The notes beneath the pieces are model-generated. The model was not told where the DNA came from, did no database searches, and saw nothing but the letters and a program-made list of their open reading frames with translations. From positions 1,139 to 65,138 of the forward strand of contig PHEE01000007.1 in assembly GCA_002842855.1 (NCBI GenBank): a stretch of DNA of 64,000 nt. The letters run 5' to 3'. The position numbers and the translations under genes were made by a program. Within the stretch, counting starts at the first letter, position 1. Every line of letters starts with the position of its first letter. Shown here piece after piece: positions 1-64,000 of this stretch. Source of the DNA: Alphaproteobacteria bacterium HGW-Alphaproteobacteria-4 (GTDB taxonomy: Bacteria; Pseudomonadota; Alphaproteobacteria; Rhodobacterales; Rhodobacteraceae).

Positions 1-559
1 GCAAGATCGCGGGCGCGGTGAAGCCGCGCGCGAACAGCAGATCAAGCCCCAGCCGCACGCCCTGCACAATATCGCTGCCAACGCTTGGCAATGCCGGAAA
101 GCGGATCGCGCTGGAGCCGATGAGCACCGCTGGAATGTCGAAGCGGGTCACCTCATCGATAATGTCATGCACCGGGTTGACAATGACCCCGTCAACCCGC
201 GCCTTGATCAGCGCCCGCATGTGCTGGCGCTCGCGCTCGGGATCCCAGTCCGAATTGAAGATCAGAACAATCGTGCCATTTTGCCCGGCGGCATCCTGCG
301 CGCCACGCGCCACATCGGCCCAAAACGGGTTGGCGATGTCGGGAATGATAAGCCCGATCATCCCGGAGCGCCCGTTTCGCAAAGACTGCGCCAGATGGTT
401 GCGCTGGTAGCCATGCTTTTCCGCCACCGCATGCACCCGCTCGCGTGTCTCGGCGCTGATGTTTGTTGCCCCCGAGAGCGCGCGCGAGGCCGTGCTTTTG
501 GACACGCCAGCAAGCTGCGCGATGTCGACGATTGTCAGGCTCTGGCGCGGCTTCTTCAC
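1..559 (-). CDS. LacI-family transcriptional regulator (partial; 3' end lies outside the window)
   Basis: My own reverse-strand translation from GTG at 557-559 gives VKKPRQSLTIVDIAQLAGVSKSTASRALSGATNISAETRERVHAVAEKHGYQRN (LacI HTH), then the sugar-binding-fold core (GMIGLIIPDIANPFW...). There is no stop before base 1, so it is absent from the ORF track. Confidence 0.85.
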   Translation of the reverse strand, partial: MKKPRQSLTIVDIAQLAGVSKSTASRALSGATNISAETRERVHAVAEKHGYQRNHLAQSLRNGRSGMIGLIIPDIANPFWADVARGAQDAAGQNGTIVLIFNSDWDPERERQHMRALIKARVDGVIVNPVHDIIDEVTRFDIPAVLIGSSAIRFPALPSVGSDIVQGVRLGLDLLFARGFTAPAIL

Positions 560-617
560 GTCACCCCCGGCGGAAATGGCCTTGCGACTCGCATCCGATA
601 CGCAAGAGTAGCGCCCA

Positions 618-631
618 TGGGAACGTTCCCA
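618..631. promoter_or_regulatory. Perfect 14-bp palindrome TGGGAACGTTCCCA, LacI-type operator candidate
   Basis: Self-complementary with a central CG, the generic LacI/GalR operator shape. It lies in the divergent LacI/TRAP intergenic region, 59 bp upstream of the LacI start. Confidence 0.6.
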
Positions 632-968
632 CAAGAGGTTTCTTGCGGGCCGTTGTGCAGTAGGGGGGTTGGTGCGGCGCCGCGCGATGGCGCCGGTGGG
701 CCAACTTGTGCATGCAGAACGACAAATTCGTGTCGTGCATCAAAGCCTGAGCCGCGTGGCCCGGGCGAAAGACCATCGGGCCTGCCCCCGATTGTCACTA
801 GGGTCTTACGCGTCAGCAGTTGTCGGTACCGGTTTCGCCAACGCCCGCGCGGATCGCGGGGCTGGCGCGACTGCAAAAATCAGCCATTGACCGAAAAGCA
901 ATACAGCTGCATTGTATCGTGGAGGATGGAGGGTCGGGTGTAACCGACCTCATGATGGGAGGGCTTCA

Positions 969-1961
969 ATGAAACACCTGATGACTCTGACGGCACTTGC
1001 CTTGTTTTCCGCCTACGCACTGCCTGCAGCAGCCGAAACGCTGAAAGTTTCGAGCTACCTGCCGCCCAAGCACGCGCTCAACGCGATGATCGAGCAATGG
1101 GGCAAGGAGTTGGCCGAGAAGTCGGGCGGCAGCCTGACGCTGGAGCTGTATCCGGCAGCGCAGCTTGGACCGGTGAACCGGCAGTTCGACATGGCGGCCT
1201 CGGGCGCGGCCGATATCACGGTCGTGTTGCATAGCGCCACGCCGGGTCGGTTTCCGATGACCGAACTTGCCGGGTTGCCGTTGGCAGCACCCAGCGCGGG
1301 CAACGCCAGCGGCATCGCGTCGCCACGCCTGACGGCGCTGGCGGATGAGTTTCTGGCGGGCGAACATGCAGGCACCAAGATCTTGTGGATGGCGGTGACC
1401 CCGCCCTTGAAGATCAGCCTGAAAAAGGTCGAGCCGACCAACCTTGCTGTCTTCAAGGGGTTGCGCATCCGCTACGCCGGGCAGGTGTTCCAGAGCGTTC
1501 TGGAAACGCTTGGCGCCACGCCGCTGCCGGTGCCGCCCGCTGAGGTGCAAGAGGGGCTTTCCAAGGGCATCATCGACGGCACCCTGTTCCCTTATGAGGC
1601 GCTCAAGGCCTTTGATCTGGGCGCCGATCTGGCCTATTCGATGGAACCCGGCATCGCCTCGGCAACCTTCGCGGTGGTAATGAACCAGGCGAAATTCGAA
1701 AGCCTGACCGCCGATCAGCAAGCACTTATCGTGGCGACCACCGGCGTTGACCGCGCCGCTGCCTTTGGCGCGATGTGGGATGCGGGCGAAGAAGAGGGCA
1801 GGGCCTATGTGCAAAGCAAGGGTGTGAAGATCGTTACCCTTGCCGATGACCAGAAGGCAGCGCTTTTTGAAGCGATCACCCCGATCATCGATGCGACCAT
1901 CTCGGCCGTCGAGGCCACCGGCAAACCGGGGCGGGCGTTCTACACGGCCTACGTTCAGTAG
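969..1961 (+). CDS. TRAP transporter substrate-binding protein (DctP family)
   Basis: ORF 912..1961 trimmed to ATG 969 behind GGGAGGG. Signal peptide MKHLMTLTALALFSAYALPAAAE and DctP-like body. It is followed by Q and M subunit genes. Confidence 0.9.
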   Translation: MKHLMTLTALALFSAYALPAAAETLKVSSYLPPKHALNAMIEQWGKELAEKSGGSLTLELYPAAQLGPVNRQFDMAASGAADITVVLHSATPGRFPMTELAGLPLAAPSAGNASGIASPRLTALADEFLAGEHAGTKILWMAVTPPLKISLKKVEPTNLAVFKGLRIRYAGQVFQSVLETLGATPLPVPPAEVQEGLSKGIIDGTLFPYEALKAFDLGADLAYSMEPGIASATFAVVMNQAKFESLTADQQALIVATTGVDRAAAFGAMWDAGEEEGRAYVQSKGVKIVTLADDQKAALFEAITPIIDATISAVEATGKPGRAFYTAYVQ

Positions 1962-1969
1962 CAGACCAA

Positions 1970-2003
1970 AAGCATGACCCGAAGCGATTTTCGGGTCATG
2001 CTT
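1970..2003 (+). other. Intercistronic stem-loop after the TRAP binding-protein gene
   Basis: Perfect 14-bp arms AAGCATGACCCGAA / TTCGGGTCATGCTT with a 6-nt loop, 9 nt after the stop. No U-tract follows, so it is more likely an mRNA stabiliser or attenuator than a full terminator. Confidence 0.55.
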
Positions 2004-2041
2004 GCACTGAGCGTGGCGGATTCGTGAAGGGGGGCGCATCA

Positions 2042-2575
2042 ATGTCTGAAAAACCGGTGGCGGCACTATTGCGCATCAGCCAAACCATCGTGCGTGTCCA
2101 GCTTTGGGTGGCAATGGCTGCGCTGGTGCTGATGATGGCGGTGGTGGTTTCCGATGTTGCCATGCGCCAGTTGTTCAACCACCCGGTCAAGGGCGCCTAT
2201 GATGCGGTTGGCATCTTGCTGGGAGTATCGGTGTTCTATGCCATCGCTTCGGTAATCGCGTCGCGGCAGGAAATTGTCATCGACCTGATCGACGGCATGT
2301 TGCCACCGCGCGCCCTGTCCGCGCTGAAGAGGTTTGCAGGCCTGCTGTCAGCGCTGGTGCTGACTTTCATCTTTTACGCCATGCTCACGCCCGCGCAGGA
2401 GGCATATCGTTACGGTGATATAAGCCTTGAACTGCGGATACCGCTCTGGACTGTGTGGGTGGTCGCATTGGTCGGCATGGCGGGGGGCATTCTGGCGTCA
2501 TTGATGTTGCAGATTGCGCCGCACGGGTTGCAGCCTGCGGGCGCGCCCGATGTAACGGGAGACCACTTCGAATGA
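2042..2575 (+). CDS. TRAP transporter small permease (DctQ family)
   Basis: ORF 2024..2575. ATG 2042 follows AAGGGGGG. Hydrophobic protein of about 177 aa with four predicted TM helices, positioned between the P and M subunit genes. Confidence 0.85.
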   Translation: MSEKPVAALLRISQTIVRVQLWVAMAALVLMMAVVVSDVAMRQLFNHPVKGAYDAVGILLGVSVFYAIASVIASRQEIVIDLIDGMLPPRALSALKRFAGLLSALVLTFIFYAMLTPAQEAYRYGDISLELRIPLWTVWVVALVGMAGGILASLMLQIAPHGLQPAGAPDVTGDHFE

Positions 2576-3873
2576 CCCCTGCGGTGCTTGGCCTTCTGGT
2601 TATCGGGCTGTTGTTCGTCATGCTGCTGGCCCGAATGCCGGTGTGGCTGACGCTGGCGCTTTGCGGCATCGGCGGCAATCTGGTGATGTCGAACTTTGTG
2701 GTGGCGAAGTCACTGGCGGGCACGACACCTTTCGATGTGTCGAACTCTTACGGGCTTTCGGTGATACCGCTGTTCATCCTGATGGGCGAGATAGCCACCG
2801 GAACACGGCTTTCGGCCGAGCTGTTTCAGGCCGCGCGGGTGATCCTGTCGGGGTTGCGAGGCGGGCTTGCGATTGCCTCGATCGGGGCCTCGGGGTTGTT
2901 TGGTGCGGTCTGCGGCTCTTCAGTCGCCACCGCTGCCACCATGACCCGGATCGCGTTGCCCGAAATGCGCAAATCGCGCTATGAAGATGGCTACGCGGCC
3001 TCGGCCATCGCGGCGGGCGGCAGCCTTGGCATTCTGATTCCGCCCTCGATCATCCTGATCATTTACGGTGCCATTGCCGAGCAATCGATACGCAAGCTGT
3101 TCGCGGCGGCACTGCTGCCGGGCATCGTGCTGATGCTGCTTTATATCGTGGTGGCAATGGTGATTGCAGCGCGGGTGCCGGGCAAGGTGCCCGCCGACGC
3201 GCCTGCAAGCGCGCGCGCAAGGCTGCGCGCACTGCGCGACCCCTGGCAGTTCGTGGTGCTGTTCACCGTCACCATCGGCGGCATCTATGCCGGGGTTTTC
3301 AGCCCGAACGAGGCTGCCGCGATCGGCGCCTTTGGCGCCGTCGTGATTGGCGTGGCGGGCCGCAGGGTAACGCTGCGCAAGCTGCTGGAAGCGGTCCGCA
3401 CCACCGCGATCACCAGCACCGTGCTGTTCATGATCATGATCGGCGCAACGATGTTTTCCAACTTCGTGGTGCAAACGCGGCTGCCGCATGTGCTGCTGGA
3501 CATCGCGCAGTCGTTCAATTTGCCGGGTTGGGGCGTGATGGTGCTGATCGTGGTGATCTACATCATTCTGGGCTGCTTTCTGGAAGGCATCGGCATGGTT
3601 CTGGTGACGGTTCCGGTATTTCTGCCGATCGTTGTGGGCTACGGCTATGACCCGATCTGGTTTGCGGTGATCGTGGTGATAGTGGTGGAACTGGGGCTGA
3701 TCCATCCACCCGTCGGCATGAACCTGTTCGTGATTCAGGCACAGGTGCCAGACCTCAGGATCTCGCAGCTTTACATCGGCATCTTGCCGTTTCTGCTGGC
3801 GCCGTTTGCGCTGATCGCGCTGCTGTTCTTCTTTCCGGCCATCGCGATGTGGTTGCCCGGGCTGATGCGCTAG
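2572..3873 (+). CDS. TRAP transporter large permease (DctM family)
   Basis: ATG 2572 overlaps the dctQ-like stop (ATGA). Polytopic membrane protein of 433 aa with a DctM-like sequence (MTPAVLGLLVIGLLFVMLLARMPVW...). Confidence 0.9.
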   Translation: MTPAVLGLLVIGLLFVMLLARMPVWLTLALCGIGGNLVMSNFVVAKSLAGTTPFDVSNSYGLSVIPLFILMGEIATGTRLSAELFQAARVILSGLRGGLAIASIGASGLFGAVCGSSVATAATMTRIALPEMRKSRYEDGYAASAIAAGGSLGILIPPSIILIIYGAIAEQSIRKLFAAALLPGIVLMLLYIVVAMVIAARVPGKVPADAPASARARLRALRDPWQFVVLFTVTIGGIYAGVFSPNEAAAIGAFGAVVIGVAGRRVTLRKLLEAVRTTAITSTVLFMIMIGATMFSNFVVQTRLPHVLLDIAQSFNLPGWGVMVLIVVIYIILGCFLEGIGMVLVTVPVFLPIVVGYGYDPIWFAVIVVIVVELGLIHPPVGMNLFVIQAQVPDLRISQLYIGILPFLLAPFALIALLFFFPAIAMWLPGLMR

Positions 3874-3881
3874 GGGGCAGC

Positions 3882-4847
3882 ATGAAAGACAGGTTTCTGA
3901 TCGTCGACAAAGACGCGGAATGGTTTGCGCGTGAATTGCGCGCTTCATTTCGCGGTGTCGAGTTTATTGCGGCATCGGATCCGGCTTCGGCAATGGCATT
4001 CGCAGCCGGTGCGCAGGTGCTGATCGGTTTGGCGCCCGCCTTGCCCGCCAGCCTGATCGCCGCGATGCCGCGCCTAGCTTGGGTGCATGCGCTAACTACC
4101 GGGGTCGACAATCTGCTGGCGATGCCAGAACTCGGAATCGAGGTCGCGCTCTCGTCGTCGCGCGGCATTCATGGGCCGCAGATGTCGGAGCTGGCGATCT
4201 TGCTTATGCTCAGCCTCGGGCGACGCTTGCCGCAGATGTTGGCGAACCAGAGCGCACAGGTCTGGCAGCGCTGGCCGCAGCCGCTGTTGGCTGGCAAGAC
4301 CGCGTGTCTGGTCGGGTTGGGTGCGATTGCCGAGGCGTTGGCCGCGCGCCTGCACGCCTTTGGTGTAACCGTGACCGGGGTATCAGACGGGCGCGGTGAG
4401 GTGACGGGGTTTGCCCGCATATTCCCGCGCGCGCGATTGCGCGAGGCGGCGGCCGAGGCGGATTTTCTGGTGGTGATCGTGCCTTATGCGCCGCAGACGC
4501 ACCATCTGGTAAACGATGCAGTGCTGGCGGCGATGCCCGCGCGGGCCTTTCTCATCAACATCTCGCGCGGCGGCTGCGTTGACGAAGCGGCGCTTCTGCG
4601 GCATCTGGCGACGGGCAGCATCGCCGGGGCCGGGCTCGATGTTTTTGCCACCGAGCCGCTGCCGCCGGGGCACCCGATCTGGTCGGCGCCCAATGTCATC
4701 ATCACCCCACATGTCGGCGGCATGAGCGATACCTATGCCGCGCAAGCGCTGCCGGTGCTCGCGCGCAACATTGCGGCGTTCCTTGCGGGCGGCGTGAATG
4801 CGCTGCCCGACAGGGTGGCCCGCCCAGCCGAAAGCCCCAGACAATGA
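3882..4847 (+). CDS. D-isomer-specific 2-hydroxyacid dehydrogenase family protein
   Basis: ORF 3849..4847, ATG 3882. NAD-binding LVGLGAIAEAL motif and a C-terminal catalytic segment ...NVIITPHVGG... Confidence 0.85.
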   Translation: MKDRFLIVDKDAEWFARELRASFRGVEFIAASDPASAMAFAAGAQVLIGLAPALPASLIAAMPRLAWVHALTTGVDNLLAMPELGIEVALSSSRGIHGPQMSELAILLMLSLGRRLPQMLANQSAQVWQRWPQPLLAGKTACLVGLGAIAEALAARLHAFGVTVTGVSDGRGEVTGFARIFPRARLREAAAEADFLVVIVPYAPQTHHLVNDAVLAAMPARAFLINISRGGCVDEAALLRHLATGSIAGAGLDVFATEPLPPGHPIWSAPNVIITPHVGGMSDTYAAQALPVLARNIAAFLAGGVNALPDRVARPAESPRQ

Positions 4848-6022
4848 CCCCACCCGACCTTCACCACCCGATTTCGGACGCCGAACTTGCCCGCCGCTGG
4901 GCGGCCGTGCGCACCGCGATGGCCGCCGAAGGGCTCGATGCGCTGGTGATGCAGAATGCAAGCGACTGGCTCGGCGGCTATGTGCGCTGGTTTACCGGCC
5001 TGCCCGCCACCAACGGCTACCCGCGAACGGTGATCTTTTACGCCGACCGCCCGATGAGCGTGGTTGAAATGGGCGAGTTTGGCGGGCTGCGCGATCTGGG
5101 CGGTGCGGATGCGCTGCACCGGGGCGTGGGCCACATGGCCACCACGCCTTCGTTCTTTTCGGTCGGATATAGTACCGGTTACGACGCGGCATTGGTGGTC
5201 GATGAACTGGCGCGCGCCGGCGTGACCCTGCTGGGGCTGCTTACCCCCGGTGCGCTGCCCTCGGCGTTGACCGCCGCGCTGGCGGGGTATGCGCCGGTCG
5301 ATGCCACCGATCTGGTGGACCGGATCAAGGCGGTGAAAAGCGCCGAAGAGATCGGCCTGATCAAAGCCTCTGCCGCTTTGCAAGATCAGGTTCTTGCTGC
5401 GGTGTGCGGTTTCATCCGCCCTGGCATGACCGACAACGAAGTGGTCAATTTCGCGCAGGCCGAGGCGCATCGTCTGGGGTCGGACCAGGGCATTTTCATC
5501 GGGTCATCGGCGCCGCTTGGGGTGGCCGCGCGTTTCAAGCCGCGCCACTTGCAAGGCCGCGCCATCGCCAAGGGCGAGCATTTCTCGCTGCTGATCGAGG
5601 TCAACGGCCCCGGAGGCATGTATACCGAGATTGCGCGCACGCTGGTGCTGGGCCGTGCCAGCAGCGAACTGCGCGACCATTTCGCTGCCGTAAAGGCCGC
5701 GCAAGACCATACCCTGTCGCTGATCCGCCCCGGCGCGCTGCCCGCAGATATCGCGCGCGCGCATGACGACTGGATGCGTGCCCACGGGTTGCCCCCCGAG
5801 ATCAGGCTTTATGCGCACGGTCAGGGCTATGACATGGTCGAGCGCCCGCTGATACGGCGCGACGAAACCTTGCCGTTGGCCGAAGGCATGTGCCTTGCGG
5901 TGCATCCGGGCTATGACGACGGCACGGTGTTTGCTGTCATCTGCGACAATTACATGGTCGGCGCGACGGGGCCCGGCCCCTGCCTGCACCGCACCCCCAA
6001 ACAGATCATCGAGATAGACTGA
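4844..6022 (+). CDS. M24-family metallopeptidase (Xaa-Pro dipeptidase/creatinase-like)
   Basis: 392-aa ORF whose start overlaps the upstream stop. Creatinase/prolidase-type N-domain plus a pita-bread C-domain. Confidence 0.75.
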   Translation: MTPPDLHHPISDAELARRWAAVRTAMAAEGLDALVMQNASDWLGGYVRWFTGLPATNGYPRTVIFYADRPMSVVEMGEFGGLRDLGGADALHRGVGHMATTPSFFSVGYSTGYDAALVVDELARAGVTLLGLLTPGALPSALTAALAGYAPVDATDLVDRIKAVKSAEEIGLIKASAALQDQVLAAVCGFIRPGMTDNEVVNFAQAEAHRLGSDQGIFIGSSAPLGVAARFKPRHLQGRAIAKGEHFSLLIEVNGPGGMYTEIARTLVLGRASSELRDHFAAVKAAQDHTLSLIRPGALPADIARAHDDWMRAHGLPPEIRLYAHGQGYDMVERPLIRRDETLPLAEGMCLAVHPGYDDGTVFAVICDNYMVGATGPGPCLHRTPKQIIEID

Positions 6023-6039
6023 GCCGCAGAGAGGCCCCA

Positions 6040-6999
6040 ATGACCCCAAAGATCGCGCTTGAAGAGCATTTTCTGGCCCCCGGCTTCGAGGAGTATTTTG
6101 CGAAAACCGCGATCAACATCAGCCCTGCGCTGTTTGGCAAGGCCGCCGCTGCGCTGACCGATTTTGGCGACCGGCGGTTGGCGGCGATGGACCAGATCGG
6201 GGTTGAAACCGCCGTGCTGTCGCTGGCTGGCCCCGGTGTTCAGGCCGAAACCGAAACCGCCACCGCCATTGCCAAAGCCAAGGGCTGCAACGATTTTCTT
6301 GCCCGCCACATGGCCGACAGCAAGGGCCGCTACAGCGGTTTCGCACATCTGCCGACGCAAGACCCCGCTGCCGCCGCCGATGAGTTGCAGCGGTGCGTGC
6401 GCGATCTTGGTTATGTCGGCGCGATGATCAATGGCCAGACCAACGGTGCCTATCTGGATGATGACCGCTTTTCGGTTCTGTGGGAACGTGCCGCCGATCT
6501 TGGCGTGCCGATCTACATTCACCCCTATAACCCACCCGATTTTCCTTACATGTTCCACGGCCACCCCGAACTTTTTGGGCCGGTCTGGTCGTGGACGGTG
6601 GAAACCGGCAACCATGCACTGCGGCTGGTGTTTGGCGGCGTCTTTGACCGCTTCCCCAAGGCCAAGTTGCTGCTTGGGCATATGGGCGAGACGCTGCCCT
6701 ATCAGCTTTGGCGTTTCGACAGCCGGTGGGAGATTTCGAACCGGGGCACCCGCCGCCTTGCGCGCAAGCCCTCGGAGTATTTTCACCGCAACATCTGGGT
6801 GACCACTGCCGGGGTCTGCTCGGATGAGCCGCTGCGCTGCGCGATTGATGCGATGGGGTGTGACCGGGTGCTTTTCTCGGTCGATTATCCGTTCGAGCGC
6901 GCCTCGGAGGCGGGCGAATGGATCGAGGCGGCGCCAATTAGCGCGGATGAACGCGCCGCAATCTGCCACGGAAATGCACGCGCGCTGCTAGGGCTTTGA
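6040..6999 (+). CDS. Amidohydrolase-2 family protein (ACMSD/LigW-like non-oxidative decarboxylase type)
   Basis: N-terminal MTPKIALEEHF motif typical of this family; 319 aa. Confidence 0.75.
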   Translation: MTPKIALEEHFLAPGFEEYFAKTAINISPALFGKAAAALTDFGDRRLAAMDQIGVETAVLSLAGPGVQAETETATAIAKAKGCNDFLARHMADSKGRYSGFAHLPTQDPAAAADELQRCVRDLGYVGAMINGQTNGAYLDDDRFSVLWERAADLGVPIYIHPYNPPDFPYMFHGHPELFGPVWSWTVETGNHALRLVFGGVFDRFPKAKLLLGHMGETLPYQLWRFDSRWEISNRGTRRLARKPSEYFHRNIWVTTAGVCSDEPLRCAIDAMGCDRVLFSVDYPFERASEAGEWIEAAPISADERAAICHGNARALLGL

Positions 7000-7032
7000 C
7001 GCAATCTGTACCCATTAGACCGGGAAGAACCC

Positions 7033-7821
7033 ATGCTTGAACTTTACCACGCAGCCAGCAGCGTCTGTTCCATCAAGGTTCGGCTGGTGCTGGCGGAAAA
7101 GGCGCTGGAATGGCGCGGCCACTTGCTCAACCTCAGTGCGGGCGAGCAGTTTAGGCCCGATTATCTGCGGCTGAACCCCGAGGCGGTGGTGCCGACGCTG
7201 GTGCATGCGGGGCGGGTGATCCTGGAGTCGAGCGTCATAGCGGAATACCTTGACCGGCTGAGTGATACCAACCCCTTGATGCCGCGTGACATTGGCGCCG
7301 AATTCGCAACCCGGCACTGGTTGATCCGCTGCATCGCCATTCACGAGGCGATCAATTCGCTGTCGTTTGCAACGCTGATGCGGCAGCGCGAACGTGCGGC
7401 CTTCAGCGCCGCCGAAATCGAGGCCCGGCAGAACCAGATTCCAAACCCGCAGGTGCGCGCCAAGCGGCGCGATCTGTGGCAGCACGGCACCGGGTCGGTC
7501 TATGCGAAGGGCGCGCTGCATGTGCTGCGGCGGGTGTTTGAAGACATGGCAGCGGCGCTGGCGCGTGATGAATGGCTGGCCGGTCCGGGTTTTGGTTTGG
7601 CGGACGCAGCGCTTTTGCCCTATATCGACCGGCTGGAGCGGCTGGGCATGGCCGGGTTGTGGCAGTCGGAGTTCCCGGCGGTTGGGGCGTGGCTTGCCGC
7701 CGTGCAACGGCGGCCAAGCTATGACGTATCGGTGGCCGCCTTTGTCCCGGCGTCCGAAGCCGACGCGGTGCGCCAGATTGGCGCCGCGCACTGGCCTGCC
7801 ATTGCCGCGCTCTGGAACTGA
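7033..7821 (+). CDS. Glutathione S-transferase family protein
   Basis: The N-terminal thioredoxin-like GST domain shows the LNPEAVVPTL and ESSVIAEYL motifs; 262 aa. Confidence 0.8.
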   Translation: MLELYHAASSVCSIKVRLVLAEKALEWRGHLLNLSAGEQFRPDYLRLNPEAVVPTLVHAGRVILESSVIAEYLDRLSDTNPLMPRDIGAEFATRHWLIRCIAIHEAINSLSFATLMRQRERAAFSAAEIEARQNQIPNPQVRAKRRDLWQHGTGSVYAKGALHVLRRVFEDMAAALARDEWLAGPGFGLADAALLPYIDRLERLGMAGLWQSEFPAVGAWLAAVQRRPSYDVSVAAFVPASEADAVRQIGAAHWPAIAALWN

Positions 7822-7832
7822 CTTTTGCGCGC

Positions 7833-8588
7833 CTAGCTGAAGCCGACCTTGCGGATGTCTTGCAGCAGTTTGGCAAGCTGCGCCTCAAGCGTGGGCAGAC
7901 CGGCAGCAAAGCGCGCGCTCGGCACCGGAATCGAGACCGCGTAGATCAGCCCCGTGGGGTCGCGAAAGGCGGTGCCGATGGCCGAAATGCCCTCGGTATG
8001 CTCATCATGGTCAAGCGCAAACTCACCCGCCCGGATGCGCTCGACCTGCGCCATGACCCGCGCCACCTTGGCCTCGTCGCCCGCAAACTCGCGCAGCAGC
8101 ACACCGCGGGCGGTATCGTCGCTGCCTAGCGCCAGCGCCGCCTTGCCATTGGCGGTAGTGCCCATCGGAAACACCTCGCCCACCGCCGATACCGTGCGCA
8201 GCCGATGCGATCCTGCGGCCTGATCGACAAAGATCATGGCGCCGTTGCGCATGACCGCAAGATCGACCGTTTCGCCGGTAGCACGCGAGGTGCGCGCCAG
8301 AACCGGGTGCAGGATTTCGGCGGCATCGATCTGCCCCGCCTTGGCAAGCGATTGAATCTCGGGGCCAAGCCGATAGCCGCTGGCGGGCGACGACATCATC
8401 ACCAGGCCCTCGTCGATCAACGCGTTGACGATGCGCTGCACGGTCGAGCGCGGCAACTCGACCCGGTCAGCGATCTGGCCAAGGCTCATTCCGGTATTTT
8501 CATGCTTGAGCGCACGCAACACGTCGGCGGCGCGGGCAATCACCTGAATGCCCTGCGCACGGCGAATATCTGGCGTTTCTGTATTCAC
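7833..8588 (-). CDS. IclR-family transcriptional regulator
   Basis: ORF 7833..8732 trimmed to GTG 8588 (VNTETPDIRRAQGIQVIARAADVLRAL...). wHTH segment MSLGQIADRVELPRSTVQRIVNALIDEGLV and an IclR effector domain. Confidence 0.85.
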   Translation of the reverse strand: MNTETPDIRRAQGIQVIARAADVLRALKHENTGMSLGQIADRVELPRSTVQRIVNALIDEGLVMMSSPASGYRLGPEIQSLAKAGQIDAAEILHPVLARTSRATGETVDLAVMRNGAMIFVDQAAGSHRLRTVSAVGEVFPMGTTANGKAALALGSDDTARGVLLREFAGDEAKVARVMAQVERIRAGEFALDHDEHTEGISAIGTAFRDPTGLIYAVSIPVPSARFAAGLPTLEAQLAKLLQDIRKVGFS

Positions 8589-8662
8589 GGCTCTCAGGTT
8601 CCCGATTGACGGCCTGACATTGCACCTTTGTGCGGCTGAGGCAAGGTGCAGCGCATGGCGCC

Positions 8663-8691
8663 TTGACAATACACTAGTATTGTATTGTGAT
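8663..8691 (+). promoter_or_regulatory. Sigma70-like promoter (TTGACA-N17-TGTGAT) overlapped by inverted repeat ACAATAC-ACTA-GTATTGT (8666-8683), probable IclR operator
   Basis: Read directly in the AT-richer divergent region between the IclR gene and the cyclase operon. The 7-bp perfect arms overlap the -35 element. Confidence 0.5.
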
Positions 8692-8725
8692 ACGGTCAAA
8701 CCAAATACAAGACAGGGAGCACAGC

Positions 8726-9565
8726 ATGACAATCAAGGTTCGGGGAATCTCGTTCGAGGACAACCTCGACAACTCGATGGGCATCGAGTTCTACAACCTC
8801 AGCCATCGGTTCGGCTTTCAAAACCCGAACTGGCCGTATTTTCAGGATACGCAGATCGAGCGGATTCACTACATGGCGAAATCGGGCGTGTTGAGCCAGC
8901 GCATCACCACCACGATGCACGCCACCACCCATATCGACGCACCCGCACATGTGGTGCAGGGCACGCCCTTCATCGACGAAGTGCCGCTGCCGCATTTCTT
9001 CGGCACCGGCCTTGTGGTCTCGATGCCGAAAAAGAAATGGGAGCCGATTACCGGCGAAGATCTGGAAAAGGCCTGCGGCCACGCAATCCGCAAGGGCGAT
9101 GTGCTGATCCTCAACACCGGCTGGCACAAGCAATATGAAGATGGCGATTATTTTGCCTATTGCCCTGGCTTTGTTCCCTCGGCGGGCGAGTGGATGGTGA
9201 AGAAGGGCGTCAAGGTTGTCGGTCACGATACGCAGGCCAACGACCACCCGCTTGCCACCGCGATCGGGCCGCAGCGCAACGGGCCGCTGCTGCCGCATCT
9301 GCAAAAGGAATACTTCGAATGGTCCGGCGGGCGCGACTGGAAAGACGATTTCCCCGACTGGGAGCCAGTGCACCAGATTCTGTTCAAGAACGGCATTCTG
9401 GGCATCGAGAACGTCGGCGGCGATCTTGATGCCGTCACCGGCAAGCGCTGCACATTCGCCTTCTTCCCGTGGAACTGGGACCGGGGCGATGGCTGCATCA
9501 TCCGCCTTGTGGCGATGATAGACCGGTCGCAAGGCTACCGCATCGAGGCGGGTGAAGCGTTCTGA
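8726..9565 (+). CDS. Cyclase-family protein (arylformamidase/kynurenine formamidase-like fold)
   Basis: ATG 8726 behind AGGGAG. Metal-binding segment MHATTHIDAPAH and GDVLILNTGW, typical of the putative cyclase family. Confidence 0.75.
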   Translation: MTIKVRGISFEDNLDNSMGIEFYNLSHRFGFQNPNWPYFQDTQIERIHYMAKSGVLSQRITTTMHATTHIDAPAHVVQGTPFIDEVPLPHFFGTGLVVSMPKKKWEPITGEDLEKACGHAIRKGDVLILNTGWHKQYEDGDYFAYCPGFVPSAGEWMVKKGVKVVGHDTQANDHPLATAIGPQRNGPLLPHLQKEYFEWSGGRDWKDDFPDWEPVHQILFKNGILGIENVGGDLDAVTGKRCTFAFFPWNWDRGDGCIIRLVAMIDRSQGYRIEAGEAF

Positions 9566-9621
9566 GCACCTGTGCCGCCGGGTCTTGCCGGCGCACTCCA
9601 AAACGCTCCGGGGAGGATGCG

Positions 9622-9969
9622 ATGCATTTGAAACGTTTCAGCGAAGCACAGCCATACGAGGCGCCCAACCATTTCGGCGTCGTCGGCTTGCGCTTGCAGG
9701 GGTTTGAGCCTGACGGGCCGAAAAACCAGTGGGTCGGGCTGTCGCAGTTTTTGCCGGGCGGCGGCGCGGGGCCTGACAGCACCCCCTTTGAAAAGGTCTA
9801 TGTGGTGCTTGAGGGCGAAATGACCGTGATCGTGGACGGCGTCGTAACCGTGCTTGGCCGCTACGACAGCTGCACGATTCCGCCCGGCGAAGTGCGCAAG
9901 ATCGAGAACCGCACTAACCACAGCTGCACCATGCTGGTGGTGATCCCCTACCCGCCGGAGAAGAAATGA
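9622..9969 (+). CDS. Cupin domain protein
   Basis: 115 aa; ATG behind GGGAGG. Small beta-barrel-type sequence, translationally coupled to the next gene. Confidence 0.7.
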   Translation: MHLKRFSEAQPYEAPNHFGVVGLRLQGFEPDGPKNQWVGLSQFLPGGGAGPDSTPFEKVYVVLEGEMTVIVDGVVTVLGRYDSCTIPPGEVRKIENRTNHSCTMLVVIPYPPEKK

Positions 9970-10778
9970 TGGCCACCGCAAACCCTCTTTCAATGTTCGA
10001 TGTCGCGGGCAAGGTGGCGTTGATCACCGGCGCCTCGGGCGCCTTTGGCATGGTCGCGGCGCGGGTGCTGGCGGCGGCGGGCTGCAAGCTGGCTTTGGCT
10101 GCAGGCAAGGCTGATGCGCTGGCCGAGATTGCGGCCGAATGTGCGGGCCTCGGCGCAGAGGTGCTGGCGCTGAACGCCCGGCCCGCGACCGAGGCCGATT
10201 GCGCGCACATGGTGGCGCAGGCGGTGGCGCGGTTCGGGCGGCTCGACATTCTGGTGGTCGCGTCAGGCATGAACAAGGTCGCCAAGATCGACGCGATGCA
10301 GCCTTCGGACTTTACCGCAGTGATGGATGCCAACGTGACGCAAAGCTGGCTGCTGGCGCGCGCCGCGACGGTGCAGATGAAGGCGCAGGCGGCGCATGCC
10401 GATGGCAGCGTCGGCAAGATCGTGCTGGTGTCATCGGCGCGCGGCCTGCTGGGGCACCCGGCGGGCTACACCGCCTACTGCGCTTCAAAATCGGCGGTGG
10501 ATGGCATCACCAAGGCGCTTGGGTGCGAGCTTGGCCCTACTGGCATAACGGTAAACGCGATTGCGCCGACGGTGTTCCGTTCGCCTCTGACCGCGTGGAT
10601 GTATGAAGACACCGAAAACGCGCGCGCGGTGCGCGCGGGGTTTTTGGCGCGGGTGCCAAAGGGGCGGCTGGGCGAGCCTGAAGATCTGGCAGGGCCGCTG
10701 CTGTTTCTGGCCTCGAAAGCGTCGGACTTCTACACCGGGCACATCCTTTATGCCGATGGCGGCTACACGGCGGGGTAG
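9966..10778 (+). CDS. SDR-family oxidoreductase
   Basis: TGASGAFG cofactor motif and the YxxxK catalytic pair (YCASK); 270 aa. Confidence 0.85.
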   Translation: MMATANPLSMFDVAGKVALITGASGAFGMVAARVLAAAGCKLALAAGKADALAEIAAECAGLGAEVLALNARPATEADCAHMVAQAVARFGRLDILVVASGMNKVAKIDAMQPSDFTAVMDANVTQSWLLARAATVQMKAQAAHADGSVGKIVLVSSARGLLGHPAGYTAYCASKSAVDGITKALGCELGPTGITVNAIAPTVFRSPLTAWMYEDTENARAVRAGFLARVPKGRLGEPEDLAGPLLFLASKASDFYTGHILYADGGYTAG

Positions 10779-10783
10779 GAAAA

Positions 10784-11704
10784 ATGGCAATGCGGATCGG
10801 GGTCATCGGCGCCGGGTTGATGGGGCACGGCATCGCGCTGGTGCTGGCACGGGCCGGGCATGACGTGGCGGTGCACGACCCGGTGCCCGCGGCCCGCGCG
10901 GCGCTGCACGCGCGCGTGGCCGAAAGCCTTGCCGCAATGGGCGTGGGGGGGGATGAGGCGGCGCGCGCGCTGGCCCGGATCAGCATAGAGAATACACTGG
11001 CGGGCGCCGTGGCCAACGCTGATGTGGTGTTTGAGGCCGCGCCTGAAAAGCTGGAACTGAAACGCGCGATCTTTGCCGAGATCGAAGCGGCAGCGCCTGC
11101 CAACGCAATTCTGGCTTCGAACACGTCGGTCATGCCGATCACCTTGATCATGCAGGACCTGAAGGCAAGGCATCGTGCCCTTGGCACGCATTGGTGGAAC
11201 CCGCCGCATCTGATCCCGCTGGTCGAGGTGGTTTCGACCGAATGGACCGATGCCGCCAGCGCCGATGCGATGATGGCGCTGCTGGAGGGCGCGGGCAAAA
11301 CCCCGGTGCGGGTGGCCAAGGATGTGCCGGGCTTCATCGGCAACCGCTTGCAGCATGCGCTCTGGCGCGAGGCGATCAGTCTGGTCGAGCGCGGCATCTG
11401 CGACGCCGAGGCGGTTGATACCGTCATCAAGGCCAGTTTCGGGCGCCGCCTGGCGGCGCTCGGACCACTGGAAAACGCCGATCTGGTCGGCACCGACCTC
11501 ACGCTCGACATCCACGAAAACGTGCTCGCCGATCTTGAACACCGCCCCGGCCCCTCGCCCTTTCTGCGCGCGCTGGTGGCCGAGGGGCGGCTGGGTATGA
11601 AATCGGGCGAAGGTTTCCGGCGCTGGACGCCCGAGCAAGCCGCCGCAACCCGTGCCCGCGTGGCGCGGCACCTTACGCGCCTGCCTGACATACTTGATAC
11701 CTGA
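10784..11704 (+). CDS. 3-hydroxyacyl-CoA dehydrogenase family protein (L-carnitine-DH-like size class)
   Basis: N-terminal IGVIGAGLMGHGIA Rossmann motif plus the C-terminal 3HCDH domain; 306 aa. Confidence 0.8.
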   Translation: MAMRIGVIGAGLMGHGIALVLARAGHDVAVHDPVPAARAALHARVAESLAAMGVGGDEAARALARISIENTLAGAVANADVVFEAAPEKLELKRAIFAEIEAAAPANAILASNTSVMPITLIMQDLKARHRALGTHWWNPPHLIPLVEVVSTEWTDAASADAMMALLEGAGKTPVRVAKDVPGFIGNRLQHALWREAISLVERGICDAEAVDTVIKASFGRRLAALGPLENADLVGTDLTLDIHENVLADLEHRPGPSPFLRALVAEGRLGMKSGEGFRRWTPEQAAATRARVARHLTRLPDILDT

Positions 11705-11762
11705 ACCGCCGCACCGGCAAAGCCGGGCGGTCACGGCCAACGTGCCATCAAGGGAGGATACC

Positions 11763-13034
11763 ATGAAACACCTGCATCCCAACCGCCGCCGTTTTCTGGC
11801 CGGAACCTCGGCCTTGCTTGCGGCCCCCGCCCTGCTGCGCGCCACCCGCGCCTATGCGCAGATGCCGAAACTGCGCGTGGGCCATGTCAGCCCGCGCACC
11901 GGCCCGCTGGCCGGTTTTGCCGAGGCCGACGACCATGTGTTGCAAGCGATTACCGAGCGTTTCGCTGGCGGCATCAGCAACAACGGCAAGACCTGGGCGG
12001 TCGAGATCATCTCGAAAGACAGCCAGTCGAACCCGAACCGCGCCGCCGAAGTTGCCGCCGACCTGATCTTGCGCGACGAGGTTGACATCATCGTGGCCGC
12101 CTCGACACCCGACACCGTGAACCCGGTCTCCGATCAGGCCGAAATCAACGAGGTACCCTGCATCACCACCGATTGCCCCTGGCAGCCCTATTTCTTTGGT
12201 CGCGGCGGCAACCCGGCGCAGGGGTTCGATTTCACCTACCACTTCTTCTGGGGGCTGGAGGATGTGATCGGCGCGTTCCTGGATATGTGGGGGCAGACCG
12301 GCGTGGCGAAGGTGGTGGGGGGCCTGTTCCCCAACGATGCCGATGGCAATGCCTGGGGCGACGCCGAGCTAGGCCTGCCCAAGCCCTTGGCGGCGGCGGG
12401 TTATGCGCTGACCGATCCGGGGCGCTACCAGCCCTTGTCGGACGACTTTTCCAACCAGATCGCCGCCTTCAAGGCGGCGGGTTGCGAGATCGTTACCGGC
12501 AACATGATCCCGCCCGATTTCGCGACCTTCTGGGCGCAGGCGGCACAACAGGGTTTCGCACCCAAGGTGGTGACCATCGGCAAGGCGCTGCTGTTCCCCT
12601 CGGTAATCGAAAGCCTCGGGGCGCGCGGCAACGGGCTGAGCTCCGAGGTCTGGTGGTCGCCTTCGCACCCCTTCGCCTCGTCATTGACCGGCGCCACCTC
12701 GAAAGCGCTGGCCGATGGTTACAGCGCCGCGACAGGTCGGCCCTGGACGCAGCCGATCGGCTTCAAGCACGCGCTGTTTGAGGTGGTGGCCGATGTGATC
12801 GGCCGCGCCGCCGACCTTGAGGATGCCGCCGCCATCGTCTCGGCTATTGCCGCCACCAACATGACCACCATCGTCGGCCCGGTGAACTGGGCGGTGGGGC
12901 CGGTGAAGAACGTCACCAAGACGCCGCTGGTAGCGGGGCAGTGGCAGCGTGAAGGCAACAGGTTCGACCTCAAGATCGTGGCCAATTCCGCGCAGCCTGA
13001 AATTCCGCTGACCGGCGCCATGCAACTTCTGTAA
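11763..13034 (+). CDS. ABC transporter substrate-binding protein (Liv/branched-chain amino-acid type) with Tat-like signal
   Basis: ATG 11763 behind GGGAGG. Signal NRRRFLAGTSALLAAPALLRATRAYA. Followed by two ATPase and two permease genes. Confidence 0.85.
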   Translation: MKHLHPNRRRFLAGTSALLAAPALLRATRAYAQMPKLRVGHVSPRTGPLAGFAEADDHVLQAITERFAGGISNNGKTWAVEIISKDSQSNPNRAAEVAADLILRDEVDIIVAASTPDTVNPVSDQAEINEVPCITTDCPWQPYFFGRGGNPAQGFDFTYHFFWGLEDVIGAFLDMWGQTGVAKVVGGLFPNDADGNAWGDAELGLPKPLAAAGYALTDPGRYQPLSDDFSNQIAAFKAAGCEIVTGNMIPPDFATFWAQAAQQGFAPKVVTIGKALLFPSVIESLGARGNGLSSEVWWSPSHPFASSLTGATSKALADGYSAATGRPWTQPIGFKHALFEVVADVIGRAADLEDAAAIVSAIAATNMTTIVGPVNWAVGPVKNVTKTPLVAGQWQREGNRFDLKIVANSAQPEIPLTGAMQLL

Positions 13035-13042
13035 CGCCATCC

Positions 13043-13068
13043 GGCCCGCGCCCCAACCGGCGCGGGCC
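13043..13068 (+). other. GC stem-loop directly after the binding-protein gene (intra-operon attenuator or stabiliser)
   Basis: GGCCCGCGCC-CCAACC-GGCGCGGGCC, 10-bp perfect stem, 8 nt after the stop, followed by only TT. Confidence 0.5.
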
Positions 13069-13084
13069 TTGCCGGGAGGGGCGC

Positions 13085-13813
13085 TTGGGCGAATTGCTGA
13101 AACTTGAGGCGGTCCGCCGCGCGTATGGTGCCGTGGTGGTGGCCGATGCGCAAAGCTGGTCGCTGGCTGAGGGCGAGGCGCTCGGCGTGATCGGGCCGAA
13201 CGGCGCGGGCAAGACTTCGATGTTCAACCTGATCACCGGCACGCTTAACCCGCAGTCGGGCCGCATCTATTTTGCCGGGCAGGATATTACCGATTGGCCT
13301 GCGGCGCGGCGCTGCCGGGCGGGCATGGCGCGCAGCTTTCAGGTGCCGCAGCCGTTCGGCGGCATGACGGTTTATGAAAACGCGCTTGTCGCCGCCACGC
13401 AAGGCGCGGGTGCGCGTGGTGCGCGGGCCGAGGCGATCTGCCTTGATGTGCTGGCGCGCACCGGGCTGATGCCCAAGGCCAACGCACGCGCCGGCAGCCT
13501 GACGTTGCTGGAGCGCAAGCGGCTTGAACTTGCGCGCGCGCTTTGCACGCAGCCAAGGCTGTTGCTGCTCGATGAAATCGCCGGCGGGCTGACCGATGGC
13601 GAGTGTCATTCGCTGGTGCAGACCATTCGCGATGTGCGCGCAACCGGGGTTTCGATCATCTGGATCGAGCATGTGGTGCATGCGCTGCTGGCGGTGGTTG
13701 ACCGGCTGATCGTGGTTGATTTCGGGCGCCTCATTGCCGACGGTGCGCCGCAGGCGATCATGGCCAGCCGCGAAGTGCGCGAGATCTATCTGGGGCTCGA
13801 TGCCGATGTCTGA
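13085..13813 (+). CDS. ABC transporter ATP-binding protein (LivG-like)
   Basis: TTG start; Walker A GPNGAGKT, signature and Walker B LLLLDE. Confidence 0.85.
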   Translation: MGELLKLEAVRRAYGAVVVADAQSWSLAEGEALGVIGPNGAGKTSMFNLITGTLNPQSGRIYFAGQDITDWPAARRCRAGMARSFQVPQPFGGMTVYENALVAATQGAGARGARAEAICLDVLARTGLMPKANARAGSLTLLERKRLELARALCTQPRLLLLDEIAGGLTDGECHSLVQTIRDVRATGVSIIWIEHVVHALLAVVDRLIVVDFGRLIADGAPQAIMASREVREIYLGLDADV

Positions 13814-14510
13814 GCCGATCCTTGCCATCAGCGGGCTTGATGCGCATTACGGCGATTTTCAGGCGCTTTTCGGAGTGTCGTTGACCGTGGAGCCGGGCGA
13901 GGTGCTGGCGATCATCGGCGCCAACGGCGCGGGCAAAAGCACGCTGATGCGCTCGATCTGCGGGCTGATCCGAAATGCGCCGGGGGCGATACGGTTTCGG
14001 GGTGAAGCCATTGGCGGTTTGCGCGCCGATCAGGTGGCGGCGCGCGGAATTGCGCTGGTGCCCGAGGGGCGGCTGCTGTTTGCCTCGCTCAGCGTTGAAG
14101 AAAACCTGATCATCGGCGGCCAGATGGGGCGGCCGGGCCCGTGGTCGCTGGCGCGCATATATGAACTCTTCCCGATCTTGCGCGAGCGGCGCCGCGTGCC
14201 CGCAACCGAACTTTCGGGTGGCCAGCAACAGATGGTGGCAATCGGTCGGGCGCTGATGGCCAACCCCGGGCTGCTGTTGCTCGATGAAATCAGCCTTGGC
14301 CTTGCGCCGGTGGTCATCAAGGCAATCTACGAAGCGCTGCCGGGCATTGTCGGTGGCGGCATGGCCGCAGTGATCGTCGAGCAGGATATTGCCCGCGCGC
14401 TTTCGGTCTCGGCCCGTGTCTATTGCCTGCAAGAGGGCCATGTGGCGCTGGCGGGCAATTCCGGCGATGTCACCCGCGAGGCGATTGCCGCCGCCTATTT
14501 CGGAATGTGA
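13806..14510 (+). CDS. ABC transporter ATP-binding protein (LivF-like)
   Basis: ATG 13806 overlaps the upstream stop; Walker A GANGAGKS, LSGGQQQ signature. Confidence 0.85.
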   Translation: MSEPILAISGLDAHYGDFQALFGVSLTVEPGEVLAIIGANGAGKSTLMRSICGLIRNAPGAIRFRGEAIGGLRADQVAARGIALVPEGRLLFASLSVEENLIIGGQMGRPGPWSLARIYELFPILRERRRVPATELSGGQQQMVAIGRALMANPGLLLLDEISLGLAPVVIKAIYEALPGIVGGGMAAVIVEQDIARALSVSARVYCLQEGHVALAGNSGDVTREAIAAAYFGM

Positions 14511-14516
14511 GGGGCA

Positions 14517-15380
14517 ATGGACTGGATCAATGCCATCGTGCAGGGCACCTTGCTGGGCGGGCTTTATGCGCTGTTCGCGGCCGGGCTGAGCCTGATCTTC
14601 GGGGTGATGCGGCTGGTCAACATCGCGCATGGCGACCTGATCGTGCTGGCGGCCTATCTGGGGCTGACGCTGTCAACCGCGCTGGGTATTCATCCGCTGC
14701 TGGCGCTGGGGCTGGTGGTGCCGATCATGGCGTTGCTTGGCTATGCCCTGCAACGCGGCATTCTGAACCACACGCTGGGCGACGATATCCTGCCGCCGCT
14801 GCTGGTCACCTTCGGGCTGTCGGTGATCTTGCAAAATGGCCTGCTTGAAATCTACTCGGCAGACCCACAAAAGCTGCAGGCAGGGGCGATTGAAACCGCC
14901 AGCCTGCGATTGGGCGAACTCGCGCTGGGCTATCTGCCGCTGTTGATGTTTGCCGCCTCGGTCGCGATCATCGCGGCGCTGCAATGGATGTTTTACCACA
15001 CTGCCCTGGGCCGGGCCTTTCGCGCCACTTCCGACCGGCAGGATGTGGCGCAGCTGATGGGGCTGAACCGTGCCCATGTGTTCGGCCTCGCAATGGCGCT
15101 GGCGCTGGCGGTAACGGCGGTGGCGGGGGTGTTTTTGGGCATCCGCACCTCGTTTGACCCATCGATTGGCGGCGGGCGGCTGATCTTTGGCTTCGAGGCG
15201 GTTATTATCGGCGGCCTGGGCAACATCTGGGGCACGCTGGCGGGCGGGGTGATCCTTGGTATCGGCCAAAGTCTGGGGGCGCAGATCAACCCCGGCTGGC
15301 AGGTGCTGGCGGGGCATCTGGTGTTTCTGGCCATCATCGCAATTCGCCCGCGCGGCCTGTTCCCGAGGATGGACGGATGA
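14517..15380 (+). CDS. Branched-chain amino-acid ABC transporter permease (LivH-like)
   Basis: 287-aa polytopic membrane protein in operon context. Confidence 0.85.
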   Translation: MDWINAIVQGTLLGGLYALFAAGLSLIFGVMRLVNIAHGDLIVLAAYLGLTLSTALGIHPLLALGLVVPIMALLGYALQRGILNHTLGDDILPPLLVTFGLSVILQNGLLEIYSADPQKLQAGAIETASLRLGELALGYLPLLMFAASVAIIAALQWMFYHTALGRAFRATSDRQDVAQLMGLNRAHVFGLAMALALAVTAVAGVFLGIRTSFDPSIGGGRLIFGFEAVIIGGLGNIWGTLAGGVILGIGQSLGAQINPGWQVLAGHLVFLAIIAIRPRGLFPRMDG

Positions 15381-16411
15381 GCCAGCGCGTCACCCGGTCT
15401 TCGCGCCTGTCGCAAGGGGCCGCCGTTCTTGGGCTGCTGGTGCTGATCTTGCTGGCCGCCGCACCCTGGTGGGCGGGGCGCGCCGACATGCGGCTGATGG
15501 GCGAGATCTTCCTCTATCTGTCACTGGCGACACTGTGGAACCTGCTGGCGGGTTATGCGGGCCTCGTGTCAGTGGGGCAGCAGGCCTATGTCGGGCTGGG
15601 CGGTTATGCGCTTTTCGCCCTGACAATATTGGCGGGGGTGCCGGCGCTTTGGGCAATTCCGCTGGCGGGGCTGCTCGGGGCGCTGGTGGCGGTGCCGGTG
15701 GCGGCGCTGATATTCCGGCTTCGCGGTGCCTATTTCGCCATCGGCACCTGGGTGATTGCCGAGGTGTTTCGCCTCGGCGCAGCACAGGTTTCGGCACTCG
15801 GCGGCGGCTCGGGCACCAGTCTGCCCGCCGATGTGGTGCGTGCCATGGCATCGGGGCGCGATGCGCGCGAGGCGCTGGCCTATTGGCTGGCGCTTGGGGT
15901 GGCGATGGCGGTGATCGGCCTTGCGTTCGCCATCCTGCGGTCGCGCCTCGGGCTTGCTCTCATGGCGCTGCGCGATAACGAGCTGGCGGCGCGCAGCCTT
16001 GGCATCAACATCTGGCGCACCAAGTTCATCGTCTATGTCGCCACCGCCGGGCTGACCACGCTGATCGGTGCGCTGATCTTTGTGCAAAAGCTGCGCATCT
16101 CGCCTGACGCCGGGTTTTCGGTGAATGACTGGACCGCGTTCGTCATCTTCATTGTGGTGATAGGCGGCATCGGCACGCTGGAAGGGCCGATCATCGGCAC
16201 GTTGGTGTTTTTCGCGCTGCGCGAAACGATGGCCGATATGGGCAGCGTCTACCTTATCGCGCTCGGGGTGGTGGCAATCGTGGTCATGCTGCGCGCGCCA
16301 GCGGGCATCTGGGGCCTGATCCGGGCGCGCACCGGGGCCGAGCTTTTCCCAATAAGCCACCGGGTTCGGGGCACAACAACCAAGGAGACCGCTGATGGCA
16401 AGAAAGCCTAA
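15377..16411 (+). CDS. Branched-chain amino-acid ABC transporter permease (LivM-like)
   Basis: 344-aa polytopic membrane protein; the start overlaps the upstream stop. Confidence 0.85.
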   Translation: MSQRVTRSSRLSQGAAVLGLLVLILLAAAPWWAGRADMRLMGEIFLYLSLATLWNLLAGYAGLVSVGQQAYVGLGGYALFALTILAGVPALWAIPLAGLLGALVAVPVAALIFRLRGAYFAIGTWVIAEVFRLGAAQVSALGGGSGTSLPADVVRAMASGRDAREALAYWLALGVAMAVIGLAFAILRSRLGLALMALRDNELAARSLGINIWRTKFIVYVATAGLTTLIGALIFVQKLRISPDAGFSVNDWTAFVIFIVVIGGIGTLEGPIIGTLVFFALRETMADMGSVYLIALGVVAIVVMLRAPAGIWGLIRARTGAELFPISHRVRGTTTKETADGKKA

Positions 16412-17248
16412 GACGATCATCACCTGCGCCATCACCGGCGCGATCCATACACCAACGATGTCGGATGCGCTGCCTTATACGCCCGACGACATCGCAGCGC
16501 AGGCGATTGCGGCGGCCGAGGCGGGGGCGGCGATCTTGCACCTGCACGCGCGCCGCCCGGCCGATGGCGGGGTCTCGATCAACCCCGATGATTTCGCGGC
16601 TTTTCTGCCGCGTGTGAAACAGGCGACGGGGGCGGTGGTCAACATCTCGACCGGTGGCAGCCTGAAGAACACCATCGAGGAGCGGATCGCCCCGGCGCTG
16701 CGCTTTTCGCCCGAGATGTGCAGCCTCAACATGGGCTCGATCAATTTTTCCTTCCACCCGCTGGCCAAGCGCTATGACACCTGGAAGTTCGACTGGGAAA
16801 AGGACTATGTCGAAAACTCGGACACCTACATTTTCCGCAACACCTTCCGCGATATCGGCACCGTGGCCGCGGCACTCGGCCCGCATGACATCAAGTTCGA
16901 GCATGAATGCTACGATGTCGGGCACCTCTACAACCTGCGTTTCTGCATGGATATCGGGCTGTTCAAGGCGCCCATCTTCATTCAGTTCGTGTTCGGCATT
17001 CTGGGCGGCATCGGCCCCGAGGTCGACAACCTCGTGTTCATGAAGCGCACCGCCGACCGGTTGTTTGGCGATGATTACCGCTGGTCGGTGCTGGGTGCGG
17101 GTGGCGCGCAGATGGGTTGGCGCCCAACAATGCCGCGCAAGTCGCCAAGATCCGCCGGATCATCGAAGACCTGGGCTGTGAGGTGGCCAGCCCCGATGAA
17201 GCCCGCGAAATTCTAGGGCTGAAGGGGGCAGACAGGGTTTCGTTCTAA
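16395..17248 (+). pseudogene. 3-keto-5-aminohexanoate cleavage enzyme family (BKACE/DUF849) gene with internal deletion and frameshift
   Basis: The N-terminal 240 aa are BKACE-like (TCAITGA, ILHLHAR His-x-His). After ...GAGGAQMG (about 17115) the frame yields junk. The conserved C-terminus LAPNNAAQVAKIRRIIEDLGCEVASPDEAREILGLKGADRVSF-stop continues in another frame (17117..17248). The (V/I)RVGLED segment expected between the two parts is absent. Confidence 0.8.
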
Positions 17249-17370
17249 GGTCGGCCCTCGCGGCGAGCCTACTCGCGTAGCCCGCGCGTTGGGGCGATAG
17301 CGCTGCCCGTCCATTGTGGCCAAATCGGATGAAGTGTGGCATGCTCCGAACAGATTTCCCGGGGCCCAGC

Positions 17371-18069
17371 ATGAAACCCGAATTTATTGAAACGGCGCGT
17401 CGTTCCATTCTGCTTTCCACGGTCCCCGAGCCTGTGCTCGGGCATGTGCTGGGGGCGGCGCAGCAGCGCGAGTATGACCGCGGCGAAACGATTTTCTTGC
17501 AGGGTGAAAGAGCCGAAGCCATCTACATTGTCGCCTCCGGCTGGGTAAAACTGTTCCGTGTCTCGCCGAATGGTGCCGAGGCGGTGGTGAGCATTTTCTC
17601 CAAGGGTCACAGTTTTGGCGAGGCGGTGGCATTCCAGCGCGGGTATTACCCGGTTGCCGCGCAGGCAGTCACGAAATGCTCGCTGATCCGGATCAACGCC
17701 GATATCTTCTTGCGGCTGATCCATGAAAGCCCCGAAATCGCCATTTCGATGTTGTCGGCGGCGTATCGACATTTGCAGCAGCACGTCATCCAGATCGAGG
17801 CGCTGAAAGCGCAGACCGGCGCGCAGCGGGTGGCGGAGTTTCTGCTGGAACTGGCGCCCTGCGCAGCCGGCGCCTGCGAAGTGACTTTTCCCTACGACAA
17901 GGCGCTGATTGCCGGCAGTCTCGGGATGAAGCCGGAAAGCCTGAGCCGGGCATTTGCCAAGCTGCGCGATCAGGGCGTAAAGGTCCGGCAAAATCAGGCC
18001 GCAATCGCCGATATCTCGGCGCTGCGCGATTTTGCCGCCGAAGACCCCGCCACTGCGTGGAGCCGCTGA
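17371..18069 (+). CDS. nnrR: Crp/Fnr-family regulator, NNR/NnrR type (NO-responsive denitrification activator)
   Basis: cNMP-binding-like domain plus C-terminal HTH (SLGMKPESLSRAFAKLRDQGV). No N-terminal Cys cluster, so not FnrL-type. Adjacent to nirS/nor. The start could also be ATG 17341. Confidence 0.8.
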   Translation: MKPEFIETARRSILLSTVPEPVLGHVLGAAQQREYDRGETIFLQGERAEAIYIVASGWVKLFRVSPNGAEAVVSIFSKGHSFGEAVAFQRGYYPVAAQAVTKCSLIRINADIFLRLIHESPEIAISMLSAAYRHLQQHVIQIEALKAQTGAQRVAEFLLELAPCAAGACEVTFPYDKALIAGSLGMKPESLSRAFAKLRDQGVKVRQNQAAIADISALRDFAAEDPATAWSR

Positions 18070-18114
18070 GGCTGCACCCGCACCCATCTGAATGGAGTGT
18101 CAAAAACGCCGCCG

Positions 18115-18384
18115 CTACGCCTCGGCACTGTCGATCAGGTGCCGCACCCATCGCGCGGCGGCCCAGGTTGCGGGCAGTCCGAGCGGGAGCGAAGCCCAAA
18201 GCGCGGTATAGGGCGAGAGCGCCCCGAACCCCACCGCTTGCCACAGCAGCCCGAGCATGAACAGGTTGATCGCCACCGCTGCCGCAGCGAAGGGATAAAG
18301 CAGCAGGCCCAGTTTCCAGACTGGCCAGCGCCCGTCTTGCGCACCGCCCGGTTCTTTCTGTGTGCCATTTTTGGGCTGGGTCAT
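18115..18384 (-). CDS. Small hypothetical membrane protein (89 aa, two predicted TM helices)
   Basis: ATG-initiated ORF downstream of nirS. Hydrophobic stretches LGLLLYPFAAAAVAINLFMLGLLW and ALWASLPLGLPATWAAA. I recognise no family. Confidence 0.45.
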   Translation of the reverse strand: MTQPKNGTQKEPGGAQDGRWPVWKLGLLLYPFAAAAVAINLFMLGLLWQAVGFGALSPYTALWASLPLGLPATWAAARWVRHLIDSAEA

Positions 18385-18439
18385 CGCAATCTCATGGGGC
18401 AGGCGAGGGGCAAATCAGCCGGGCGGTTGCCGAAAGAAC

Positions 18440-18463
18440 GGGGGGGCCGCGAACGGCCCCCCC
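18440..18463 (-). terminator. Intrinsic terminator of nirS
   Basis: GGGGGGGCCG-CGAA-CGGCCCCCCC hairpin 18 nt after the nirS stop, followed on the minus strand by GUUCUUUCG. Confidence 0.7.
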
Positions 18464-18480
18464 AGCACCATTGCACGCGA

Positions 18481-20370
<1,890 letters not shown>

Positions 20371-20379
20371 TCAATGCGT

Positions 20380-20393
20380 TTGACTTTTGTTAA
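20380..20393. promoter_or_regulatory. NNR/FNR-type box TTGAC-TTTT-GTTAA upstream of norC
   Basis: Centre is 73.5 bp upstream of the norC ATG. It overlaps a further inverted repeat GTCAA-N5-TTGAC (20370-20384). Confidence 0.65.
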
Positions 20394-20459
20394 GGCGGCC
20401 CCGGCGCCCCACGTTCACAACGCGGTTACTGTTAACCGCTCCGGGAAGGGACCAGCGCC

Positions 20460-20912
20460 ATGCGCGACGTCATGACCAAGAGCATGGCCCGGAACGTGTT
20501 CTATGGCGGGTCATTGTTCTTCATTCTGATCTTCATCGCTTTGGCGGTGCAGAGCCACCGCTATATTCTTTCCACCTCGACCAACGCCGCAACGCTGACA
20601 TCCAGCGTTGTTGCGGGCAAGCGCCTTTGGGAAGAAAAAGCCTGCGTCAACTGCCATACGATTCTGGGCGAGGGCGCCTATTTTGCCCCCGAACTGGGCA
20701 ACGTGATGACCCGCTGGGGCGTTGCCGGCGACCCTGCCGCCGCAGCCGATACGCTCAAGGGCTGGATGGATGCCATGCCCACCGGCATCGCGGGCCGCAG
20801 GCAGATGCCGCAATTCAACCTGACCGATGCTGAATACCGTGAACTGGCGGACTTCCTGCTGTGGACCAACACGATCCGCACGCAGAGCTGGCCACCGAAC
20901 GACGCGGGCTGA
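20460..20912 (+). CDS. norC: Nitric oxide reductase subunit C (membrane-anchored cytochrome c)
   Basis: 150 aa, MRDVMTKSMARNVFYGGSLFFILIF..., heme motif CVNCH. Near-colinear with Paracoccus NorC. Confidence 0.95.
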   Translation: MRDVMTKSMARNVFYGGSLFFILIFIALAVQSHRYILSTSTNAATLTSSVVAGKRLWEEKACVNCHTILGEGAYFAPELGNVMTRWGVAGDPAAAADTLKGWMDAMPTGIAGRRQMPQFNLTDAEYRELADFLLWTNTIRTQSWPPNDAG

Positions 20913-23041
<2,129 letters not shown>

Positions 23042-23046
23042 AGCCG

Positions 23047-24814
23047 ATGCCCGGCACACTCGATCTGGAGCCGTGGGAGCCAGAAGAAACCGTAGGCAAG
23101 CTCTGGCACGCCTATGCAAGCCGCCTTGATGCGCCGCGCCTCCACCCCGAAGCTCAGGTCGATCTGGCCGAGATCGGCGGGCGGCTCGCGGTGCTGTTTC
23201 GCGGCCTTGGTGGCAGCCCCGAGGTCGAAATCAAGCCTGCCGCTGATGCACCAAGCGGGCACCGGCTGTCGCTGCGGCGCAGGTTGGGCGCTGCGGTCGA
23301 GCGCCTGCCGAGCGCAAGCTTTGATGGCGCAGCCCTGCGGCTGCCCGAAAGCCTTGCGGTGTTTCCCATGCGCGAGGCGAATGCGGCGCTTTATCTGTGG
23401 CTTGCCGCTGCTGCGGCACATGCGGGACCGCGCCGCGACGAGGCAGACCCGCTTTGTGCCTGATGCCGAGCGCACCGTTGAAGCGGTGATCCGGCATCTG
23501 CTGGGCGACCCTGCGCCGCTTCCGGCCAAGGCGCAGCGCATGCGCGCGGCAGTTGCTTCGGGTGATTTCGCGCCCTATCGGGCGCCACGCGGCTACCGCC
23601 CGTTCCGGCCGCCCGCACTTTGGCCGACGCTCGGCGCGCTGGCGTTTTCGGCGCAGACGGCGGTCGAAACCCGCGCCACCGAAGGCACCCCCGAGCAGGG
23701 CGAGGGCAGCACCAAGACGCGCCGCGCCCGGCGCCGCAAGGCCGATCAGGCCGAACGCAACGACAGCTTCATTCTGCACAAGTTCGAGGCGATCCTGAGC
23801 TGGGCAGAATTCATCAACCTTAACCGCAGGGTCGAGGATGACGAAAACGATGATGCCCGCAAGGCGGCGGATGACGTTGATGAAATCGGCCTCGGGCAGA
23901 TTTCCAAGGCGCCCGCCACGCGGCTGAAACTGCACCTCGATCTTGCCCCCGAAGATGTTGACCGCGAAGCGCTTTCGGGGGTGCAGCTTTACCCCGAATG
24001 GGACGTGCGCACCGGTGCCTATCTGGCCAATCATGTGCGCGTGCTCAGCTCTGACATCGAGCCCGCCACCGAGCCACCGCCCTATCTGCACGATCCGCGT
24101 GCACAAGCCCGCATCCGTGCGGTGCGGCGCCAGTTCGAGGCGCTGCGCCCGGCGCGGATGCCCACCAGCGGCCACCCCGACGGCGACGATCTTGATACTG
24201 ACCGGGCGGTGCGCGCGCAGGTCGATCTTATCGCGACCGGGCAGGGCGATGACCGCGTCTGGCGCCAAACCCGGCAGCAAAAGCGCGATCTGGCGGTGTC
24301 GATCTTGCTTGACGTGTCGCGCTCGACCGAATCGGCGGTTCCCGGGCACGGCCACGGCTGGCGCGCGGTTATTGACATCGAGCGCGAGGCGCTGGCGGCG
24401 CTTTCGTGGGGGCTCGCAGCCTGCGGCGACGATTTTGCCATCCATGCCTTTTCCTCGCTCAAGCGCGACCGGGTCTATATGCAATGCGCCAAGCGGTTCG
24501 GCGTGCCGATGTCGGCGGCGGTCGAGGCCCGCATTGCGGCGCTGCGCCCCGGCTTTTATACCCGCCTTGGCGCCGCCATTCGCCATGCCTCGGCCGGGCT
24601 GGCCGAACAGGCCCGCCGCCGCCGCCTGCTGCTGGTCATCACCGATGGCAAACCCAATGATCTGGACCACTACGAAGGCCGCCACGGCATTGAAGACAGC
24701 CACAAGGCGGTGCTTGAAGCGCGCCGCGCCGGGCATGCGGTGTTCGGCATCACCGTGGACCGCGACGGCAAGACCTGGTTTCCGCGCATTTTCGGGCAGA
24801 ACACCACCCGCTAA
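23047..24814 (+). pseudogene. norD: NorD (vWA-domain NOR maturation protein), split by a frameshift or deletion near 23452-23456 and possibly shortened at the C-terminus
   Basis: The N-part MPGTLDLEPWEPEETVGKLWH... (ORF 23038..23463) stops after ...RRDEADPLCA. Homology continues in the frame of ORF 23114..24814 from ...FVPDAERTVEAVIRHLLGDP through the vWA domain (ILLDVSRSTES MIDAS) and ends abruptly at ...FPRIFGQNTTR. Confidence 0.75.
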
Positions 24815-25038
24815 TCCGGGCGGCACATCACCCCCCCTCAATCCACTGAACTGCCGCACCTCGCGCTCTTGCCTGTCGGCATTCGCGCCCGAGCCGCATT
24901 CAGTGGGCAGCGGAAGTTCCTGAGTCCGGAAACTCCCGCCAAAGGGGGTGTCTTGCGACACAAGGTGTCCCACGGGGGGTTTTGAGATGGGGTGTGCTTT
25001 TTCTAAACCGCTGCAAAATAACGAAAACATTTGGTGGA

Positions 25039-25114
25039 TGGTAGGCCCGGAGGGACTCGAACCCCCAACCAAGGCGTTATGAGCGCCCTGCTCTGACCAT
25101 TGAGCTACAGGCCC
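25039..25114 (-). tRNA. tRNA with CAU anticodon (Met; a lysidine-modified Ile2 cannot be excluded from sequence alone)
   Basis: Reverse complement GGGCCTGTAGCTCAATGGTCAGAGCAGGGCGCTCATAACGCCTTGGTTGGGGGTTCGAGTCCCTCCGGGCCTACCA. It folds as a 76-nt cloverleaf with a 7-bp acceptor stem, GTTCGAGTC T-loop and encoded CCA. Confidence 0.9.
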
Positions 25115-25304
25115 GCCGGGGCCGCCAGCGCGGCGCGGGTAGGGGTTGGATAGCAGACCCGCCGGGTGCGTCAAGCAAAAGGCCCGCCGCGCTGCTTGTC
25201 GGCCGTGGTCCAAAGCGAAATCCCCATGCTTTCACGCCACGGCCCGTTGTTTGGGCGCGCGCAATCAGGTATCGGGGGCGCGAGCGACGCTGGGCCGGGA
25301 GGCG

Positions 25305-26348
25305 ATGATGACGAAACGCGGTTTGACCTATGCCGATGCGGGGGTTGATATCGACGCGGGCAACGCGCTGGTCGAGCGGATCAAGCCCGCCGCAAGGCGC
25401 ACGCAGCGCAGCGGCTCGATGGGCGGGCTTGGCGGGTTCGGCGCGCTTTTTGATCTCAAGGCAGCAGGCTACACCGACCCTATTCTGGTGGCGGCAACCG
25501 ATGGTGTCGGCACCAAGCTCCGGATCGCGATCGATACCGGCCACGTCGGCACGATCGGCATCGACCTTGTCGCCATGTGCGTCAACGACCTTGTCTGCCA
25601 AGGCGCCGAGCCCTTGTTCTTTCTTGACTATTTTGCCACCGGCAAGCTGGAGCTCGGGCAGGCGACAGCGATTATCGAAGGCATTGCCGCAGGCTGCGCC
25701 GAAAGCGGCTGCGCGCTGGTGGGCGGCGAGACGGCAGAGATGCCGGGCATGTATCACGGCGCTGATTTCGACCTTGCGGGCTTTGCCGTGGGCGCGATGG
25801 AGCGGGGCGGCGCGCTGCCCAATGGCGTGGCCGCGGGCGACATCGTGCTTGGCCTTGCCGCCTCGGGGGTGCATTCCAACGGCTACAGCTTCGTGCGCAA
25901 GGTGGTGGAGCATACCGGCCTTGGCTGGGGCGCGCCCGCGCCTTTCGGGCCGGGCACGCTTGGCGAGGCGCTGCTGGCACCGACCCGGCTTTATGTGCGC
26001 CCGGCGCTGGCCGCCATCCGCGCGGGCGGTGTACACGGCCTTGCGCACATTACCGGCGGCGGGCTGACCGAAAACCCGCCGCGGGTGCTGCCCGAAGGTC
26101 TGGGAATTGAGATTGACCTGGGCGCTTGGGCGCTGCCGCCGGTGTTCCGCTGGCTGGCCGAAACTTCGGGCATGAGCGAGCCCGAATTGCTGAAAACCTT
26201 CAACTGCGGCATCGGCATGATCGCCGTGGTGGCGCCAGAGCGGGCCGCCGCCCTTCGCGCGGTGCTGGAAGCCGAGGGCGAAACGGTGGTGGCGCTTGGC
26301 CGCGTTGTGCCGGGGCAGGGGGTCGCCTATCGGGGCCACCTTTTGTGA
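25305..26348 (+). CDS. purM: Phosphoribosylformylglycinamidine cyclo-ligase
   Basis: The ...[14 protein letters not shown]... N-terminus and DGVGTK motif. Start is ATG 25305 or 25308 after GGGAGG. Confidence 0.95.
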
Positions 26349-26932
26349 AACGGGTCGCGATTCTGATTTCGGGCGGCGGCTCGAACATGCTGCGTCTGGT
26401 CGAAAGCATGCAGGGCGACCACCCGGCGCGGCCAGTGCTGGTGGTTTCCAATGATCCCGCTGCGGCAGGCCTTGCGCGCGCCGCCGAACGGGGCATTGCC
26501 ACCGCGTCGGTGGACCACCGCGCCTTCAAAGGCGACCGCGCGGCCTTTGAGGCAGAACTGCTGCGCCCGATCCTTGATGCGCGCCCCGATATCCTTTGCC
26601 TCGCAGGCTTCATGCGGGTGCTGACGCCCGCCTTCGTGGAACGGTTTCGCGGCAGGATGCTCAACATCCACCCCTCGCTCTTGCCCAAATACCCGGGCCT
26701 GCACACCCACGCCCGCGCGCTTGCGGCGGGCGATGCCGAGGCGGGCTGCACCGTGCATGAGGTGACACCCGAACTTGATGCAGGCCCAATTCTGGGTCAG
26801 GCGCGGGTGCCGGTGCTGCCAGGCGACACCGAGGAAACGCTGGCTGCGCGTGTGTTGGCTGCCGAACACCGGCTTTACCCTGCCGTGCTCAGCCGCTTTG
26901 CGGCGGGCGAGCGTGGGCTTCTGACGCTCTGA
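26345..26932 (+). CDS. purN: Phosphoribosylglycinamide formyltransferase
   Basis: GTG 26345 overlaps the purM stop (GTGA). [12 protein letters not shown] and NIHPSLLP motifs. Confidence 0.93.
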
Positions 26933-26980
26933 AACCTTCCCCCTCGCGCGGCTTTGGCTGCGACGGATGGCTTTCGCCGA

Positions 26981-27012
26981 GGGGTGTTTTGGCAATGAAG
27001 ACGGCGCGGAGG
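26981..27012 (+). repeat. Copy A of a dispersed ~30-nt intergenic motif (GGGGTGTTTTGGCAATGAAGACGGCGCGGAGG)
   Basis: Shares the core GGGT(A/G)TTT(T/G)(G/C)GCAATGAAGA-N-G(C/G)CG with the copies at 31207 and 37315. All three are intergenic and in the same orientation. Confidence 0.6.
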
Positions 27013-27082
27013 GTTTTCTTTCCCGCTGCGCGCGCCTAAAGGGGGGCGTCCGCGGGATGACCCCGCACCTCGAAAGCGAAAA

Positions 27083-28237
27083 ATGCCCTGCATCACCACC
27101 ACCGAAGCGCTGGCGCGCTTTTGCGAAGCGGCGAAGGCCGCGCCCTACGTCACCGTTGATACCGAGTTTCTGCGCGAGCGCACCTACTGGTCAAAGCTCT
27201 GCCTGGTGCAGATGGCGCTGCCCGGCAAGGACGGGCAGGCGGTGCTGGTCGATCCGCTGGCCGAGGGGCTTTCGCTCGAACCGATGTATGACCTTTTCCG
27301 CCATGAAGGCACGGTCAAGGTGTTCCACGCGGCGCGCCAAGACCTTGAAATCTTCTTTGTCGAGGCTGGCGTGTTTCCCAAGCCGCTGTTCGACACCCAG
27401 ATTGCCGCCATGGTCTGCGGCTTTGGCGAGCAGGTGGGCTACGAAACCCTGGTGAAAAAGATCGCCCGCCAGAGCCTTGACAAGACCTCGCGCTTCACCG
27501 ACTGGTCGCGCCGCCCGCTGAGCGAGGCGCAACTGGTTTATGCGCTGGCAGATGTAACGCATCTGCGGGTGATTTACGAATTCCTCTCGCAAGAGCTTAA
27601 AAAGACCGGGCGCGAGGCTTGGGTGGAAGAGGAAGAGGCGATCCTGCTCAACCCGGAAACCTACATTACCCGCCCGCCCGAAGCCTGGATGCGGGTGAAG
27701 ACGCGCACCACCTCGGGCCGGTTCATGGCGATCGTGCGCGAATTGGCGCAGTTTCGCGAAGCCTATGCGCAAGCGCGCAACATCCCCCGCAGCCGCGTCT
27801 ACAAGGACGATGCGCTGATCGAACTTGCCTCGACCAAACCCACCACCCTTGAAGAGCTCGGCGCCTCGCGCCTTCTGTTGCGCGAAGCGCGGCGCGGCGA
27901 GATTGCCGAGGGCATCCTTGCAGCGGTCAAGGCCGGCTTGCAGGCCAAGCCCGAAGATTTCCCGAAAATTGAGGACGGGCGCGAACAGGTGCAGGTTTCA
28001 ACCGCGCTCGCCGACCTTTTGCGCGTGCTGCTCAAGGCCAAATCCGAAGCCGCAGGGGTGGCGCCCAAGCTGATTGCCTCATCGGCCGAACTTGATGCCA
28101 TTGCCGCAGGCCGCACCGATGTCCCGGCGATGCAGGGCTGGCGGCGCGAAGTGTTCGGCGAAGACGCGCTGCGCCTGGCACGCGGCGAAATTGCATTGTC
28201 GGCGCGCGGCAATTCGGTGCGGGTGGTGCCGGTCTAG
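27083..28237 (+). CDS. rnd: Ribonuclease D
   Basis: DEDD 3'-5' exonuclease domain (VTVDTEF..., HAARQDLE), an HRDC region; 384 aa. Confidence 0.92.
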   Translation: MPCITTTEALARFCEAAKAAPYVTVDTEFLRERTYWSKLCLVQMALPGKDGQAVLVDPLAEGLSLEPMYDLFRHEGTVKVFHAARQDLEIFFVEAGVFPKPLFDTQIAAMVCGFGEQVGYETLVKKIARQSLDKTSRFTDWSRRPLSEAQLVYALADVTHLRVIYEFLSQELKKTGREAWVEEEEAILLNPETYITRPPEAWMRVKTRTTSGRFMAIVRELAQFREAYAQARNIPRSRVYKDDALIELASTKPTTLEELGASRLLLREARRGEIAEGILAAVKAGLQAKPEDFPKIEDGREQVQVSTALADLLRVLLKAKSEAAGVAPKLIASSAELDAIAAGRTDVPAMQGWRREVFGEDALRLARGEIALSARGNSVRVVPV

Positions 28238-28959
28238 TCGGCCAGCAGGCGCCCTGCCAGTGCGCGGGCGCGCTCAGGCTCGATCTGCCAACACACGGCG
28301 ACCTCCCATGCGTCGAATGCGCGGGCGATCGCGGGCGGCACTGGCACGGTCTGGCCATGGTCGAACACCGCCGCGTCGTGCCGCGCCTCATCCCAGTCGA
28401 GCAGCGCAGGAGTGCCGTCGTCGCCCCAGAGCAGATTGCCCGCGCAGAGATCGCCGTGCACCGCCGCGCGCGGCAGATCGGCCAGCGCCGCCCAGGCTGC
28501 GCGGCAGGCCCGCACCAATGGCGCCGGCATCAAGCCAAGGTCGATGTCGCCGCCTTGCGCGGCATCGGCGAAATCGGCAGCGGCGCGAAAGCCCGGGCGC
28601 TGCGGCAGCGCCTTTGTGGCGGCATGAAAAGCCGCCAGCTGCGGCGCGACGCGCGCCACCTCGCGCTCGGCAAATGCGCGGCCCGCGAGGAACGGCTCGC
28701 AGGTCCAGCCCGCCTCGCTCGCCGCGCCGCGCAGGCTGGCGATCAATGCGGGCACCCGAAACCCGGCAGCAGTGGCAGCGGCATGCAGCGGGCCGAGCCA
28801 CGCCAGCGCCTCGGCGCTTCGGCGGGTGGTCTTGAACACCCTGTCAACGGCCAATCCGCGGGTTCGCAAGACACGGTTTCGGTGACCGCCAGATAGCGGT
28901 TCCAGCGCCGCCTCGATACCCCAAGCCGCCAACGGCGGCAGGTCCGCGGCGACAGGCAT
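28234..28959 (-). CDS. Phosphotransferase-family protein (APH/choline-kinase-like fold)
   Basis: Brenner-type HGDLCAGNLLW and DWDEA motifs; 241 aa. Confidence 0.7.
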   Translation of the reverse strand: MPVAADLPPLAAWGIEAALEPLSGGHRNRVLRTRGLAVDRVFKTTRRSAEALAWLGPLHAAATAAGFRVPALIASLRGAASEAGWTCEPFLAGRAFAEREVARVAPQLAAFHAATKALPQRPGFRAAADFADAAQGGDIDLGLMPAPLVRACRAAWAALADLPRAAVHGDLCAGNLLWGDDGTPALLDWDEARHDAAVFDHGQTVPVPPAIARAFDAWEVAVCWQIEPERARALAGRLLAD

Positions 28960-28964
28960 TCGCC

Positions 28965-29456
28965 TTAGCGGTTGACGACGCGCGAATTGCCCGCGCCCGT
29001 CACCACGATCCGCCGCACATCCTGCAATTTGATGTTGGAAATGAACGCCCCCGCCGTGACCTCGCGCGATTCGGGGGTGAGCACCCGGCTTGCCACTGCC
29101 GTTCCCGGCACCGGCTCACCCACCACGAAGCGGTAGGTCATGGTGCCGCCCACCGGCAGCCCGTTATTTTCCGCCACCAATTCGGCATCCCACCAGCCTT
29201 GCGTGCGCGGCAGCCCGGCCGCCGAAATGATCGCGCCCTCGGGCGTGCGGCGAATTTCAAGGCTCGTGACCTGATCGACCAGCAACCGCCGGTCGCTGGC
29301 CGAAACGCCATAGCCGCCCTCGGGCGCCAGCGTGACCGCCTCGGCCTGGCGCGATTCGCCGAACCAGTTCAGCGGATTGAGGCGGCTGCTGCCAAAACCG
29401 CCGCAGCCGGCAAGCGCCAGCGAAAGCATCAAAGTGGCGACGAGTGGCGATTTCAT
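28965..29456 (-). CDS. Hypothetical lipoprotein
   Basis: MKSPLVATLMLSLALAGC lipobox. 163 aa, 5 nt upstream of the phosphotransferase gene. Confidence 0.65.
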   Translation of the reverse strand: MKSPLVATLMLSLALAGCGGFGSSRLNPLNWFGESRQAEAVTLAPEGGYGVSASDRRLLVDQVTSLEIRRTPEGAIISAAGLPRTQGWWDAELVAENNGLPVGGTMTYRFVVGEPVPGTAVASRVLTPESREVTAGAFISNIKLQDVRRIVVTGAGNSRVVNR

Positions 29457-29593
29457 CTGGTCCCCCGGCATCAGGCGGGGCGCATCTGCGCGGCCCCTGC
29501 CTTTGGGTAGCCCAAAGCGGGGCGTTTGAAAAGGCCGCTACTGGACCTTGGCGCGGGTCGGCATTAGGTGGGGGCACAAGCGGGGAGAAACCG

Positions 29594-30022
29594 ATGGCCA
29601 GCGCCGCCTTTGAAGAGATCGCCGAAACCTTTGCCTTTCTGGACGACTGGGAAGAGCGCTACCGCCACCTGATCGAGCTTGGCCGCGCGATGGCGCCGCT
29701 CGACCCCGCGCTCCGGGTGCCCGCAATCAAGGTTGATGGCTGCGCCAGTCAGGTCTGGCTGTTGCCACGCATCACCGGGCAGGGTGCCGCCGCGCGGTTC
29801 GATTTTGAGGGTGAAAGCGATGCGCTGATCGTGCGCGGGCTGATCGCGCTTTTGCACGCGCTTTATGCGGGGCTGAGCGTGGCCGAGGTCGGGCGCGTTG
29901 ATGCCGGGGCCGAACTGGCGCGGCTTGGGCTGGCCGATCATTTGTCGGCGCAGCGCTCGAACGGCCTCAGCGCCATGGTGGCGCGCATCCGCGCGCTCGC
30001 CGCCGAAGCGGCGGCGGGCTGA
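29594..30022 (+). CDS. sufE: SufE-family cysteine desulfuration protein
   Basis: ATG 29594. The conserved ...KVDGCASQVWL... active-site Cys region; 142 aa. Confidence 0.88.
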   Translation: MASAAFEEIAETFAFLDDWEERYRHLIELGRAMAPLDPALRVPAIKVDGCASQVWLLPRITGQGAAARFDFEGESDALIVRGLIALLHALYAGLSVAEVGRVDAGAELARLGLADHLSAQRSNGLSAMVARIRALAAEAAAG

Positions 30023-30048
30023 ACGCGCCCCCGCCGCCCCCGCCGCGC

Positions 30049-30399
30049 TCAGGCCTGCGCCGCCACCACGATGATTTCGACCTTGTAGCCGGGGGCTGCC
30101 AGCCGTGATTCGCCGGTGGCGCGCGCCGGGCAGTTGCCCGCCGGCACCCAAGCATCCCAAACCGCATTCATCGCCGCAAAATCGGCAATGTCGGCCAGCC
30201 AGATCTGGGCGCTCAATATCCGCGTCTTGTCCGACCCCGCCGCCGCCAAGAGCCGGTCGATATTGGCCAATATCGTGCGGGTCTGGTCGGTCACGCCATC
30301 GCCGGGCGTGCCGACCTGCCCGGAAAGGTAGATGGTGCCGTTGTGGATGACCGCTTCGCTCATGCGCTTGCCGCATTCAAGCCGGGTGATGGTGCTCAT
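30049..30399 (-). CDS. RidA/YjgF-family reactive-intermediate deaminase
   Basis: ATG 30399 behind AAGGAGAA; 116 aa; ...GTIYLSGQVG... motif. Confidence 0.85.
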   Translation of the reverse strand: MSTITRLECGKRMSEAVIHNGTIYLSGQVGTPGDGVTDQTRTILANIDRLLAAAGSDKTRILSAQIWLADIADFAAMNAVWDAWVPAGNCPARATGESRLAAPGYKVEIIVVAAQA

Positions 30400-30456
30400 G
30401 GGGTTCTCCTTAAAACTCGCGCCCTGATAGCGCAGCAGGCGACGCGAGGAAAGGGC

Positions 30457-30530
30457 TGGAGCGGGTGAAGGGAATCGAACCCTCGTCGTAAGCTTGGGAA
30501 GCTTCTGCTCTGCCATTGAGCTACACCCGC
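30457..30530 (-). tRNA. tRNA-Gly (CCC)
   Basis: Reverse complement GCGGGTGTAGCTCAATGGCAGAGCAGAAGCTTCCCAAGCTTACGACGAGGGTTCGATTCCCTTCACCCGCTCCA. 74 nt, anticodon loop TTCCCAA. Confidence 0.93.
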
Positions 30531-30573
30531 GACGGGCCTGAGGTATGCCAGCGGCGCGCGCGCGTCAAGCGGC

Positions 30574-31125
30574 TCACTCTTCCGGGGCGGCGAAAAAGCC
30601 CCGCGCGCGCGCCAGTGCTTCGGCATCACGCAGCACTTCGCCCGGTGCATCGCCAAGCCCGTGCAGCGCGCCGCCAAAGCGCAGGCCCATCCAGCGCGCG
30701 GTGCGGCGCATCACATCCTCCAGCGGCGCTTGCGAGCCATGCGTGGGGTCGGCGCGCACCGATATCAGCCACAGCCGCTTGCCGCGCATGGTGGCGGCAA
30801 AGCGCATTTGAGGCACCTCGAGCCAGCCCGACCAGTGGTCGAGCATTTCATGCCCCGGTCCGGCAAGGCCATACCAGTAGACCGGCGAGGCAATCACCAG
30901 CTCATCCGCGGCAAGGGTTGCGGCGGCAAGCTCGGCCAACCGCCCCGCGGGGGCCGCGTGCCCGCCGCTGGCGCGCAGGTCGGCAAAGCGGGGCAGGGCC
31001 GGTGTGGCAAGATCGAACCACTCCGCCCGCCCGCCTGCGGGCAGATACGCGGCGGCAGCCCGGGCAAGCGCCAGGCTGTTGCCATTCGGGCGGGTCGAGC
31101 AGGGCAGGAACAGCCAGTTGGTCAA
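30574..31125 (-). CDS. Flavodoxin-like NAD(P)H-dependent FMN reductase family protein
   Basis: ORF 30574..31200 trimmed to TTG 31125, 6 nt after GGAGG. ...LFLPCSTRPNGNS... and ...ASPVYWYG... motifs. Confidence 0.7.
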   Translation of the reverse strand: MTNWLFLPCSTRPNGNSLALARAAAAYLPAGGRAEWFDLATPALPRFADLRASGGHAAPAGRLAELAAATLAADELVIASPVYWYGLAGPGHEMLDHWSGWLEVPQMRFAATMRGKRLWLISVRADPTHGSQAPLEDVMRRTARWMGLRFGGALHGLGDAPGEVLRDAEALARARGFFAAPEE

Positions 31126-31206
31126 GGATGCCTCCGGGGTTTGGCGGCTTTTGCCATGCCCGGTGCGGCGCGGCAACGGGGGGCCTTCCGCCCCCCGCAC
31201 CCCCCC

Positions 31207-31236
31207 GAGGGTATTTTCGCAATGAAGATGCCGAGG
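31207..31236 (+). repeat. Copy B of the dispersed intergenic motif (GAGGGTATTTTCGCAATGAAGATGCCGAGG)
   Basis: See copy A. It lies between two minus-strand genes. Confidence 0.6.
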
Positions 31237-31249
31237 TCAGCCGCGGCGG

Positions 31250-33277
31250 TCAGCGGCGGCGGCGGCGGTTGGGGTCGGCGCTGGCGGCGTTGAACGAGGG
31301 GTTGGGCAGGGTCACGATTTTCGCCAGTTCCGGGAACGGGGCAGTGGCGTGCGGAATCGCATTGGCCGCCACGAAATGCTCTTGAAAGCGTGGCTCGATC
31401 GCGGTTTCGACCTTGGTGATGCGCCGCACCTGGGCCTCGATCGCGCGCCGTGCCGCCACTGAACACAGCGCCATCCGCGCCCCGGTGCCCGCCGCATTGC
31501 CCGCGCTGGTGATATGCGCCAGCGGCGCATCGGGGATCATCCCCAGCACCAGTGCGTGTTTCGGGCTGATATGGGCGCCGAAGGCCCCGGCCAGCACCAC
31601 CCGGTCAACGCGGTCCACGCCCATCTCGTCCATGAGCAGCCGGGCGCCTGCGTAAAGCGCCGATTTGGCAAGCTGGATCGCGCGGATATCGCCTTGTGTA
31701 ACAAAGATGCGCGGGCCGCCGTCGGCGCTGCCATCGTGCACGAGGTACGCATGGGTGCGCCCGGTCGGCTTGCAGCGGCGGCTGCCGGTCTGCTCGGCGC
31801 TGCCGATCAGCCCCGAGGCATCGACCAGCCCGGCCATGCGCATTTCCGCCACCGCCTCGATGATCCCCGAGCCGCAGATGCCGGTAACGCCGGTGGCCGC
31901 CGTAGCCTCGGCAAAGCCCGGATCGGAGGACCATAAATCGCAGCCGATCACCTTGAAGCGGGGGTCTTTGCTCACCGGGTCAATCTCGAGCCGCTCGATC
32001 GCGCCGGGGGCGGCGCGCTGGCCGGAACTGATCTGCGCGCCTTCAAAGGCGGGGCCGGTGGGCGACGAACAGGCCAGAACGCGGGCAGAGTTGCCCAGCA
32101 AGATCTCGGCATTGGTGCCGACATCGACAATGAGCGACAGGTCATCGCGCGCCTCGGGCGCCTCGGCCAGTGCCACCGCAGCGCTATCGGCGCCCACATG
32201 CCCTGCGATCAGCGGCAGGATGTAAAGGCGGGCGGCGACCGCGATGGTGGTCAGTCCCACCTCAGCCGCCGCAAGGTTCTGCGCAGCGCCAGAAGCCAGC
32301 GCGAAGGGCGATTGCCCCAACTCCACCGGGTCGAGCCCCAGCAAAAGGTGGTGCATCACCGGGTTGCCCACGATCACCGCCTCGACGATATCGCTGGCAG
32401 GCAGCCCCGCCTCATCGGCCAGCGTTTGCGCCAGCGAAGCCAGCGCCGCGCGCACCGCCGTGGTCATCTCTGCCGCGCCGCCGGGGTTCATCATCGCGTA
32501 GCTGACGCGGCTCATCAGGTCTTCGCCAAACCGGATCTGCGGGTTCATCAGCCCCGAAGAGGCCAGCACCCGGCCATCATCAAGCGCCACCAGATGCCCC
32601 GCGATGGTGGTTGACCCAAGGTCGATCGCCAGCCCCAGCAGCGGCGCCTCGCGGTAGCCGGGCCAAAGGCCAATCAACCGCGTGGCGCCGGTGCCATCGC
32701 GGTGCACCGCGGCGGTCACCTTCCACGCGCCCTTGCGCAAGATCGGTTGCAGCCCGCGCAACCCCCCAAGGTCAGCCTGCAAGCCGCTGATTTGCCACTG
32801 GTTCTCCAGCGCCTCTGCCAGCCGTTGAAAATCACCCGAGGGTTCGTGCATGTCGGGCTCGGCCACTTCGAGGTAGTAAAGCCGGGTTGCCGGGTCCATC
32901 ACCATCACCCGCTCGGAGGCCGATTTGCGGATCACCTGCCGGTGCAACTGGCTTTCGGGCGGCACGTCGAGCACCACATCGGCCATGATGCGGGCCTGGC
33001 AGCCAAGGCGGCGCCCCGGCGCAAGCCCGCGCACGCGGTCATACCGCTCCTCGACCGCATTCACCGGCGACAGCGCGCCCTCGGCCACGCTGAGCCCGTG
33101 CTTGGCAAACTCGCCGTAGCCGGGGCTGACCTGGCATTTCGAGCAGATGCCACGCCCGCCGCAGACCGAATCGAGGTCAACCCCCAGCGCGCGTGCCGCC
33201 GCCAGCACGGTGGTGCCGCGCGCCACCTGCCCGCGTTTGCCGGAAGGCGTAAAGATTACCTGGGCGGTCTCGGTCAT
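31250..33277 (-). CDS. 2Fe-2S ferredoxin / ASKHA-domain protein (RamA-like corrinoid reductive-activase family, DUF4445)
   Basis: ATG 33277. N-terminal plant-type ferredoxin CGGRGICSKCQ, then an ASKHA ATPase core (LGLAIDLGSTTIAG...IVDVGTNAE); 675 aa. Confidence 0.75.
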   Translation of the reverse strand: MTETAQVIFTPSGKRGQVARGTTVLAAARALGVDLDSVCGGRGICSKCQVSPGYGEFAKHGLSVAEGALSPVNAVEERYDRVRGLAPGRRLGCQARIMADVVLDVPPESQLHRQVIRKSASERVMVMDPATRLYYLEVAEPDMHEPSGDFQRLAEALENQWQISGLQADLGGLRGLQPILRKGAWKVTAAVHRDGTGATRLIGLWPGYREAPLLGLAIDLGSTTIAGHLVALDDGRVLASSGLMNPQIRFGEDLMSRVSYAMMNPGGAAEMTTAVRAALASLAQTLADEAGLPASDIVEAVIVGNPVMHHLLLGLDPVELGQSPFALASGAAQNLAAAEVGLTTIAVAARLYILPLIAGHVGADSAAVALAEAPEARDDLSLIVDVGTNAEILLGNSARVLACSSPTGPAFEGAQISSGQRAAPGAIERLEIDPVSKDPRFKVIGCDLWSSDPGFAEATAATGVTGICGSGIIEAVAEMRMAGLVDASGLIGSAEQTGSRRCKPTGRTHAYLVHDGSADGGPRIFVTQGDIRAIQLAKSALYAGARLLMDEMGVDRVDRVVLAGAFGAHISPKHALVLGMIPDAPLAHITSAGNAAGTGARMALCSVAARRAIEAQVRRITKVETAIEPRFQEHFVAANAIPHATAPFPELAKIVTLPNPSFNAASADPNRRRRR

Positions 33278-33350
33278 GCGCGGCTCTCCCTGAACGTCGG
33301 GCTTAGTTGTAGGCCGCACTGCCCCGCGCGCAAGTGCCACGGGCGACGCC

Positions 33351-34517
33351 TCAGTCGGCAGTTGCGGCAGCCATTCCCAGCCAGTCGAGCACCGCCTGCC
33401 GGTCACCATCGAGCAGCGGCGCTGCGGCGCGGGTTTTGTGCTCGGGCAATTCGCTCATCTTGATCGGGTTGCCCGCGCACTGAAACGCCGGGCGGCCGGG
33501 GGCGGGTTCGATATCGACCAGCATGTTGCGTGACAAAAGCTGCGGGTCCGCCAGCGCCTCGGCCACGTTCTGGATCGGGCCGGTTGGCACACCGCCCGCT
33601 TCCAGCACCCTTATCCAGTGCGACCGGGGTTTCTCGATGGTGATCGCCTCGATCAGCCGCTTCAGCAGCCGCGCATTGTCGCATCGTGCCGGGTTGGTGG
33701 CAAACCGGGGGTCTTCATACAAGGGCCCCATCCGCAGCGCCGTGCACAGCTTCATGAACAGCGAATCATTGCCCGCGGCGATCACGAAAAGGCCGTCTTC
33801 GGCATGAAAGGTTTCAAACGGGGTGATCGTGGGGTGGCGGGCGCCCGAGCGGCCCGGCGGGGTGCCGGTGGCGGTGGTGATCGCCACCGCATGTTCCAGA
33901 ATGGCAATCTGCGAATCGAGCATGGCGATGTCGATCTTTTGCCCGCGCCCTGTTTGCCCGCGCGCGATCAGCGCCGCCATCACGCCTTGGGTCAGATAGA
34001 GGCCCGCCACGATGTCGCCAATGCTGGCGCCCACCCGCACCGGCTCGCGGTCGCGCTCGCCGGTAATGCTCATCACCCCGCCGCGCGCCTGCACCACCAT
34101 GTCATAGGCGGGCTTGAGCCGTTCGGGGCCGGTATGGCCAAAGCCCGACACCGCACCATAGATCAGCCGCGGGTGGCGCACATGCAGCGCTTCCCAGCCA
34201 TAGCCGAGCTTTTCCATTACGCCGGGGCGAAAGTTTTCCAGCATGACATCGGCGCGCGCCAGCAGCGCGTCGAAGATGGTACGGTCGCCGGGCTTGGAAA
34301 GGTCAAGCGCGATCGACTGCTTGCCGTGGTTCAGCCCGGCGAAATAGGCGCTGACGCCATCGACAAAGGGCGGGAATGCGCGGGTATCATCGCCTGCGCC
34401 GGGGCGCTCGACCTTGATCACCCTTGCGCCAAGTTCCTGCAACTGGGTCGAACAAAAAGGGCCCGCAAGCACATGCGTGAGGTCGATCACCGTGATGCCG
34501 GTCAGCGGAAGGGTCAT
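33351..34517 (-). CDS. CoA-transferase family III protein (CaiB/BaiF type)
   Basis: ATG 34517 behind GGAGAA. MTLPLTGITVIDLTHVLAGPFCT-type N-terminus; 388 aa. Confidence 0.88.
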   Translation of the reverse strand: MTLPLTGITVIDLTHVLAGPFCSTQLQELGARVIKVERPGAGDDTRAFPPFVDGVSAYFAGLNHGKQSIALDLSKPGDRTIFDALLARADVMLENFRPGVMEKLGYGWEALHVRHPRLIYGAVSGFGHTGPERLKPAYDMVVQARGGVMSITGERDREPVRVGASIGDIVAGLYLTQGVMAALIARGQTGRGQKIDIAMLDSQIAILEHAVAITTATGTPPGRSGARHPTITPFETFHAEDGLFVIAAGNDSLFMKLCTALRMGPLYEDPRFATNPARCDNARLLKRLIEAITIEKPRSHWIRVLEAGGVPTGPIQNVAEALADPQLLSRNMLVDIEPAPGRPAFQCAGNPIKMSELPEHKTRAAAPLLDGDRQAVLDWLGMAAATAD

Positions 34518-34623
34518 GTCGTTCTCCGTTACTTGCCGCGCGTCTTGCGCGAAATGGTTGGCGGCGCGTGCTGCGCCTTCCCCCCGCTTTGTCCCGGCCC
34601 CTCCTCCTCGAAGGGCCGCGCGC

Positions 34624-35463
34624 CTACCTTCGGGCGCGCGCGATAAAGGCGAGGCGCTCGAACAACGCCACGTCCTGTTCATTTTTCAACAATGCCCCAT
34701 GCAGGCGCGGCAGCATGTTGGCCGGGTCGCGGGCAAGATCTTCAGGCGCCAGATCCTCGGCCAACAAGAGCTTCAGCCAGTCGAGCACCTCCGAGGTCGA
34801 GGGTTTCTTCTTCAGCCCTGGCGTCTCGCGCAATTCGTAGAACTGGGTCAGTGCCGTGGTCAGCAGCGCCTGTTTGATGCCCGGAAAATGCACCGCAACG
34901 ATGGCGCGCAGCGTGTCGATATCGGGAAATCGGATGTAGTGAAAGAAGCAGCGGCGCAAAAAGGCGTCGGGCAGTTCCTTTTCGTTGTTCGAGGTGATGA
35001 TCACCACCGGGCGGTGCGCCGCGCGCACCATCTGCCCGGTCTCATAGACGTGAAACTCCATCCGGTCGAGTTCCTGCAACAGATCGTTGGGAAACTCGAT
35101 ATCGGCCTTGTCGATCTCGTCGATCAACAGCACCACCCGCCCCGGCGCCTCGAACGCCTGCCAAAGCTTGCCCTTGCGGATGTAGTTGGCGACATCGCTT
35201 ACCCGCGCATCGCCCAGCTGGCTGTCGCGCAAGCGGCTTACCGCGTCATATTCGTAAAGCCCCTGTTGCGCCTTGGTGGTCGATTTGATGTGCCATTCGA
35301 TAAGCGGCAGCCCAAGGCTTGCGGCCACCTGCCGCGCCAGTTCGGTCTTGCCGGTGCCGGGCTCGCCCTTGACCAGCAGCGGCCGCTCCAGCGCCACGGC
35401 GGCATTGACTGCCATGCTCAGGTCGGGCTGCGCAATGTAGCTTGCGGTTGAACCAAATGTCAT
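34624..35463 (-). CDS. MoxR-family AAA+ ATPase
   Basis: Walker A GEPGTGKT, Walker B LLIDEIDK; 279 aa. Confidence 0.88.
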   Translation of the reverse strand: MTFGSTASYIAQPDLSMAVNAAVALERPLLVKGEPGTGKTELARQVAASLGLPLIEWHIKSTTKAQQGLYEYDAVSRLRDSQLGDARVSDVANYIRKGKLWQAFEAPGRVVLLIDEIDKADIEFPNDLLQELDRMEFHVYETGQMVRAAHRPVVIITSNNEKELPDAFLRRCFFHYIRFPDIDTLRAIVAVHFPGIKQALLTTALTQFYELRETPGLKKKPSTSEVLDWLKLLLAEDLAPEDLARDPANMLPRLHGALLKNEQDVALFERLAFIARARR

Positions 35464-35603
35464 GCGCGCGCACACCTTTGCGGGTCATTCTGCGGGTGCA
35501 AACTTACCCTGCCCGCGCCACGCAAGCAAGGCATCCGCCACGTCAAACGGGGGCGTGACATCGCAACGCACATCGGGTATGGAGCGCCCAACAGGAGGGG
35601 TGG

Positions 35604-36077
35604 ATGACAAAGCCTGACAGCATTGTGTCGCCCGGTTCGCGGGAGACAAAGCCGATGAAACCCGAGTCTTTTTTGCCTGAAGACTATCGACCGGCCGAGA
35701 ATGAGCCGTTCATGAACCCGCGCCAGCTTGAATATTTCCGCCGCAAACTGCTGGCATGGAAAGCCGAGTTGATGGAGCAATCGGCCGATACGCTGGAAGG
35801 GCTGGCAGAATCAGGGCGCAACGTGCCCGACATCGCCGACCGCGCCAGCGAAGAAACCGACCGCGCGCTGGAACTGCGCACCCGCGACCGCCAGCGCAAG
35901 CTGGTCACCAAAATCGACGCCGCCCTGCGCCGGATCGACAATGGCGACTATGGCTATTGCGAGATTACCGGCGAGCCGATCAGCCTCAAGCGGCTTGACG
36001 CGCGCCCGATTGCCACATTGACGCTCGAGGCCCAAGAGCGGCACGAACGCCGCGAGCGGGTTCACCGCGACGACTGA
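35604..36077 (+). CDS. dksA: RNA polymerase-binding transcription factor DksA (single-cysteine, non-zinc-finger variant)
   Basis: ATG behind AGGAGGGG. Coiled-coil tip DIADRA (DxxDxA). The C-terminal region YGYCEITGEPISLKRLDARPIATLTLEAQ keeps only one of the four canonical Cys. Confidence 0.9.
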   Translation: MTKPDSIVSPGSRETKPMKPESFLPEDYRPAENEPFMNPRQLEYFRRKLLAWKAELMEQSADTLEGLAESGRNVPDIADRASEETDRALELRTRDRQRKLVTKIDAALRRIDNGDYGYCEITGEPISLKRLDARPIATLTLEAQERHERRERVHRDD

Positions 36078-36125
36078 TCCCGGCGCCAAAGGTGTGACCG
36101 GCGGCGTGTTGCAGGAGAGCGGCCA

Positions 36126-37289
36126 ATGCTGGTCGGGCGCAAGGTTACGGTGGTGGGGGCTGGTGTTGCCGGGCTTGCGGTAGCGCGCGCGCTGGCGCTG
36201 CGCGGCGCGCAGGTGACCGTCTATGAACAATCCGATTCGATCCGCGAGGTTGGTGCCGGCCTGCAAGTCTCGCCCAACGGCGTGCGCGTGCTCAGCGCGC
36301 TCGGGCTGGCCGAGGCGCTGGCCAATGTGGCGCCGCGCGGCGAGGCGGTCGCGCTGATCGACGGGCCAAGCGGCGCCCCGGTCGCGCATATGTCGCTGGC
36401 GCGGGGCGAGTACCGCTTTGTGCACCGCGGCGCGCTGATAACCCTTCTGGCCGAAGGCGCGCGGGCGGCAGGCGTGCAGTTCCGTTTTCTGCAAGAGGTC
36501 GAACGGGTGCAGCTCGGGGCGCACCCGCCACGGCTGATCACCCATCAGGGCGCCGAGATCGAGACCGAGCTGCTGATCGGCGCCGACGGGCTGCATTCGA
36601 AAGTGCGCGAGGCGCTCAACGGCGCCGCGATGCCGTTCTTCACGCATCAGGTAGCCTGGCGCGCGGTGATCGCAGCCGAACCAGATGCCGCCGCGGTGGC
36701 GCAGGTGTTCATGGCGCCGGGGCGCCACCTTGTAAGCTACCCGCTCGGGGGCGGGTTGCGCAACATCGTGGCGGTGGAAGAGCGGCGGCGCTGGGTCGAG
36801 GAAAGCTGGACCCGGCAAGATGATCCGGCGAACCTGCGCGCCAGTTTTGCGGGGTTTTGCCCCAAGGTGCAGGGCTGGCTCGATCAGGTTGATGCACCGA
36901 TGCTCTGGGGTCTGTTCCGACACCCGGTCGCGGTGCGCTGGCAGGGGCAAGGTGCTGCCATTCTGGGCGACGCTGCGCACCCCACCTTGCCCTTCCTCGC
37001 GCAGGGCGCGGTGATGGCGCTGGAAGATGCCTGGGTGCTGGCCGAGCGGCTTTCGCGCCATGAAACCGCTGGCGCGGCCTTCGCCTCATACAAGGCCGCC
37101 CGCGCGCCGCGCTGCGCGCGCATTGTCGAGGCGGCCAACGCCAACGCGCGCAACTACCACCTCGGCGGGGTGCGCCGCGCCGTGGCCCATGCCGGGCTGC
37201 GCGCAGTATCGGCGCTTTCGCCAAATGCCCTGCTCGACCGCTTCGCCTGGGTGCACGGGTTCGACGCGACCGAGGGCGCGGGCGGCTGA
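36126..37289 (+). CDS. FAD-dependent monooxygenase (salicylate hydroxylase/UbiH-like)
   Basis: VTVVGAGVAGLA dinucleotide fold and the GDAAHPTLPFLAQGAVMALEDA motif; 387 aa. Confidence 0.85.
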   Translation: MLVGRKVTVVGAGVAGLAVARALALRGAQVTVYEQSDSIREVGAGLQVSPNGVRVLSALGLAEALANVAPRGEAVALIDGPSGAPVAHMSLARGEYRFVHRGALITLLAEGARAAGVQFRFLQEVERVQLGAHPPRLITHQGAEIETELLIGADGLHSKVREALNGAAMPFFTHQVAWRAVIAAEPDAAAVAQVFMAPGRHLVSYPLGGGLRNIVAVEERRRWVEESWTRQDDPANLRASFAGFCPKVQGWLDQVDAPMLWGLFRHPVAVRWQGQGAAILGDAAHPTLPFLAQGAVMALEDAWVLAERLSRHETAGAAFASYKAARAPRCARIVEAANANARNYHLGGVRRAVAHAGLRAVSALSPNALLDRFAWVHGFDATEGAGG

Positions 37290-37314
37290 GCCTGCGCGGG
37301 TCGCGGCGCTTGGC

Positions 37315-37346
37315 GGGGGGTATTTGGGCAATGAAGAAGCCGCAGG
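37315..37346 (+). repeat. Copy C of the dispersed intergenic motif (GGGGGGTATTTGGGCAATGAAGAAGCCGCAGG)
   Basis: See copy A. It lies between convergent genes. Confidence 0.6.
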
Positions 37347-37353
37347 GCGGCCC

Positions 37354-38133
37354 TCAGGCGTCGAGTTCCACCCAGACCGGCACATGGTCCGAGGGGCGGG
37401 TGCGGCCGCGCTGGTCCTTGTCGATCCCGGCGGCGGTCAGCCGGTCTGCGGCTTGCGGGCTGAGCAAAAGATGGTCGATCAGGATGCCGTCGTTCTTTTC
37501 CCAGGCCCAACGCTGAAAATCCCAATAGCTGTAAAGACCGGGTTCCGGGTGGCGGGCGCGCAGGCCATCGGTCAGGCCAAGGTTGAGAATGCGGCGCCAG
37601 GCGGCGCGGGTTTCGGGCAACGCCAGCGCATCTTCACGCCACGCCTCGGGGCGGGCGGCATCGGCATCTTGCGGGATCACGTTCCAGTCGCCGCCGAGCA
37701 CAAACGGCTCTTCGCCAGTCAGCATTTGGGCGGCGCGGGCGCGGGCGCGCGCCAGCCAGGCAAGCTTGAAATCATATTTCGGCCCCGGTGCCGGGTTGCC
37801 GTTGGGCGCGTATAGCGCCACCACCCGCACCGCGTGCAGGCCGATCACCGTGGCCTCGATCCAGCGCGCCTGTTCATCCGATGCATCCCCCGGCAGCCCG
37901 CGCGTGACATCCTCAAGCGGCAGGCGCGATAGGATCGCGACCCCGTTGAAGCCCTTTTGCCCGTGCGTTTCCACCCGGTAGCCCATGTCCTCGAACAGCT
38001 CGCGCGGAAAGCCCGCGTCGACCGACTTGATTTCCTGCAACAACACCACCTCGGGGTGGGTTTCGGCCAGCCAGGCCGTGACCGCCTCAAGCCGGGCCTT
38101 GATGCCGTTGATGTTGTAGGTGGCGATCTTCAT
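37354..38133 (-). CDS. xthA: Exodeoxyribonuclease III
   Basis: ORF 37354..38400 trimmed to ATG 38133 behind AAGGAG. MKIATYNINGI...LLQEIK...DHVPVWVELD; 259 aa. Confidence 0.93.
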   Translation of the reverse strand: MKIATYNINGIKARLEAVTAWLAETHPEVVLLQEIKSVDAGFPRELFEDMGYRVETHGQKGFNGVAILSRLPLEDVTRGLPGDASDEQARWIEATVIGLHAVRVVALYAPNGNPAPGPKYDFKLAWLARARARAAQMLTGEEPFVLGGDWNVIPQDADAARPEAWREDALALPETRAAWRRILNLGLTDGLRARHPEPGLYSYWDFQRWAWEKNDGILIDHLLLSPQAADRLTAAGIDKDQRGRTRPSDHVPVWVELDA

Positions 38134-38155
38134 CGGGGCACTCCTTTGCCCCTTT

Positions 38156-38872
38156 CTAGGCGCTGGGCGCGCCGCTGCCAAGCGCGCCCGCCGCCAGCCA
38201 GAGCGCATCGAGCGCCGCGAGTTCGGCCGGGTCGAACCGCGCCAGTTGCTCCCAATAGCGCCCCGAGGGCACCAGATAGCCAAGCGCCGCCTCGCGCCGC
38301 AGCGCCGCGCTGGCCTTGGCGGCATCGTAGGCTGCGGGCGCCAGCGGAAGTGCGGCCGCCTGCGCGCGCGGCAGCAAAAGCCGGGTCGGCCCGCTGCCAA
38401 GGTTGACCACCGCGCAGCCTTGCCGCGCCGCCAGCACCCGCAGCCGCGCCGATTTTGCTTCGAGCGATTGCAGCGTGATATCGGCGCGCAACGGGTCGGG
38501 CGATCCGGCGCCGTAAAAATGGGTCTGGCCAGCGGGCGCGTAGATCATGTTGCAGCCGAAAAAGGCGATACTGCGGGGATTGTATTCGCTTAGTGCCCAA
38601 TACCCCGCTGTGAAGGCCATTGTTGCGCCAGCGTAAACAAAGCCGCCGTAGGCATTTTGCGCGGGCACGAAATCGGCTTCGGTCACGATCCGGCCTGAGG
38701 CAGCCTGCGGCAAACGGTCGGGCGCGAAATCATGCGGGTGGATCAGGGCGTCCCAATCATCGCGCACCGACCAGGCGTTGTTGATGGCGACGATCCTATC
38801 GAACGGCGCGCGCGGCCAGTCGCGCGCGGCGAGCACCTCGGGCGCCGAGCCGAGAATCAGCACATTGGTCAA
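38156..38872 (-). CDS. Hypothetical protein (238 aa) co-oriented 22 nt upstream of xthA
   Basis: Good coding-like composition, TTG (38872) or GTG (38863) start. N-terminal VLILGSAPE...RIVAINNAW Rossmann-like beginning. No family confidently recognised. Confidence 0.5.
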   Translation of the reverse strand: MTNVLILGSAPEVLAARDWPRAPFDRIVAINNAWSVRDDWDALIHPHDFAPDRLPQAASGRIVTEADFVPAQNAYGGFVYAGATMAFTAGYWALSEYNPRSIAFFGCNMIYAPAGQTHFYGAGSPDPLRADITLQSLEAKSARLRVLAARQGCAVVNLGSGPTRLLLPRAQAAALPLAPAAYDAAKASAALRREAALGYLVPSGRYWEQLARFDPAELAALDALWLAAGALGSGAPSA

Positions 38873-39008
38873 GTCGTGGCACCCACCTGGGCGCCCGCCG
38901 GGGCAGCCGCGCCGCGTTTCGCACTGCTTGACAAAACCTTAAGGGAAACGCTGATATGGCTCATAAACAATGGCTTGGCCTTCATAACGCGCGCGTTACG
39001 GGCACGTT

Positions 39009-39332
39009 TCAGACCGAAAACGAGGTGCCGCAGCCGCATGAAGCGGTCGCGTTCGGGTTATCGATCACGAAGCGGGCGCCGATCAGTTCTTCGCTGTAGT
39101 CGATGCTGGCCCCTGCCAGGAAGGGCAGCGAAACCGGGTCGATCAGCACCTGCTGGCCGTCGCTTTCCAGCACCAGATCGTCGGCTGCGGCGGCGCCGAA
39201 ATCGATCTCATACTGAAACCCCGAGCAACCGCCCCCCGCCACCGCCACGCGCAGCGGCCGCGCCGCGCGGCCGGAATTGATCGCGGCAAGGCGGGCGAAG
39301 GCGCGGGGGGTGACTTTGGGCGGCAGGATCAT
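39009..39332 (-). CDS. HesB/IscA/ErpA-family iron-sulfur cluster insertion protein
   Basis: 107 aa; GGGCSGFQY and the C-terminal CGCGTSF motifs. Confidence 0.9.
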   Translation of the reverse strand: MILPPKVTPRAFARLAAINSGRAARPLRVAVAGGGCSGFQYEIDFGAAAADDLVLESDGQQVLIDPVSLPFLAGASIDYSEELIGARFVIDNPNATASCGCGTSFSV

Positions 39333-39403
39333 CGGGGCTTTCCAAGCTGGGGTGCCTGCCCGATATAGGAGGGAACAGAAGCCGGAACAAGCCGGGGGGG
39401 ACG

Positions 39404-40573
39404 ATGCTGCAACCTTACGCCTGCGATCCGGCAGCCAGCCGGGGGCGGCTGCACGCCGAAAGCATCTCGACCTTCCGCTCGCCCTTTCAGCGCGACCGCG
39501 ACCGCATCATCCATTCCTCGGCCTTCCGGCGGCTGAAACACAAGACCCAGGTCTTTGTCGAGCACGAGGGCGATTATTACCGCACCCGCCTGACCCACAC
39601 CATCGAAGTGGCCCAAGTGGCGCGCACCATCGCCGGGGTGCTCGGCCTCAACACCGACCTTGCCGAGGCGGTGGCGCTGGCGCATGACCTCGGCCACCCC
39701 CCGTTCGGCCATACCGGCGAAGATGCCCTATCTCTGCTGATGGCCCCCTTCGGCGGCTTCGACCACAACGCGCAGGCCATTCGCATCGTCACCCGGCTTG
39801 AACGCCACTACGCGGGTTTCGACGGGCTGAACCTGACCTGGGAAACGCTTGAAGGCATCGCCAAGCACAACGGCCCGGTGATCGGCGGAACCGGCGCCCA
39901 TGCGGTGCCAGACCGCGCGCATCTGCCCTACGCGCTGGCCGCGTTCGATGCGGAATGGGATCTGGAACTGGCCACCAACGCCTCTGCCGAGGCGCAGGTG
40001 GCGGCGGTGGCCGATGATGTTGCCTACAACCACCACGACCTGCATGATGGCCTGCGAGCGGGGCTTTTTACCGAAGCCGACCTGATGGGACTGCCGCTGG
40101 TGGGCCCGGCCTTTGCCGAGGTGGACCGGCTCTATCCGGGGCTCGATGCCACGCGGCGGCGGCATGAGGCGCTGCGCCGGGTGTTTGGGGTGATGGTCGA
40201 AGATGTGATCGCGGTGGCGCAGAACCGCCTCGCCGCCCTTGGCCCCCGCTCGGTCGAAGATATTCGCGCGATGGAGGGGCCGATCATCCGGTTTTCCAAG
40301 CCGCTCTATCAAAACCTGAAGGCGATCAAGGGGTTCCTGTTCACCCGCATGTATCGCGCGCCCACGGTGGTGGCCGAACGGCAGCGCGTGACCGGCATGA
40401 TCAACGCGCTTTTTCCGCTTTACCTCGCCCACCCCGAATTGCTGCCCGAAGACTGGCAGGGCGACGTGGCGCAGGCGGGCGACGAAACCGCGCTGGCCCG
40501 CGTGGTGCTCGATTACGTGGCCGGGATGACCGACCGGTTCGCGATACAGGAGTTTGGCAGGTTGGTGGGGTAG
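39404..40573 (+). CDS. dgt: Deoxyguanosinetriphosphate triphosphohydrolase-like protein (HD domain)
   Basis: FQRDRDRIIHS and HDLGHPPFGH motifs; 389 aa. Confidence 0.9.
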   Translation: MLQPYACDPAASRGRLHAESISTFRSPFQRDRDRIIHSSAFRRLKHKTQVFVEHEGDYYRTRLTHTIEVAQVARTIAGVLGLNTDLAEAVALAHDLGHPPFGHTGEDALSLLMAPFGGFDHNAQAIRIVTRLERHYAGFDGLNLTWETLEGIAKHNGPVIGGTGAHAVPDRAHLPYALAAFDAEWDLELATNASAEAQVAAVADDVAYNHHDLHDGLRAGLFTEADLMGLPLVGPAFAEVDRLYPGLDATRRRHEALRRVFGVMVEDVIAVAQNRLAALGPRSVEDIRAMEGPIIRFSKPLYQNLKAIKGFLFTRMYRAPTVVAERQRVTGMINALFPLYLAHPELLPEDWQGDVAQAGDETALARVVLDYVAGMTDRFAIQEFGRLVG

Positions 40574-40610
40574 GGGGGCGGGTATCCGATTGACGCTCGC
40601 GCGGGCCAGA

Positions 40611-40677
40611 GGGCAGCGCCCGAACCGAGGGGTGGGCGTAAAGCGCCCACCCCTTGGGGGCGGGTCGGGCGCTGCCC
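40611..40677. terminator. Nested double hairpin between convergent dgt and prfC (bidirectional terminator candidate)
   Basis: Outer arms GGGCAGCGCCCGA / TCGGGCGCTGCCC enclose the inner GGGGTGGGCG-TAAAG-CGCCCACCCC. Confidence 0.55.
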
Positions 40678-40726
40678 GGTCCGCTGAAGCGCCCCGGGCG
40701 AAAGAAAGCAGAACGCTCGCTTCCCC

Positions 40727-42322
40727 CTAAACCATCATCTCTTTCGTCGCGGTCAGCTTCAACTCCGGAAAATCGCGCCCGATGCGGTCGATGTCCCACT
40801 GAAGCCGCGTCAGGAACACCAGATCGCCGTCGCTATCCTGCGCGATGTGGCCCTTGTTGATGTTCACAAAGCGCTCGACCTCGGGTTTTGGCCCGGTGAC
40901 CCAACGCGCCGAGGTGAAATGGCTTGGCTCAAACCGCACCGGCAGGCCGTATTCCTGCTCGATCCGGCTGGCCAGCACCTCGAATTGCAGCGCCCCCACG
41001 ACGCCGACGATGAACCCCGACCCCAGCATCGGCTTGAACACCTTGGCCGCACCTTCTTCGGCAAACTGCGTCAGCGCCTTGTCGAGGTGCTTGGCCTTCA
41101 TCGGGTCCATCGCGCGCACGCCTTGCAGCAATTCGGGCGCGAACGAGGGGATGCCGGTAAAGCGCAAGGCCTCGCCCTCGGTCAGCGCGTCACCGATGCG
41201 CAGTTGCCCATGGTTCGGGATGCCGATGATGTCGCCCGCCCAGGCCTCTTCGGCCAGTTCGCGGTCGGCGGCCAGAAACAGCACCGGGTTCGAAACCGCC
41301 ATCGGCTTTTTGGTGCGTACATGCAGCAATTTCATGCCGCGCGTGAAATGCCCCGAGGCGAGGCGCACGAAGGCCACGCGGTCGCGGTGCTTGGGGTCCA
41401 TGTTGGCCTGCACCTTGAACACAAAACCCGCAACGGTGGTTTCCTCGGGCGCCACGGCGCGGCTGGCAGCCTTTTGCGGCTGCGGCTCGGGGCCGAATTC
41501 GGCGATGCCCTGCATCAACTCGCGCACCCCGAACGAGTTGATCGCCGACCCGAACCAGATTGGCGTCATGTGGCCTTCCAGAAAGCTCTGGCGGTTAAAG
41601 GTGGGCAGCAGGTCGCGCGCCACCTCCAACTCATCGCGCAGTTGCGCCAGCAGATCGGCGGGCACCAGCGCCTCCAGCCTGGGGTCGGATAGCCCGTCGA
41701 TCTTGATCGATTCCGCCACCCGGTTGCGGTCGGCGCGGTCCATCAGTTCCAGCCGGTCGTGCACGATGTCATAGCAGCCGATAAAATCGCGCCCCATGCC
41801 GATCGGCCACGAGGCCGGGGCAACGTCAATTGCAAGGTTTTGCTGGATTTCGTCAATGATGTCGAAGGTATCGCGGCTTTCGCGGTCCATCTTGTTGCAA
41901 AATGTCAAGATTGGCAGATCGCGCAAACGACAGACCTCGAACAGTTTGCGGGTTTGGCTTTCTACCCCCTTGGCGCCGTCGATCACCATGATCGCGGCAT
42001 CAACGGCGGTCAGGGTGCGGTAGGTGTCTTCGGAAAAATCAGAGTGGCCGGGGGTATCGACCAGGTTGAAGCGGTATCGGCCAAAATCGAAGCTCATCGC
42101 CGAGGCGGAAACCGAAATGCCGCGCTCCTGCTCCATTTTCATGAAGTCGGACCGGGTGCGCCGTGCCTCGCCCTTGGCGCGCACCTGCCCGGCCATCTGG
42201 ATCGCGCCGCCAAACAGCAGGAACTTTTCGGTCAGCGTGGTCTTGCCCGCGTCGGGGTGCGAAATGATCGCGAATGTCCGGCGGCGCGAGATTTCGGGCG
42301 GGAGGGGGGCGGGCGTGTTCAT
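40727..42322 (-). CDS. prfC: Peptide chain release factor 3
   Basis: ORF trimmed to ATG 42322. G-domain AIISHPDAGKTT, DTPGH, NKMD; 531 aa. Confidence 0.95.
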   Translation of the reverse strand: MNTPAPLPPEISRRRTFAIISHPDAGKTTLTEKFLLFGGAIQMAGQVRAKGEARRTRSDFMKMEQERGISVSASAMSFDFGRYRFNLVDTPGHSDFSEDTYRTLTAVDAAIMVIDGAKGVESQTRKLFEVCRLRDLPILTFCNKMDRESRDTFDIIDEIQQNLAIDVAPASWPIGMGRDFIGCYDIVHDRLELMDRADRNRVAESIKIDGLSDPRLEALVPADLLAQLRDELEVARDLLPTFNRQSFLEGHMTPIWFGSAINSFGVRELMQGIAEFGPEPQPQKAASRAVAPEETTVAGFVFKVQANMDPKHRDRVAFVRLASGHFTRGMKLLHVRTKKPMAVSNPVLFLAADRELAEEAWAGDIIGIPNHGQLRIGDALTEGEALRFTGIPSFAPELLQGVRAMDPMKAKHLDKALTQFAEEGAAKVFKPMLGSGFIVGVVGALQFEVLASRIEQEYGLPVRFEPSHFTSARWVTGPKPEVERFVNINKGHIAQDSDGDLVFLTRLQWDIDRIGRDFPELKLTATKEMMV

Positions 42323-42375
42323 GGCGCGCGGTGTAGCGGTTGGCGCGAGGTCGCGCAAGCGCGGGGGCGGGTAGG

Positions 42376-43359
42376 TCAGCCTGCGCGGCCAAGCGCGCGC
42401 AGGGCATTCAGGGTGATCCATTTGCTCGGCGCGCCAAGTTGCTCGATCGGCGCGGTGAACTTGTCGTTATAGGAATTTTCCAGCCGCCAGCGGCCATCGG
42501 CGCCGCGTTTTTCGGCCACCACCGCCAGAGCCGCATCCATGCGCGGGTCGCGGTAGCCCAGATCCAGCAGCAGGTTGAGGATCTCGAGCACGTCGGTCTG
42601 ATACATCAGCGGAAAGCCGAAGCGCAGCCAGCCCGGCTTGGATTTGCGCGCAAGATCGTGGCTGCGCTTGTGGATGTGGTGGATCAGCATGAACTCCGCC
42701 GCCCGCGCCAGAGTTTCCGCCACCGCTGCGGTGCGCGCCTGCGGCGGAATTTCGGCCAGCGCCTTCATCGCCTTGACCACCCCCATGTGGCAGCTGTGCC
42801 GCCCCCAGCAAGGTTCCAGCCGGTCATAGGGCCAGCCCTGCGGCGCCACCGCGATGCCATCGTCAAAGCGCTGATAGGTGGTGATCCAGTCCACCGCCGC
42901 CTGCACCCGCGGCTCGGCGGCAAGCCCGAAGCGCAGCAGCACCCATGCCATGTTGCCGGTCAGGCAGGGCAGCACCACGCTCGCCTGGCCGCCGTTGCGA
43001 CCGCCCTTTTCGGAAAAGCCGCCGCTTTCGCGGTGCTGTGCCTGCGTGAGAATGAAGGCACAGGCCGCCCGGATGCGCGCATCGGCGGGGTCGGCCCCCA
43101 GTTCCGCCAGTATCAGAAGCTGCCAGACGGTGCTGCGATACTTGCCGGTGTAGAACTGCCCGGGTTTGAGCCAGTAGCCATCCGGGTGCTGCTGGTCCAT
43201 GATCGCGCGAACCGCCGGGCTTGCCATGATGGCGCGCCGCGCCGTTTGCAGCGCGGGGTCGGCTTCGTCCCGCCCCAGCAGGCGTTTCAGCGTGAAATAC
43301 CGCACCGAAGGGTTCTCGTCCTCCAGAAGCCAATCCAGAACAGCGGGCGCGGGCAACAT
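42376..43359 (-). CDS. Hypothetical alpha/alpha-toroid protein (prenyltransferase/squalene-oxidase-repeat-like)
   Basis: 327 aa with repeated aromatic/Gly-rich helical hairpin signatures (QHPDGYW, ESGGF, DGRW). The family assignment is tentative. Confidence 0.55.
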   Translation of the reverse strand: MLPAPAVLDWLLEDENPSVRYFTLKRLLGRDEADPALQTARRAIMASPAVRAIMDQQHPDGYWLKPGQFYTGKYRSTVWQLLILAELGADPADARIRAACAFILTQAQHRESGGFSEKGGRNGGQASVVLPCLTGNMAWVLLRFGLAAEPRVQAAVDWITTYQRFDDGIAVAPQGWPYDRLEPCWGRHSCHMGVVKAMKALAEIPPQARTAAVAETLARAAEFMLIHHIHKRSHDLARKSKPGWLRFGFPLMYQTDVLEILNLLLDLGYRDPRMDAALAVVAEKRGADGRWRLENSYNDKFTAPIEQLGAPSKWITLNALRALGRAG

Positions 43360-43459
43360 TCGATCGGGCCTTTCGCAAACGCGACCGCCACTCTACGCCG
43401 CTTCGGCCTGCCACAAAAGCGCTTGCAGAAAGCGGCCCGCAGGGCTGCCCCGGCCCGCG

Positions 43460-44470
43460 CTAGTCCTTGCCGCGCTTTTTGAAAAGGGCCGCGCGGGCGG
43501 CCGCGTCCAACTCTGCCCGCCCCGCTTCGGTACCGAAATGCGGGCGGTGGGCAAGGCCGGGGAACTGGGCGCGCAGGCTTTGGGCCAGCGCCTCGGGCAT
43601 CATCTGCATGGTCGCTTCGCTGACTTGCAGGCTCTCGCAAGGAATGCCCTCGGCGTAGATGATCTCGTGGCGGTCGAAAACGAGGCTGTAGTAATCGACA
43701 TAGCCGCCCTCGCGCCGCCAAACGCTTTCGCCATCGACAAGGTGCTTGGCTTGCACCAGCAACTCGGCGGTGTCGCCCAGCCGCCGTGCGCCGCGCTGGT
43801 AGAGAAACACCCGGTGATGCGGGCTAACCACCAGATCGCCCTCGTTGCCAAGCGTGCCTGCCGAAATTACCACCGGGGCAAAGCTGCCGAGCGCGCGCAG
43901 GTTGGCCCGGCCGATAAAGCGTAGCGGCTGCGGCCCGGAATCGCGGGTGAGCACGCGGTCGCCCGGCTGCAACGCCTCGATCGCGTGCTGCGCGCCACCC
44001 GCAAGCGTGATCATCGTGCCGGTGCAGAAGGCAACACAAATCAGGTCGGCCAGCCGCGCGGTGCCGGGGTCTTCGTGCGATTCGAGCAGCGTATATTCCG
44101 TGCGCGGCGCAATGGGCGACAGCGGCAGCGCATAGTGCCGCCCGCTGACCACATGCGCGATCAGCAGAATGTCCACGGTGTCGCCATCGGGTGCCATCAG
44201 CACATGCCGCGCGACAAGCTCTACCGCATCGCCCGGCGCACCGATTTGCGAGCCCGAGGCGACACTTTGCCCGGCATCGCCCGCGACATTGGCCAAGAGC
44301 AGCCGCAGCGCTGCCGCAGCACGGTCGAGCTGATAGATGTCCCCCGGCTGGCACGCTGCGGGCAGATCGAGCGGGTCGCCATGGTTGGCGCCACTGGTGA
44401 CGCGGATCGCCTCGGCCGCAAACACATGTGCGGCCTGTCCGGGAAGGTGGGCGATACTGGGGGCGGTCAC
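43460..44470 (-). CDS. Hint (Hedgehog/intein, bacterial intein-like) domain-containing protein
   Basis: GTG 44470, 7 nt after GAGG (the ORF track starts at TTG 44521). C-terminal half CTGTMITLAGG...LQPGDRVLTRDSGPQPLRFIG...VSPHHRVF...IIYAEGIPCESL is a typical Rhodobacterales Hint/BIL module. Confidence 0.75.
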   Translation of the reverse strand: MTAPSIAHLPGQAAHVFAAEAIRVTSGANHGDPLDLPAACQPGDIYQLDRAAAALRLLLANVAGDAGQSVASGSQIGAPGDAVELVARHVLMAPDGDTVDILLIAHVVSGRHYALPLSPIAPRTEYTLLESHEDPGTARLADLICVAFCTGTMITLAGGAQHAIEALQPGDRVLTRDSGPQPLRFIGRANLRALGSFAPVVISAGTLGNEGDLVVSPHHRVFLYQRGARRLGDTAELLVQAKHLVDGESVWRREGGYVDYYSLVFDRHEIIYAEGIPCESLQVSEATMQMMPEALAQSLRAQFPGLAHRPHFGTEAGRAELDAAARAALFKKRGKD

Positions 44471-44584
44471 GGTGGAACCTCGGTCTGCTGCTGGCGTCGA
44501 AGACTGGCATCGTTTATGCAAAATCGGGTAAAGCGGTTTGCCCGCGCAGCGTCAAGCGCGGGGTCGGCAAATGGGGGAAGGCAT

Positions 44585-45364
44585 ATGGATCTGGGCATCC
44601 GGGGCAAGCGCGGGTTGGTCTGCGCATCCTCAAAAGGGCTTGGGCGCGGCTCGGCCGAAGCGCTGGCGGCGGCTGGGGTTGATCTTGTGCTCAACGCGCG
44701 GGGTGCCGCGGCACTGGCCGCCACCGCTACCGACATTTCAGCCCGCTACGGCGTGCGCGTGCAGACCGTGGCGGGTGACATCACCGATGCTGGTGCGCGC
44801 GCCGAGGTGCTGGCCGCGGCGGGTGCGGTCGATATTCTCGTCACCAACGCCGGTGGCCCGCCGCCCGGAAACTGGGCCGACTGGAGCCGTGACGATTTCC
44901 TGCGGGCAATCGATGCCAACATGCTGACCCCGGTGGCGCTGATGCAGGCCTGCCTGCCCGGCATGATCGCACGCGGCTGGGGCAGGGTGGTCAACATCAC
45001 CTCGGCGGCGGTGAAATCGCCGATCGCCGAACTTGGCCTGTCAAACTCGGCCCGCGCGGGGCTTACCGGATTTGTCGCGGGCACTGCGCGGCAGGTGGCG
45101 CGGCACGGGGTTGCGATCAACAATCTGCTGCCCGGCCTGCATGCCACCGACCGCGCCACGGCGCTTGATGCAGGCGTCGCCGCGAAAACTGGCATCAGCC
45201 CAACCGAGGCCGCCGCCCGCCGGGCCGCTGGCATTCCCGCCGGGCGCTACGGCACCCCGGCCGAGTTTGGCGCCGCCTGCGCGTTCCTGTGTTCGGCGCA
45301 TGCGGGGTTTATCATCGGGCAGAACATTCTGCTCGATGGGGGTGCTGCGAATGCAACATTCTGA
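44585..45364 (+). CDS. SDR-family oxidoreductase
   Basis: ATG 44585 behind GGGGGAAGG; the long ORF-track N-extension is rejected. The cofactor-binding motif here is CASSKGLGRG, and the segment ...LVTNAGGPP... is also present; 259 aa. Confidence 0.85.
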   Translation: MDLGIRGKRGLVCASSKGLGRGSAEALAAAGVDLVLNARGAAALAATATDISARYGVRVQTVAGDITDAGARAEVLAAAGAVDILVTNAGGPPPGNWADWSRDDFLRAIDANMLTPVALMQACLPGMIARGWGRVVNITSAAVKSPIAELGLSNSARAGLTGFVAGTARQVARHGVAINNLLPGLHATDRATALDAGVAAKTGISPTEAAARRAAGIPAGRYGTPAEFGAACAFLCSAHAGFIIGQNILLDGGAANATF

Positions 45365-45470
45365 GGCGCCAGTGCTTCAACCCAAAAATCCCCTCCCAAG
45401 GCGCCCCGCGCTTGCACGGCCGAAACCGGGCTGCTATCGGATATGCCTGAGCGATTTGATCGGATAGCGC

Positions 45471-46568
45471 GTGACACCCCCCCCACCATCGCCGCGCCTT
45501 GATGTGCAGGGTCTGCGCCGCAGCTTTGGCGGACGCGAGGTGGTGCGCGATGTCTCGTTTGCGGTAGACGCGGGGCAGGTAAGCTGCCTGCTTGGCCCGT
45601 CGGGCTGCGGCAAATCCACCACCTTGCGCCTTGTGGCCGGGGTCGATGTGCAAGACGCGGGCACGATCCTGGTCGATGGCGCCGCGGTTGCGGGGCCGGG
45701 GCTGCATCTGCCGCCCGAGCGGCGCGGCGTCGGCCTGATGTTTCAGGACTTTGCGCTGTTTCCGCACCTTACCGTGGCTGAAAACGTCGCCTTTGGCCTG
45801 ACCGGCCCGCGCCCCGGGCGCATGCGCAGGGTGGGCGCGCTGCTGGAACGCGTGCACATGCAGCACCACGCACAAAGCTACCCGCATGCGCTTTCGGGCG
45901 GCGAGCAACAAAGGGTGGCACTGGCGCGCGCGCTGGCGCCAAGTCCGCGCATTCTGTTGATGGACGAACCCTTTTCCGGCCTCGACGAACGCCTGCGTGA
46001 TGCGATCCGCGACGAAACGCTGGCGCTGTTGAAAGACGAGGGCACCGCTGTGCTGCTGGTCACGCACGAGCCGCACGAGGCGATGCGGATGGCCGACCAG
46101 ATATTGCTTATGCGCGGTGGCAAGATCGTGCAGCGCGGCGCCCCCTACAATGTCTACAACGCCCCGATTGATCGCGCCGCTGCCGCATTCTTTTCCGATC
46201 TCAACATTCTGCGCGGCACCGTGCAGGGGGCCCTGACCGAAACCGCTTTTGGCAGCTTTCTGGCCCCCGGCCATGCTGACGGCACCGAGGTTGAAATCGT
46301 GATCCGCCCGCAGCACCTCAAGATCGATTTCGACCGGGCAGGGCGCGGCCCCGCGCCCACTGCCGCCGAAGGCACCGCCGCGCGCGGCCATGTGGCGCGG
46401 GCGCGGTTTCTTGGGCGCGAGTCGCTGGTCGAGTTCACCATGGAGTTTGACGGCTCGGTGCTGGTAGCCAGCGTTCCCGGCGTGTTTCTGCCCACCCCCG
46501 GCACGCCGATGTGGCTGATGATCCGCCGCGACCGCTGCTTTGTGTTTTCCGCCCGAAGTGCTGGCTGA
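45471..46568 (+). CDS. ABC transporter ATP-binding protein (Fe3+/polyamine importer type with C-terminal TOBE-like domain), no cognate permease nearby
   Basis: GTG start; Walker A GPSGCGKS, LSGGEQQRVALARAL, LLMDEPFS; 365 aa. Confidence 0.85.
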   Translation: MTPPPPSPRLDVQGLRRSFGGREVVRDVSFAVDAGQVSCLLGPSGCGKSTTLRLVAGVDVQDAGTILVDGAAVAGPGLHLPPERRGVGLMFQDFALFPHLTVAENVAFGLTGPRPGRMRRVGALLERVHMQHHAQSYPHALSGGEQQRVALARALAPSPRILLMDEPFSGLDERLRDAIRDETLALLKDEGTAVLLVTHEPHEAMRMADQILLMRGGKIVQRGAPYNVYNAPIDRAAAAFFSDLNILRGTVQGALTETAFGSFLAPGHADGTEVEIVIRPQHLKIDFDRAGRGPAPTAAEGTAARGHVARARFLGRESLVEFTMEFDGSVLVASVPGVFLPTPGTPMWLMIRRDRCFVFSARSAG

Positions 46569-46667
46569 GCGGCGAGGCGCGGTGCAGTTTGGCCCGCCGA
46601 CAGTCGAGACATGAACAATCTGAGAACACGTCTTGGCGGCGGCGGTGACTGGCGCTATGGTCGCGCC

Positions 46668-49151
46668 ATGAGCGAGACCCCTTCCAGCCTGCCGTTGTCC
46701 GCCCGCGCCATGGCGGCGCGCCCCGCGCCCTATCTTGACGGGCTGAACCCGGCGCAGCGCGCGGCCGTAGAGGCATTGGATGGCCCGGTGTTGATGCTGG
46801 CAGGCGCCGGCACCGGCAAGACCCGCGCGCTGACCGCGCGGATCGCGCATCTGCTGGCGCAGGGGCGGGCGCGTCCGAACGAGGTGCTGGCGGTCACCTT
46901 CACCAACAAGGCGGCGCGCGAGATGAAAGAGCGGCTGGGCCGCCTGATGGGCGAAAGCGTTGAGGGGCTGCCGTGGCTCGGCACCTTTCATGCGATCTGC
47001 GTAAAGCTGTTGCGCCGCCACGCCGAATTGGTAGGGCTGAAATCGAACTTCACCATTCTGGATACCGATGACCAGATCCGGCTGCTCAAGCAACTGATTG
47101 TCGCTGAAAACATTGATGAAAAGCGCTGGCCCGCGCGGATGCTGGCGGGGCTGATCGACGGCTGGAAGAACCGCGCCCTGACGCCCGACAAGGTGAAGGG
47201 CGCCGAGGCCGCGACGTTCAACAACTACGGCGGCGAGCTTTACACCGCCTATCAGGCGCGGCTTCGGGCGCTCAATGCGGTCGATTTCGGCGATTTGCTG
47301 CTGCACATGGTCACGATCTTTCAGACCCACCCCGATGTGCTGGCGCAGTATCAGCGCTGGTTTCGCTACATTCTGGTGGACGAGTATCAAGATACCAACG
47401 TGGCGCAGTATCTGTGGCTGCGCCTGCTGGCGCAGGGCCACCGCAACATTTGCTGCGTCGGCGATGATGACCAGTCGATCTACGGTTGGCGCGGCGCAGA
47501 GGTGGGCAACATCCTGCGTTTCGAGGCGGATTTCCCCGGCGCGCAGGTGATCCGGCTGGAGCAGAACTACCGCTCGACCGCGCATATTCTTGCCGCCGCC
47601 TCGGGCCTTATCGCGGCCAACGCAGGGCGGCTGGGCAAGACCCTCTGGACCGCCGCCGAGGGTGGCGCGAAGGTTCGCCTCATTGGCCATTGGGACGGCG
47701 AAGAAGAGGCGCGCTGGATCGGCGACGAGGTTGAGGCGGTGGCGCGGGGGGCGCGCGGGATTGACCCGATCGGCCTGAACGGGCAGGCGATTCTGGTGCG
47801 CGCCAGTCACCAGATGCGCGCCTTCGAGGACCGTTTCCTGACCATCGGCCTGCCTTACCGGGTGATCGGTGGCCCGCGCTTTTACGAGCGGCAGGAGATT
47901 CGCGACGCGATGGCCTATTTCCGCCTCGCGGTCAGCCCCGATGACGATCTGGCATTCGAGCGGGTGGTGAACGTGCCCAAGCGCGGCCTTGGCGACAAGG
48001 CGGTGCAGACGATTCAGGCGACCGCGCGCGAAGATGGCACCGGGCTTTTGGAGGCCGCCCGCTATGCGGTGGCCACGGGGCGGCTTTCAGGCCGAGGTGC
48101 CGGGCAGTTGCGCGGCTTTGTCGAAGGGGTGGACCGCTGGCACAAGGCGGTGCAGGCCGGCGAAAGCCATGTCGCACTGGCTGAAACCATTCTTGACGAA
48201 AGCGGCTACACCGGAATGTGGCAGGCCGACAAATCGCCCGAGGCGCCGGGGCGGCTGGAAAACCTGAAAGAGCTGGTGAAGGCGCTTGAACAGTTCGAGA
48301 ACCTGCAAGGCTTTCTGGAACATGTCTCGCTGATCATGGACAACGCCAGCGAAGACGCCGCCGAAAAGGTCAGCATCATGACCCTGCACGCGGCCAAGGG
48401 GCTCGAATTTCCCGCCGTGTTCCTGCCGGGGTGGGAGGATGGCCTTTTCCCCAGCCAGCGCAGCATGGACGAAGGCGGGCTGAAAGCGCTGGAGGAGGAG
48501 CGGCGGCTGGCCTACGTCGGCATCACCCGCGCCGAGTGGCTTTGCACCATTTCGTTTGCCGGCAACCGCAGGGTTTACGGCCAGTGGCAATCGGCGCTGC
48601 CCTCGCGCTTCATCGACGAGCTGCCGGCCGCGCATGTCGAGGTGCTGACCCCACCCGGCTTGTACGGTGGCGGCTTCGGAGCCGCGGCGCGGCCGACGGC
48701 TTTCGGCATCGAAGAGCGCGCTGCGCGCGCCGATGTCTATGCCTCGCCCGGCTGGAAGCGGATGCAGGAACGCGCCGGGTCGCGCCCGCTCGCGAAGCCG
48801 CGCGAGGCGCGCCATGTGGTGATCGACCTTGACGCAGTCAGCAATTTCGAGCCGGGCGAGCGGGTTTTCCATCAGAAATTCGGCTATGGCCTGGTGCGGC
48901 TGATCGAGGGTGACAAGCTGACGGTGGTGTTTGAAAAGGCGGGCGAAAAGAATGCGCGGCAGCGCCGCGAACAGTCGGGTCAACCGCGCGGCTTCAGCCG
49001 CGGTTCCCCACGGCGCATTCACGATGAACAGGCCCGAGCCGACCATGCCATGCCCTGCGCGGGCGGGGGGAAAGCGAACCTCGTGGCGCAGGGCTTCGGG
49101 GTGGTTGGCGGCAAGCGCTGCGAGCATCGGCGCGTGCGGCGCGGCAGCTAG
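46668..49151 (+). CDS. uvrD: DNA helicase II (UvrD/PcrA family); the native C-terminal tail appears replaced after residue ...FEKAGEKN (about 48953)
   Basis: Walker A AGAGTGKT, DEYQDTN and helicase motifs are colinear to ...FHQKFGYGLVRLIEGDKLTVVFEKAGEKN. The remaining 64 codons (to 49151) are antisense to rlmJ and Arg-rich junk. Confidence 0.85.
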   Translation: MSETPSSLPLSARAMAARPAPYLDGLNPAQRAAVEALDGPVLMLAGAGTGKTRALTARIAHLLAQGRARPNEVLAVTFTNKAAREMKERLGRLMGESVEGLPWLGTFHAICVKLLRRHAELVGLKSNFTILDTDDQIRLLKQLIVAENIDEKRWPARMLAGLIDGWKNRALTPDKVKGAEAATFNNYGGELYTAYQARLRALNAVDFGDLLLHMVTIFQTHPDVLAQYQRWFRYILVDEYQDTNVAQYLWLRLLAQGHRNICCVGDDDQSIYGWRGAEVGNILRFEADFPGAQVIRLEQNYRSTAHILAAASGLIAANAGRLGKTLWTAAEGGAKVRLIGHWDGEEEARWIGDEVEAVARGARGIDPIGLNGQAILVRASHQMRAFEDRFLTIGLPYRVIGGPRFYERQEIRDAMAYFRLAVSPDDDLAFERVVNVPKRGLGDKAVQTIQATAREDGTGLLEAARYAVATGRLSGRGAGQLRGFVEGVDRWHKAVQAGESHVALAETILDESGYTGMWQADKSPEAPGRLENLKELVKALEQFENLQGFLEHVSLIMDNASEDAAEKVSIMTLHAAKGLEFPAVFLPGWEDGLFPSQRSMDEGGLKALEEERRLAYVGITRAEWLCTISFAGNRRVYGQWQSALPSRFIDELPAAHVEVLTPPGLYGGGFGAAARPTAFGIEERAARADVYASPGWKRMQERAGSRPLAKPREARHVVIDLDAVSNFEPGERVFHQKFGYGLVRLIEGDKLTVVFEKAGEKNARQRREQSGQPRGFSRGSPRRIHDEQARADHAMPCAGGGKANLVAQGFGVVGGKRCEHRRVRRGS

Positions 49152-49739
49152 GATCGGATACCAGAGCGCGATCACCCCGACATTCCATTTGCGCGCCACC
49201 TTCGCGATGAACGACGGCAGCGATTCGTAATCCGCCTTTACCTCGTAGCTCGGGTCGATCAGCAACAGGCCCCGGCGCGGCGTGGGCGGGGTGATGGAAA
49301 GCGCCATCTGCAAGCCGTCGATCTGCTGAAAGATGCCGCCGTGTGGCGCCATCGTTGTTTGCAGCGCCGCGAATTCGCGCGGGTGCAGTTCGGCCAGCCG
49401 GATCGAATCGACCGGGCGCAGCAGCGCGGCCGCGATCAGCGGCGAGCCGGGGTAGGTGGCTGTGCCATGCGCCCTGCGGGTGGCAGCAAGGGCGCGGGCG
49501 TAGGGGTGGGTGGGCGCGAACCAGCCTAGCCGCTCGATCCGGGCGATGCCCTCGGCGGCCTCGCCGGTTTTCAGCGCCTCGGGGGCATCGAGCGCATAAA
49601 GCCCGCGCCCCGCGTGCGTTTCGATGTAGCTGAGCGGCTTTGGCTTGGCGGTGAGGTAGTCGAGCATGCTTGCCAGCAGCGCGTGCTTGTGCACGTCGGC
49701 CAGATTTCCCGCGTGATAGAGGTGTTGATAACTGAGCAT
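48957..49739 (-). pseudogene. rlmJ: 23S rRNA (adenine2030-N6)-methyltransferase RlmJ lacking its native 3' end and stop codon
   Basis: ATG 49739. MLSYQHLYHAGNLADVHKH hallmark, LLLIDPSYE, ...GSGLFIVNAPWG...LTRLFAALP. Beyond about 48957 the frame runs on without a stop to 48087, antisense to uvrD. Confidence 0.7.
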
Positions 49740-49800
49740 TTCGGCACTTTCCGGGTTTGCCCCGGCATGCCCCGTGGCGCGGTCCCGCGCAACCCCTGCA

Positions 49801-49876
49801 AATGAAAGCGGCGACGCCCAGGGAGGAGGAGGGGCGCCGCCGCTTGTTCCTCGGCCCCAGGGAGGAGGAGGGGGCC
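49801..49876 (-). ncRNA. CcsR-type sRNA unit 4 (distal): two hairpins with CCUCCUCCC loops plus U-rich tail
   Basis: Hairpins at 49853-49876 and 49808-49843 (12-bp stem). Minus-strand loops contain CCUCCUCCC. Followed by UUUCAUUU, so it resembles an intrinsic terminator. Confidence 0.7.
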
Positions 49877-49892
49877 TCGGGATAAGGTGCGA

Positions 49893-49959
49893 TGCCAGCC
49901 CGGGAGGAGGATGGGCGGCACCGCTGAAACGATCGGCCCGGGGAGGAGGTGGGCCTATC
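49893..49959 (-). ncRNA. CcsR-type sRNA unit 3
   Basis: Hairpins at 49931-49959 (core 49935-49955) and 49893-49920. Both loops contain CCUCCUCCC. Confidence 0.65.
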
Positions 49960-50000
49960 GCTTGTCGTTCAGGCCTTGCGGCCCGCAACCGGTTTGAAGT

Positions 50001-50068
50001 GCGGCGGCTCCGGGGAGGAGAATGGAGCCGCCGCCTTCATCACGAGACCCCGAGGGAGGAGGAGGGGG
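50001..50068 (-). ncRNA. CcsR-type sRNA unit 2
   Basis: Hairpins at 50048-50068 (short stem) and 50001-50034 (11-bp stem). Loops are CCUCCUCCC and UCUCCUCCC. Confidence 0.65.
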
Positions 50069-50107
50069 CCTTCGTTTGCCTTCGGGCCTTTCGGCCCCGG
50101 TGTTCGT

Positions 50108-50176
50108 GCGGCACCCCCAGGGAGGAGGAGGGGGGTGCCGCCCTTTTTTCCCATGGCCCAGGGAGGAGGACGGGCC
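50108..50176 (-). ncRNA. CcsR-type sRNA unit 1 (proximal to the DUF1127 gene)
   Basis: Hairpins at 50155-50176 and 50108-50141 (11-bp stem). Both loops are CCUCCUCCC. It begins 13 nt after the ccaF1-like stop. Confidence 0.7.
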
Positions 50177-50188
50177 GGGAAGGGAAAC

Positions 50189-50410
50189 TTATTTGCCGCG
50201 CTTGCCGTAAGCGGCTTCGATCGCCACGCGGGTGATCATCGAGCGGTGGATGCCGAGATCATCCAGCTCACGCGTCGAGAGCACGTTGAGCTCGCGCAGC
50301 GTCTGGCGGTAAACCTTGCGGCGCTGGCGCGCTTCGTTAAGGTTGGAGAATATTGCAGAGATGCGTCCGGCAATGCCGAGGTCGCCGCTCAGGATGCTTG
50401 TGAATGCCAT
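50189..50410 (-). CDS. ccaF1: DUF1127 small protein (CcaF1-like)
   Basis: 73 aa; ...RRKVYRQTLRELNVLSTRELDDLGIHRSMITRVAIEAAYGK, the DUF1127 signature. Sits directly upstream of the hairpin array, as in R. sphaeroides RSP_6037. Confidence 0.85.
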   Translation of the reverse strand: MAFTSILSGDLGIAGRISAIFSNLNEARQRRKVYRQTLRELNVLSTRELDDLGIHRSMITRVAIEAAYGKRGK

Positions 50411-50465
50411 GTCTCAGGTTCCGTTCGATGTTCGAAAGGCGATCTCGTATTCGCCGTTGGGGCTA

Positions 50466-50493
50466 ACATGGGCAAAATGCTGCAACTGCACAA
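50466..50493 (-). promoter_or_regulatory. Candidate RpoH-type promoter of the ccaF1-CcsR locus (TTGTGC-N15-CCCATGT on the minus strand)
   Basis: The CCCATGT element resembles the sigma32-type -10 CCCCATNT. About 55 nt upstream of the ATG. Motif match only. Confidence 0.3.
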
Positions 50494-50660
50494 TAGGGCG
50501 CGGAATCAATGCCGCCATGCGGAAACTGCATAACGGATGCTGACCTATTTTAAGCTGACGTAGCGGCATTTGCCTAAATCTTACGCGGGTTTGGCATGAT
50601 CTCTTGCGCTCGCGCACAATCGCGGCAGAGTGCGCGGTGTCAACAGCGGCGGAGTGTCAC

Positions 50661-51716
50661 ATGGGTGTTACCAAAGAGCAGGTGCTGGCGGTTCTGGCCG
50701 AGGTTCCGGCGCCGGGTGGCGGCACCCTGACCTCTCGCGACATGGTGCGCGCGATGGGAATCGAGGGCGGCGAGGTGCGCTTTGTGCTTGAGGCCGATTC
50801 GCCTGAAATGGCAAGGCTGCTTGAAACGCAGCGCCCCGAGATCGAGGCGAGACTGCGGGCTTTGCCGGGGGTGGTCAGCGTTTCGGTGGCCACCACGGCG
50901 CAGGCGGCGGCCCCGAGCCTGAAGATCGGCGGCCACCCCAAGCCGCAAGCGGGGCCACAGGCAATACCGGGTGTGGCGCGGGTGCTGGCGGTGGGGTCGG
51001 GCAAGGGCGGGGTCGGCAAATCGACCGTTGCCTCGAACCTTGCGGTGGCACTGGCACGGGCGGGGCGCAAGGTCGGGCTGCTTGATGCCGACATTTACGG
51101 GCCCAGCCAACCGCGCATGATGGGGGTGAACCGCCGCCCCGCCAGCCCCGATGGCAAGACCATACTTCCACTGGTGGCGCATGGCGTTACGATGATGTCG
51201 ATCGGGCTGATGCTGCGCGATGGCGAAGCGGTGATCTGGCGCGGCCCGATGCTGATGGGGGCGATGCAGCAGATGCTGGGGCAGGTGGCCTGGGGCGAGC
51301 TGGATGTGCTGATCGTCGATCTGCCGCCGGGCACGGGCGATGTGCAGATGTCGCTTGCGCAAAAAGTGCCGGTCACCGGGGCGCTGGTGGTATCAACCCC
51401 GCAGGATGTGGCGCTGATCGATGCGCGCCGCGCGCTTGACATGTTCGCCAAGCTCAAGGTGCCGGTGGTCGGGCTGATCGAGAACATGTCTACCTATATC
51501 TGCCCGAATTGCGGGCACGAAGCGCATCTGTTTGGCCACGGCGGGGTTGCTGCCGAGGCGGCGACGCTGGGGCTGCCGTTTCTGGGCGAGCTGCCGCTTG
51601 ACCTTGCGGTGCGGCTGGCGGGCGATGCGGGCAGGCCGATTGCGGCGGGCGACGGGCCGGTGGCCGAGGCCTATGCCCGGCTCGCGGCCGCTTTGGTGGC
51701 GGAAGGCGCCGCCTGA
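50661..51716 (+). CDS. apbC: Iron-sulfur cluster carrier ATPase (Mrp/ApbC/NBP35 family)
   Basis: ATG 50661. N-terminal DUF59-like domain, deviant Walker A GSGKGGVGKST, CPNC motif. Confidence 0.92.
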   Translation: MGVTKEQVLAVLAEVPAPGGGTLTSRDMVRAMGIEGGEVRFVLEADSPEMARLLETQRPEIEARLRALPGVVSVSVATTAQAAAPSLKIGGHPKPQAGPQAIPGVARVLAVGSGKGGVGKSTVASNLAVALARAGRKVGLLDADIYGPSQPRMMGVNRRPASPDGKTILPLVAHGVTMMSIGLMLRDGEAVIWRGPMLMGAMQQMLGQVAWGELDVLIVDLPPGTGDVQMSLAQKVPVTGALVVSTPQDVALIDARRALDMFAKLKVPVVGLIENMSTYICPNCGHEAHLFGHGGVAAEAATLGLPFLGELPLDLAVRLAGDAGRPIAAGDGPVAEAYARLAAALVAEGAA

Positions 51717-52020
51717 GCGGGAAAACGCGCCCCGGCACGGGAAATTGCGGGACCGGGCACAATCGGCGTGGTCAAAACGAATCACTTCGGGGTGATTCGA
51801 ACGTCGGCGCGCCAATTGTTCCCTTAATGTTTTCCTTAATATTCAGATTGCCGCGCTTTTGGCAGAAAACATCGCGCGCCGCATGGGAATGGGGTGCTGC
51901 GCATCTGTTTACTATATTTAGTGGTGGTAACAACATTGACCGCTACCCTTGCTAAGCCAAGGCGTGAATTCGGCACAATACCTTGTTTTTGAGAGGGCTT
52001 CGACACCACATCTGCGGTAT

Positions 52021-52070
52021 TCACCCATAAATTCCTGTTGCTTCCCGTAAATTCCCACGATATCCCTTGT
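52021..52070. promoter_or_regulatory. Five 10-bp-phased direct repeats (CACCCA, TTCCTG, TTCCCG, TTCCCA, ATCCCT), a MraZ-box-like array in the dcw leader/promoter region
   Basis: The CCC/CCT cores lie at 52024, 52034, 52044, 52054 and 52064. The reverse complement reads TGGGT/NGGGA/CAGGA units at helical-turn spacing. Confidence 0.45.
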
Positions 52071-52074
52071 TCAT

Positions 52075-52279
52075 CGAAGAAGGCGGGCTCAACGGGACGC
52101 AAGATCCCAAAGGCGACTAGCAGGTTTCATACAGGCACCCGACTTTGTTCGAACCAAGAGATCCGGCGCGCGAGCGAGCAGACATCCCCCCAGGTGGCGC
52201 GCGTAGTCGGACATACCCAGCGATGGGACGAGGGCGGCGGATCGGGCAGTGGCAGCGGCCCGACCGCCGTTTCTCTTTG
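52075..52279 (+). ncRNA. UpsM-like leader sRNA of the dcw operon (5' end approximate)
   Basis: An intrinsic terminator ends at 52279, 33 nt before mraZ. The phased repeats/promoter region lie about 200 nt upstream. The architecture matches the R. sphaeroides mraZ leader sRNA. The TSS was not determinable from sequence. Confidence 0.35.
52233..52279 (+). terminator. Intrinsic terminator inside the mraZ 5' leader
   Basis: Bulged stem GGCGG(CGGA)TCGGGC-loop-GCCCGACCGCC followed by GTTTCTCTTTG. Confidence 0.65.
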
Positions 52280-52311
52280 AAACGGGGCCGGAAACGAAGG
52301 AGCGCGGGCCC

Positions 52312-52815
52312 TTGGCACGCAGGTTCAGAGGCTCGGAGACGTACAAGGTCGATGCGAAGGGTCGCGTTTCGATCCCCGCCGCCTTTCGTCGCGTGATCGA
52401 GTCGTGCGACCCCGACTGGGTTCCCGGCAACCGCCCCAACATCGTCATCGTCTACGGCCCTGAACAGCAGACTTGGATTGAGGTCTATACGATCAAGGCG
52501 ATCGAAGAGATCGACGAGGAAATCGACCTGATGCAGCGCAATTCACCCGACCGCCTGCGGTTGGAAGAGTGGATGCACGGGCAGGCGCTGGAAGCGCAAA
52601 TTGACGATGATGGCCGCCTCGTGCTGCCGCAGAAGGTGCGCGACAAGATCGGGCTTGAGGGCGAGGCGTTCTTCATTTCGGCGGGCGATTATTTCAAGAT
52701 CTGGAAGCCGGAGACCTATCAGGCGCATTACGCCGAACGTTCGCGCAAGCTGGCCGAGCAATACCCTGAAGATTTCGACCCGCGCAGCCTTCTGCCCGGC
52801 CGACCGAGGGGGTAG
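52312..52815 (+). CDS. mraZ: Transcriptional regulator MraZ
   Basis: TTG 52312, 9 nt after GAAGGAG. LARRFRGSETYKVDAKGRVSIPAAFRR... with a duplicated SpoVT/AbrB-like module (second copy DDDGRLVLPQKVR). Confidence 0.9.
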   Translation: MARRFRGSETYKVDAKGRVSIPAAFRRVIESCDPDWVPGNRPNIVIVYGPEQQTWIEVYTIKAIEEIDEEIDLMQRNSPDRLRLEEWMHGQALEAQIDDDGRLVLPQKVRDKIGLEGEAFFISAGDYFKIWKPETYQAHYAERSRKLAEQYPEDFDPRSLLPGRPRG

Positions 52816-52818
52816 GCG

Positions 52819-53796
52819 ATGCCCACCCCAACCGACGCCCCGCACATTCCGGTTCTCATCCGCCCGCTGATCGCGGCGGTTTCGCCCGTATCAGGGCTAT
52901 GGCTTGACGGCACCTTTGGCGCCGGTGGCTATGCGCGCGCGCTTTTGGCCGCTGGTGCCGAGGCGGTGATCGGCATCGACCGGGACCCTTCGGTGTTCGC
53001 CATGGCGGCGCCCTTGGCGGCCGCGTACGGTGATCGGTTGCGGCTGGTCGAGGGCACCTTTTCCGACCTTGACCGCCTGGCGGGCGTGCCACTCGATGGC
53101 GTCGTGCTCGACCTCGGGGTGTCCTCGATGCAACTCGACCAGCCCGAACGCGGGTTTTCGTTTCTGCGCGATGGTCCGCTGGATATGCGCATGGCGGGTG
53201 ACGGGCCATCGGCTGCCGACCTGCTCAACCACGCGTCGGAAACCGAGATTGCCGACATCCTGTATCACTACGGCGAAGAACGTGCGGCGCGGCGTATCGC
53301 CCGCGCCATCATCGCCGCGCGCCCGCTGGCGCGCACCGGTGATCTGGTGCAGGCAGTCGAGCGGTGCCTGCCGCGCGCCAAGCCGGGGCAAAGCCACCCC
53401 GCAACGCGCAGTTTTCAGGCGATCCGCATCTGGGTCAACGACGAGTTCGGCCAGCTGATCGCGGGGCTGGAGGCGGCCGAACGCGCGCTCAAACCCGGCG
53501 GATGGCTGGCGGTCGTCAGTTTTCATTCGCTTGAAGACCGGGTGGTGAAACGCTTTTTTCAGGCGCGTTCGGGCGCCGAGGGTCAGGCCAGCCGCCATGC
53601 CCCCGCCCGTGCCATGGTGGTGCCGGCGTTCACCAATGTTTCCAAGGCGATCGGCCCCGACGCAGAGGAGCTTGCCGCCAACCCTCGTGCGCGCTCGGCG
53701 AAATTGCGCCTTGCGCGCCGAAGCGATGCCCCGGCTGGCCACAGCGCCCGCGCCAGCCTTGGCCTTCCCGCCCCCGCGCTGAAAGGAGAGCATTGA
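52819..53796 (+). CDS. rsmH: 16S rRNA (cytosine1402-N4)-methyltransferase
   Basis: [24 protein letters not shown] motifs; 325 aa. Confidence 0.95.
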
Positions 53797-54152
53797 TGCG
53801 AACGCTCGTTTCGGGTCTTGCAGTGCTGGCGGTGATGGGGCTGGCCTTTTGGGCTTACCGTGAAAATTATCGCACCCAGACCGCAATTTCCGAGCTGACG
53901 CGGCTGCAATCGGAAATTGCCAGCCTGCGCGAAGGGCTTTCGGTGCTCGATGCCGAATGGGCCTATCTCAATCGCCCCGACCGCTTGCGTGCGCTGGCAG
54001 CGATCAATTTCGACCGCCTTGCGTTGTTTCCGCTGACCGCGCGGCAGTTCGGTGCGGTTTCGCAGGTGGCCTATCCGCTGGCCGAGGGCACCGGTATCAC
54101 CCTTGACGCTGACCCGGTGGATGCCGTTTCGGCTGGCCGGAGGCAGCCATGA
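53796..54152 (+). CDS. ftsL: Cell division protein FtsL
   Basis: ATG 53796 after AAAGGAGAG. Single TM plus coiled coil, between rsmH and ftsI. Confidence 0.8.
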   Translation: MRTLVSGLAVLAVMGLAFWAYRENYRTQTAISELTRLQSEIASLREGLSVLDAEWAYLNRPDRLRALAAINFDRLALFPLTARQFGAVSQVAYPLAEGTGITLDADPVDAVSAGRRQP

Positions 54153-55930
54153 TCCGCACCCCGCTGCGCCCGCTTGCCCGCGTTCTCAGCGCCCGCGCGC
54201 GCGGCGAAAACCCCGACACGATTGAGCGCGAGAACCTGCGCGCGCGGCGCGAGGCGACGTCGGATGCGGTGCGCGGGCGCGCCGAGTTCCGCCTGCTGTT
54301 GCTTGGCGCCGCGTTCGTTGCGGGCTTTGCCACGATCGGCGCACGGATGGCGGCGCTGGCGGTCTCGCAACCGATCGAGCCGCAGATTGCCTCGTCGGGC
54401 GACGCGATCATTTCAGGCCGCGCCGATATTCTCGACCGCAACGGTCGCGTGCTGGCGACCAACCTTCTGACCCATTCGCTTTATGCCCAGCCGCAGGAAA
54501 TGATCGATCCGGCCCGCGTGGCGCGCGAACTGACCGCGATCTTCCCCGAACTTGATGCTGCACGCCTGACCGCCGATTTCACCGGCACCCGCAAGTTCCT
54601 GTGGATTCGCAAGAAGATTTCGCCCGAGCAGATGCAGGCGGTGCACGAGATCGGCGACCCCGGCCTGTTGTTCGGCCCCCGCGAGATGCGGCTTTACCCC
54701 AACGGCGATCTGGCCGCGCATGTGCTGGGCGGCGCAAGTTTTGGCCGCGAGGATGTGGGCAGCGCCGAGGTGGTGGGCGTGGCCGGGGTTGAAAAGGCCT
54801 TTGACACATGGCTGCGCGACCCTGCCAACAGCGGCGCGCCGCTGCGCCTCACGCTCGATCTGACGGTGCAGGCGACGCTTGAGGAAGTGCTTGCCAACGG
54901 CATGAAGCTGCTCAAGGCAAAAGCTGCCAGCGCGGTGATGATGAACGTGCACACCGGCGAAATCGTCGCCATGGCGAGTTTGCCCGACTTCGACCCAAAT
55001 GCGCGGCCAGTGCCCTTGACCACCGGCGATGCGGGCGACAGCCCCTTGTTCAACCGAGCGGTGCAGGGGGTCTATGAACTTGGCTCGACTTTCAAGGTCT
55101 TTGCCGTGGCACAGGCGCTTGACCTTGGCCTGATCACCCCCGCTACGATGATCGACACCCGTGGCCCGCTGGTCTGGGGTAAATTCCGCATCAACGATTT
55201 TCACAACTACGGCGCGCGGCTGAGTGTGACCGATGTGATCGTGCAAAGCTCGAACATCGGTGCCGCGCGCATCGCCATGCTGATCGGTGCCGACCGGCAA
55301 AAGGCGTTTCTCGATTCGCTGGGGTTCATGAATGCCACGCCGGTTGAGCTGTCCGAGGCGCCCGGTGCGCGCCCCTTGCTGCCGCCGAAATGGAGCGAGC
55401 TTTCGACCATGACCATCGCCTATGGCCACGGTCTGTCGGCAAGTCCGCTTCATCTGGCCACTGCCTATGCCACCCTCGCCAACGGCGGGCGGCGGGTAAC
55501 GCCCACGCTGGTGCTTGGGCCCGCCAAGGAACCCGGCGCGCAACTGGTTACGCCTTCCAGTGCGGCGGCTGTAATGTCGATGCTGCGACAGGTGGTGACG
55601 CGCGGCACCGCCAGTTTCGCCGAGGTGCCGGGTTACGCGGTGGGCGGCAAGACCGGCACCGCCGACAAGCCCAAACCCGGCGGCGGCTATTATGAAAACA
55701 AGGTGCTGGCCACCTTTGCCGCAGTCTTTCCTGCGCATGCACCCGAATATGTTCTGGTGCTTTCACTTGATGAGCCGGTAGAAGATTCCGGGGCCGAAGA
55801 CCGCCGCACCGCAGGCTGGACCGCCGTGCCGGTGGGCGCCGAGGTCATCCGCCGCGCCGCGCCGCTTTTGGGTTTGCGCCCGACCTACGGGCCTGTCGCG
55901 GGTGACGGGCTGAACCTCGTGCGCAATTGA
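54149..55930 (+). CDS. ftsI: Peptidoglycan D,D-transpeptidase FtsI (class B PBP)
   Basis: PBP dimerisation domain plus a transpeptidase domain with GSTFK (SxxK); 593 aa. Confidence 0.92.
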   Translation: MIRTPLRPLARVLSARARGENPDTIERENLRARREATSDAVRGRAEFRLLLLGAAFVAGFATIGARMAALAVSQPIEPQIASSGDAIISGRADILDRNGRVLATNLLTHSLYAQPQEMIDPARVARELTAIFPELDAARLTADFTGTRKFLWIRKKISPEQMQAVHEIGDPGLLFGPREMRLYPNGDLAAHVLGGASFGREDVGSAEVVGVAGVEKAFDTWLRDPANSGAPLRLTLDLTVQATLEEVLANGMKLLKAKAASAVMMNVHTGEIVAMASLPDFDPNARPVPLTTGDAGDSPLFNRAVQGVYELGSTFKVFAVAQALDLGLITPATMIDTRGPLVWGKFRINDFHNYGARLSVTDVIVQSSNIGAARIAMLIGADRQKAFLDSLGFMNATPVELSEAPGARPLLPPKWSELSTMTIAYGHGLSASPLHLATAYATLANGGRRVTPTLVLGPAKEPGAQLVTPSSAAAVMSMLRQVVTRGTASFAEVPGYAVGGKTGTADKPKPGGGYYENKVLATFAAVFPAHAPEYVLVLSLDEPVEDSGAEDRRTAGWTAVPVGAEVIRRAAPLLGLRPTYGPVAGDGLNLVRN

Positions 55931-55982
55931 CGCCCCTTGCGGGGCTGGCGTAAATGCCCCGTGTGGGCTCGAGGGCAAAGAC

Positions 55983-57464
55983 ATGGGCGAAGCGGCAAAA
56001 ACTCTGGCGGATCTGGGCCTTCGCGCGCAGGGCGGCCGCGAAGCGCGCATCACGGGCCTTGCCGTGGACAGCCGCGCGGTGCGTGACGGCTTCTTGTTCG
56101 CGGCGCTTCCGGGTGTAGCGGCGCACGGCGCCGAGTTCATCAGCTACGCGCTGCGGATGGGCGCGAGCGCCGTGCTGACCGACCGCGCAGGCGCCGAAAT
56201 CGCGCGCGATGTGTTGGCGGGGTCGCAGGTGGCGCTGGTGCTGGCCGAAGACCCGCGTCAGGCCTTGGCCTTTGCTGCGGCGCTTTGGTTCGGGCGGCAG
56301 CCCGAAACGGTGGTGGCGGTGACAGGCACCAACGGCAAGACGTCGGTCGCAAGCTTTACCCGGCAGATCTGGGCCGAGCTGGGATTTGACGCTGCCAATA
56401 TCGGCACCACCGGGGTTGAGGGCGCCTTTACCGCGCCTTCGGCGCACACCACGCCCGAGCCGATTACCCTGCATCGGCTATTGTCGGAAATGGCGCAAGC
56501 GGGCGTGACCCACGCCGCGATGGAGGCTTCAAGCCACGGCCTTGCGCAGCGCCGCCTCGACGGGGTGCGCCTTGCCGCCGCCGCCTTCACCAATTTCACG
56601 CAAGACCACCTCGATTACCACACCACGTTCGAGGAATATTTCGCCGCCAAGGCGGGCCTGTTTGCCCGCGTTCTGGCGCCCGAGGGGGCGGCAGTGATCA
56701 ATATCGACGATCCGCGCGGCGCTGAATTGGCGGCGCTGTCGCGCGACCGGGGGCAAACCGTGCTGACCGTCGGTGCCGACGCTGTCGCCGATCTGCGCAT
56801 TCTCGGGCAGCGGTTCGACGCCACCGGGCAAGACCTGCGCTTTGCCTGGAACGGCACTCCGTTCATGGTGCGGCTGGCGCTGATCGGCGGTTTTCAGGCC
56901 GCCAATGTGCTGGCTGCGGCGGGGCTTGCCATCGCCTGCGGCGCGGCGCCCGAGGCGGTGTTTGCGGTTTTACCGCGCCTGACCACGGTGCGCGGCCGAA
57001 TGCAGCTTGCCGCGACCCGCGAAAATGGCGCGGCGGTGTTTGTAGATTACGCGCACACCCCCGATGCGGTGAAAACCGCGCTGCGTGCGCTGCGCCCGCA
57101 TGTGCTGGGCCGTATCGTCGTGGTGCTGGGCGCGGGCGGCGACCGCGACCGCAGCAAACGCCCGCTGATGGGGGCCGCCGCCGCGGCCAACGCCGATGTG
57201 GTGATCGTCACCGATGATAACCCGCGCAATGAAGACCCCGCCAGCATCCGCGCCGCGGTGCTGGCCGCTGCCCCCGAAGCGACCGATGTGGGCGACCGCG
57301 CCGAGGCGATCTTGCGCGGTGTCGATGCGCTCGGGCCGGGGGATGCGCTGCTGGTTGCGGGCAAGGGGCATGAAAGTGGGCAGGTGGTGGGTGATACCGT
57401 CTACCCCTTCGACGATGCCGAACAGGCCAGCGTTGCTGTTGCCGCACTTGACGGCAAGATCTGA
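55983..57464 (+). CDS. murE: UDP-N-acetylmuramoyl-L-alanyl-D-glutamate--2,6-diaminopimelate ligase
   Basis: GTNGKTS P-loop, Mur ligase domains, dcw position. Confidence 0.95.
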   Translation: MGEAAKTLADLGLRAQGGREARITGLAVDSRAVRDGFLFAALPGVAAHGAEFISYALRMGASAVLTDRAGAEIARDVLAGSQVALVLAEDPRQALAFAAALWFGRQPETVVAVTGTNGKTSVASFTRQIWAELGFDAANIGTTGVEGAFTAPSAHTTPEPITLHRLLSEMAQAGVTHAAMEASSHGLAQRRLDGVRLAAAAFTNFTQDHLDYHTTFEEYFAAKAGLFARVLAPEGAAVINIDDPRGAELAALSRDRGQTVLTVGADAVADLRILGQRFDATGQDLRFAWNGTPFMVRLALIGGFQAANVLAAAGLAIACGAAPEAVFAVLPRLTTVRGRMQLAATRENGAAVFVDYAHTPDAVKTALRALRPHVLGRIVVVLGAGGDRDRSKRPLMGAAAAANADVVIVTDDNPRNEDPASIRAAVLAAAPEATDVGDRAEAILRGVDALGPGDALLVAGKGHESGQVVGDTVYPFDDAEQASVAVAALDGKI

Positions 57465-58924
57465 TGTCCGCGCTCTGGACCTCGGATGAGGCCGCCGCCG
57501 CCACCGGTGGCCGCGCAACCCGCGCCTTTATGGCCACCGGGGTTTCGATCGACAGCCGCAACCTTGCCCGGGGCGATCTGTTCGTTGCCCTGAAGGACGT
57601 GCGCGATGGCCATGATTTCGTGGCCGCTGCGCTGTCGCGCGGCGCTGCCGCAGCGCTCGTCAGCCATATTCCGCCGGGCTGTTCCGAGGCTGACCCGCTT
57701 TTGATCGTGCCCGATGTGCTTGCGGCGCTGACCGAACTGGGCCGAGCAGGCCGGGCGCGGGCGCGGGCCCGCGTGATTGGCGTGACCGGTTCGGTCGGCA
57801 AGACCTCGAGCAAGGAAATGTTGCGCGCAGTGCTGGCATCGCAGGGCAATGTGCACGCCGCCGAGGCAAGCTACAACAACCACTGGGGGGTGCCGCTGAC
57901 GCTGGCGCGGCTGCCGCAGGATGCCGACTTTGCCGTGGTCGAGATCGGCATGAACCACCCCGGCGAAATCGCGCCGCTGGCGCGCCTCACCCGTCCGAAC
58001 GCGGCGCTGATTACCACGGTTGCCGCCGCGCATCTGGAGGCGTTCACCGGGCTTGATGCCATCGCGCACGAAAAGGCCGCCGTGTTCGACGGGCTGGAAC
58101 CCGGCGGCGTGGCGGTTATTCCCACCGGCCTGCCCGTCACCCCGATTCTTGCAGCGGCGGCCACAGCCCGCGCCGCCCGCGTGCTGCGCTTTGGTGCCGA
58201 GCCGGGCGACGATTACCGCCTCATTTCGGCGCGGTTGGTCGATGACGTGACCATCGTGCAGGCCGAACGCGGCGGCAAGCCGTTGCTTTTCAAGGTGCAA
58301 TCCGCCGGTCGGCATTTTGCGCTCAACGCGCTCGGGGTGCTGGCGCTGGCCGAGGCGGTCGGCGCCGACCCGGCGATTGCCGCACTCGATCTTGGCCAGT
58401 GGCAGCCCCCCGCCGGGCGCGGCAGCCGCCAGCGCATCTATCTCGACATCGTCGATGCCGCGCAGAGTTTCGAGTTGATCGATGATGCCTATAATGCCAA
58501 CCCCGCCTCAATGGCGGCGGCGCTCGACGTGCTCGCCGCCGCCAGCCCGCGCGATGGTGTGGGGCGCGTACGCAGCGGGCGCAGGATCGCAATTCTGGGC
58601 GACATGCTGGAACTGGGGGCGGGCGAGGCGGCGCTGCATGCCGCCATTGCCAACCACCCTGCTATGGCGGGCATCCGCCTTGTGCACTGTGTCGGGCCGC
58701 GCATGCGGGCGCTCTGGCAGGCACTGCCGCCGGGCAAGCAAGGCGAATGGCATGAAACCGCCGCTGGTCTGGTGGCACGCGCGCACCACCTGGCAGACGC
58801 CGGCGACGTGGTGCTGGTCAAGGGCTCCAAGGGCGCGCGCGTAAGTCTTGTGGTTGACGCGCTGAAGAAACTCGGGCAGGCGGGCGCGGCTGAGGCGCAG
58901 GCGGCGGACAAGGGGAACTCCTGA
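57464..58924 (+). CDS. murF: UDP-N-acetylmuramoyl-tripeptide--D-alanyl-D-alanine ligase
   Basis: GSVGKTS P-loop; TGATG overlap with murE. Confidence 0.95.
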
Positions 58925-60006
58925 TGCTTTACTGGTTGACCGGGCTTTCCGACGGTGGCGATGTTTTCAACCTGTTTCGCTACATCACCTTCAGGGCGGG
59001 GGCCGCGTTTTTTACCGCGCTGCTCTTCGGCTTCCTCTTTGGTCGCCCGCTGATCGACCTCTTGCGCCGGAGGCAGGGCAAGGGCCAGCCGATCCGCGAT
59101 GACGGCCCGCAAAGCCATCTCGCCAAGGCGGGCACCCCCACCATGGGCGGCCTGCTTATTCTGTCGGCACTGCTGGTTTCGACCTTGCTCTGGGCCCGGC
59201 TTGACAATGCCTATGTCTGGATCGTGATGGGTGTGACCTTCAGCTTTGGTGTCATCGGTTTTGCCGACGACTACGCCAAAGTGACCAAACAGACGAGCAA
59301 GGGTGTCTCGTCGCGGCTGCGTTTTGCGGCGGGGCTGGTGATTGCAGGGGTGGCGGCAGCACTGGCCACGCGGCTGCACCCCGAAGGGCTGGCAAACCAG
59401 CTTGCATTGCCGGTGTTCAAGGACGCGCTGGTGAATCTCGGCTGGTTTTTCGTGCCGTTCTCGATGGTGGTGATCGTCGGTGCGGCCAATGCTGTGAACC
59501 TGACCGACGGGCTTGACGGGTTGGCAGTGATGCCGGTGATGATTGCCGCGGGCACCTTGGGTGTTATCGCCTATGTTGTGGGCAGAACCGACTTTTCCGC
59601 CTATCTCGGGGTGCATTTCGTGCCCGGCACGGGCGAGCTTTTCATCTTTACCGCAGCGCTGATCGGCGGTGGCCTTGGCTTTTTGTGGTATAACGCCCCG
59701 CCCGCAGCGGTGTTCATGGGCGACACCGGCAGCCTTGCCCTTGGCGGCGCGCTGGGTGCCATCGCGGTTTGCACAAAGCACGAGATCGTGCTGGCAATCG
59801 TCGGCGGCCTGTTCGTGGTCGAGGCGCTGAGCGTGATCATTCAGGTGCTCTACTTCAAGCGCACCGGGCGACGGGTATTTCTGATGGCGCCGATCCATCA
59901 CCATTTCGAGAAAAAGGGCTGGGCCGAGCCGCAGATCGTGATCCGGTTCTGGATCATCAGCCTGATCCTCGCGCTGATCGGGCTCGCCACGCTGAAGCTG
60001 CGCTAA
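58924..60006 (+). CDS. mraY: Phospho-N-acetylmuramoyl-pentapeptide transferase
   Basis: 360-aa polytopic protein; the [13 protein letters not shown] motif. Confidence 0.96.
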
Positions 60007-60093
60007 GCCGACGCCCCGGGGCCGTCTGCCCCCGGCCTTGCTGACGCTTCGCTCCGGGGGCAGTGTGTGACAGTTCAGAGTCGGAGGGCGGCA

Positions 60094-61500
60094 ATGATTC
60101 CGGTGCAGGGTTTCGAGCGGCAGAAGGTCGCGGTTTTGGGGCTCGGGCGCTCGGGTCTTGCGACTGCGGCAGCGCTGGCGGCGGGGGGCGCCGAAGTGCT
60201 CGCCTGGGATGACAGTGCCGAGGCGCGCGCGAATGCCGAGGCGGCGGGGTTCAGCCTGAACGATCTTGGCCGCGCGGATGCGTGGCAAGGGGTGGCGGCG
60301 CTGATCGTAAGCCCAGGCATCGCGCACCTTTATCCCGCGCCGCACAAGCTGATAGCCCGTGCGATGGCCGAAGGCGTGGCGGTCGATAACGACATCGGCC
60401 TGTTCTTCCGCTCCTGGGCGGGGGAAGATTGGGACCAGTTCGACGTGACCCCGAAATGCGTGGCGGTCACCGGGTCGAACGGCAAATCGACCACCACGGC
60501 GCTGATCCACCACATTCTGCAAACCGCCGGGCGCCCAACGCAGATGGCGGGCAACATCGGGCGCGCGGTGTTCGACCTCGCGCCTGCGGTCGAAGGCGAA
60601 GTGGTGGTGCTGGAGCTTTCGTCGTATCAGACCGAGCTTGCCCGTGCGCTGACCCCGGATGTGGCGGTATTCACCAACCTCACCCCTGATCATCTCGACC
60701 GTCACGGCGGCCTGGGCGGCTACTTTGCTGCCAAGCGGCGGCTTTTTGCCGAGGGCGGCCCGGACCGTGCGGTGATCGGCGTGGATGAGCCTGAGGGGGT
60801 GTTTTTGGCCGATCAGTTGGCCGTTGGCCCCGAGGATGACCGGGTGATCCGCATCTCGTCGGGGCAAAAACTGGGCGCTTTCGGCTGGTCGGTGTTCGCG
60901 CGCAAGGGGTTTCTGGCGGAATGGCGCAAGGGGCGGCAGGTGGCCTCGGTCGATCTGCGTGCCATCGCCGGGTTGCCCGGTGCGCATAACCACCAGAACG
61001 CCTGCGCCGCATGGGCCGCGGTGCGCGCGCTTGGCGTGCCCCCGCGCGAGATCGAGGCGGCCTTGCACACATTCGCGGGCCTGCCGCACCGCAGCCAGAC
61101 AGTGGCCGAGGCCGGCGGGGTACGCTTTGTAAACGATTCCAAGGCCACCAATGTCGATAGTGCCGCCAAGGCCTTGCAGGCCTTTGCCCGCATCCGCTGG
61201 ATCGCCGGCGGCCTTGGCAAAGAGGGCGGCATTGGCGCGCTGAAACCGCACCTTGGCGCGGTGGTGAAGGCCTATCTCATCGGCCACTCGGGGCGCGATT
61301 TCGCGCTGGAGCTGGGCGAGGTGCCGCAGGAGATCTGCGAAACGATGGAGCGCGCGGTGGCCCGCGCCGCATCCGAGGCCGAGCCGGGCGATGTCGTGCT
61401 GCTGGCCCCGGCGGCGGCGAGTTTTGACCAATACGCCAATTTCGAAAAGCGCGGCGAACATTTCACGGCGCTGGTCAAGGCGCATCTGGGGCTGGCGTGA
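60094..61500 (+). CDS. murD: UDP-N-acetylmuramoylalanine--D-glutamate ligase
   Basis: ATG 60094 after GGAGGG; GSNGKST P-loop. Confidence 0.93.
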
Positions 61501-61958
61501 TGGACGGGCGCTGCACCTGCGGCGCGGTGCGCTACCGCCTTGCTGCGGCCCCGCTTTTCACCCACGCGTGCCATTGCACCTGGTGCCAGCGCGAAAGCGG
61601 CAGCGCCTTCGCGCTCAACGCGTTGATCGAGGCAGACCGGCTGGAGGTTGCGGGCGCAGTTGAGGAAATCGTCATCCCTTCGGCCTCGGGCAAGGGGCAG
61701 ACGGTGGCGCGCTGCCCGGCCTGCAAGGTGGCGCTTTACAGCTACTACGCGGGTGCGGGGCGCAAAGTGGCTTTTGTGCGGGTTGGCACGTTTGCGCACC
61801 CCGCCACATGCCCGCCCGACATCCACATTTTCACCGAAACAAAGCTGCCTTCGCTGGTGCTGCCCGATGGCGCGCGCGTGGTGCCGGAATACTATCGGCG
61901 CAGCGCCGAGTGGCCCGCTGACAGCCTCGCGCGGTGGGCAGCGCTCAACAGCGGCTGA
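61500..61958 (+). CDS. GFA-family protein (glutathione-dependent formaldehyde-activating enzyme/CENP-V fold)
   Basis: Cys-rich motifs CTCG, CHCTWC, CPAC; 152 aa; the start overlaps the murD stop. Confidence 0.8.
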   Translation: MDGRCTCGAVRYRLAAAPLFTHACHCTWCQRESGSAFALNALIEADRLEVAGAVEEIVIPSASGKGQTVARCPACKVALYSYYAGAGRKVAFVRVGTFAHPATCPPDIHIFTETKLPSLVLPDGARVVPEYYRRSAEWPADSLARWAALNSG

Positions 61959-62065
61959 ACAGTCGCGTTGCCGGGTATCTTGTGCTGGCATGGTGGCCGG
62001 TTTGGCGCTACACTTTGCGCCGAGACCCGGAGAACCGGGCGATTGAGGCAGTACGGCGGTGAATC

Positions 62066-63232
62066 ATGACTGAGATGGTGTTCGGCACCGTGCCCGTGAG
62101 GGCGGGCGAGCCTGTGCTGCCGCGTTGGTGGCGCACGCTCGACAAATGGACCCTCGGCGCCGTACTGGCGCTGTTTGGCATCGGCATTCTGCTCGGCCTG
62201 GCCGCCTCTGTGCCGCTGGCCGAAAAGAATGGCCTGCCGCCCTTCTATTATGTCACCCGCCAGCTGGTGTTCGGCGGCGTGGCGCTGGCCTGCATGCTCG
62301 GCTTTTCGATGCTTTCGCCGGTCAATGTCCGCAGGCTTGGCGTGGTGGGCTTTGCTGCCGCGTTTCTGGCGCTTGCGTTGCTGCCGCTGTTCGGCACCGA
62401 TTTTGGCAAGGGCGCGGTGCGCTGGTACTCCTTCGGCTTTGGCAGCTTTCAGCCGTCCGAGTTTCTCAAACCCGGATTCGTGGTGCTTGTGGCCTGGTTC
62501 TTTGCCGCAGCACAAGATGTGGGCGGTCCGCCGGGCAAGCGCTATTCGCTGTTCGTGACATTGGTGGTGGTGGGCCTGCTTGCCGCGCAGCCCGACTTTG
62601 GTCAGGCTGCGCTGGTGCTGTTCATCTGGTGCGTAATCTATTTTGTCGCGGGGGCGCCCACGCTTTTGCTGGTGGCGCTTGCAGGGTTGACGGTGCTGGG
62701 CGGGGTCGGCGCCTACAACAGTTCCGAACATTTCGCGCGCCGGATTGACGGCTACCTCTCGACCGAAATCGATCCGCGCACGCAAATAGGCTACGCCACC
62801 AATGCCATTCAGGAAGGCGGGCTGCTTGGCGTGGGTGTTGGCGGGGGCACGGTAAAGTGGCAATTGCCTGATGCGCATACCGACTTCATCGTTGCCGTTG
62901 CCGCCGAGGAATATGGCCTGATTCTGGTGCTGGCGATCATTCTGCTTTACGCGGCGGTGGTGGCGATGTCGCTCTACCGGCTGACCAACGAACGCGACAT
63001 ATTCACGCGGCTTGCGGGCACCGGGCTTGCCTGCGCCTTCGGGGTGCAGGCCTTCATCAACATGGGGGTGGCGGTTCGGCTGTTGCCCGCAAAAGGCATG
63101 ACGCTGCCGTTTGTCAGCTACGGCGGCAGTTCGGTTATTGCGTCCGGCATCGCCATAGGCATGTTGCTGGCGCTGACCCGCCGCCGTCCGCAAGGCCAGT
63201 TTGCCGAGATCCTCGCGCGGAGGGGGCGATGA
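62066..63232 (+). CDS. ftsW: SEDS-family peptidoglycan glycosyltransferase FtsW
   Basis: 388-aa polytopic protein; ...PDAHTDFI... and ...[14 protein letters not shown]... motifs. Confidence 0.93.
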
Positions 63233-64000
63233 CCGGGCCGCTGCTGCTGATTGCTGCCGGGGGCACAGGCGGGCACATGTTTCCCGCGCAGGCGCTGGCC
63301 GAGGCGATGGTGCGGCGTGGCTGGCGGGTGAAACTGTCCACCGACGCACGCGGCGCGCGATATACCGGGGGTTTCCCGCATGTGGTGCAGGTTGAACAGG
63401 TCGCCAGCGCCACCTTTGCGCGCGGCGGTGCGCTGGCCAAGGCGATGGTGCCATTTGCCATTGCACGCGGAGTGCTGGCGGCGGTGCGGGCATTCCGGCG
63501 TGATCGGCCCGCAGTGGTGGTCGGCTTTGGCGGCTACCCGACGATTCCGGCACTGACGGCGGCGGTTCTGCTACGGCTGCCGCGCGCCATCCATGAGCAA
63601 AATGGCGTGCTGGGCCGGGTGAACCGGCTTTTTGCGCGCCGCGTGCAGGGTTTTGCCTGCGGCACCTGGCCAACCGCTCTGCCTGCGGGCGTGGTGGGTG
63701 TGCACACCGGAAACCCGGTTCGCGCCGCCGTGCTCGACCGCGCCGGTGCCCCCTACATTCCGCCCGGCGACTACCCGTTAAGCCTGCTGATCCTTGGTGG
63801 CAGCCAGGGCGCGCGGGTGCTTTCCGAGGTGGTGCCTACGGCGCTTGCCAGCCTGCCCGAGCCTTTGCGCGCGCAATTGCGCGTTACCCATCAGGCCCGC
63901 GACGAGGACCGGGCAGAGGTGATCGCCGCCTATGCCGCTGCCCGGATTTCGGCCGAGGTGCAGCCCTTTTTCACTGATATACCCCGCCGCCTTTCGGAAG
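63229..64000 (+). CDS. murG: UDP-N-acetylglucosamine--N-acetylmuramyl-(pentapeptide) pyrophosphoryl-undecaprenol GlcNAc transferase (partial, runs off the window)
   Basis: My own translation from ATG 63229 (ATGA overlap with ftsW): [27 protein letters not shown]... No stop before base 64000, so it is absent from the ORF track. Confidence 0.93.

Follow-up and report, generated by a model that had tools for sequence, protein, structure and literature searches.

Short coding-sequence losses in a Rhodobacter-like draft genome are very probably artefacts of scaffolding or local assembly

Local and scaffolding errors have been described in assemblies made with IDBA-UD, metaSPAdes and CLC, and where they are left uncorrected they carry incorrect protein-coding sequences into the databases (Chen et al, 2020, Genome Res 30:315, PMC7111523; cited here from portions of the article). 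In those portions the errors of short-read metagenome-assembled genomes (MAGs) resemble what is described below, in that the lesions occur in one assembly while independent ones are intact, the sequences are scaffolded, N gaps have the wrong size and coding sequences are broken. The errors set out there consist of unsupported consensus, Ns written despite an overlap and wrong repeat numbers, whereas in the present genome the gap appears to have been closed to zero length, 64-149 nt are lost and an edge lies on a strain-variant base. The combination of a zero-length gap with a variant-base edge was not found in the portions of Chen et al (2020) considered. The other closely related systems are the genuine small-deletion pseudogenes of decaying or host-restricted genomes, in which conserved genes likewise lose tens of codons with a change of frame. 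In contrast to these, the genes described here show no substitutions, stops, 1-nt indels or repeats at the ends, the junctions are absent from sister assemblies and the edges fall on strain SNPs.

The genome in question (G000) is a 3.15-Mb draft in 59 contigs with a G+C content of 65% and an estimated completeness of 92.9%, as against 97-99% in four genomes of the same genus. Homologues of NorB place it among the Rhodobacter-like alphaproteobacteria; the search with the NorB fragment gave no match above 89% identity. The window, that is the whole 64,000-nt stretch analysed, is G000:C58:1139-65138. Two contigs encoding the exact NorQ protein of the window were found, the JGI contig Ga0246100_100205 and an ENA MEGAHIT contig. 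The first was taken as the intact reference and rebuilt over positions 1-69,276 from four overlapping retrievals. Megablast of the rebuilt sequence against contig C58 gave five blocks, each of 100% identity. Positions 1-68,602 of C58, within which the whole window lies, equal positions 150-69,276 of the reference with no real mismatch, save for five missing segments, all located by megablast against the JGI contig:

Segment 1: Ga0246100_100205 18405-18483 (79 nt), in the BKACE gene, missing at window 17117/17118
Segment 2: Ga0246100_100205 22427-22490 (64 nt), in norB, missing at window 21060/21061
Segment 3: Ga0246100_100205 24887-25014 (128 nt), in norD, missing at window 23456/23457
Segment 4: Ga0246100_100205 26358-26462 (105 nt), in the norD tail, missing at window 24799/24800
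Segment 5: Ga0246100_100205 50616-50764 (149 nt), at the ends of uvrD and rlmJ, missing at window 48952/48953

For segment 3 the boundary may alternatively be drawn at 23460/23461, which brings in one SNP and a microhomology of 4 nt; the lone mismatch reported by the alignment, at window 23457, vanishes when the third boundary is shifted four bases leftward. The first-pass annotation had placed junctions at about 17115, 21060, 23454 and 48955, and the JGI alignment confirms all of them, at 17117, 21060, 23456/23460 and 48952. The junction in the norD tail, which it had given as possible near 24803, is real, lies at 24799/24800 and lacks 105 nt. Its list was complete, since the identical JGI reference reveals no junction in the window besides these five, and it was also right that the neighbouring genes are undamaged, the remainder of the 68.6 kb matching the intact reference at every base. 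Comparison with the congener G004, which has ~83 additional bases in the mraY-murD intergenic region (window ~60007-60066), had suggested a sixth junction near ~60033; this was rejected as a natural intergenic indel on the basis of the same JGI reference.

The genes affected stand in the window as follows:

16395..17216, + strand: BKACE (beta-keto acid cleavage enzyme), a 273-aa frameshifted ORF with its junction at 17117/17118
20926..22226, + strand: norB, split into a 45-codon 5' piece in frame 1 up to 21060 and a 3' piece in frame 3
23047..24814, + strand: norD, with two junctions (23456/23457 or 23460/23461; 24799/24800)
46611..49151, + strand: uvrD, an 846-aa ORF that is native to 48952 and then runs through the antisense of rlmJ
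48953..49738, - strand: rlmJ (Pfam RsmJ family), lacking the stop codon and the two closing bases of the codon before it

In the BKACE gene, codons ~242-268 are gone and the frame is shifted; the match of the ORF to Pfam PF05853 is limited to profile positions 1-213 of 274, and two congeners have ~78 additional bases near 17120. The loss in norB takes codons 46-67 and shifts the frame, as seen by tblastn with the NorB of a genome of the same family (G013): the match to residues 1-45 lies in frame +1 and stops at 21060, where frame +3 takes over with residues 67-448. The corresponding search for norD passes from frame +1 to frame +2 with the split near 23460. The first loss in this gene comprises codons ~137-180 and causes a frameshift, while the second removes the final 26 codons together with the stop and a further 24 nt beyond it. 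At the fifth junction UvrD loses its final 17 codons together with the stop, and the 89-nt spacer between the convergent uvrD and rlmJ is missing; all four congeners have 91-122 additional bases at this point (48952/48953).

The lost segments are ordinary coding sequence, segment 5 also taking in the spacer with its GC-rich hairpin, and in four of the five the length is not divisible by three. Their G+C content of 0.56-0.72 is like that of the flanks, which rules out coverage dropout caused by extreme composition. The ends are blunt and free of repeats. Microhomology at the junctions amounts to 1, 1, 0, 0 and 0 nt for segments 1-5, which is the chance level, and slippage or k-mer collapse at repeats is ruled out by this lack. 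Models with a bubble of fixed k-mer size (k = 55 or 64) account for the loss of 64 nt but not for the other lengths.

Around 20 independent public contigs from the same population encode BKACE, NorB, NorD, UvrD and RlmJ at full length. They derive from four JGI metagenomes, ENA ERZ27239239-246, the NCBI assemblies GCA_017973855.1 and GCA_017973775.1, and one Logan contig. In both the JGI reference and the ENA MEGAHIT contig BKACE has 310 aa, NorB 454 aa and NorD 653 aa. Eight more contigs found through NorC (JGI 3300038336, 3300038334 and 3300029821; ENA ERZ27239239-243; GCA_017973775.1) have a NorB of 454 aa or one cut by the contig end, and wherever NorD and BKACE are covered they measure 653 and 310 aa. 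Counted by gene, the intact BKACE is present in contigs L041, L042, L055, L057 and L059, NorB in eight other contigs (full-length unless a contig end cuts it) and NorD in L041, L042 and L055-L060. The intact UvrD of 798 aa is found in L048, L049 and L066-L071, and eleven contigs have the intact RlmJ of 263 aa. Among these contigs, nine that were retrieved through the DUF1127 gene each encode the 263-aa RlmJ, and also the 798-aa UvrD given enough length. Contig JAEMOG010000014.1 of GCA_017973855.1 (351 kb), which is 100% identical to the JGI reference across 21.2 kb, likewise has undamaged uvrD and rlmJ, with proteins of 798 and 263 aa. None of the five junctions was found in the independent assemblies, and a 40-mer across the norB junction was not found among the JGI metagenome contigs searched. 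By exact look-up, NorC and NorQ of the window are present in a collection of 15 billion proteins, in which the fused and broken ORFs of the window were not found. A literature search by accession number found no paper on these samples. Judged by these assemblies, the organism itself would have BKACE, nirS-norCBQD, uvrD and rlmJ all intact.

It could be proposed that the deletions are real and recent, that they arose in a subpopulation or strain captured by this assembly, and that the genes are true pseudogenes in that lineage. The sequence does contain the lesions and the samples are heterogeneous in strains; against this, the 68.6 kb are otherwise without any difference from assemblies in which the genes are intact, no independent assembly has the junctions, and the ends are blunt and lack repeats. 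We consider this explanation very unlikely. The first-pass annotation had doubted true decay, a doubt that is borne out by the lack of any other difference from the intact reference, and the recent burst of small deletions that it had offered as the biological alternative finds no support, there being no base change over the 68.6 kb and no junction in an independent assembly.

The position of the junctions relative to strain variation is informative. In an alignment of the strain variants that occur together in the samples, at 98-99.7% identity, the base at one edge of each of segments 1-4 proved to be polymorphic among the strains (18483 T/C, 22426 G/T, 24887 C/T and 26358 T/G), while the opposite edge was not at a variant. 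For segment 5 neither edge lies on a variant base among the strains compared. With segments of the same lengths placed at random within 3 kb of the true sites, at least four edge matches occurred at a frequency of 5e-5 in 200,000 placements. Sites that vary between strains are the points at which assembly graphs fork. There is no cause for a mutation or a random edit to begin at them, and these edges are thus unexpected if the deletions are real. One edge on a variant and the other not would fit a contig that ends at a branch point and is followed by a contig with an arbitrary start.

The same observation bears on a second possibility, that the segments were removed by coordinate after assembly, either by a curation script that stripped gap characters or unsupported consensus or by deliberate editing of the sequence. 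The blunt ends, the chance-level microhomology and the narrow size band of 64-149 nt are what such cutting would give. The exact broken ORFs are also missing from the public protein collection and C58 was never among the contigs retrieved; however, its absence is uninformative, as the look-ups may omit records of the genome's own. Random cuts would hardly fall on the polymorphic sites as often as observed (5e-5, as given above), and three N runs persist in the genome, so there has been no wholesale stripping of gap characters. A script that deletes unsupported consensus beside variants would still be an artefact of the assembly stage and is hardly a rival. Overall, processing or editing of this kind seems unlikely, and the deliberate edits envisaged by the first-pass annotation are disfavoured for the same reason, that random cuts would not hit polymorphic sites. 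A further reading accommodates the edges by assuming that a minority lineage of a bioreactor-like community truly carries the junctions and that they were made by a blunt-end process that repeatedly removes 60-150 nt at sites of mismatch between strains, for which abortive heteroduplex repair after recombination between strains might serve as an example. If true, this would mean a lineage without nitric oxide reductase and UvrD, but we regard it as very unlikely.

Two observations concern variation near the fifth junction. The stretch of the reference at 50,000-51,000 (window ~48.2-49.2 kb), which holds the 3' ends of uvrD and rlmJ with the spacer between them, is a hot spot of strain variation with 25-31 differences in two sister contigs, as against 2-13 per neighbouring kb. 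The protein of the adjacent DUF1127 (YjiS-like) gene at window 49801-50410 is 100% conserved over at least 22 contigs from several strains.

The gaps that were written as Ns point to how bases may have been lost. The genome has only three N runs, of 77 (C16), 31 (C34) and 56 (C58) bases. Each of the four congeners has 187 nt where the 56-N run stands at C58:92251; in relatives the 31-N run corresponds to ~225 nt and the 77-N run to ~130-230 nt. By these comparisons the scaffold gap sizes of this genome are underestimated by ~50-200 nt. With gaps undersized by this amount, true gaps of less than ~150 nt would come out at zero or below and be written without Ns, which matches the range of 64-149 nt. 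The like shortening of this assembly's N gaps is a further point against real deletions. Adjoining the 31-N gap, at C34 ~6880-6915 (L077 2081-2116), is a dispersed element of ~36 nt with dozens of copies of 90-100% identity in the congeners G003 and G004, which looks like a REP-type intergenic repeat.

Comparable lesions are found on other contigs. A scan of 776 kb of the congener G004 (724 kb aligned) against the whole genome gave 16 clean losses of 59-503 nt in G000 and four in G004, this evidence from beyond the window resting on a congener that is 85-90% identical. Losses within conserved genes that change the frame, accepted by tblastn when matches were present on both flanks, numbered four in G000 against none in G004:

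C42:19981: frame-breaking loss in an AcrB-family transporter gene, protein flanks 97% and 95% identical
C46:67210: frame-breaking loss in an ABC ATPase gene, both flanks matched by tblastn
C46:76676: frame-breaking loss in a conserved gene, both flanks matched by tblastn
C43:10037: frame-breaking loss in a cyclase gene, both flanks matched by tblastn

For the C42 junction no identical reference was present among the JGI metagenome contigs scanned. As a rough estimate from the excess of clean losses over G004, there may be ~50 hidden joins across the genome. That conserved genes on other contigs are broken in the same manner again speaks against real deletions. The five junctions had been described as a cluster, and this is true in that they are dense, with four within 7.7 kb around the nir-nor genes, above the genome-wide average; it does not hold as a peculiarity of the window, as like lesions lie on other contigs of the genome. 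The lesions are thus genome-wide, with a locally raised density here. Strain diversity finds no support as the cause of this local density, variants being present also in stretches that are free of junctions.

Taken on the sequence evidence, the five losses are very probably an artefact of scaffolding or local assembly and would represent no biological feature. The sample would contain several strains 0.3-2% apart, and the assembly graph would branch at every variant base. Where the path of the dominant strain was broken locally, the dead-end stub would be clipped back to the branch point, leaving a contig that ends on a variant base, and the next contig would begin at an arbitrary position less than ~150 nt onward. 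The scaffolder, underestimating gaps by ~50-200 nt, would arrive at a gap of zero or less and abut the contigs, with 64-149 nt lost and no Ns written, while longer gaps would become N runs that are too short. This sequence of branching, clipping and abutting is the likely one. Contig joins made without gap characters had been among the explanations offered at first, and this is the one upheld by the identical flanks, the blunt ends, the edges at variant sites, the undersized N gaps and the lesions on other contigs.

In a genome collection that is in wide use, this assembly is the representative of its species, and false pseudogenes and truncated proteins are to be expected in the annotation of its record. 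It would be a mistake to take the region for a crippled denitrification island, since nirS, norCBQD, BKACE, uvrD and rlmJ are all intact in the population. More generally, where a MAG has clean losses of tens of codons in otherwise undamaged genes, it should be compared with sister assemblies or reads before a biological reading is made. Even without recourse to the reads, an edge that coincides exactly with a strain-variant base is helpful in recognising an artefact.

The block at window 17250-24900 comprises an nnrR-like Crp regulator, nirS and norCBQD. It is missing in G001 and G002 of the same genus, in which similarity ends just past BKACE, and in G004 the similarity is limited to 231 nt, 91% identical to the 3' end of norD and located on a different contig. 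It has the appearance of an island specific to the strain or species, and it is intact in the population. Downstream of norD, three sister assemblies (L055 15006-20453, L057 9217-14742 and L058 6811-12258) have a phage-like block in place of purM, in which an AAA_25 ATPase, a large terminase, an HNH protein, a capsid protein and an S78 protease are encoded. The replacement of purM by this block indicates a mobile element at that spot in some strains.

Follow-up and report, generated by a model that had tools for sequence, protein, structure and literature searches.

An apparent tail-to-tail fusion of uvrD and rlmJ is probably a local assembly error in a draft metagenome-assembled genome

The uvrD–rlmJ junction

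The window (i.e. the whole stretch of 64,000 nt of DNA that was analysed) contains two convergent genes that run into one another tail to tail, with both stop codons and the entire intergenic spacer missing. The open reading frame of uvrD lies on the forward strand at 46611..49151 and encodes 846 aa, while the frame that contains rlmJ lies on the reverse strand at 48087..49988 and encodes 633 aa. The native part of uvrD occupies 46611..48952, comprising codons 1-780 and the first two bases of codon 781. The native part of rlmJ occupies 48954..49739 on the reverse strand and comprises codons 1-262 of 263, the start at 49739 being taken from the conspecific gene call of 263 aa.

The first 781 residues of the 846-aa frame constitute a UvrD/PcrA-type helicase (Pfam PF00580, PF13361 and PF13245; NCBIfam pcrA/uvrD). 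The N-terminal helicase domain with the Walker A motif (PF00580) scores 301.9 bits and the UvrD_C domain (PF13361) 213.9 bits. The NCBIfam models pcrA (756 bits) and uvrD (673-701 bits) all fall below their equivalog cut-offs, and we have therefore left the subfamily name generic. Codon 781 straddles the junction, so that AAG (Lys) becomes AAT (Asn). The 65 codons and stop that follow the junction (48953..49151) are antisense to rlmJ, and no homology was found past residue 781 in any relative.

RlmJ belongs to the 23S rRNA m6A2030 methyltransferase family, and its domain (PF04378) scores 147.6 bits over profile positions 2-221 of 245. In the intact conspecific protein of 263 aa the match covers exactly the same span, and an unmatched end of the model is thus usual in the lineage. 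The family domain is thus full length relative to its orthologues, and what the window copy lacks is its own stop. The frame instead reads on for a further 288 codons (48087..48953, reverse strand), consisting of the junction codon followed by antisense uvrD, to a stop at 48087-48089. In the profile search neither of the spurious tails had a family match.

The locus in other assemblies

When the UvrD tail was used as the query in a protein search, a protein of 798 aa (P0001) was recovered, in which 780 of the 781 aligned residues are identical to UvrD of the window. The gene for it is present on eight contigs (JGI, ENA and NCBI), and a further look-up gave ten more places. Two of the eight contigs are from the same strain, namely L018 (JGI metagenome 3300029891, contig Ga0246100_100205) and L019 (NCBI MAG GCA_017973855.1, contig JAEMOG010000014.1). 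Each matches the window at 100.000% identity for 6342 nt to the left and 3906 nt to the right of the junction, and the sole difference is the presence of 149 extra nt (L019:6343-6491). These contain the last 17 codons of uvrD with its stop, a spacer of 89 nt, and the last codon of rlmJ (Ser263) with its TGA (L019:6487-6489). The junction in the window (48952..48953) is blunt and has no microhomology, and cutting the 149 nt from the JGI contig restores the sequence of the window exactly.

The earlier note, made from the sequence of the window, had described the abutment of the two genes and the continuation of each frame as the antisense of the other, and both are borne out. It was also right to ascribe the loss of the 3′ end of uvrD, the spacer and the rlmJ stop to one contiguous segment, which is now seen to be exactly 149 nt. 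It had placed the break at 48953 on one strand and 48957 on the other; there is indeed a single point, but this lies at 48952|48953. The expectation that 15-25 C-terminal residues would be missing from both proteins holds for UvrD, which lacks 17, but not for RlmJ, which lacks a single residue and its stop codon.

The gene order in the intact same-strain loci is that of the window, i.e. ABC ATPase, uvrD, convergent rlmJ, DUF1127/ccaF1, apbC and mraZ onward. Unlike the window, these loci have a UvrD of 798 aa with its stop, the 89-nt spacer and an RlmJ of 263 aa with its stop. The 149 nt are present without gaps in all 15 of the conspecific loci that were retrieved. Their sources, which amount to at least 11 samples or assemblies, are six ENA assemblies, two JGI metagenomes, two NCBI MAGs and a Logan contig of SRR3546455, and 3-4 haplotypes are found among them.

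The same arrangement is found more widely in the genus. In four other species (G001-G004) uvrD and rlmJ are adjacent and convergent, with 91-122 nt where the window has none, and the alignments of all four to the window break at one point. In a multiple alignment UvrD of the four species runs 17 codons further (KLLAS[FY]VV...DVPF) to its stop, followed by the spacer, and RlmJ ends one codon past ...LPR. An overlapping arrangement is therefore shared by none of the conspecific or congeneric loci.

The lost residues of UvrD form part of a recognisable domain. In comparison with solved UvrD C-terminal domains (7egt_B, 6yi2_A and 7egs_B; PF21196, the UvrD/PcrA Tudor-like domain) the intact conspecific tail aligns through ...EKAGEKKLLASF(V) and scores 25.9 bits, above the cut-off of 23.9. 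In the window the match ends at ...EKAGEK, leaving the domain incomplete and under the cut-off at 12.8 bits. This shortfall is a consequence of the 149-nt dropout and does not reflect the organism itself. Judged from these sequence comparisons, the locus in the organism is almost certainly an ordinary convergent pair, with a 798-aa UvrD bearing a C-terminal Tudor-like domain, a spacer of 89 nt and a 263-aa RlmJ.

A search of genome and metagenome contigs for the junction pattern gave no matches; near-identical records were left out of this search, and a control with the intact left flank, which does occur in a JGI contig, also gave none. The 846-aa UvrD and a 550-aa RlmJ were not on record in exact look-ups, in which near-identical records were likewise left out. 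A literature search on the accessions returned nothing relevant.

Four further dropouts on the same scaffold

The loss at the uvrD–rlmJ junction is one of five. Positions 5377-64000 of the window correspond to the JGI contig minus five segments, with no substitutions and no insertions in 58.6 kb. Dropout 1 (17117..17118; 79 nt, with 1 nt of positional ambiguity) falls inside a BKACE (DUF849) gene that encodes 310 aa when intact. Dropout 2 (21060..21061; 64 nt, again with 1 nt of ambiguity) falls inside norB, a gene of the COX1 family encoding 454 aa when intact. The next two both affect norD, the gene of 653 aa downstream of norQ; dropout 3 (23456..23457; 128 nt) lies within it and dropout 4 (24799..24800; 105 nt) at its 3′ end. 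Dropout 5 (48952..48953; 149 nt) is the uvrD–rlmJ junction. Dropout 1 is absent from the Logan contig SRR3546457_40237 (L026), which matches the window at 100% identity and is intact at this site. On the evidence of these alignments the broken nitric-oxide reductase genes (norB and norD) of the window are an artefact as well.

All five junctions are blunt, with microhomology of 1, 1, 0, 0 and 0 nt at dropouts 1 to 5. We considered deletion by slippage, and rejected it because there are no direct repeats and the microhomology is 0 nt at the uvrD–rlmJ junction and 0-1 nt at the other four. The hexamer GAAGCT occurs near both ends of the 149-nt segment and was examined as a possible slippage repeat; its use would have retained the rlmJ stop, contrary to what is found in the window.

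The assembly to which the window belongs (G000) has 59 contigs, and was compared with conspecific sequences over about 102 kb in all. On contigs C35 and C6 two stretches of 22 kb are identical to conspecific contigs without an indel, so the dropouts are clustered, and are not found genome-wide. The missing segments were not found elsewhere in G000, for example as small contigs; only the hairpin element of the uvrD–rlmJ spacer (see below) has other copies there.

We note that a boundary between strains lies downstream of norD. At about 24980-25050 of the window the strain of ENA assembly ERZ27239240 (99.3% identical) diverges completely, and carries other genes that include one for an AAA_25 protein. 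This has the appearance of a strain-specific insertion or replacement boundary (L024:18993-20228 compared with L023:19980 onward).

Breakpoints and strain variation

The contigs of G000 carry the marks of their assembly. Where contig ends match one another, the overlap is exactly 99 nt in 28 of the 36 pairs; the assembly also contains three runs of N (C58:92251-92306, 56 nt; C16:75641-75717, 77 nt; C34:6800-6830, 31 nt). Together these indicate that short reads were assembled with a de Bruijn graph, the largest k being ~99-100, and then scaffolded. Contig-end overlaps of about the largest k were noted by Chen, Anantharaman, Shaiber, Eren and Banfield (2020, Genome Res; PMC7111523). Given the 99-nt overlaps, many of the contigs of G000 could be joined.

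The strains in sister samples are about 99.3% identical, and the breakpoints of the dropouts are related to the sites at which these strains vary. The last missing base of dropout 1 is a strain-variable site, as is the first missing base of dropouts 3 and 4, while the first missing base of dropouts 2 and 5 lies 99 nt before such a site. When dropouts of equal size are placed at random, the probability that all five would show an offset of 0 or 99 is about 5e-8, and that for the first four alone is about 1e-6. The offset of 99 was preset by the contig-end overlap of G000, and was not freely chosen. The breakpoints with offsets of 0 and 99 are the ends or starts of unitigs in a k=100 graph.

By itself, the uvrD–rlmJ dropout is only weakly tied to the graph (P about 0.035). 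Its offset of 99 refers to the SNP at 6442 in L019, and a further difference of the known alternative haplotype lies 40 nt closer (6401/6402), so that 6343 is a k=100 node only for a haplotype that was not observed. The uvrD–rlmJ junction is therefore judged mainly via its sister dropouts. Comparison with the strain-SNP map gave no recognisable graph position for the second end of any dropout, and this counts against the reading of the dropouts as assembly errors.

The junction coincides with a hot spot of strain variation, the most variable part of its neighbourhood, in which 18 SNPs occur in 549 nt (3.3%), compared with an average of 0.6-0.9% for the same pair of haplotypes. The hot spot is located at L019:6256-6688, corresponding to about 48866-49149 of the window plus the missing piece. 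It could be a recombination tract across the 3′ end of uvrD, the spacer and the 3′ end of rlmJ.

Origin of the junction

We conclude that the fusion of uvrD and rlmJ is a local assembly error in a draft metagenome-assembled genome, with a probability of about 0.88, since both genes are intact in all other assemblies of the strain. Moreover, a set of five losses (64-149 nt) that strike conserved genes, unaccompanied by any point difference, is not what mutation produces. The sampled community would have contained several close strains of a Rhodobacteraceae (Phaeovulum-like) species, whose variants probably split the assembly graph into short pieces. The assembler or scaffolder would then have joined pieces directly at five places, losing the 64-149 nt between them. 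We infer the joining step itself; a wrong, negative estimate of the distance in a scaffold join, with clipping of one contig, has perhaps an even chance of being the correct description. The fused sequence is probably without read support.

Two further observations sit uneasily with an assembly error. All five errors are losses, where a noisy estimate of distance should also generate duplications, and the errors are clustered, while two other 22-kb stretches of G000 are clean.

Local assembly errors in metagenome-assembled genomes were defined by Chen et al. (PMC7111523) by the lack of perfect read support. The present case resembles theirs in that the consensus is unsupported by other data, the assembly is a scaffolded de Bruijn assembly of co-existing strains, the contig ends overlap by about the largest k, and incomplete or wrong protein-coding genes have entered public databases. 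It differs in that the error was recognised from a comparison of assemblies, and not from reads. Moreover, blunt dropouts of 64-149 nt anchored at strain-variant sites are not described in that study, and the pattern comes from the present analysis. We assign the junction to this class on three grounds, i.e. that it is absent from independent assemblies of the same strain, that such losses recur on the scaffold without point differences, and that breakpoints fall at graph positions.

The segments might alternatively have been removed after assembly, as poorly covered or flagged stretches taken out without Ns during error correction, polishing, gap closing or editing for submission. This would account for there being losses only and no duplications, and every lost piece is shorter than a typical read of 150 nt. 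The three runs of N, of 31-77 nt, indicate that some gaps were handled by estimates of size, and such genomes are at times curated with scripts that reopen regions lacking support (PMC7111523). We nevertheless regard this as unlikely. The lost pieces are of usual GC content (0.56-0.73) and a hairpin is present in only one, and the relation of breakpoints with strain-variable sites and with the 99-nt overlap indicates that the losses arose at the graph stage. In practice the verdict is the same for either route, in that the feature is not real.

The earlier note had preferred a deletion in the organism. This finds no support, since the segment is present in independent assemblies whose flanks are 100.000% identical, four more blunt dropouts occur without a single substitution, and breakpoints lie at de Bruijn graph positions set by strain variants. 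The missing segment that the note thought re-sequencing might reveal has in effect been revealed by the independent assemblies. A genuine deletion would have removed the final strand of the RNA-polymerase-binding, Tudor-like domain of UvrD and added a nonsense tail of 65 residues. Translation of rlmJ would either continue into antisense uvrD or be rescued by tmRNA, and the convergent transcripts would be without a terminator.

There are some points in favour of such an event. The deposited sequence does show the fusion, blunt junctions free of microhomology are what would be expected from end-joining repair, and the lost spacer has a GC-rich hairpin, a structure that can provoke breaks. The fall in the PF21196 score from 25.9 to 12.8 bits makes the loss meaningful if it is real. 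Nevertheless a total of five deletions (64-149 nt), unaccompanied by any substitution in 58.6 kb (102 kb if C35 and C6 are included), lies far outside normal mutation spectra. Four of the five strike conserved genes, three of those four causing a frameshift, and none of the five is present in any other assembly of the same or sister strains. Nor is there a biological rationale for breakpoints at strain SNPs or 99 nt before them. That the 149-bp deletion and the other four were carried in the population sampled for the genome is thus very unlikely. The more specific form of the idea, a sub-lineage in which a burst of end-joining followed double-strand breaks within about 32 kb, truncating the UvrD tail and fusing rlmJ, seems to us slightly less probable again.

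A functional overlap of the convergent genes, selected for its extended tails, can be practically dismissed; both extended frames are open, but in DNA of 65% GC antisense frames are often open by chance, the arrangement is confined to the window among conspecific and congeneric relatives, and the tails have neither homologues nor a family match.

With the junction read as an assembly error there is no new biology at the locus, and the organism has an ordinary convergent uvrD–rlmJ pair. The significance lies in the quality of the data. The assembly serves as the species representative, and one of its scaffolds has at least five damaged genes, namely uvrD, rlmJ, the BKACE gene, norB and (at two points) norD. 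Artefactual proteins are predicted from it, comprising a UvrD of 846 aa, an RlmJ of 550-633 aa, and split NorB and NorD. As the breakage of the nitric-oxide reductase genes is artefactual, so too is the apparently crippled denitrification island. The signature of such errors, i.e. blunt dropouts below read length, without substitutions and with ends at strain-variable sites or k-1 away, could help in screening other sequences.

A dispersed element in the uvrD–rlmJ spacer

Neither a terminator scan nor folding revealed a convincing intrinsic terminator in the spacer between uvrD and rlmJ. The GC-rich hairpin was considered in this role and rejected; the scan gave one weak candidate, which lies upstream of the hairpin, and the z-score of the fold is -1.9. 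The hairpin is part of a dispersed, intergenic REP-like element, AAATACCCCGGGGGTSCGGGGGCTGGCCCCCG, located at L019:6419-6470 within the missing 149 nt. At least seven near-full copies (C13:142, C16:62572, C19:77636, C36:19666, C40:76896, C42:69242 and C47:22871) and about 20 partial copies are present in G000.

Adjoining the GC-rich hairpin, and in the opposite orientation, the missing spacer also contains an AT-richer core GGGTATTT..GCAATGAAGA (L019:6405-6480, minus strand). The core occurs at three intergenic sites in the window (26981-27012, 31207-31236 and 37315-37346), and it and the GC-rich hairpin look like parts of one dispersed element.

Follow-up and report, generated by a model that had tools for sequence, protein, structure and literature searches.

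The window analysed here, a 64-kb stretch of DNA, carries on its minus strand a small gene (50189–50410, stop codon included) for a 73-aa DUF1127 protein, with an array of GC-rich hairpins directly downstream. The gene, already read as such in an earlier note made from the letters of the DNA, stands up in a Pfam search: DUF1127 (PF06568) matches residues 27–59 of the 73 with E = 6.1e-12 and 45.5 bits (cut-off 23.3), so that the product falls within the definition of a DUF1127/CcaF1 protein (PF06568 above the gathering score, about 50–75 aa). It is 61% identical across 61 aa to the 71-aa CcaF1 of Cereibacter johrii, and 22 metagenome contigs encode exactly the same 73-aa protein. The gene, a ccaF1 orthologue, was compared with a set of 55 related Paracoccaceae/Rhodobacteraceae loci. 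Its ATGGC start is kept in 15 genera, and its divergent neighbor, mrp/apbC, is common to 45 of the 55 loci, Cereibacter included. At the far end, rlmJ begins 59 nt past the terminal U-tract of the array and on the same strand, and a same-strand rlmJ follows in 13 of the 55. Elsewhere in the window, a 149-bp gap at 48952|48953 may be either a true deletion or a fault of the assembly. Direct adjacency to an OG1/CcaF1 orthologue is characteristic of CIN1/CcsR RNAs, and here the core of the first hairpin lies 12 nt past the ccaF1 stop codon.

The array consists of eight hairpins in four two-hairpin units, all on the minus strand, an arrangement that had been described in the earlier note and that both a motif scan and RNAfold recover. 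Unit 1 (50103–50187) has hairpins at 50176–50155 and 50141–50108, both with CCUCCUCCC loops, and folds at −42.5 kcal/mol (z = −3.1). Unit 2 (49996–50079; z = −5.0) has hairpins at 50071–50045, with a CCUCCUCCC loop, and 50034–50001, with a UCUCCUCCC loop at 50021–50013; this is the one variant, the other seven loops carrying exact CCUCCUCCC as originally reported. Unit 3 (49886–49965; z = −5.2) has hairpins at 49955–49935, the stem extended to 49963–49927, and 49924–49889. Unit 4 (49798–49885; z = −4.6) has hairpins at 49876–49853 and 49845–49806, and the tail UUUCAUUU seen earlier after the last stem is present at 49805–49798. Uninterrupted stems are 5–14 bp. Folding each unit, a check proposed at the outset, gave a minimum free energy (MFE) structure of exactly two hairpins in every case, with the motif wholly unpaired in loops of 10–13 nt; z-scores are −3.1 to −5.2 for the four units and −7.4 for the whole 406-nt stretch. 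Core units are 67–71 nt long, with gaps of 36, 45, and 12 nt between them. The four units of the earlier description thus stand, and its spacing of 41, 41, and 16 nt is replaced by these values, a difference of stem cutting only.

The exact motif CCTCCTCCC occurs seven times in the 64-kb window, all on the minus strand from 49821 to 50169 and none outside the array, against a shuffled expectation of 0.45; 0 of 100 shuffles reach seven. Such repetition could in principle come from a generic REP-like intergenic repeat or a proline-rich coding sequence, without regulatory RNA function: CCUCCUCCC would encode Pro-Pro-Pro, and each strand has mechanical ORFs running through the region. However, the four mechanical ORFs that overlap the array have no Pfam match, no gene is called over this stretch in four near-identical metagenome contigs, and the motif is found nowhere else in the window and, in the related loci, only downstream of ccaF1. 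In addition, the covariation described below keeps RNA pairing, not codons. An explanation of this kind deserves next to no weight, and the earlier judgment that no protein-coding account fits is sustained by the lack of Pfam matches and of gene calls in the four contigs. The N-terminus of RlmJ is presumably at 49739, by comparison with the E. coli protein, and a Pro-rich frame upstream of it is therefore spurious.

Conservation of the hairpins in relatives had been named as a test, and it was found: at least one exact copy of CCTCCTCCC is present in 49 of the 55 loci, in every case downstream of the gene, and the opposite strand carries no copy in any of the 55. A covariance model made for this analysis (R1), broader than that of Rfam, picks up 147 units from 52 other loci, on the gene strand without exception, with from 1 to 7 units per relative. 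Among these 147 homologous units there are compensatory changes at 15 of 15 modelled pairs, with a covariation score of 0.648 vs. 0.206 when shuffled, bearing out the proposal that the stems vary yet stay complementary around invariant loops. The proportion of paired cells is 96.2%, against 38–64% with the partners slid, although the former is inflated because the alignment (A2) was fitted to the structure of the model. An independent three-species orthologue alignment has only four compensatory pairs, since its sequences are 89% identical.

It might be asked whether the hairpins act solely in cis, as 3′-UTR stabilizers or a terminator/insulator stack for the ccaF1 mRNA (possibly also as a barrier before rlmJ), giving rise to no trans-acting sRNAs. 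Highly stable, GC-rich stems, a U-tract at the last hairpin, and a same-strand rlmJ in 13 of the 55 loci would all suit such a role. A structural role alone, however, would not hold a 9-nt loop invariant while the stems vary freely, nor does it sit well with a unit count that varies between 1 and 7 from one relative to another, and the homologous units of R. sphaeroides give rise, by processing, to discrete sRNAs that associate with Hfq and have a defined target (PMC8034643, PMC4615179). A purely cis-acting array is thus considered quite improbable.

In a permissive scan all four units match the Rfam CcsR1 model (RF02791; CcsR was formerly RSs0680a–d), with E = 2e-11 to 5.5e-7. Unit 4 scores 51.4 bits (E = 2e-11; 82 bits with R1), unit 1 47.3 bits (E = 3.1e-10; 79.3 with R1), unit 2 46.0 bits (E = 7.8e-10; 79.4 with R1), and unit 3, scanned alone, 33.0 bits (E = 5.5e-7; 56.5 with R1). 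The suggestion that a CcsR covariance model would recognize the units therefore succeeds in that all four score (33.0–51.4 bits) and falls short in that none reaches the gathering score of 65.3 bits; with gathering thresholds, Rfam finds just two tRNAs in the 64-kb window. In a control with C. johrii, the species nearest to the type organism in the set of fetched loci, unit 1 alone passes RF02791 (106 bits) and units 2–4 fail. Since CcsR2–4 are rejected even there, what the threshold delimits is CcsR1 in the Cereibacter/Rhodobacter clade rather than the family of CcsR RNAs. First scans left unit 3 without a CcsR1 match, but this was rejected on the separate scan (33 bits with Rfam, 56.5 with R1); the unit was probably passed over because its match overlaps that of unit 4 by 2–3 nt. 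The three-hairpin ar14 model (RF02344) gives 32.7–40.1 bits, below its cut-off of 58.8, in alignments that bridge two units or skip one hairpin. Matches to 6C RNA (RF01066) are weak (20–29 bits; cut-off 47). This actinobacterial RNA has two hairpins and C-rich loops as here, but differs in phylum, loop motif, and context, and is a look-alike only. For an UpsM-like RNA upstream of mraZ, Rfam returned no match at E ≤ 1.

The array has the features of the cuckoo RNA family CIN1 (Reinkensmeier & Giegerich, 2015; PMC4615179): hairpins with CCUCCUCCC loops, HP2 clusters, an OG1 (DUF1127) gene, and occurrence in Rhodobacteraceae. That survey covered 78 genomes, the organism of the window not among them. 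Its thermodynamic-matcher rules were applied by hand to the RNAfold output. They specify two to four adjacent hairpins with CCUCCUCCC or a variant in loops of 9–27 nt (10–13 nt here), hairpins of 24–50 nt, helices no shorter than 6 bp, interruptions up to 6 nt, and intra-RNA linkers up to 10 nt (PMC4615179); with the extended MFE stems, the hairpins here are 32–43 nt with 8–15 bp, and the intra-unit linkers 0–3 nt. With spacings of 36, 45, and 12 nt, each unit is to be counted as an HP2 RNA of its own, although the shortest spacing is a borderline case. A benzoate-transporter gene flanks 27 of the Rhodobacteraceae cuckoo RNAs in the survey (PMC4615179), whereas the other flank here is rlmJ.

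The closest parallel is the R. sphaeroides ccaF1 (RSP_6037)–CcsR1–4 locus, in which a DUF1127 gene is followed by four two-hairpin 3′ UTR sRNAs, with an RpoH-type promoter and a terminator (PMC8034643, PMC4615179). CIN1/CcsR loci are marked by co-transcription with ccaF1 under RpoHI/RpoHII, by cleavage into single sRNAs through RNase E, and by induction on heat or oxidative stress (PMC8034643, PMC4615179). Both loci have the same layout, a gene for a 71–73-aa DUF1127 protein and then four two-hairpin units with CCUCCUCCC loops, and both have GUUUCC and ACUUC linker motifs and a divergent mrp/apbC gene; an RpoH-type promoter is predicted upstream here as well. The earlier note had drawn this comparison, and the CcsR1 matches, the 61% protein identity, and the mrp synteny all support it. 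There are also differences from the Cereibacter ccaF1-CcsR loci: the proteins share only 61% identity and the stems are unrelated in sequence; in Cereibacter unit 4 is followed by one more hairpin, a terminator without the motif, whereas here the last CcsR hairpin is the apparent terminator; units 3 and 4 are 12 nt rather than about 45 nt apart; and Cereibacter lacks rlmJ at the downstream position. S. meliloti NfeR1/alpha-r14 (RF02344) has the same anti-SD loop motif, belongs to CIN1, and is linked to DUF1127. It has three hairpins, however, is located upstream of its DUF1127 gene, and has a sigma-70 promoter that is activated by LsrB and repressed by NtrC, unlike the two-hairpin units here, in a 3′ UTR and behind an RpoH-like core promoter.

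The array is 3′ of ccaF1 on the same strand, with a promoter-like block upstream of the gene and no separate promoter-like site found within the array itself. The block is a predicted RpoH (sigma-32)-type promoter (50464–50494, minus strand) with ATTGTGCA at −37 to −30, CCCATGTT at −14 to −7, and an invariant GCAGCA at −26 to −21 (50483–50478), relative to a predicted start at an A at about 50457. It is kept in 15 genera and in 51 of the 55 related loci. Its TTG (−36 to −34), A (−12), and T (−9) match, with exact spacing, the determinants of R. sphaeroides RpoHI/RpoHII promoters (PMC3441632), and the sequence ATTGTG-N16-CCCATGT can be set beside CTTGAA-N16-CCTATAT, the consensus for RpoH1 of S. 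meliloti (PMC8844928). RSP_6037 is absent from the supplements of Dufour (2012).

At the other end, the second hairpin of unit 4, with its 14-bp stem followed by UUUCAUUU, probably doubles as an intrinsic terminator; a U-rich tail past the last hairpin is kept in four related loci (L001–L004). A terminator scan left it unflagged, because its 12-nt loop exceeds the 3–8 nt limit of the tool. The U-tract is broken up, and with rlmJ 59 nt farther on and on the same strand, read-through is possible. Two candidate RNase E sites are found in the linkers. GUUUCC (50183–50188, minus strand) abuts the ccaF1 stop codon and would set the 5′ end of unit 1, as it does for CcsR1 in R. sphaeroides, where it is a mapped RNase E site (PMC8034643); it is kept in related loci L001, L002, and L007. 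ACUUC (50000–49996, minus strand) is at the 3′ end of unit 2; in R. sphaeroides, the RNase E sites mapped for CcsR3 and CcsR4 have this sequence (PMC8034643). Units 3 and 4, only 12 nt apart, may remain together in one RNA of four hairpins.

The architecture, homology, synteny, structural covariation, and promoter match described so far are features of the locus itself; transcription, processing, stress induction, CcaF1 binding, and targets are carried over from experiments in R. sphaeroides and S. meliloti. On that model, the stress-responsive RpoH-type promoter would start transcription at about 50457, and the transcript would span the DUF1127 gene and the four two-hairpin modules. Stopping at the last hairpin and its U-tract, it would form a precursor of about 660 nt, vs. 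680 nt reported for R. sphaeroides. RNase E would then cut the single-stranded, AU-containing linkers, at GUUUCC past the stop codon and at ACUUC past unit 2, releasing small RNAs of roughly 75–120 nt. Their exposed CCUCCUCCC loops would mimic the anti-Shine-Dalgarno sequence of 16S rRNA and repress target mRNAs by pairing with G-rich ribosome-binding regions, and CcaF1 may bind the array RNAs and modulate their maturation and stability. The array, in short, probably yields RNase E-processed, stress-induced anti-SD sRNAs. Within the window, 7-mer complements of the loop precede the start codons of two genes, but both are generic strong-SD genes and the result is not discriminating. An ABC-transporter binding-protein gene at 11763–13034 is one candidate target.

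The binding of CcaF1 raises the possibility that the array is chiefly a protein platform or sponge, its C-rich loops titrating CcaF1, Hfq, or some other RNA-binding protein and mRNA pairing being secondary. CcaF1 does bind CcsR RNAs directly and change their stability (PMC8034643), a single transcript would present eight loops (seven exact and one UCUCCUCCC), and protein gene and RNA array are linked in most of the 55 loci. On the other hand, pairing through the anti-SD loop has been demonstrated for flhR mRNA in R. sphaeroides (PMC8034643) and for ntrB and ABC-transporter mRNAs in S. meliloti (PMC10746234), and the two roles are not mutually exclusive; titration as the chief function is rated slightly below even the cis-only role. 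The reading preferred here, at a probability of roughly 90%, is that the locus is an orthologue of the R. sphaeroides ccaF1-CcsR1–4 operon, a CIN1-type cuckoo locus, and that it works by the mechanism outlined above. It is a new, unannotated instance of a known alphaproteobacterial stress-response module, missed by standard annotation. Its practical value is in annotation: the RF02791 threshold misses four of four units here and three of four in the C. johrii control, so CcsR arrays are systematically under-annotated in Paracoccaceae/Rhodobacteraceae.

What research value the locus has lies only in a conserved candidate operator of the LsrB type, situated 5′ of the predicted RpoH-type promoter. 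A palindromic box, ATGCAGTTTCCGCAT (TGCA-N6-GCAT; 50517–50531, minus strand), is a candidate site for a LysR-type (LsrB/VtlR-like) regulator. Located at −73 to −60 relative to the predicted start, it is the sole exact match within the 64-kb window, where further copies of the operator or of the −35/spacer block are limited to mismatched matches at chance level. It is in the same place in 43 of the 55 related loci, at a fixed 37–38 nt upstream of the −35 block. By the features of LsrB/VtlR-regulated sRNA promoters (TGCA-N6-GCAT and T-N11-A, centered near −65; PMC10746234, PMC7486931), TGCAGTTTCCGCAT qualifies, with one mismatch to the consensus GCAT-N3-TG-N3-T (GG or AG for TG). In Sinorhizobium, experiments have established a box of this form at this position, about −72 to −60, as the LsrB operator of the cuckoo sRNA NfeR1 (PMC10746234). 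A second conserved element, GTGCA-N3-GCAGCA, is invariant at −33 to −21 and overlaps the core promoter. The TGCA-N6-GCAT box may be a new addition to the ccaF1-CcsR system, and it is conceivable, at somewhat less than even odds, that Rhodobacterales ccaF1-CcsR loci are controlled by a LysR-type regulator acting at this box and at GTGCA-N3-GCAGCA as an activation-type site, besides RpoH. A crude regex motif screen of the 64-kb window for LysR-type regulators came up empty, and LsrB has been reported only in Rhizobiales (PMC11975290). If the proposal is true, the cuckoo module (operator, sRNA, and DUF1127 gene) would predate the split between Rhizobiales and Rhodobacterales, and the latter would have an unrecognized LsrB-like redox regulator, though LsrB is reported absent there; a real operator would also join the Rhodobacter and Sinorhizobium cuckoo RNA literatures.

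The promoter/operator block lies outside the coordinates covered by the earlier note and was absent from it, as were two small hairpins with GNRA tetraloops in the spacers of the array. The first (50084–50097, minus strand) is GGGCC-GAAA-GGCCC and the second (49970–49985, minus strand) is CGGGCC-GCAA-GGCCUG. All five pairs of the first are kept in both Phaeovulum orthologues.

The minus strand of the window carries a 73-aa ORF ending in TAA (50410–50189), which encodes a DUF1127 protein (Pfam PF06568, E = 6.1e-12, exceeding the curated cut-off) and is the orthologue of ccaF1. Eight GC-rich hairpins follow in series, the first starting 12 nt past the stop codon. The 64 kb contain seven copies of the 9-mer CCTCCTCCC, all on the minus strand and within 349 nt (49821–50169), against 0.45 copies expected from dinucleotide shuffles (0 of 100 gave seven); the loop of the eighth hairpin reads UCUCCUCCC. 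A direct helix search around each motif copy placed the hairpins in pairs on the minus strand, at 50176–50155 and 50141–50108 (hairpins 1 and 2), 50071–50045 and 50034–50001 (3 and 4), 49955–49935 and 49924–49889 (5 and 6), and 49876–49853 and 49845–49806 (7 and 8). Each of the corresponding units 1–4, folded singly, gives exactly two hairpins with the motif entirely within a 10–13 nt loop, at folding energies of -39.5 to -44.7 kcal/mol (z-scores -3.1 to -5.2); for the entire 406-nt array stretch z is -7.4. The final stem is 14 bp long and is followed by UUUCAUUU. The earlier note, made from sequence alone, had described the 73-aa DUF1127 ORF, the eight hairpins and the motif-bearing loops accurately, and all were found again; its spacings between units differ from the 36, 45, and 12 nt measured here solely through the choice of stem boundaries. 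Absent from that description were the strongly conserved promoter region 5' of the ORF and two small GC hairpins with GNRA loops in the spacers, one in spacer 1 (50097–50084, minus strand, loop GAAA) and one in spacer 2 (49985–49970, minus strand, loop GCAA). Their stems are kept in both Phaeovulum orthologues, with different loop sequences, and the Cereibacter spacer has a hairpin GAAGC-GCAA-GCUUC. Candidate roles include RNase E positioning and exonuclease blocking.

With one genome searched per species, relatives of the 73-aa protein turned up at 55 loci, all from Paracoccaceae/Rhodobacteraceae and including Cereibacter johrii and a Rhodobacter strain. The top relative among them is from Phaeovulum (77% identity); identity to the 71-aa Cereibacter CcaF1 is 61%, with 82% similarity, over 61 residues. 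The divergent upstream neighbor is mrp/apbC in 45 of the 55, Cereibacter too, which makes the window locus positionally orthologous to the characterized one.

Of the 55 loci, 49 contain one or more exact copies of CCTCCTCCC (maximum 14), every copy being downstream of the gene and on its strand, with none on the opposite strand in these loci. For a seed alignment of 16 units from the window, two Phaeovulum, and Cereibacter, RNAalifold gave a two-hairpin consensus with compensatory changes in 10 of 15 pairs. The covariance model built from it scored the window units at 82, 79.4, 79.3, and 56.5 bits and found 147 further units in 52 loci outside the seed, again all downstream of the gene and on its strand. 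With the caveat that the alignment of these 147 is itself fitted to the model, 96.2% of its cells are standard pairs, versus 38–64% with the 3' partners slid by 1–3 columns, and the covariation score is 0.648, versus 0.206 when shuffled (none of 500 as high) and at most 0.13 in the slid controls; double-sided changes occur in 15 of 15 pairs in the same model-fitted alignment. When the whole array was aligned independently (MAFFT) to its two Phaeovulum orthologues, 93.7% of 316 cells were paired, versus 35–50% in slid controls; the sequences are 89% identical and so give only four compensatory pairs. The loops do not vary; the stems differ from copy to copy, as the earlier note had it, and from species to species.

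At gathering thresholds, Rfam returned two tRNAs and nothing else in the whole window. In E-value mode, used to reach sub-threshold matches, CcsR1 (RF02791, “conserved CCUCCUCCC motif stress-induced RNA 1”) matched unit 4 (51.4 bits, E = 2e-11), unit 1 (47.3 bits, E = 3.1e-10), and unit 2 (46.0 bits, E = 7.8e-10) end to end. Unit 3 was missing from this first scan, most likely suppressed through a two-base overlap with the unit 4 match, and scored 33.0 bits (E = 5.5e-7) when scanned alone. All four scores are under the 65.3-bit gathering score. In a control scan of Cereibacter johrii, the closest type-organism relative among the fetched loci, CcsR1 passes it (106 bits) and CcsR2–4 fail; since these fail as well, a sub-threshold score rules out a narrow “CcsR1 of Cereibacter” seed, not the CcsR family. 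This under-calling of CcsR arrays by the Rfam threshold is one of two points of value here. The three-hairpin ar14 model gave weaker (33–40 bits), structurally awkward matches.

In its published definition (PMC4615179), the wider cuckoo RNA family has two to four adjacent hairpins with CCUCCUCCC in the loops; a hairpin measures 24–50 nt and its loop 9–27 nt, the helix has 6 bp or more, and the linker does not exceed 10 nt. The window hairpins fall within these sizes, extended stems counted. The main neighborhood of the family, CIN1, is defined by adjacency to a DUF1127 gene and in Rhodobacteraceae typically consists of clusters of two-hairpin RNAs (PMC4615179). In R. sphaeroides, the ccaF1 mRNA has an RpoHI/RpoHII promoter, and RNase E cuts CcsR1–4 out of its 3' UTR; these four RNAs interact with the mRNA of the regulator FlhR and increase oxidative-stress resistance, and CcaF1 binds and destabilizes them (PMC8034643). 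Interaction with Hfq has also been reported (PMC8307010). The RNase E sites mapped there are GUUUCC for CcsR1 and ACUUC for CcsR3 and CcsR4 (PMC8034643); in the window, GUUUCC is found right after the ccaF1 stop codon (50188–50183, minus strand) and ACUUC right after unit 2 (50000–49996, minus strand). Together, the CcsR1 model matches, the CcaF1 homology, the shared mrp, and the covariation support the ccaF1-CcsR interpretation proposed in the earlier note, and we put the probability that the locus works as in R. sphaeroides at roughly 90%. The system is already known and widespread in the family, so an orthologue, as here, holds little surprise for a specialist.

The array is neither protein-coding nor a generic repeat. 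Four mechanical ORFs cross it, none with a Pfam match, and in four metagenome contigs 98.3–99.7% identical to the window, each with an identical CcaF1 protein, no gene was called in the 449 nt separating ccaF1 from rlmJ. The long minus-strand ORF that overlaps part of the array is the rlmJ frame extended upstream, and its product is RlmJ (Pfam E = 3.7e-43). Going by the E. coli RlmJ N-terminus, we take the true start to be the ATG at 49739 (MLSYQH...), and the gene call at the matching position in the four contigs agrees. This start is 59 nt past the interrupted U-tract of the array, on the same strand (49739–49805, minus strand); rlmJ is the downstream neighbor, and the layout is kept, in 13 of the 55 loci, Cereibacter not among them. 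Transcription from the stress promoter might conceivably read through into rlmJ.

Alignment of upstream regions from 15 genera revealed four invariant blocks on the minus strand: ATTGTGCA (50494–50487), GCAGCA (50483–50478), CAT-TT (50470–50465), and AAC (50458–50456). Setting TTG at -36 to -34 places A at -12 and T at -9, positions shown to be important for RpoHI/RpoHII in R. sphaeroides (PMC3441632), and ATTGTG-N16-CCCATGT is similar to CTTGAA-N16-CCTATAT, the consensus for RpoH1 of S. meliloti. These sequence matches suggest an RpoH-type promoter 5' of ccaF1. The predicted transcription start, at ~50457, is on the invariant AAC and would make the leader 47 nt and the precursor ~660 nt long, compared with 680 nt in R. 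sphaeroides. Among the 50 distinct loci placeable in register, the GCAGCA spacer block (-26 to -21) does not vary at all and is better conserved than the -10 region.

Farther upstream, 5' of the core promoter, is a palindromic box, ATGCAGTTTCCGCAT (50531–50517, minus strand). The pattern ATGCA-N5-YGCAT is matched exactly nowhere else in the window, and no further copy of the box was found there. In 43 of the 55 loci the box recurs at this position, and those 6-kb loci have next to no copies elsewhere. It stands a constant 37–38 nt upstream of ATTGTGCA; the intervening 12 nt vary freely. An invariant GTGCA-N3-GCAGCA block (50478–50494, minus strand) is, like the palindrome, conserved across Paracoccaceae/Rhodobacteraceae. 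Read as TGCA-N6-GCAT, the box is at -73 to -60 from the predicted start. LysR regulators usually have a strong recognition site near -65 and a second, activation site overlapping -35, an arrangement that the box and the invariant block over the -35/spacer appear to resemble. In the S. meliloti NfeR1 promoter, the same motif at -72 to -60 is bound by the LysR-type LsrB and required for transcription of this cuckoo sRNA (PMC10746234). LsrB has been reported in Rhizobiales only (PMC11975290), and a crude motif screen found no LysR regulator in the 64-kb window. Within the locus, only this candidate LsrB-like operator may go beyond Rhodobacterales descriptions, and its conservation is the second point of value.

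Two window genes have, 4 nt ahead of the ATG, a very strong Shine-Dalgarno sequence (GGGAGGA) that is a perfect 7-nt complement of the CcsR loops: one encodes a LivK-type periplasmic binding protein (11763–13034, plus strand; Shine-Dalgarno at 11752–11765) and the other a small cupin (9622–9969, plus strand; Shine-Dalgarno at 9611–9624). ABC-transporter binding-protein mRNAs are known NfeR1 targets (PMC10746234). The two matches carry little weight, as simply strong Shine-Dalgarno sites within a 64-kb window. A lone hairpin GGCCC-CUCCUCCUCGAA-GGGCC (34594–34617, plus strand), with a cuckoo-like loop and a second GC hairpin after it, matches our unit model weakly (17.3 bits, E = 0.12) and is inside overlapping mechanical ORFs.

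A non-coding stretch of ~530 nt (51717–52248, plus strand) separates mrp/apbC from mraZ-rsmH, with which the dcw cluster begins; it looks lower in GC than its surroundings and has no Rfam match at E ≤ 1. At 48952|48953 the window is without 149 bp found in the four near-identical contigs (positions 4459–4607 of contig L056), through either a genuine deletion or a fault of assembly. The missing stretch comprises the stop codon of rlmJ, the convergent intergenic spacer, which in the contigs has the GC hairpin CCGGGGGC-CA-GCCCCCGG, and the final ~55 nt of uvrD with its stop codon. Both frames therefore stay open, that of rlmJ to 48087 (550 aa, versus 263) and that of uvrD to 49151.

Follow-up and report, generated by a model that had tools for sequence, protein, structure and literature searches.

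The operator of MraZ at Pmra of Escherichia coli, as reportedly described by Eraso et al. in 2014, is made up of three TGGGN direct repeats that are separated by 5-nt spacers. The MraZ repeats of Bacillus subtilis are three copies of GTGG[A/T]G with 4-nt spacers (bioRxiv 10.1101/2022.02.09.479790), and those of Mycoplasma are four copies of GTG(G/T) with 6-nt spacers (PMC12957436).

A second system that bears on the region analyzed here is the small RNA UpsM of Rhodobacter sphaeroides. Weber et al. reported that the mraZ 5' UTR of this organism is 268 nt long and contains a Rho-independent terminator that gives rise to the 206-nt UpsM, with a read-through of about 1 in 100, and that reporter fusions and 5' RACE revealed no separate mraZ promoter (PMC5089854). 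A long terminated leader in front of an mraZ gene without its own start site is a feature of Rhodobacteraceae, and the 3' part of this leader is conserved (PMC5089854, PMC8266604). UpsM was also found in R. capsulatus (PMC5546546), and has been reported as the most abundant Hfq-binding sRNA of R. sphaeroides. Gruetzner et al. found that the sRNA StsR triggers the cleavage of UpsM by RNase E into pieces of 76 nt and 130 nt, a processing that is Hfq- and StsR-dependent in R. sphaeroides, and identified mraY and ftsW as targets of the 130-nt piece (PMC8266604).

Gene context of the apbC-mraZ intergenic region

In the window, which is the whole 64-kb stretch of DNA analyzed in this study, apbC (50604-51716, ending with its stop codon at 51716), an intergenic gap, mraZ, rsmH, a small ftsL-like ORF and ftsI follow each other on the plus strand. 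The preliminary description of this DNA had reported an AT-rich gap of about 595 bp between apbC and mraZ, and this was also what we observed: the gap measures 595 bp (51717-52311), with the TTG start codon of mraZ at 52312, and its GC content goes down to 0.48 in the segment 51800-52099, compared with 0.62-0.74 in the flanking genes.

Several additional elements were noticed in the part of the gap that is proximal to apbC. A hairpin, GAATCAC-TTCGGG-GTGATTC, is located at 51779-51798, 63 nt past the apbC stop codon; it has no U-tail, and both of its arms contain a GANTC (CcrM-type) site. The direct repeat CCTTAAT occurs twice, 12 bp apart, at 51822-51840 (TTAA-N8-TTAA), a spacing that is one base off that of CtrA half-sites and that is kept in the closest relative only. 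Finally, blocks conserved within the genus lie 5' of the promoter at 51909-51989 (TTTACYATATYTAGT, ACCGCTACCCTTGC and GGCACAATMCCTTGTTTT), the last of which is similar to a sigma-54 -24/-12 element with the spacing off by one.

MraZ protein and its start codon

The mraZ gene (52312-52815, plus strand) encodes a protein of 167 amino acids that begins with TTG behind the Shine-Dalgarno sequence GAAGGAG (52296-52302, plus strand). TTG 52312 is most likely the start of this frame, because most homologues are 167 amino acids long, the start codons of relatives align at this position and the Shine-Dalgarno sequence is found in front of it. The stored gene call gives 188 amino acids from a GTG at 52249, which lies within the terminator hairpin described below, and the Phaeovulum homologue has been called in the same way. 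Considering the 167-amino-acid homologues and the Shine-Dalgarno sequence, which favor TTG 52312, this annotation is probably 21 codons too long.

The closest named MraZ proteins were those of Phaeovulum, Albidovulum and Defluviimonas, which assigns the organism to the Rhodobacteraceae/Paracoccaceae. When aligned to M. pneumoniae MraZ, the protein encoded in the window was found to retain D14-x-K16-x-R18 and the second motif, D-x-x-G-R, that is, both DXXXR motifs together with the DNA-reading lysine. In the complex of M. genitalium MraZ, the corresponding Asp-x-Lys-x-Arg and Asp-x-x-Gly-Arg residues contact the TG(T/G) core (PMC12957436).

Phased boxes interleaved with a predicted promoter

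A putative MraZ operator was found in the gap, consisting of five boxes of 10 bp each (52022-52031, 52032-52041, 52042-52051, 52052-52061 and 52062-52071). Their plus-strand cores, CCC at 52024, CCT at 52034 and CCC at 52044, 52054 and 52064, are exactly 10 bp apart, and the five direct repeats with exact 10-bp phasing that the preliminary description had proposed are thus present where it had placed them. It had further read their reverse complements as TGGGT/NGGGA, which is correct for boxes 1, 3, 4 and 5 (TGGGT, CGGGA, TGGGA within GTGGGA, and AGGGA on the minus strand) but not for the degenerate box 2 (CAGGA). The 64-kb window contains the five-box pattern a single time, and 100 dinucleotide shuffles did not produce it at all.

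We also scored the genome with a 10-column matrix whose input was boxes 3 and 4 from 50 relatives that do not belong to this genus. For two, three, four and five phased boxes alike, the array in the window ranked first among all sites of the 3.15-Mb genome. The five-box score reached 37.5 bits at this locus versus 8.2 bits at the best other locus, and the three-box score was 28.6 bits versus 18.5 bits at the next one. The second-best two-box match of the genome (17.1 bits; contig C52, 52305-52324, TTCCCACGGAATCCCTTGTT) lies in G+C-rich and apparently coding DNA, and is probably a look-alike that arose by chance.

A simple sigma-70 scan called no promoter at the locus; the promoter was placed on the basis of conservation instead. 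A -35-like hexamer, TTGCTT (52038-52043, plus strand), is located between boxes 2 and 3 and belongs to a family- and class-wide pattern, TTGMNT/TTGAC, whereas a -10-like hexamer, TATCCC (52061-52066, plus strand), follows 17 nt past it and overlaps box 5. This proposed -10 element is without the usual final T, and the A at its second position is invariant in 56 loci. Together, the two hexamers may act as a promoter with a predicted transcription start near A52073. Compared with E. coli, the boxes are found on the other strand, and they overlap the -35/-10 region instead of following the promoter. The preliminary description had placed the bulged GC stem about 165 nt past the boxes; the boxes themselves do not lie that far upstream of the leader but would be part of its own promoter.

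Occurrence of the box array in Rhodobacteraceae and other Alphaproteobacteria

The consensus of 56 loci of the family was AAAAnnCnGTTGCKTCCCATGAAWTCCCATGGCATCCCTn...CACGATGAGGACGGGC. Its layout comprises a -35-like TTGMNT, a 17-nt spacer that contains boxes 3 and 4, and a weak -10 element (CATCCC or CATACC; TATCCC in the window) with an A at the second position throughout. Boxes 3 and 4 hardly ever deviate from TCCCATG in these loci, which gives a minus-strand family consensus of CATGGGA. Fifty of the 56 family loci scored above 12 bits, a count that is circular because the matrix itself was built from family sequences, whereas the counts in outgroups are not affected in this way.

Among 33 other alphaproteobacterial families (12 sampled as relatives, 19 across the class, and G055; sister-family G041 was the exception), the array was present before mraZ in 32. 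The module found in the 12 and 19 families was TTGACnCCCATGnnnTCCCATGnTATCCCAT. The outgroup arrays of at least three boxes scored 12-38.5 bits and were always in the identical orientation, and the rest of each 3-kb locus did not exceed 9.3 bits with the same matrix. The array lay 35-166 nt before mraZ in the outgroups, whereas the median distance within the family was 294 nt. In addition, we analyzed three genomes without detectable mraZ (G049, G434 and G450, which are 91-99% complete) and found no array around rsmH, the best score being 5.6 bits. The array therefore co-occurs with mraZ, in 32 of the 33 mraZ-bearing outgroup families and in none of the three genomes that are devoid of the gene.

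Some loci showed a different arrangement. In five members of the family, L087, L016, L013, L028 and L041, box 3 is inverted (TGGGRG), such that boxes 3 and 4 form the palindrome TGGGA-N5-TCCCA and not a direct repeat. The sister-family member G041 (L189) is without the array and instead has coding-strand GTGGGG/ATGGCA boxes after a TTGACT-N17-CATAGA promoter; these (GTGGGGCGAA ATGGCATGAA) are found about 230-260 nt before mraZ, just past the promoter, in an E. coli-like layout. In G020 (L173), coding-strand repeats AAGTGGGCCA AAGTGGCCTA AAGTGGCTTG lie about 300-340 nt before mraZ. We considered whether the divergent MraZ of G020, with its sense-strand AAGTGG boxes, might be an E. coli-like import, and rejected the idea, since this protein is 30% identical to the MraZ of the window and 22% identical to that of E. 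coli.

Probable assignment of the boxes to MraZ

Comparison of the minus-strand reading CATGGGA with the characterized operators indicated that the period, core and copy number of the array match those of the MraZ repeats of E. coli, B. subtilis and Mycoplasma. The resemblance to the E. coli boxes that had been suggested at the outset is supported both by the core and the period and by the class-wide occurrence of such arrays at mraZ promoters together with mraZ itself. It appears most likely that the array is an MraZ operator which lies over the promoter and points opposite to that of E. coli.

On the other hand, the boxes might be read by another factor, for example NtrX, CenR or a cell-cycle regulator, or might be mere core-promoter or bent-DNA elements, which we regard as unlikely. 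ChIP-seq placed NtrX and CenR at the mraZ promoter of R. sphaeroides (PMC7240162, PMC9275681), but the gap contains none of the motifs for NtrX (GCA-N9-TGC), CenR (TGA-N8-TGA) or CtrA (TTAA-N7-TTAA) and no DnaA-box pattern; moreover, a dedicated local regulator fits better than a global one because the array is unique in the genome. Selection on the promoter alone could account for part of the sequence constraint, as the boxes fall on the -35/-10 region, yet RNA polymerase by itself needs no repeated TCCCAT at the helical period. Binding of MraZ to these boxes is predicted from sequence; their core agrees with experimentally defined MraZ boxes, and the genomes without mraZ have no such arrays. 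In the freely accessible literature that we searched, no description of alphaproteobacterial MraZ boxes was found, and PMC5089854 and PMC8266604 mention neither MraZ boxes at the UpsM promoter nor autoregulation.

A conserved predicted leader RNA that ends in an intrinsic terminator

The region in front of mraZ would give rise to a UpsM-type leader sRNA of about 207 nt (52073-52279, plus strand, as are all elements of the leader), whose two predicted ends are the transcription start and the last nucleotide of a U-tail. The distance between these ends was 178-269 nt across 56 loci. First, a 5' hairpin, GGGA-N7-UCCC (52094-52108), shows covariation, with GC changed to AU at two pairs in 6 sequences. 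It is followed by a near-invariant and apparently unpaired 21-nt motif, CAGGUUUCAUACAGGCACCCG (52121-52141), which emerged from the leader alignment, and by a variable A/U-rich linker (52142-52160). The distance of this linker from the predicted start is about 76 nt, which corresponds, as a positional analogy only, to the site of the RNase E cut in R. sphaeroides UpsM. Next, a middle stem-loop (52162-52211) carries a conserved C-rich loop, CAUCCCCCCAGGUGG, with alignment columns 180-184 pairing with 228-232. The small hairpin CCCA-GCGA-UGGG (52216-52227) was not predicted by RNAalifold, but an A-U to G-C change (CCCG...CGGG) could be recognized by eye in relatives. Finally, folding and covariation point to an intrinsic terminator at 52234-52279, in which a bulged G+C stem (52234-52269) is joined to the tail UUUCUCUUUG. 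For the terminator hairpin (52230/52234-52269), a folding energy of -31.9 kcal/mol (z = -3.6) was calculated. Directly behind it, UUUCUCUUU occupies 52270-52279, so that the U-tail ends 32 nt before the TTG of mraZ, with the Shine-Dalgarno sequence included in this distance.

An alignment of 53 leaders gave 28 consensus pairs with RNAalifold, 18 of which had compensatory changes, mainly in the terminator. For instance, pair 285/307 was CG in 28 and UA in 24 sequences, pair 288/305 was AU in 30 and GC in 19, and pair 289/304 was GC in 35, UA in 12 and AU in 5. The preliminary description had claimed a bulged GC stem with a U-tail inside the leader, just before mraZ; the stability and the covariation of the stem, and the 32 nt between tail and gene, agree with this.

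The leader was matched by BLASTN in 28 of 36 genomes of the family and in none of six sister-family genomes, and 18 other families yielded one weak match of 35 nt. Two of the family genomes that were missed by BLASTN still have the motif and the terminator, as judged by eye. A query 14-mer taken from the invariant motif was too unspecific at the scale of the scan; approximately 25 named Rhodobacteraceae loci were obtained, and the named loci with the leader include Paracoccus, Rhodobacter, Salipiger and Thalassovita. When 51000-53000 was compared with Rfam 15 at permissive settings, only chance matches were returned, with no UpsM family and no riboswitch.

We also used the published R. sphaeroides sequences for comparison. 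The terminator-tail primer could be placed on relatives' terminators with 4-6 edits in 24; in the leader of the window itself, no match within 8 edits was obtained, and the UpsM Northern probe could not be aligned to any of these leaders. Four pattern matches obtained with the primer and probe sequences were in unrelated genes rather than the UpsM locus, and were discarded. Homology to the type UpsM of R. sphaeroides is suggested by the architecture, the taxon and the statements of the paper, not by direct alignment. In this sense, the UpsM-like arrangement put forward in the preliminary description is supported by comparison, as predicted length, position and taxonomic range are those described for UpsM (PMC5089854, PMC8266604).

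Relationship between the leader RNA and mraZ expression

It could be argued that the conserved RNA is an independent sRNA gene with its own terminator that stands before mraZ by chance, in which case mraZ would have a separate promoter and no attenuation would take place. UpsM was indeed first described as an orphan sRNA (PMC5089854), and read-through at the present locus is something that we infer. However, a separate mraZ promoter would not fit, because the tail and the start codon are only 32 nt apart and the Shine-Dalgarno sequence lies in this interval; furthermore, the class-wide promoter-and-box module of mraZ is found upstream of the RNA and not downstream of it, and reporter fusions and 5' RACE in R. 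sphaeroides detected no promoter between UpsM and mraZ (PMC5089854). An independent gene is therefore very improbable. The idea of a ligand-sensing riboswitch or of a leader-peptide attenuator, in which refolding or the translation of a small ORF would control the terminator, can hardly be sustained either: the leader core is very strongly conserved and Weber et al. raised riboswitch-like refolding for R. sphaeroides, but this refolding is not conserved among Rhodobacteraceae (PMC5089854), no riboswitch was matched in Rfam, and RNAalifold proposed no conserved anti-terminator for the 53 leaders, while the ATG at 52223, which opens a frame running through the terminator, lies inside the small hairpin without a Shine-Dalgarno sequence and is replaced in many relatives (CCCGGAAACGGG), and small-ORF translation had little effect in R. 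sphaeroides (PMC8266604). The small ORF from ATG 52223, being neither conserved nor preceded by a Shine-Dalgarno sequence, was accordingly rejected.

Discussion

In this study, we analyzed the region upstream of mraZ in a member of Rhodobacteraceae and compared it with the corresponding regions of other Alphaproteobacteria. We consider it likely that this region is an mraZ/dcw control region of the Rhodobacteraceae type in which two layers are stacked, a promoter/operator and a leader/terminator. In the first layer, a sigma-70-type promoter, TTGCTT-N17-TATCCC, with a start near 52073, would be interleaved with the five 10-bp phased boxes. MraZ oligomers might line up on one side of the helix, each box being taken by a single subunit, and the bound protein would then cover the -35/-10 region and repress its own promoter. 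In the second layer, transcripts would start with the conserved and structured leader of about 207 nt, at the end of which, 32 nt short of mraZ, stands a strong intrinsic terminator. The majority of transcripts would stop there and release a UpsM-like small RNA, and those that read through would carry a 239-nt 5' UTR into mraZ-rsmH-ftsL-ftsI and further genes. By analogy with R. sphaeroides, the RNA may also be processed by way of StsR and RNase E and may act in trans; both features are carried over from that organism.

However, repression by MraZ must be squared with the very high level of UpsM that has been reported in R. sphaeroides. A possible answer is that a read-through of about 1% keeps MraZ low despite repression. 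More tentatively, and with slightly more doubt than confidence, we suggest that the alphaproteobacterial mraZ promoter is an ancient 'operator inside the promoter', in which antisense-strand ATGGGA boxes alternate with the -35 and -10 elements, and that Rhodobacteraceae inserted the terminated UpsM leader behind it. If this is true, the autorepression of MraZ would set the level of UpsM: with approximately 99% termination, the promoter would need to initiate about a hundredfold more frequently for MraZ to attain its set point, and the abundance of the sRNA would be coupled to the homeostasis of a regulator of division genes.

These results may be of interest in several respects. First, the locus would be one more, uncatalogued copy of UpsM, an RNA for which Rfam has no model. 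Second, a single, highly conserved box array is a hallmark of the mraZ promoter, seen in 32 of 33 sampled alphaproteobacterial families other than Rhodobacteraceae and in most Rhodobacteraceae loci examined, and this array provides a concrete candidate operator for MraZ-binding tests in a class where MraZ is uncharacterized. Third, the UpsM promoter is placed under a probable MraZ feedback loop, which raises the testable question of whether MraZ controls UpsM levels and thereby the StsR/UpsM-dependent control of division genes. Beyond PMC5089854 and PMC8266604, the addition is probably a modest one, namely the MraZ-type boxes at the UpsM promoter.

With regard to the closest described RNA, the locus shares with UpsM (RSs0682) of Rhodobacter (Cereibacter) sphaeroides the family and the order of promoter, structured RNA of about 200 nt, intrinsic terminator and mraZ. 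The predicted length is 207 nt as against 206 nt, the 3' two-thirds of the leader are conserved with covariation across the family, and a separate mraZ promoter would find no room. The two loci differ in the distance from the terminator to mraZ, which is 32 nt in the window but about 62 nt in R. sphaeroides; because the terminator is nearer to mraZ, the 5' UTR would be about 239 nt long instead of 268 nt. By these comparisons, the locus is a further predicted copy of the known UpsM leader family, and is ordinary for its family.

With regard to known MraZ operators, the array resembles that of E. coli in its 10-bp period, its (A/G)TGGGA core, its copy number of at least three and its position at the promoter of an mraZ-headed operon. 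Box 4 of the window, which reads GTGGGAATTT on the minus strand, differs in one base in ten from the first box of the E. coli K-12 operator (GTGGGAAATT GTGGGGCAAA GTGGGAATAA). However, there are five boxes in the window versus three in E. coli, where they are on the coding strand, downstream of the -10 element and inside a 38-nt 5' UTR, whereas those of the window occupy the other strand and are interspersed with the -35 and -10 elements. In common with B. subtilis and Mycoplasma, the boxes are direct repeats at the helical period and the residues that read the TG(T/G) core are kept in MraZ of the window; a further parallel to B. subtilis is that the genome has only one such array. Unlike in these two systems, the first core base of the alphaproteobacterial boxes is mostly A and not G (ATGGGA), and their orientation to transcription is reversed. 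The opposite strand and the overlap with the promoter are a difference of layout, and do not make the array a different kind of site.
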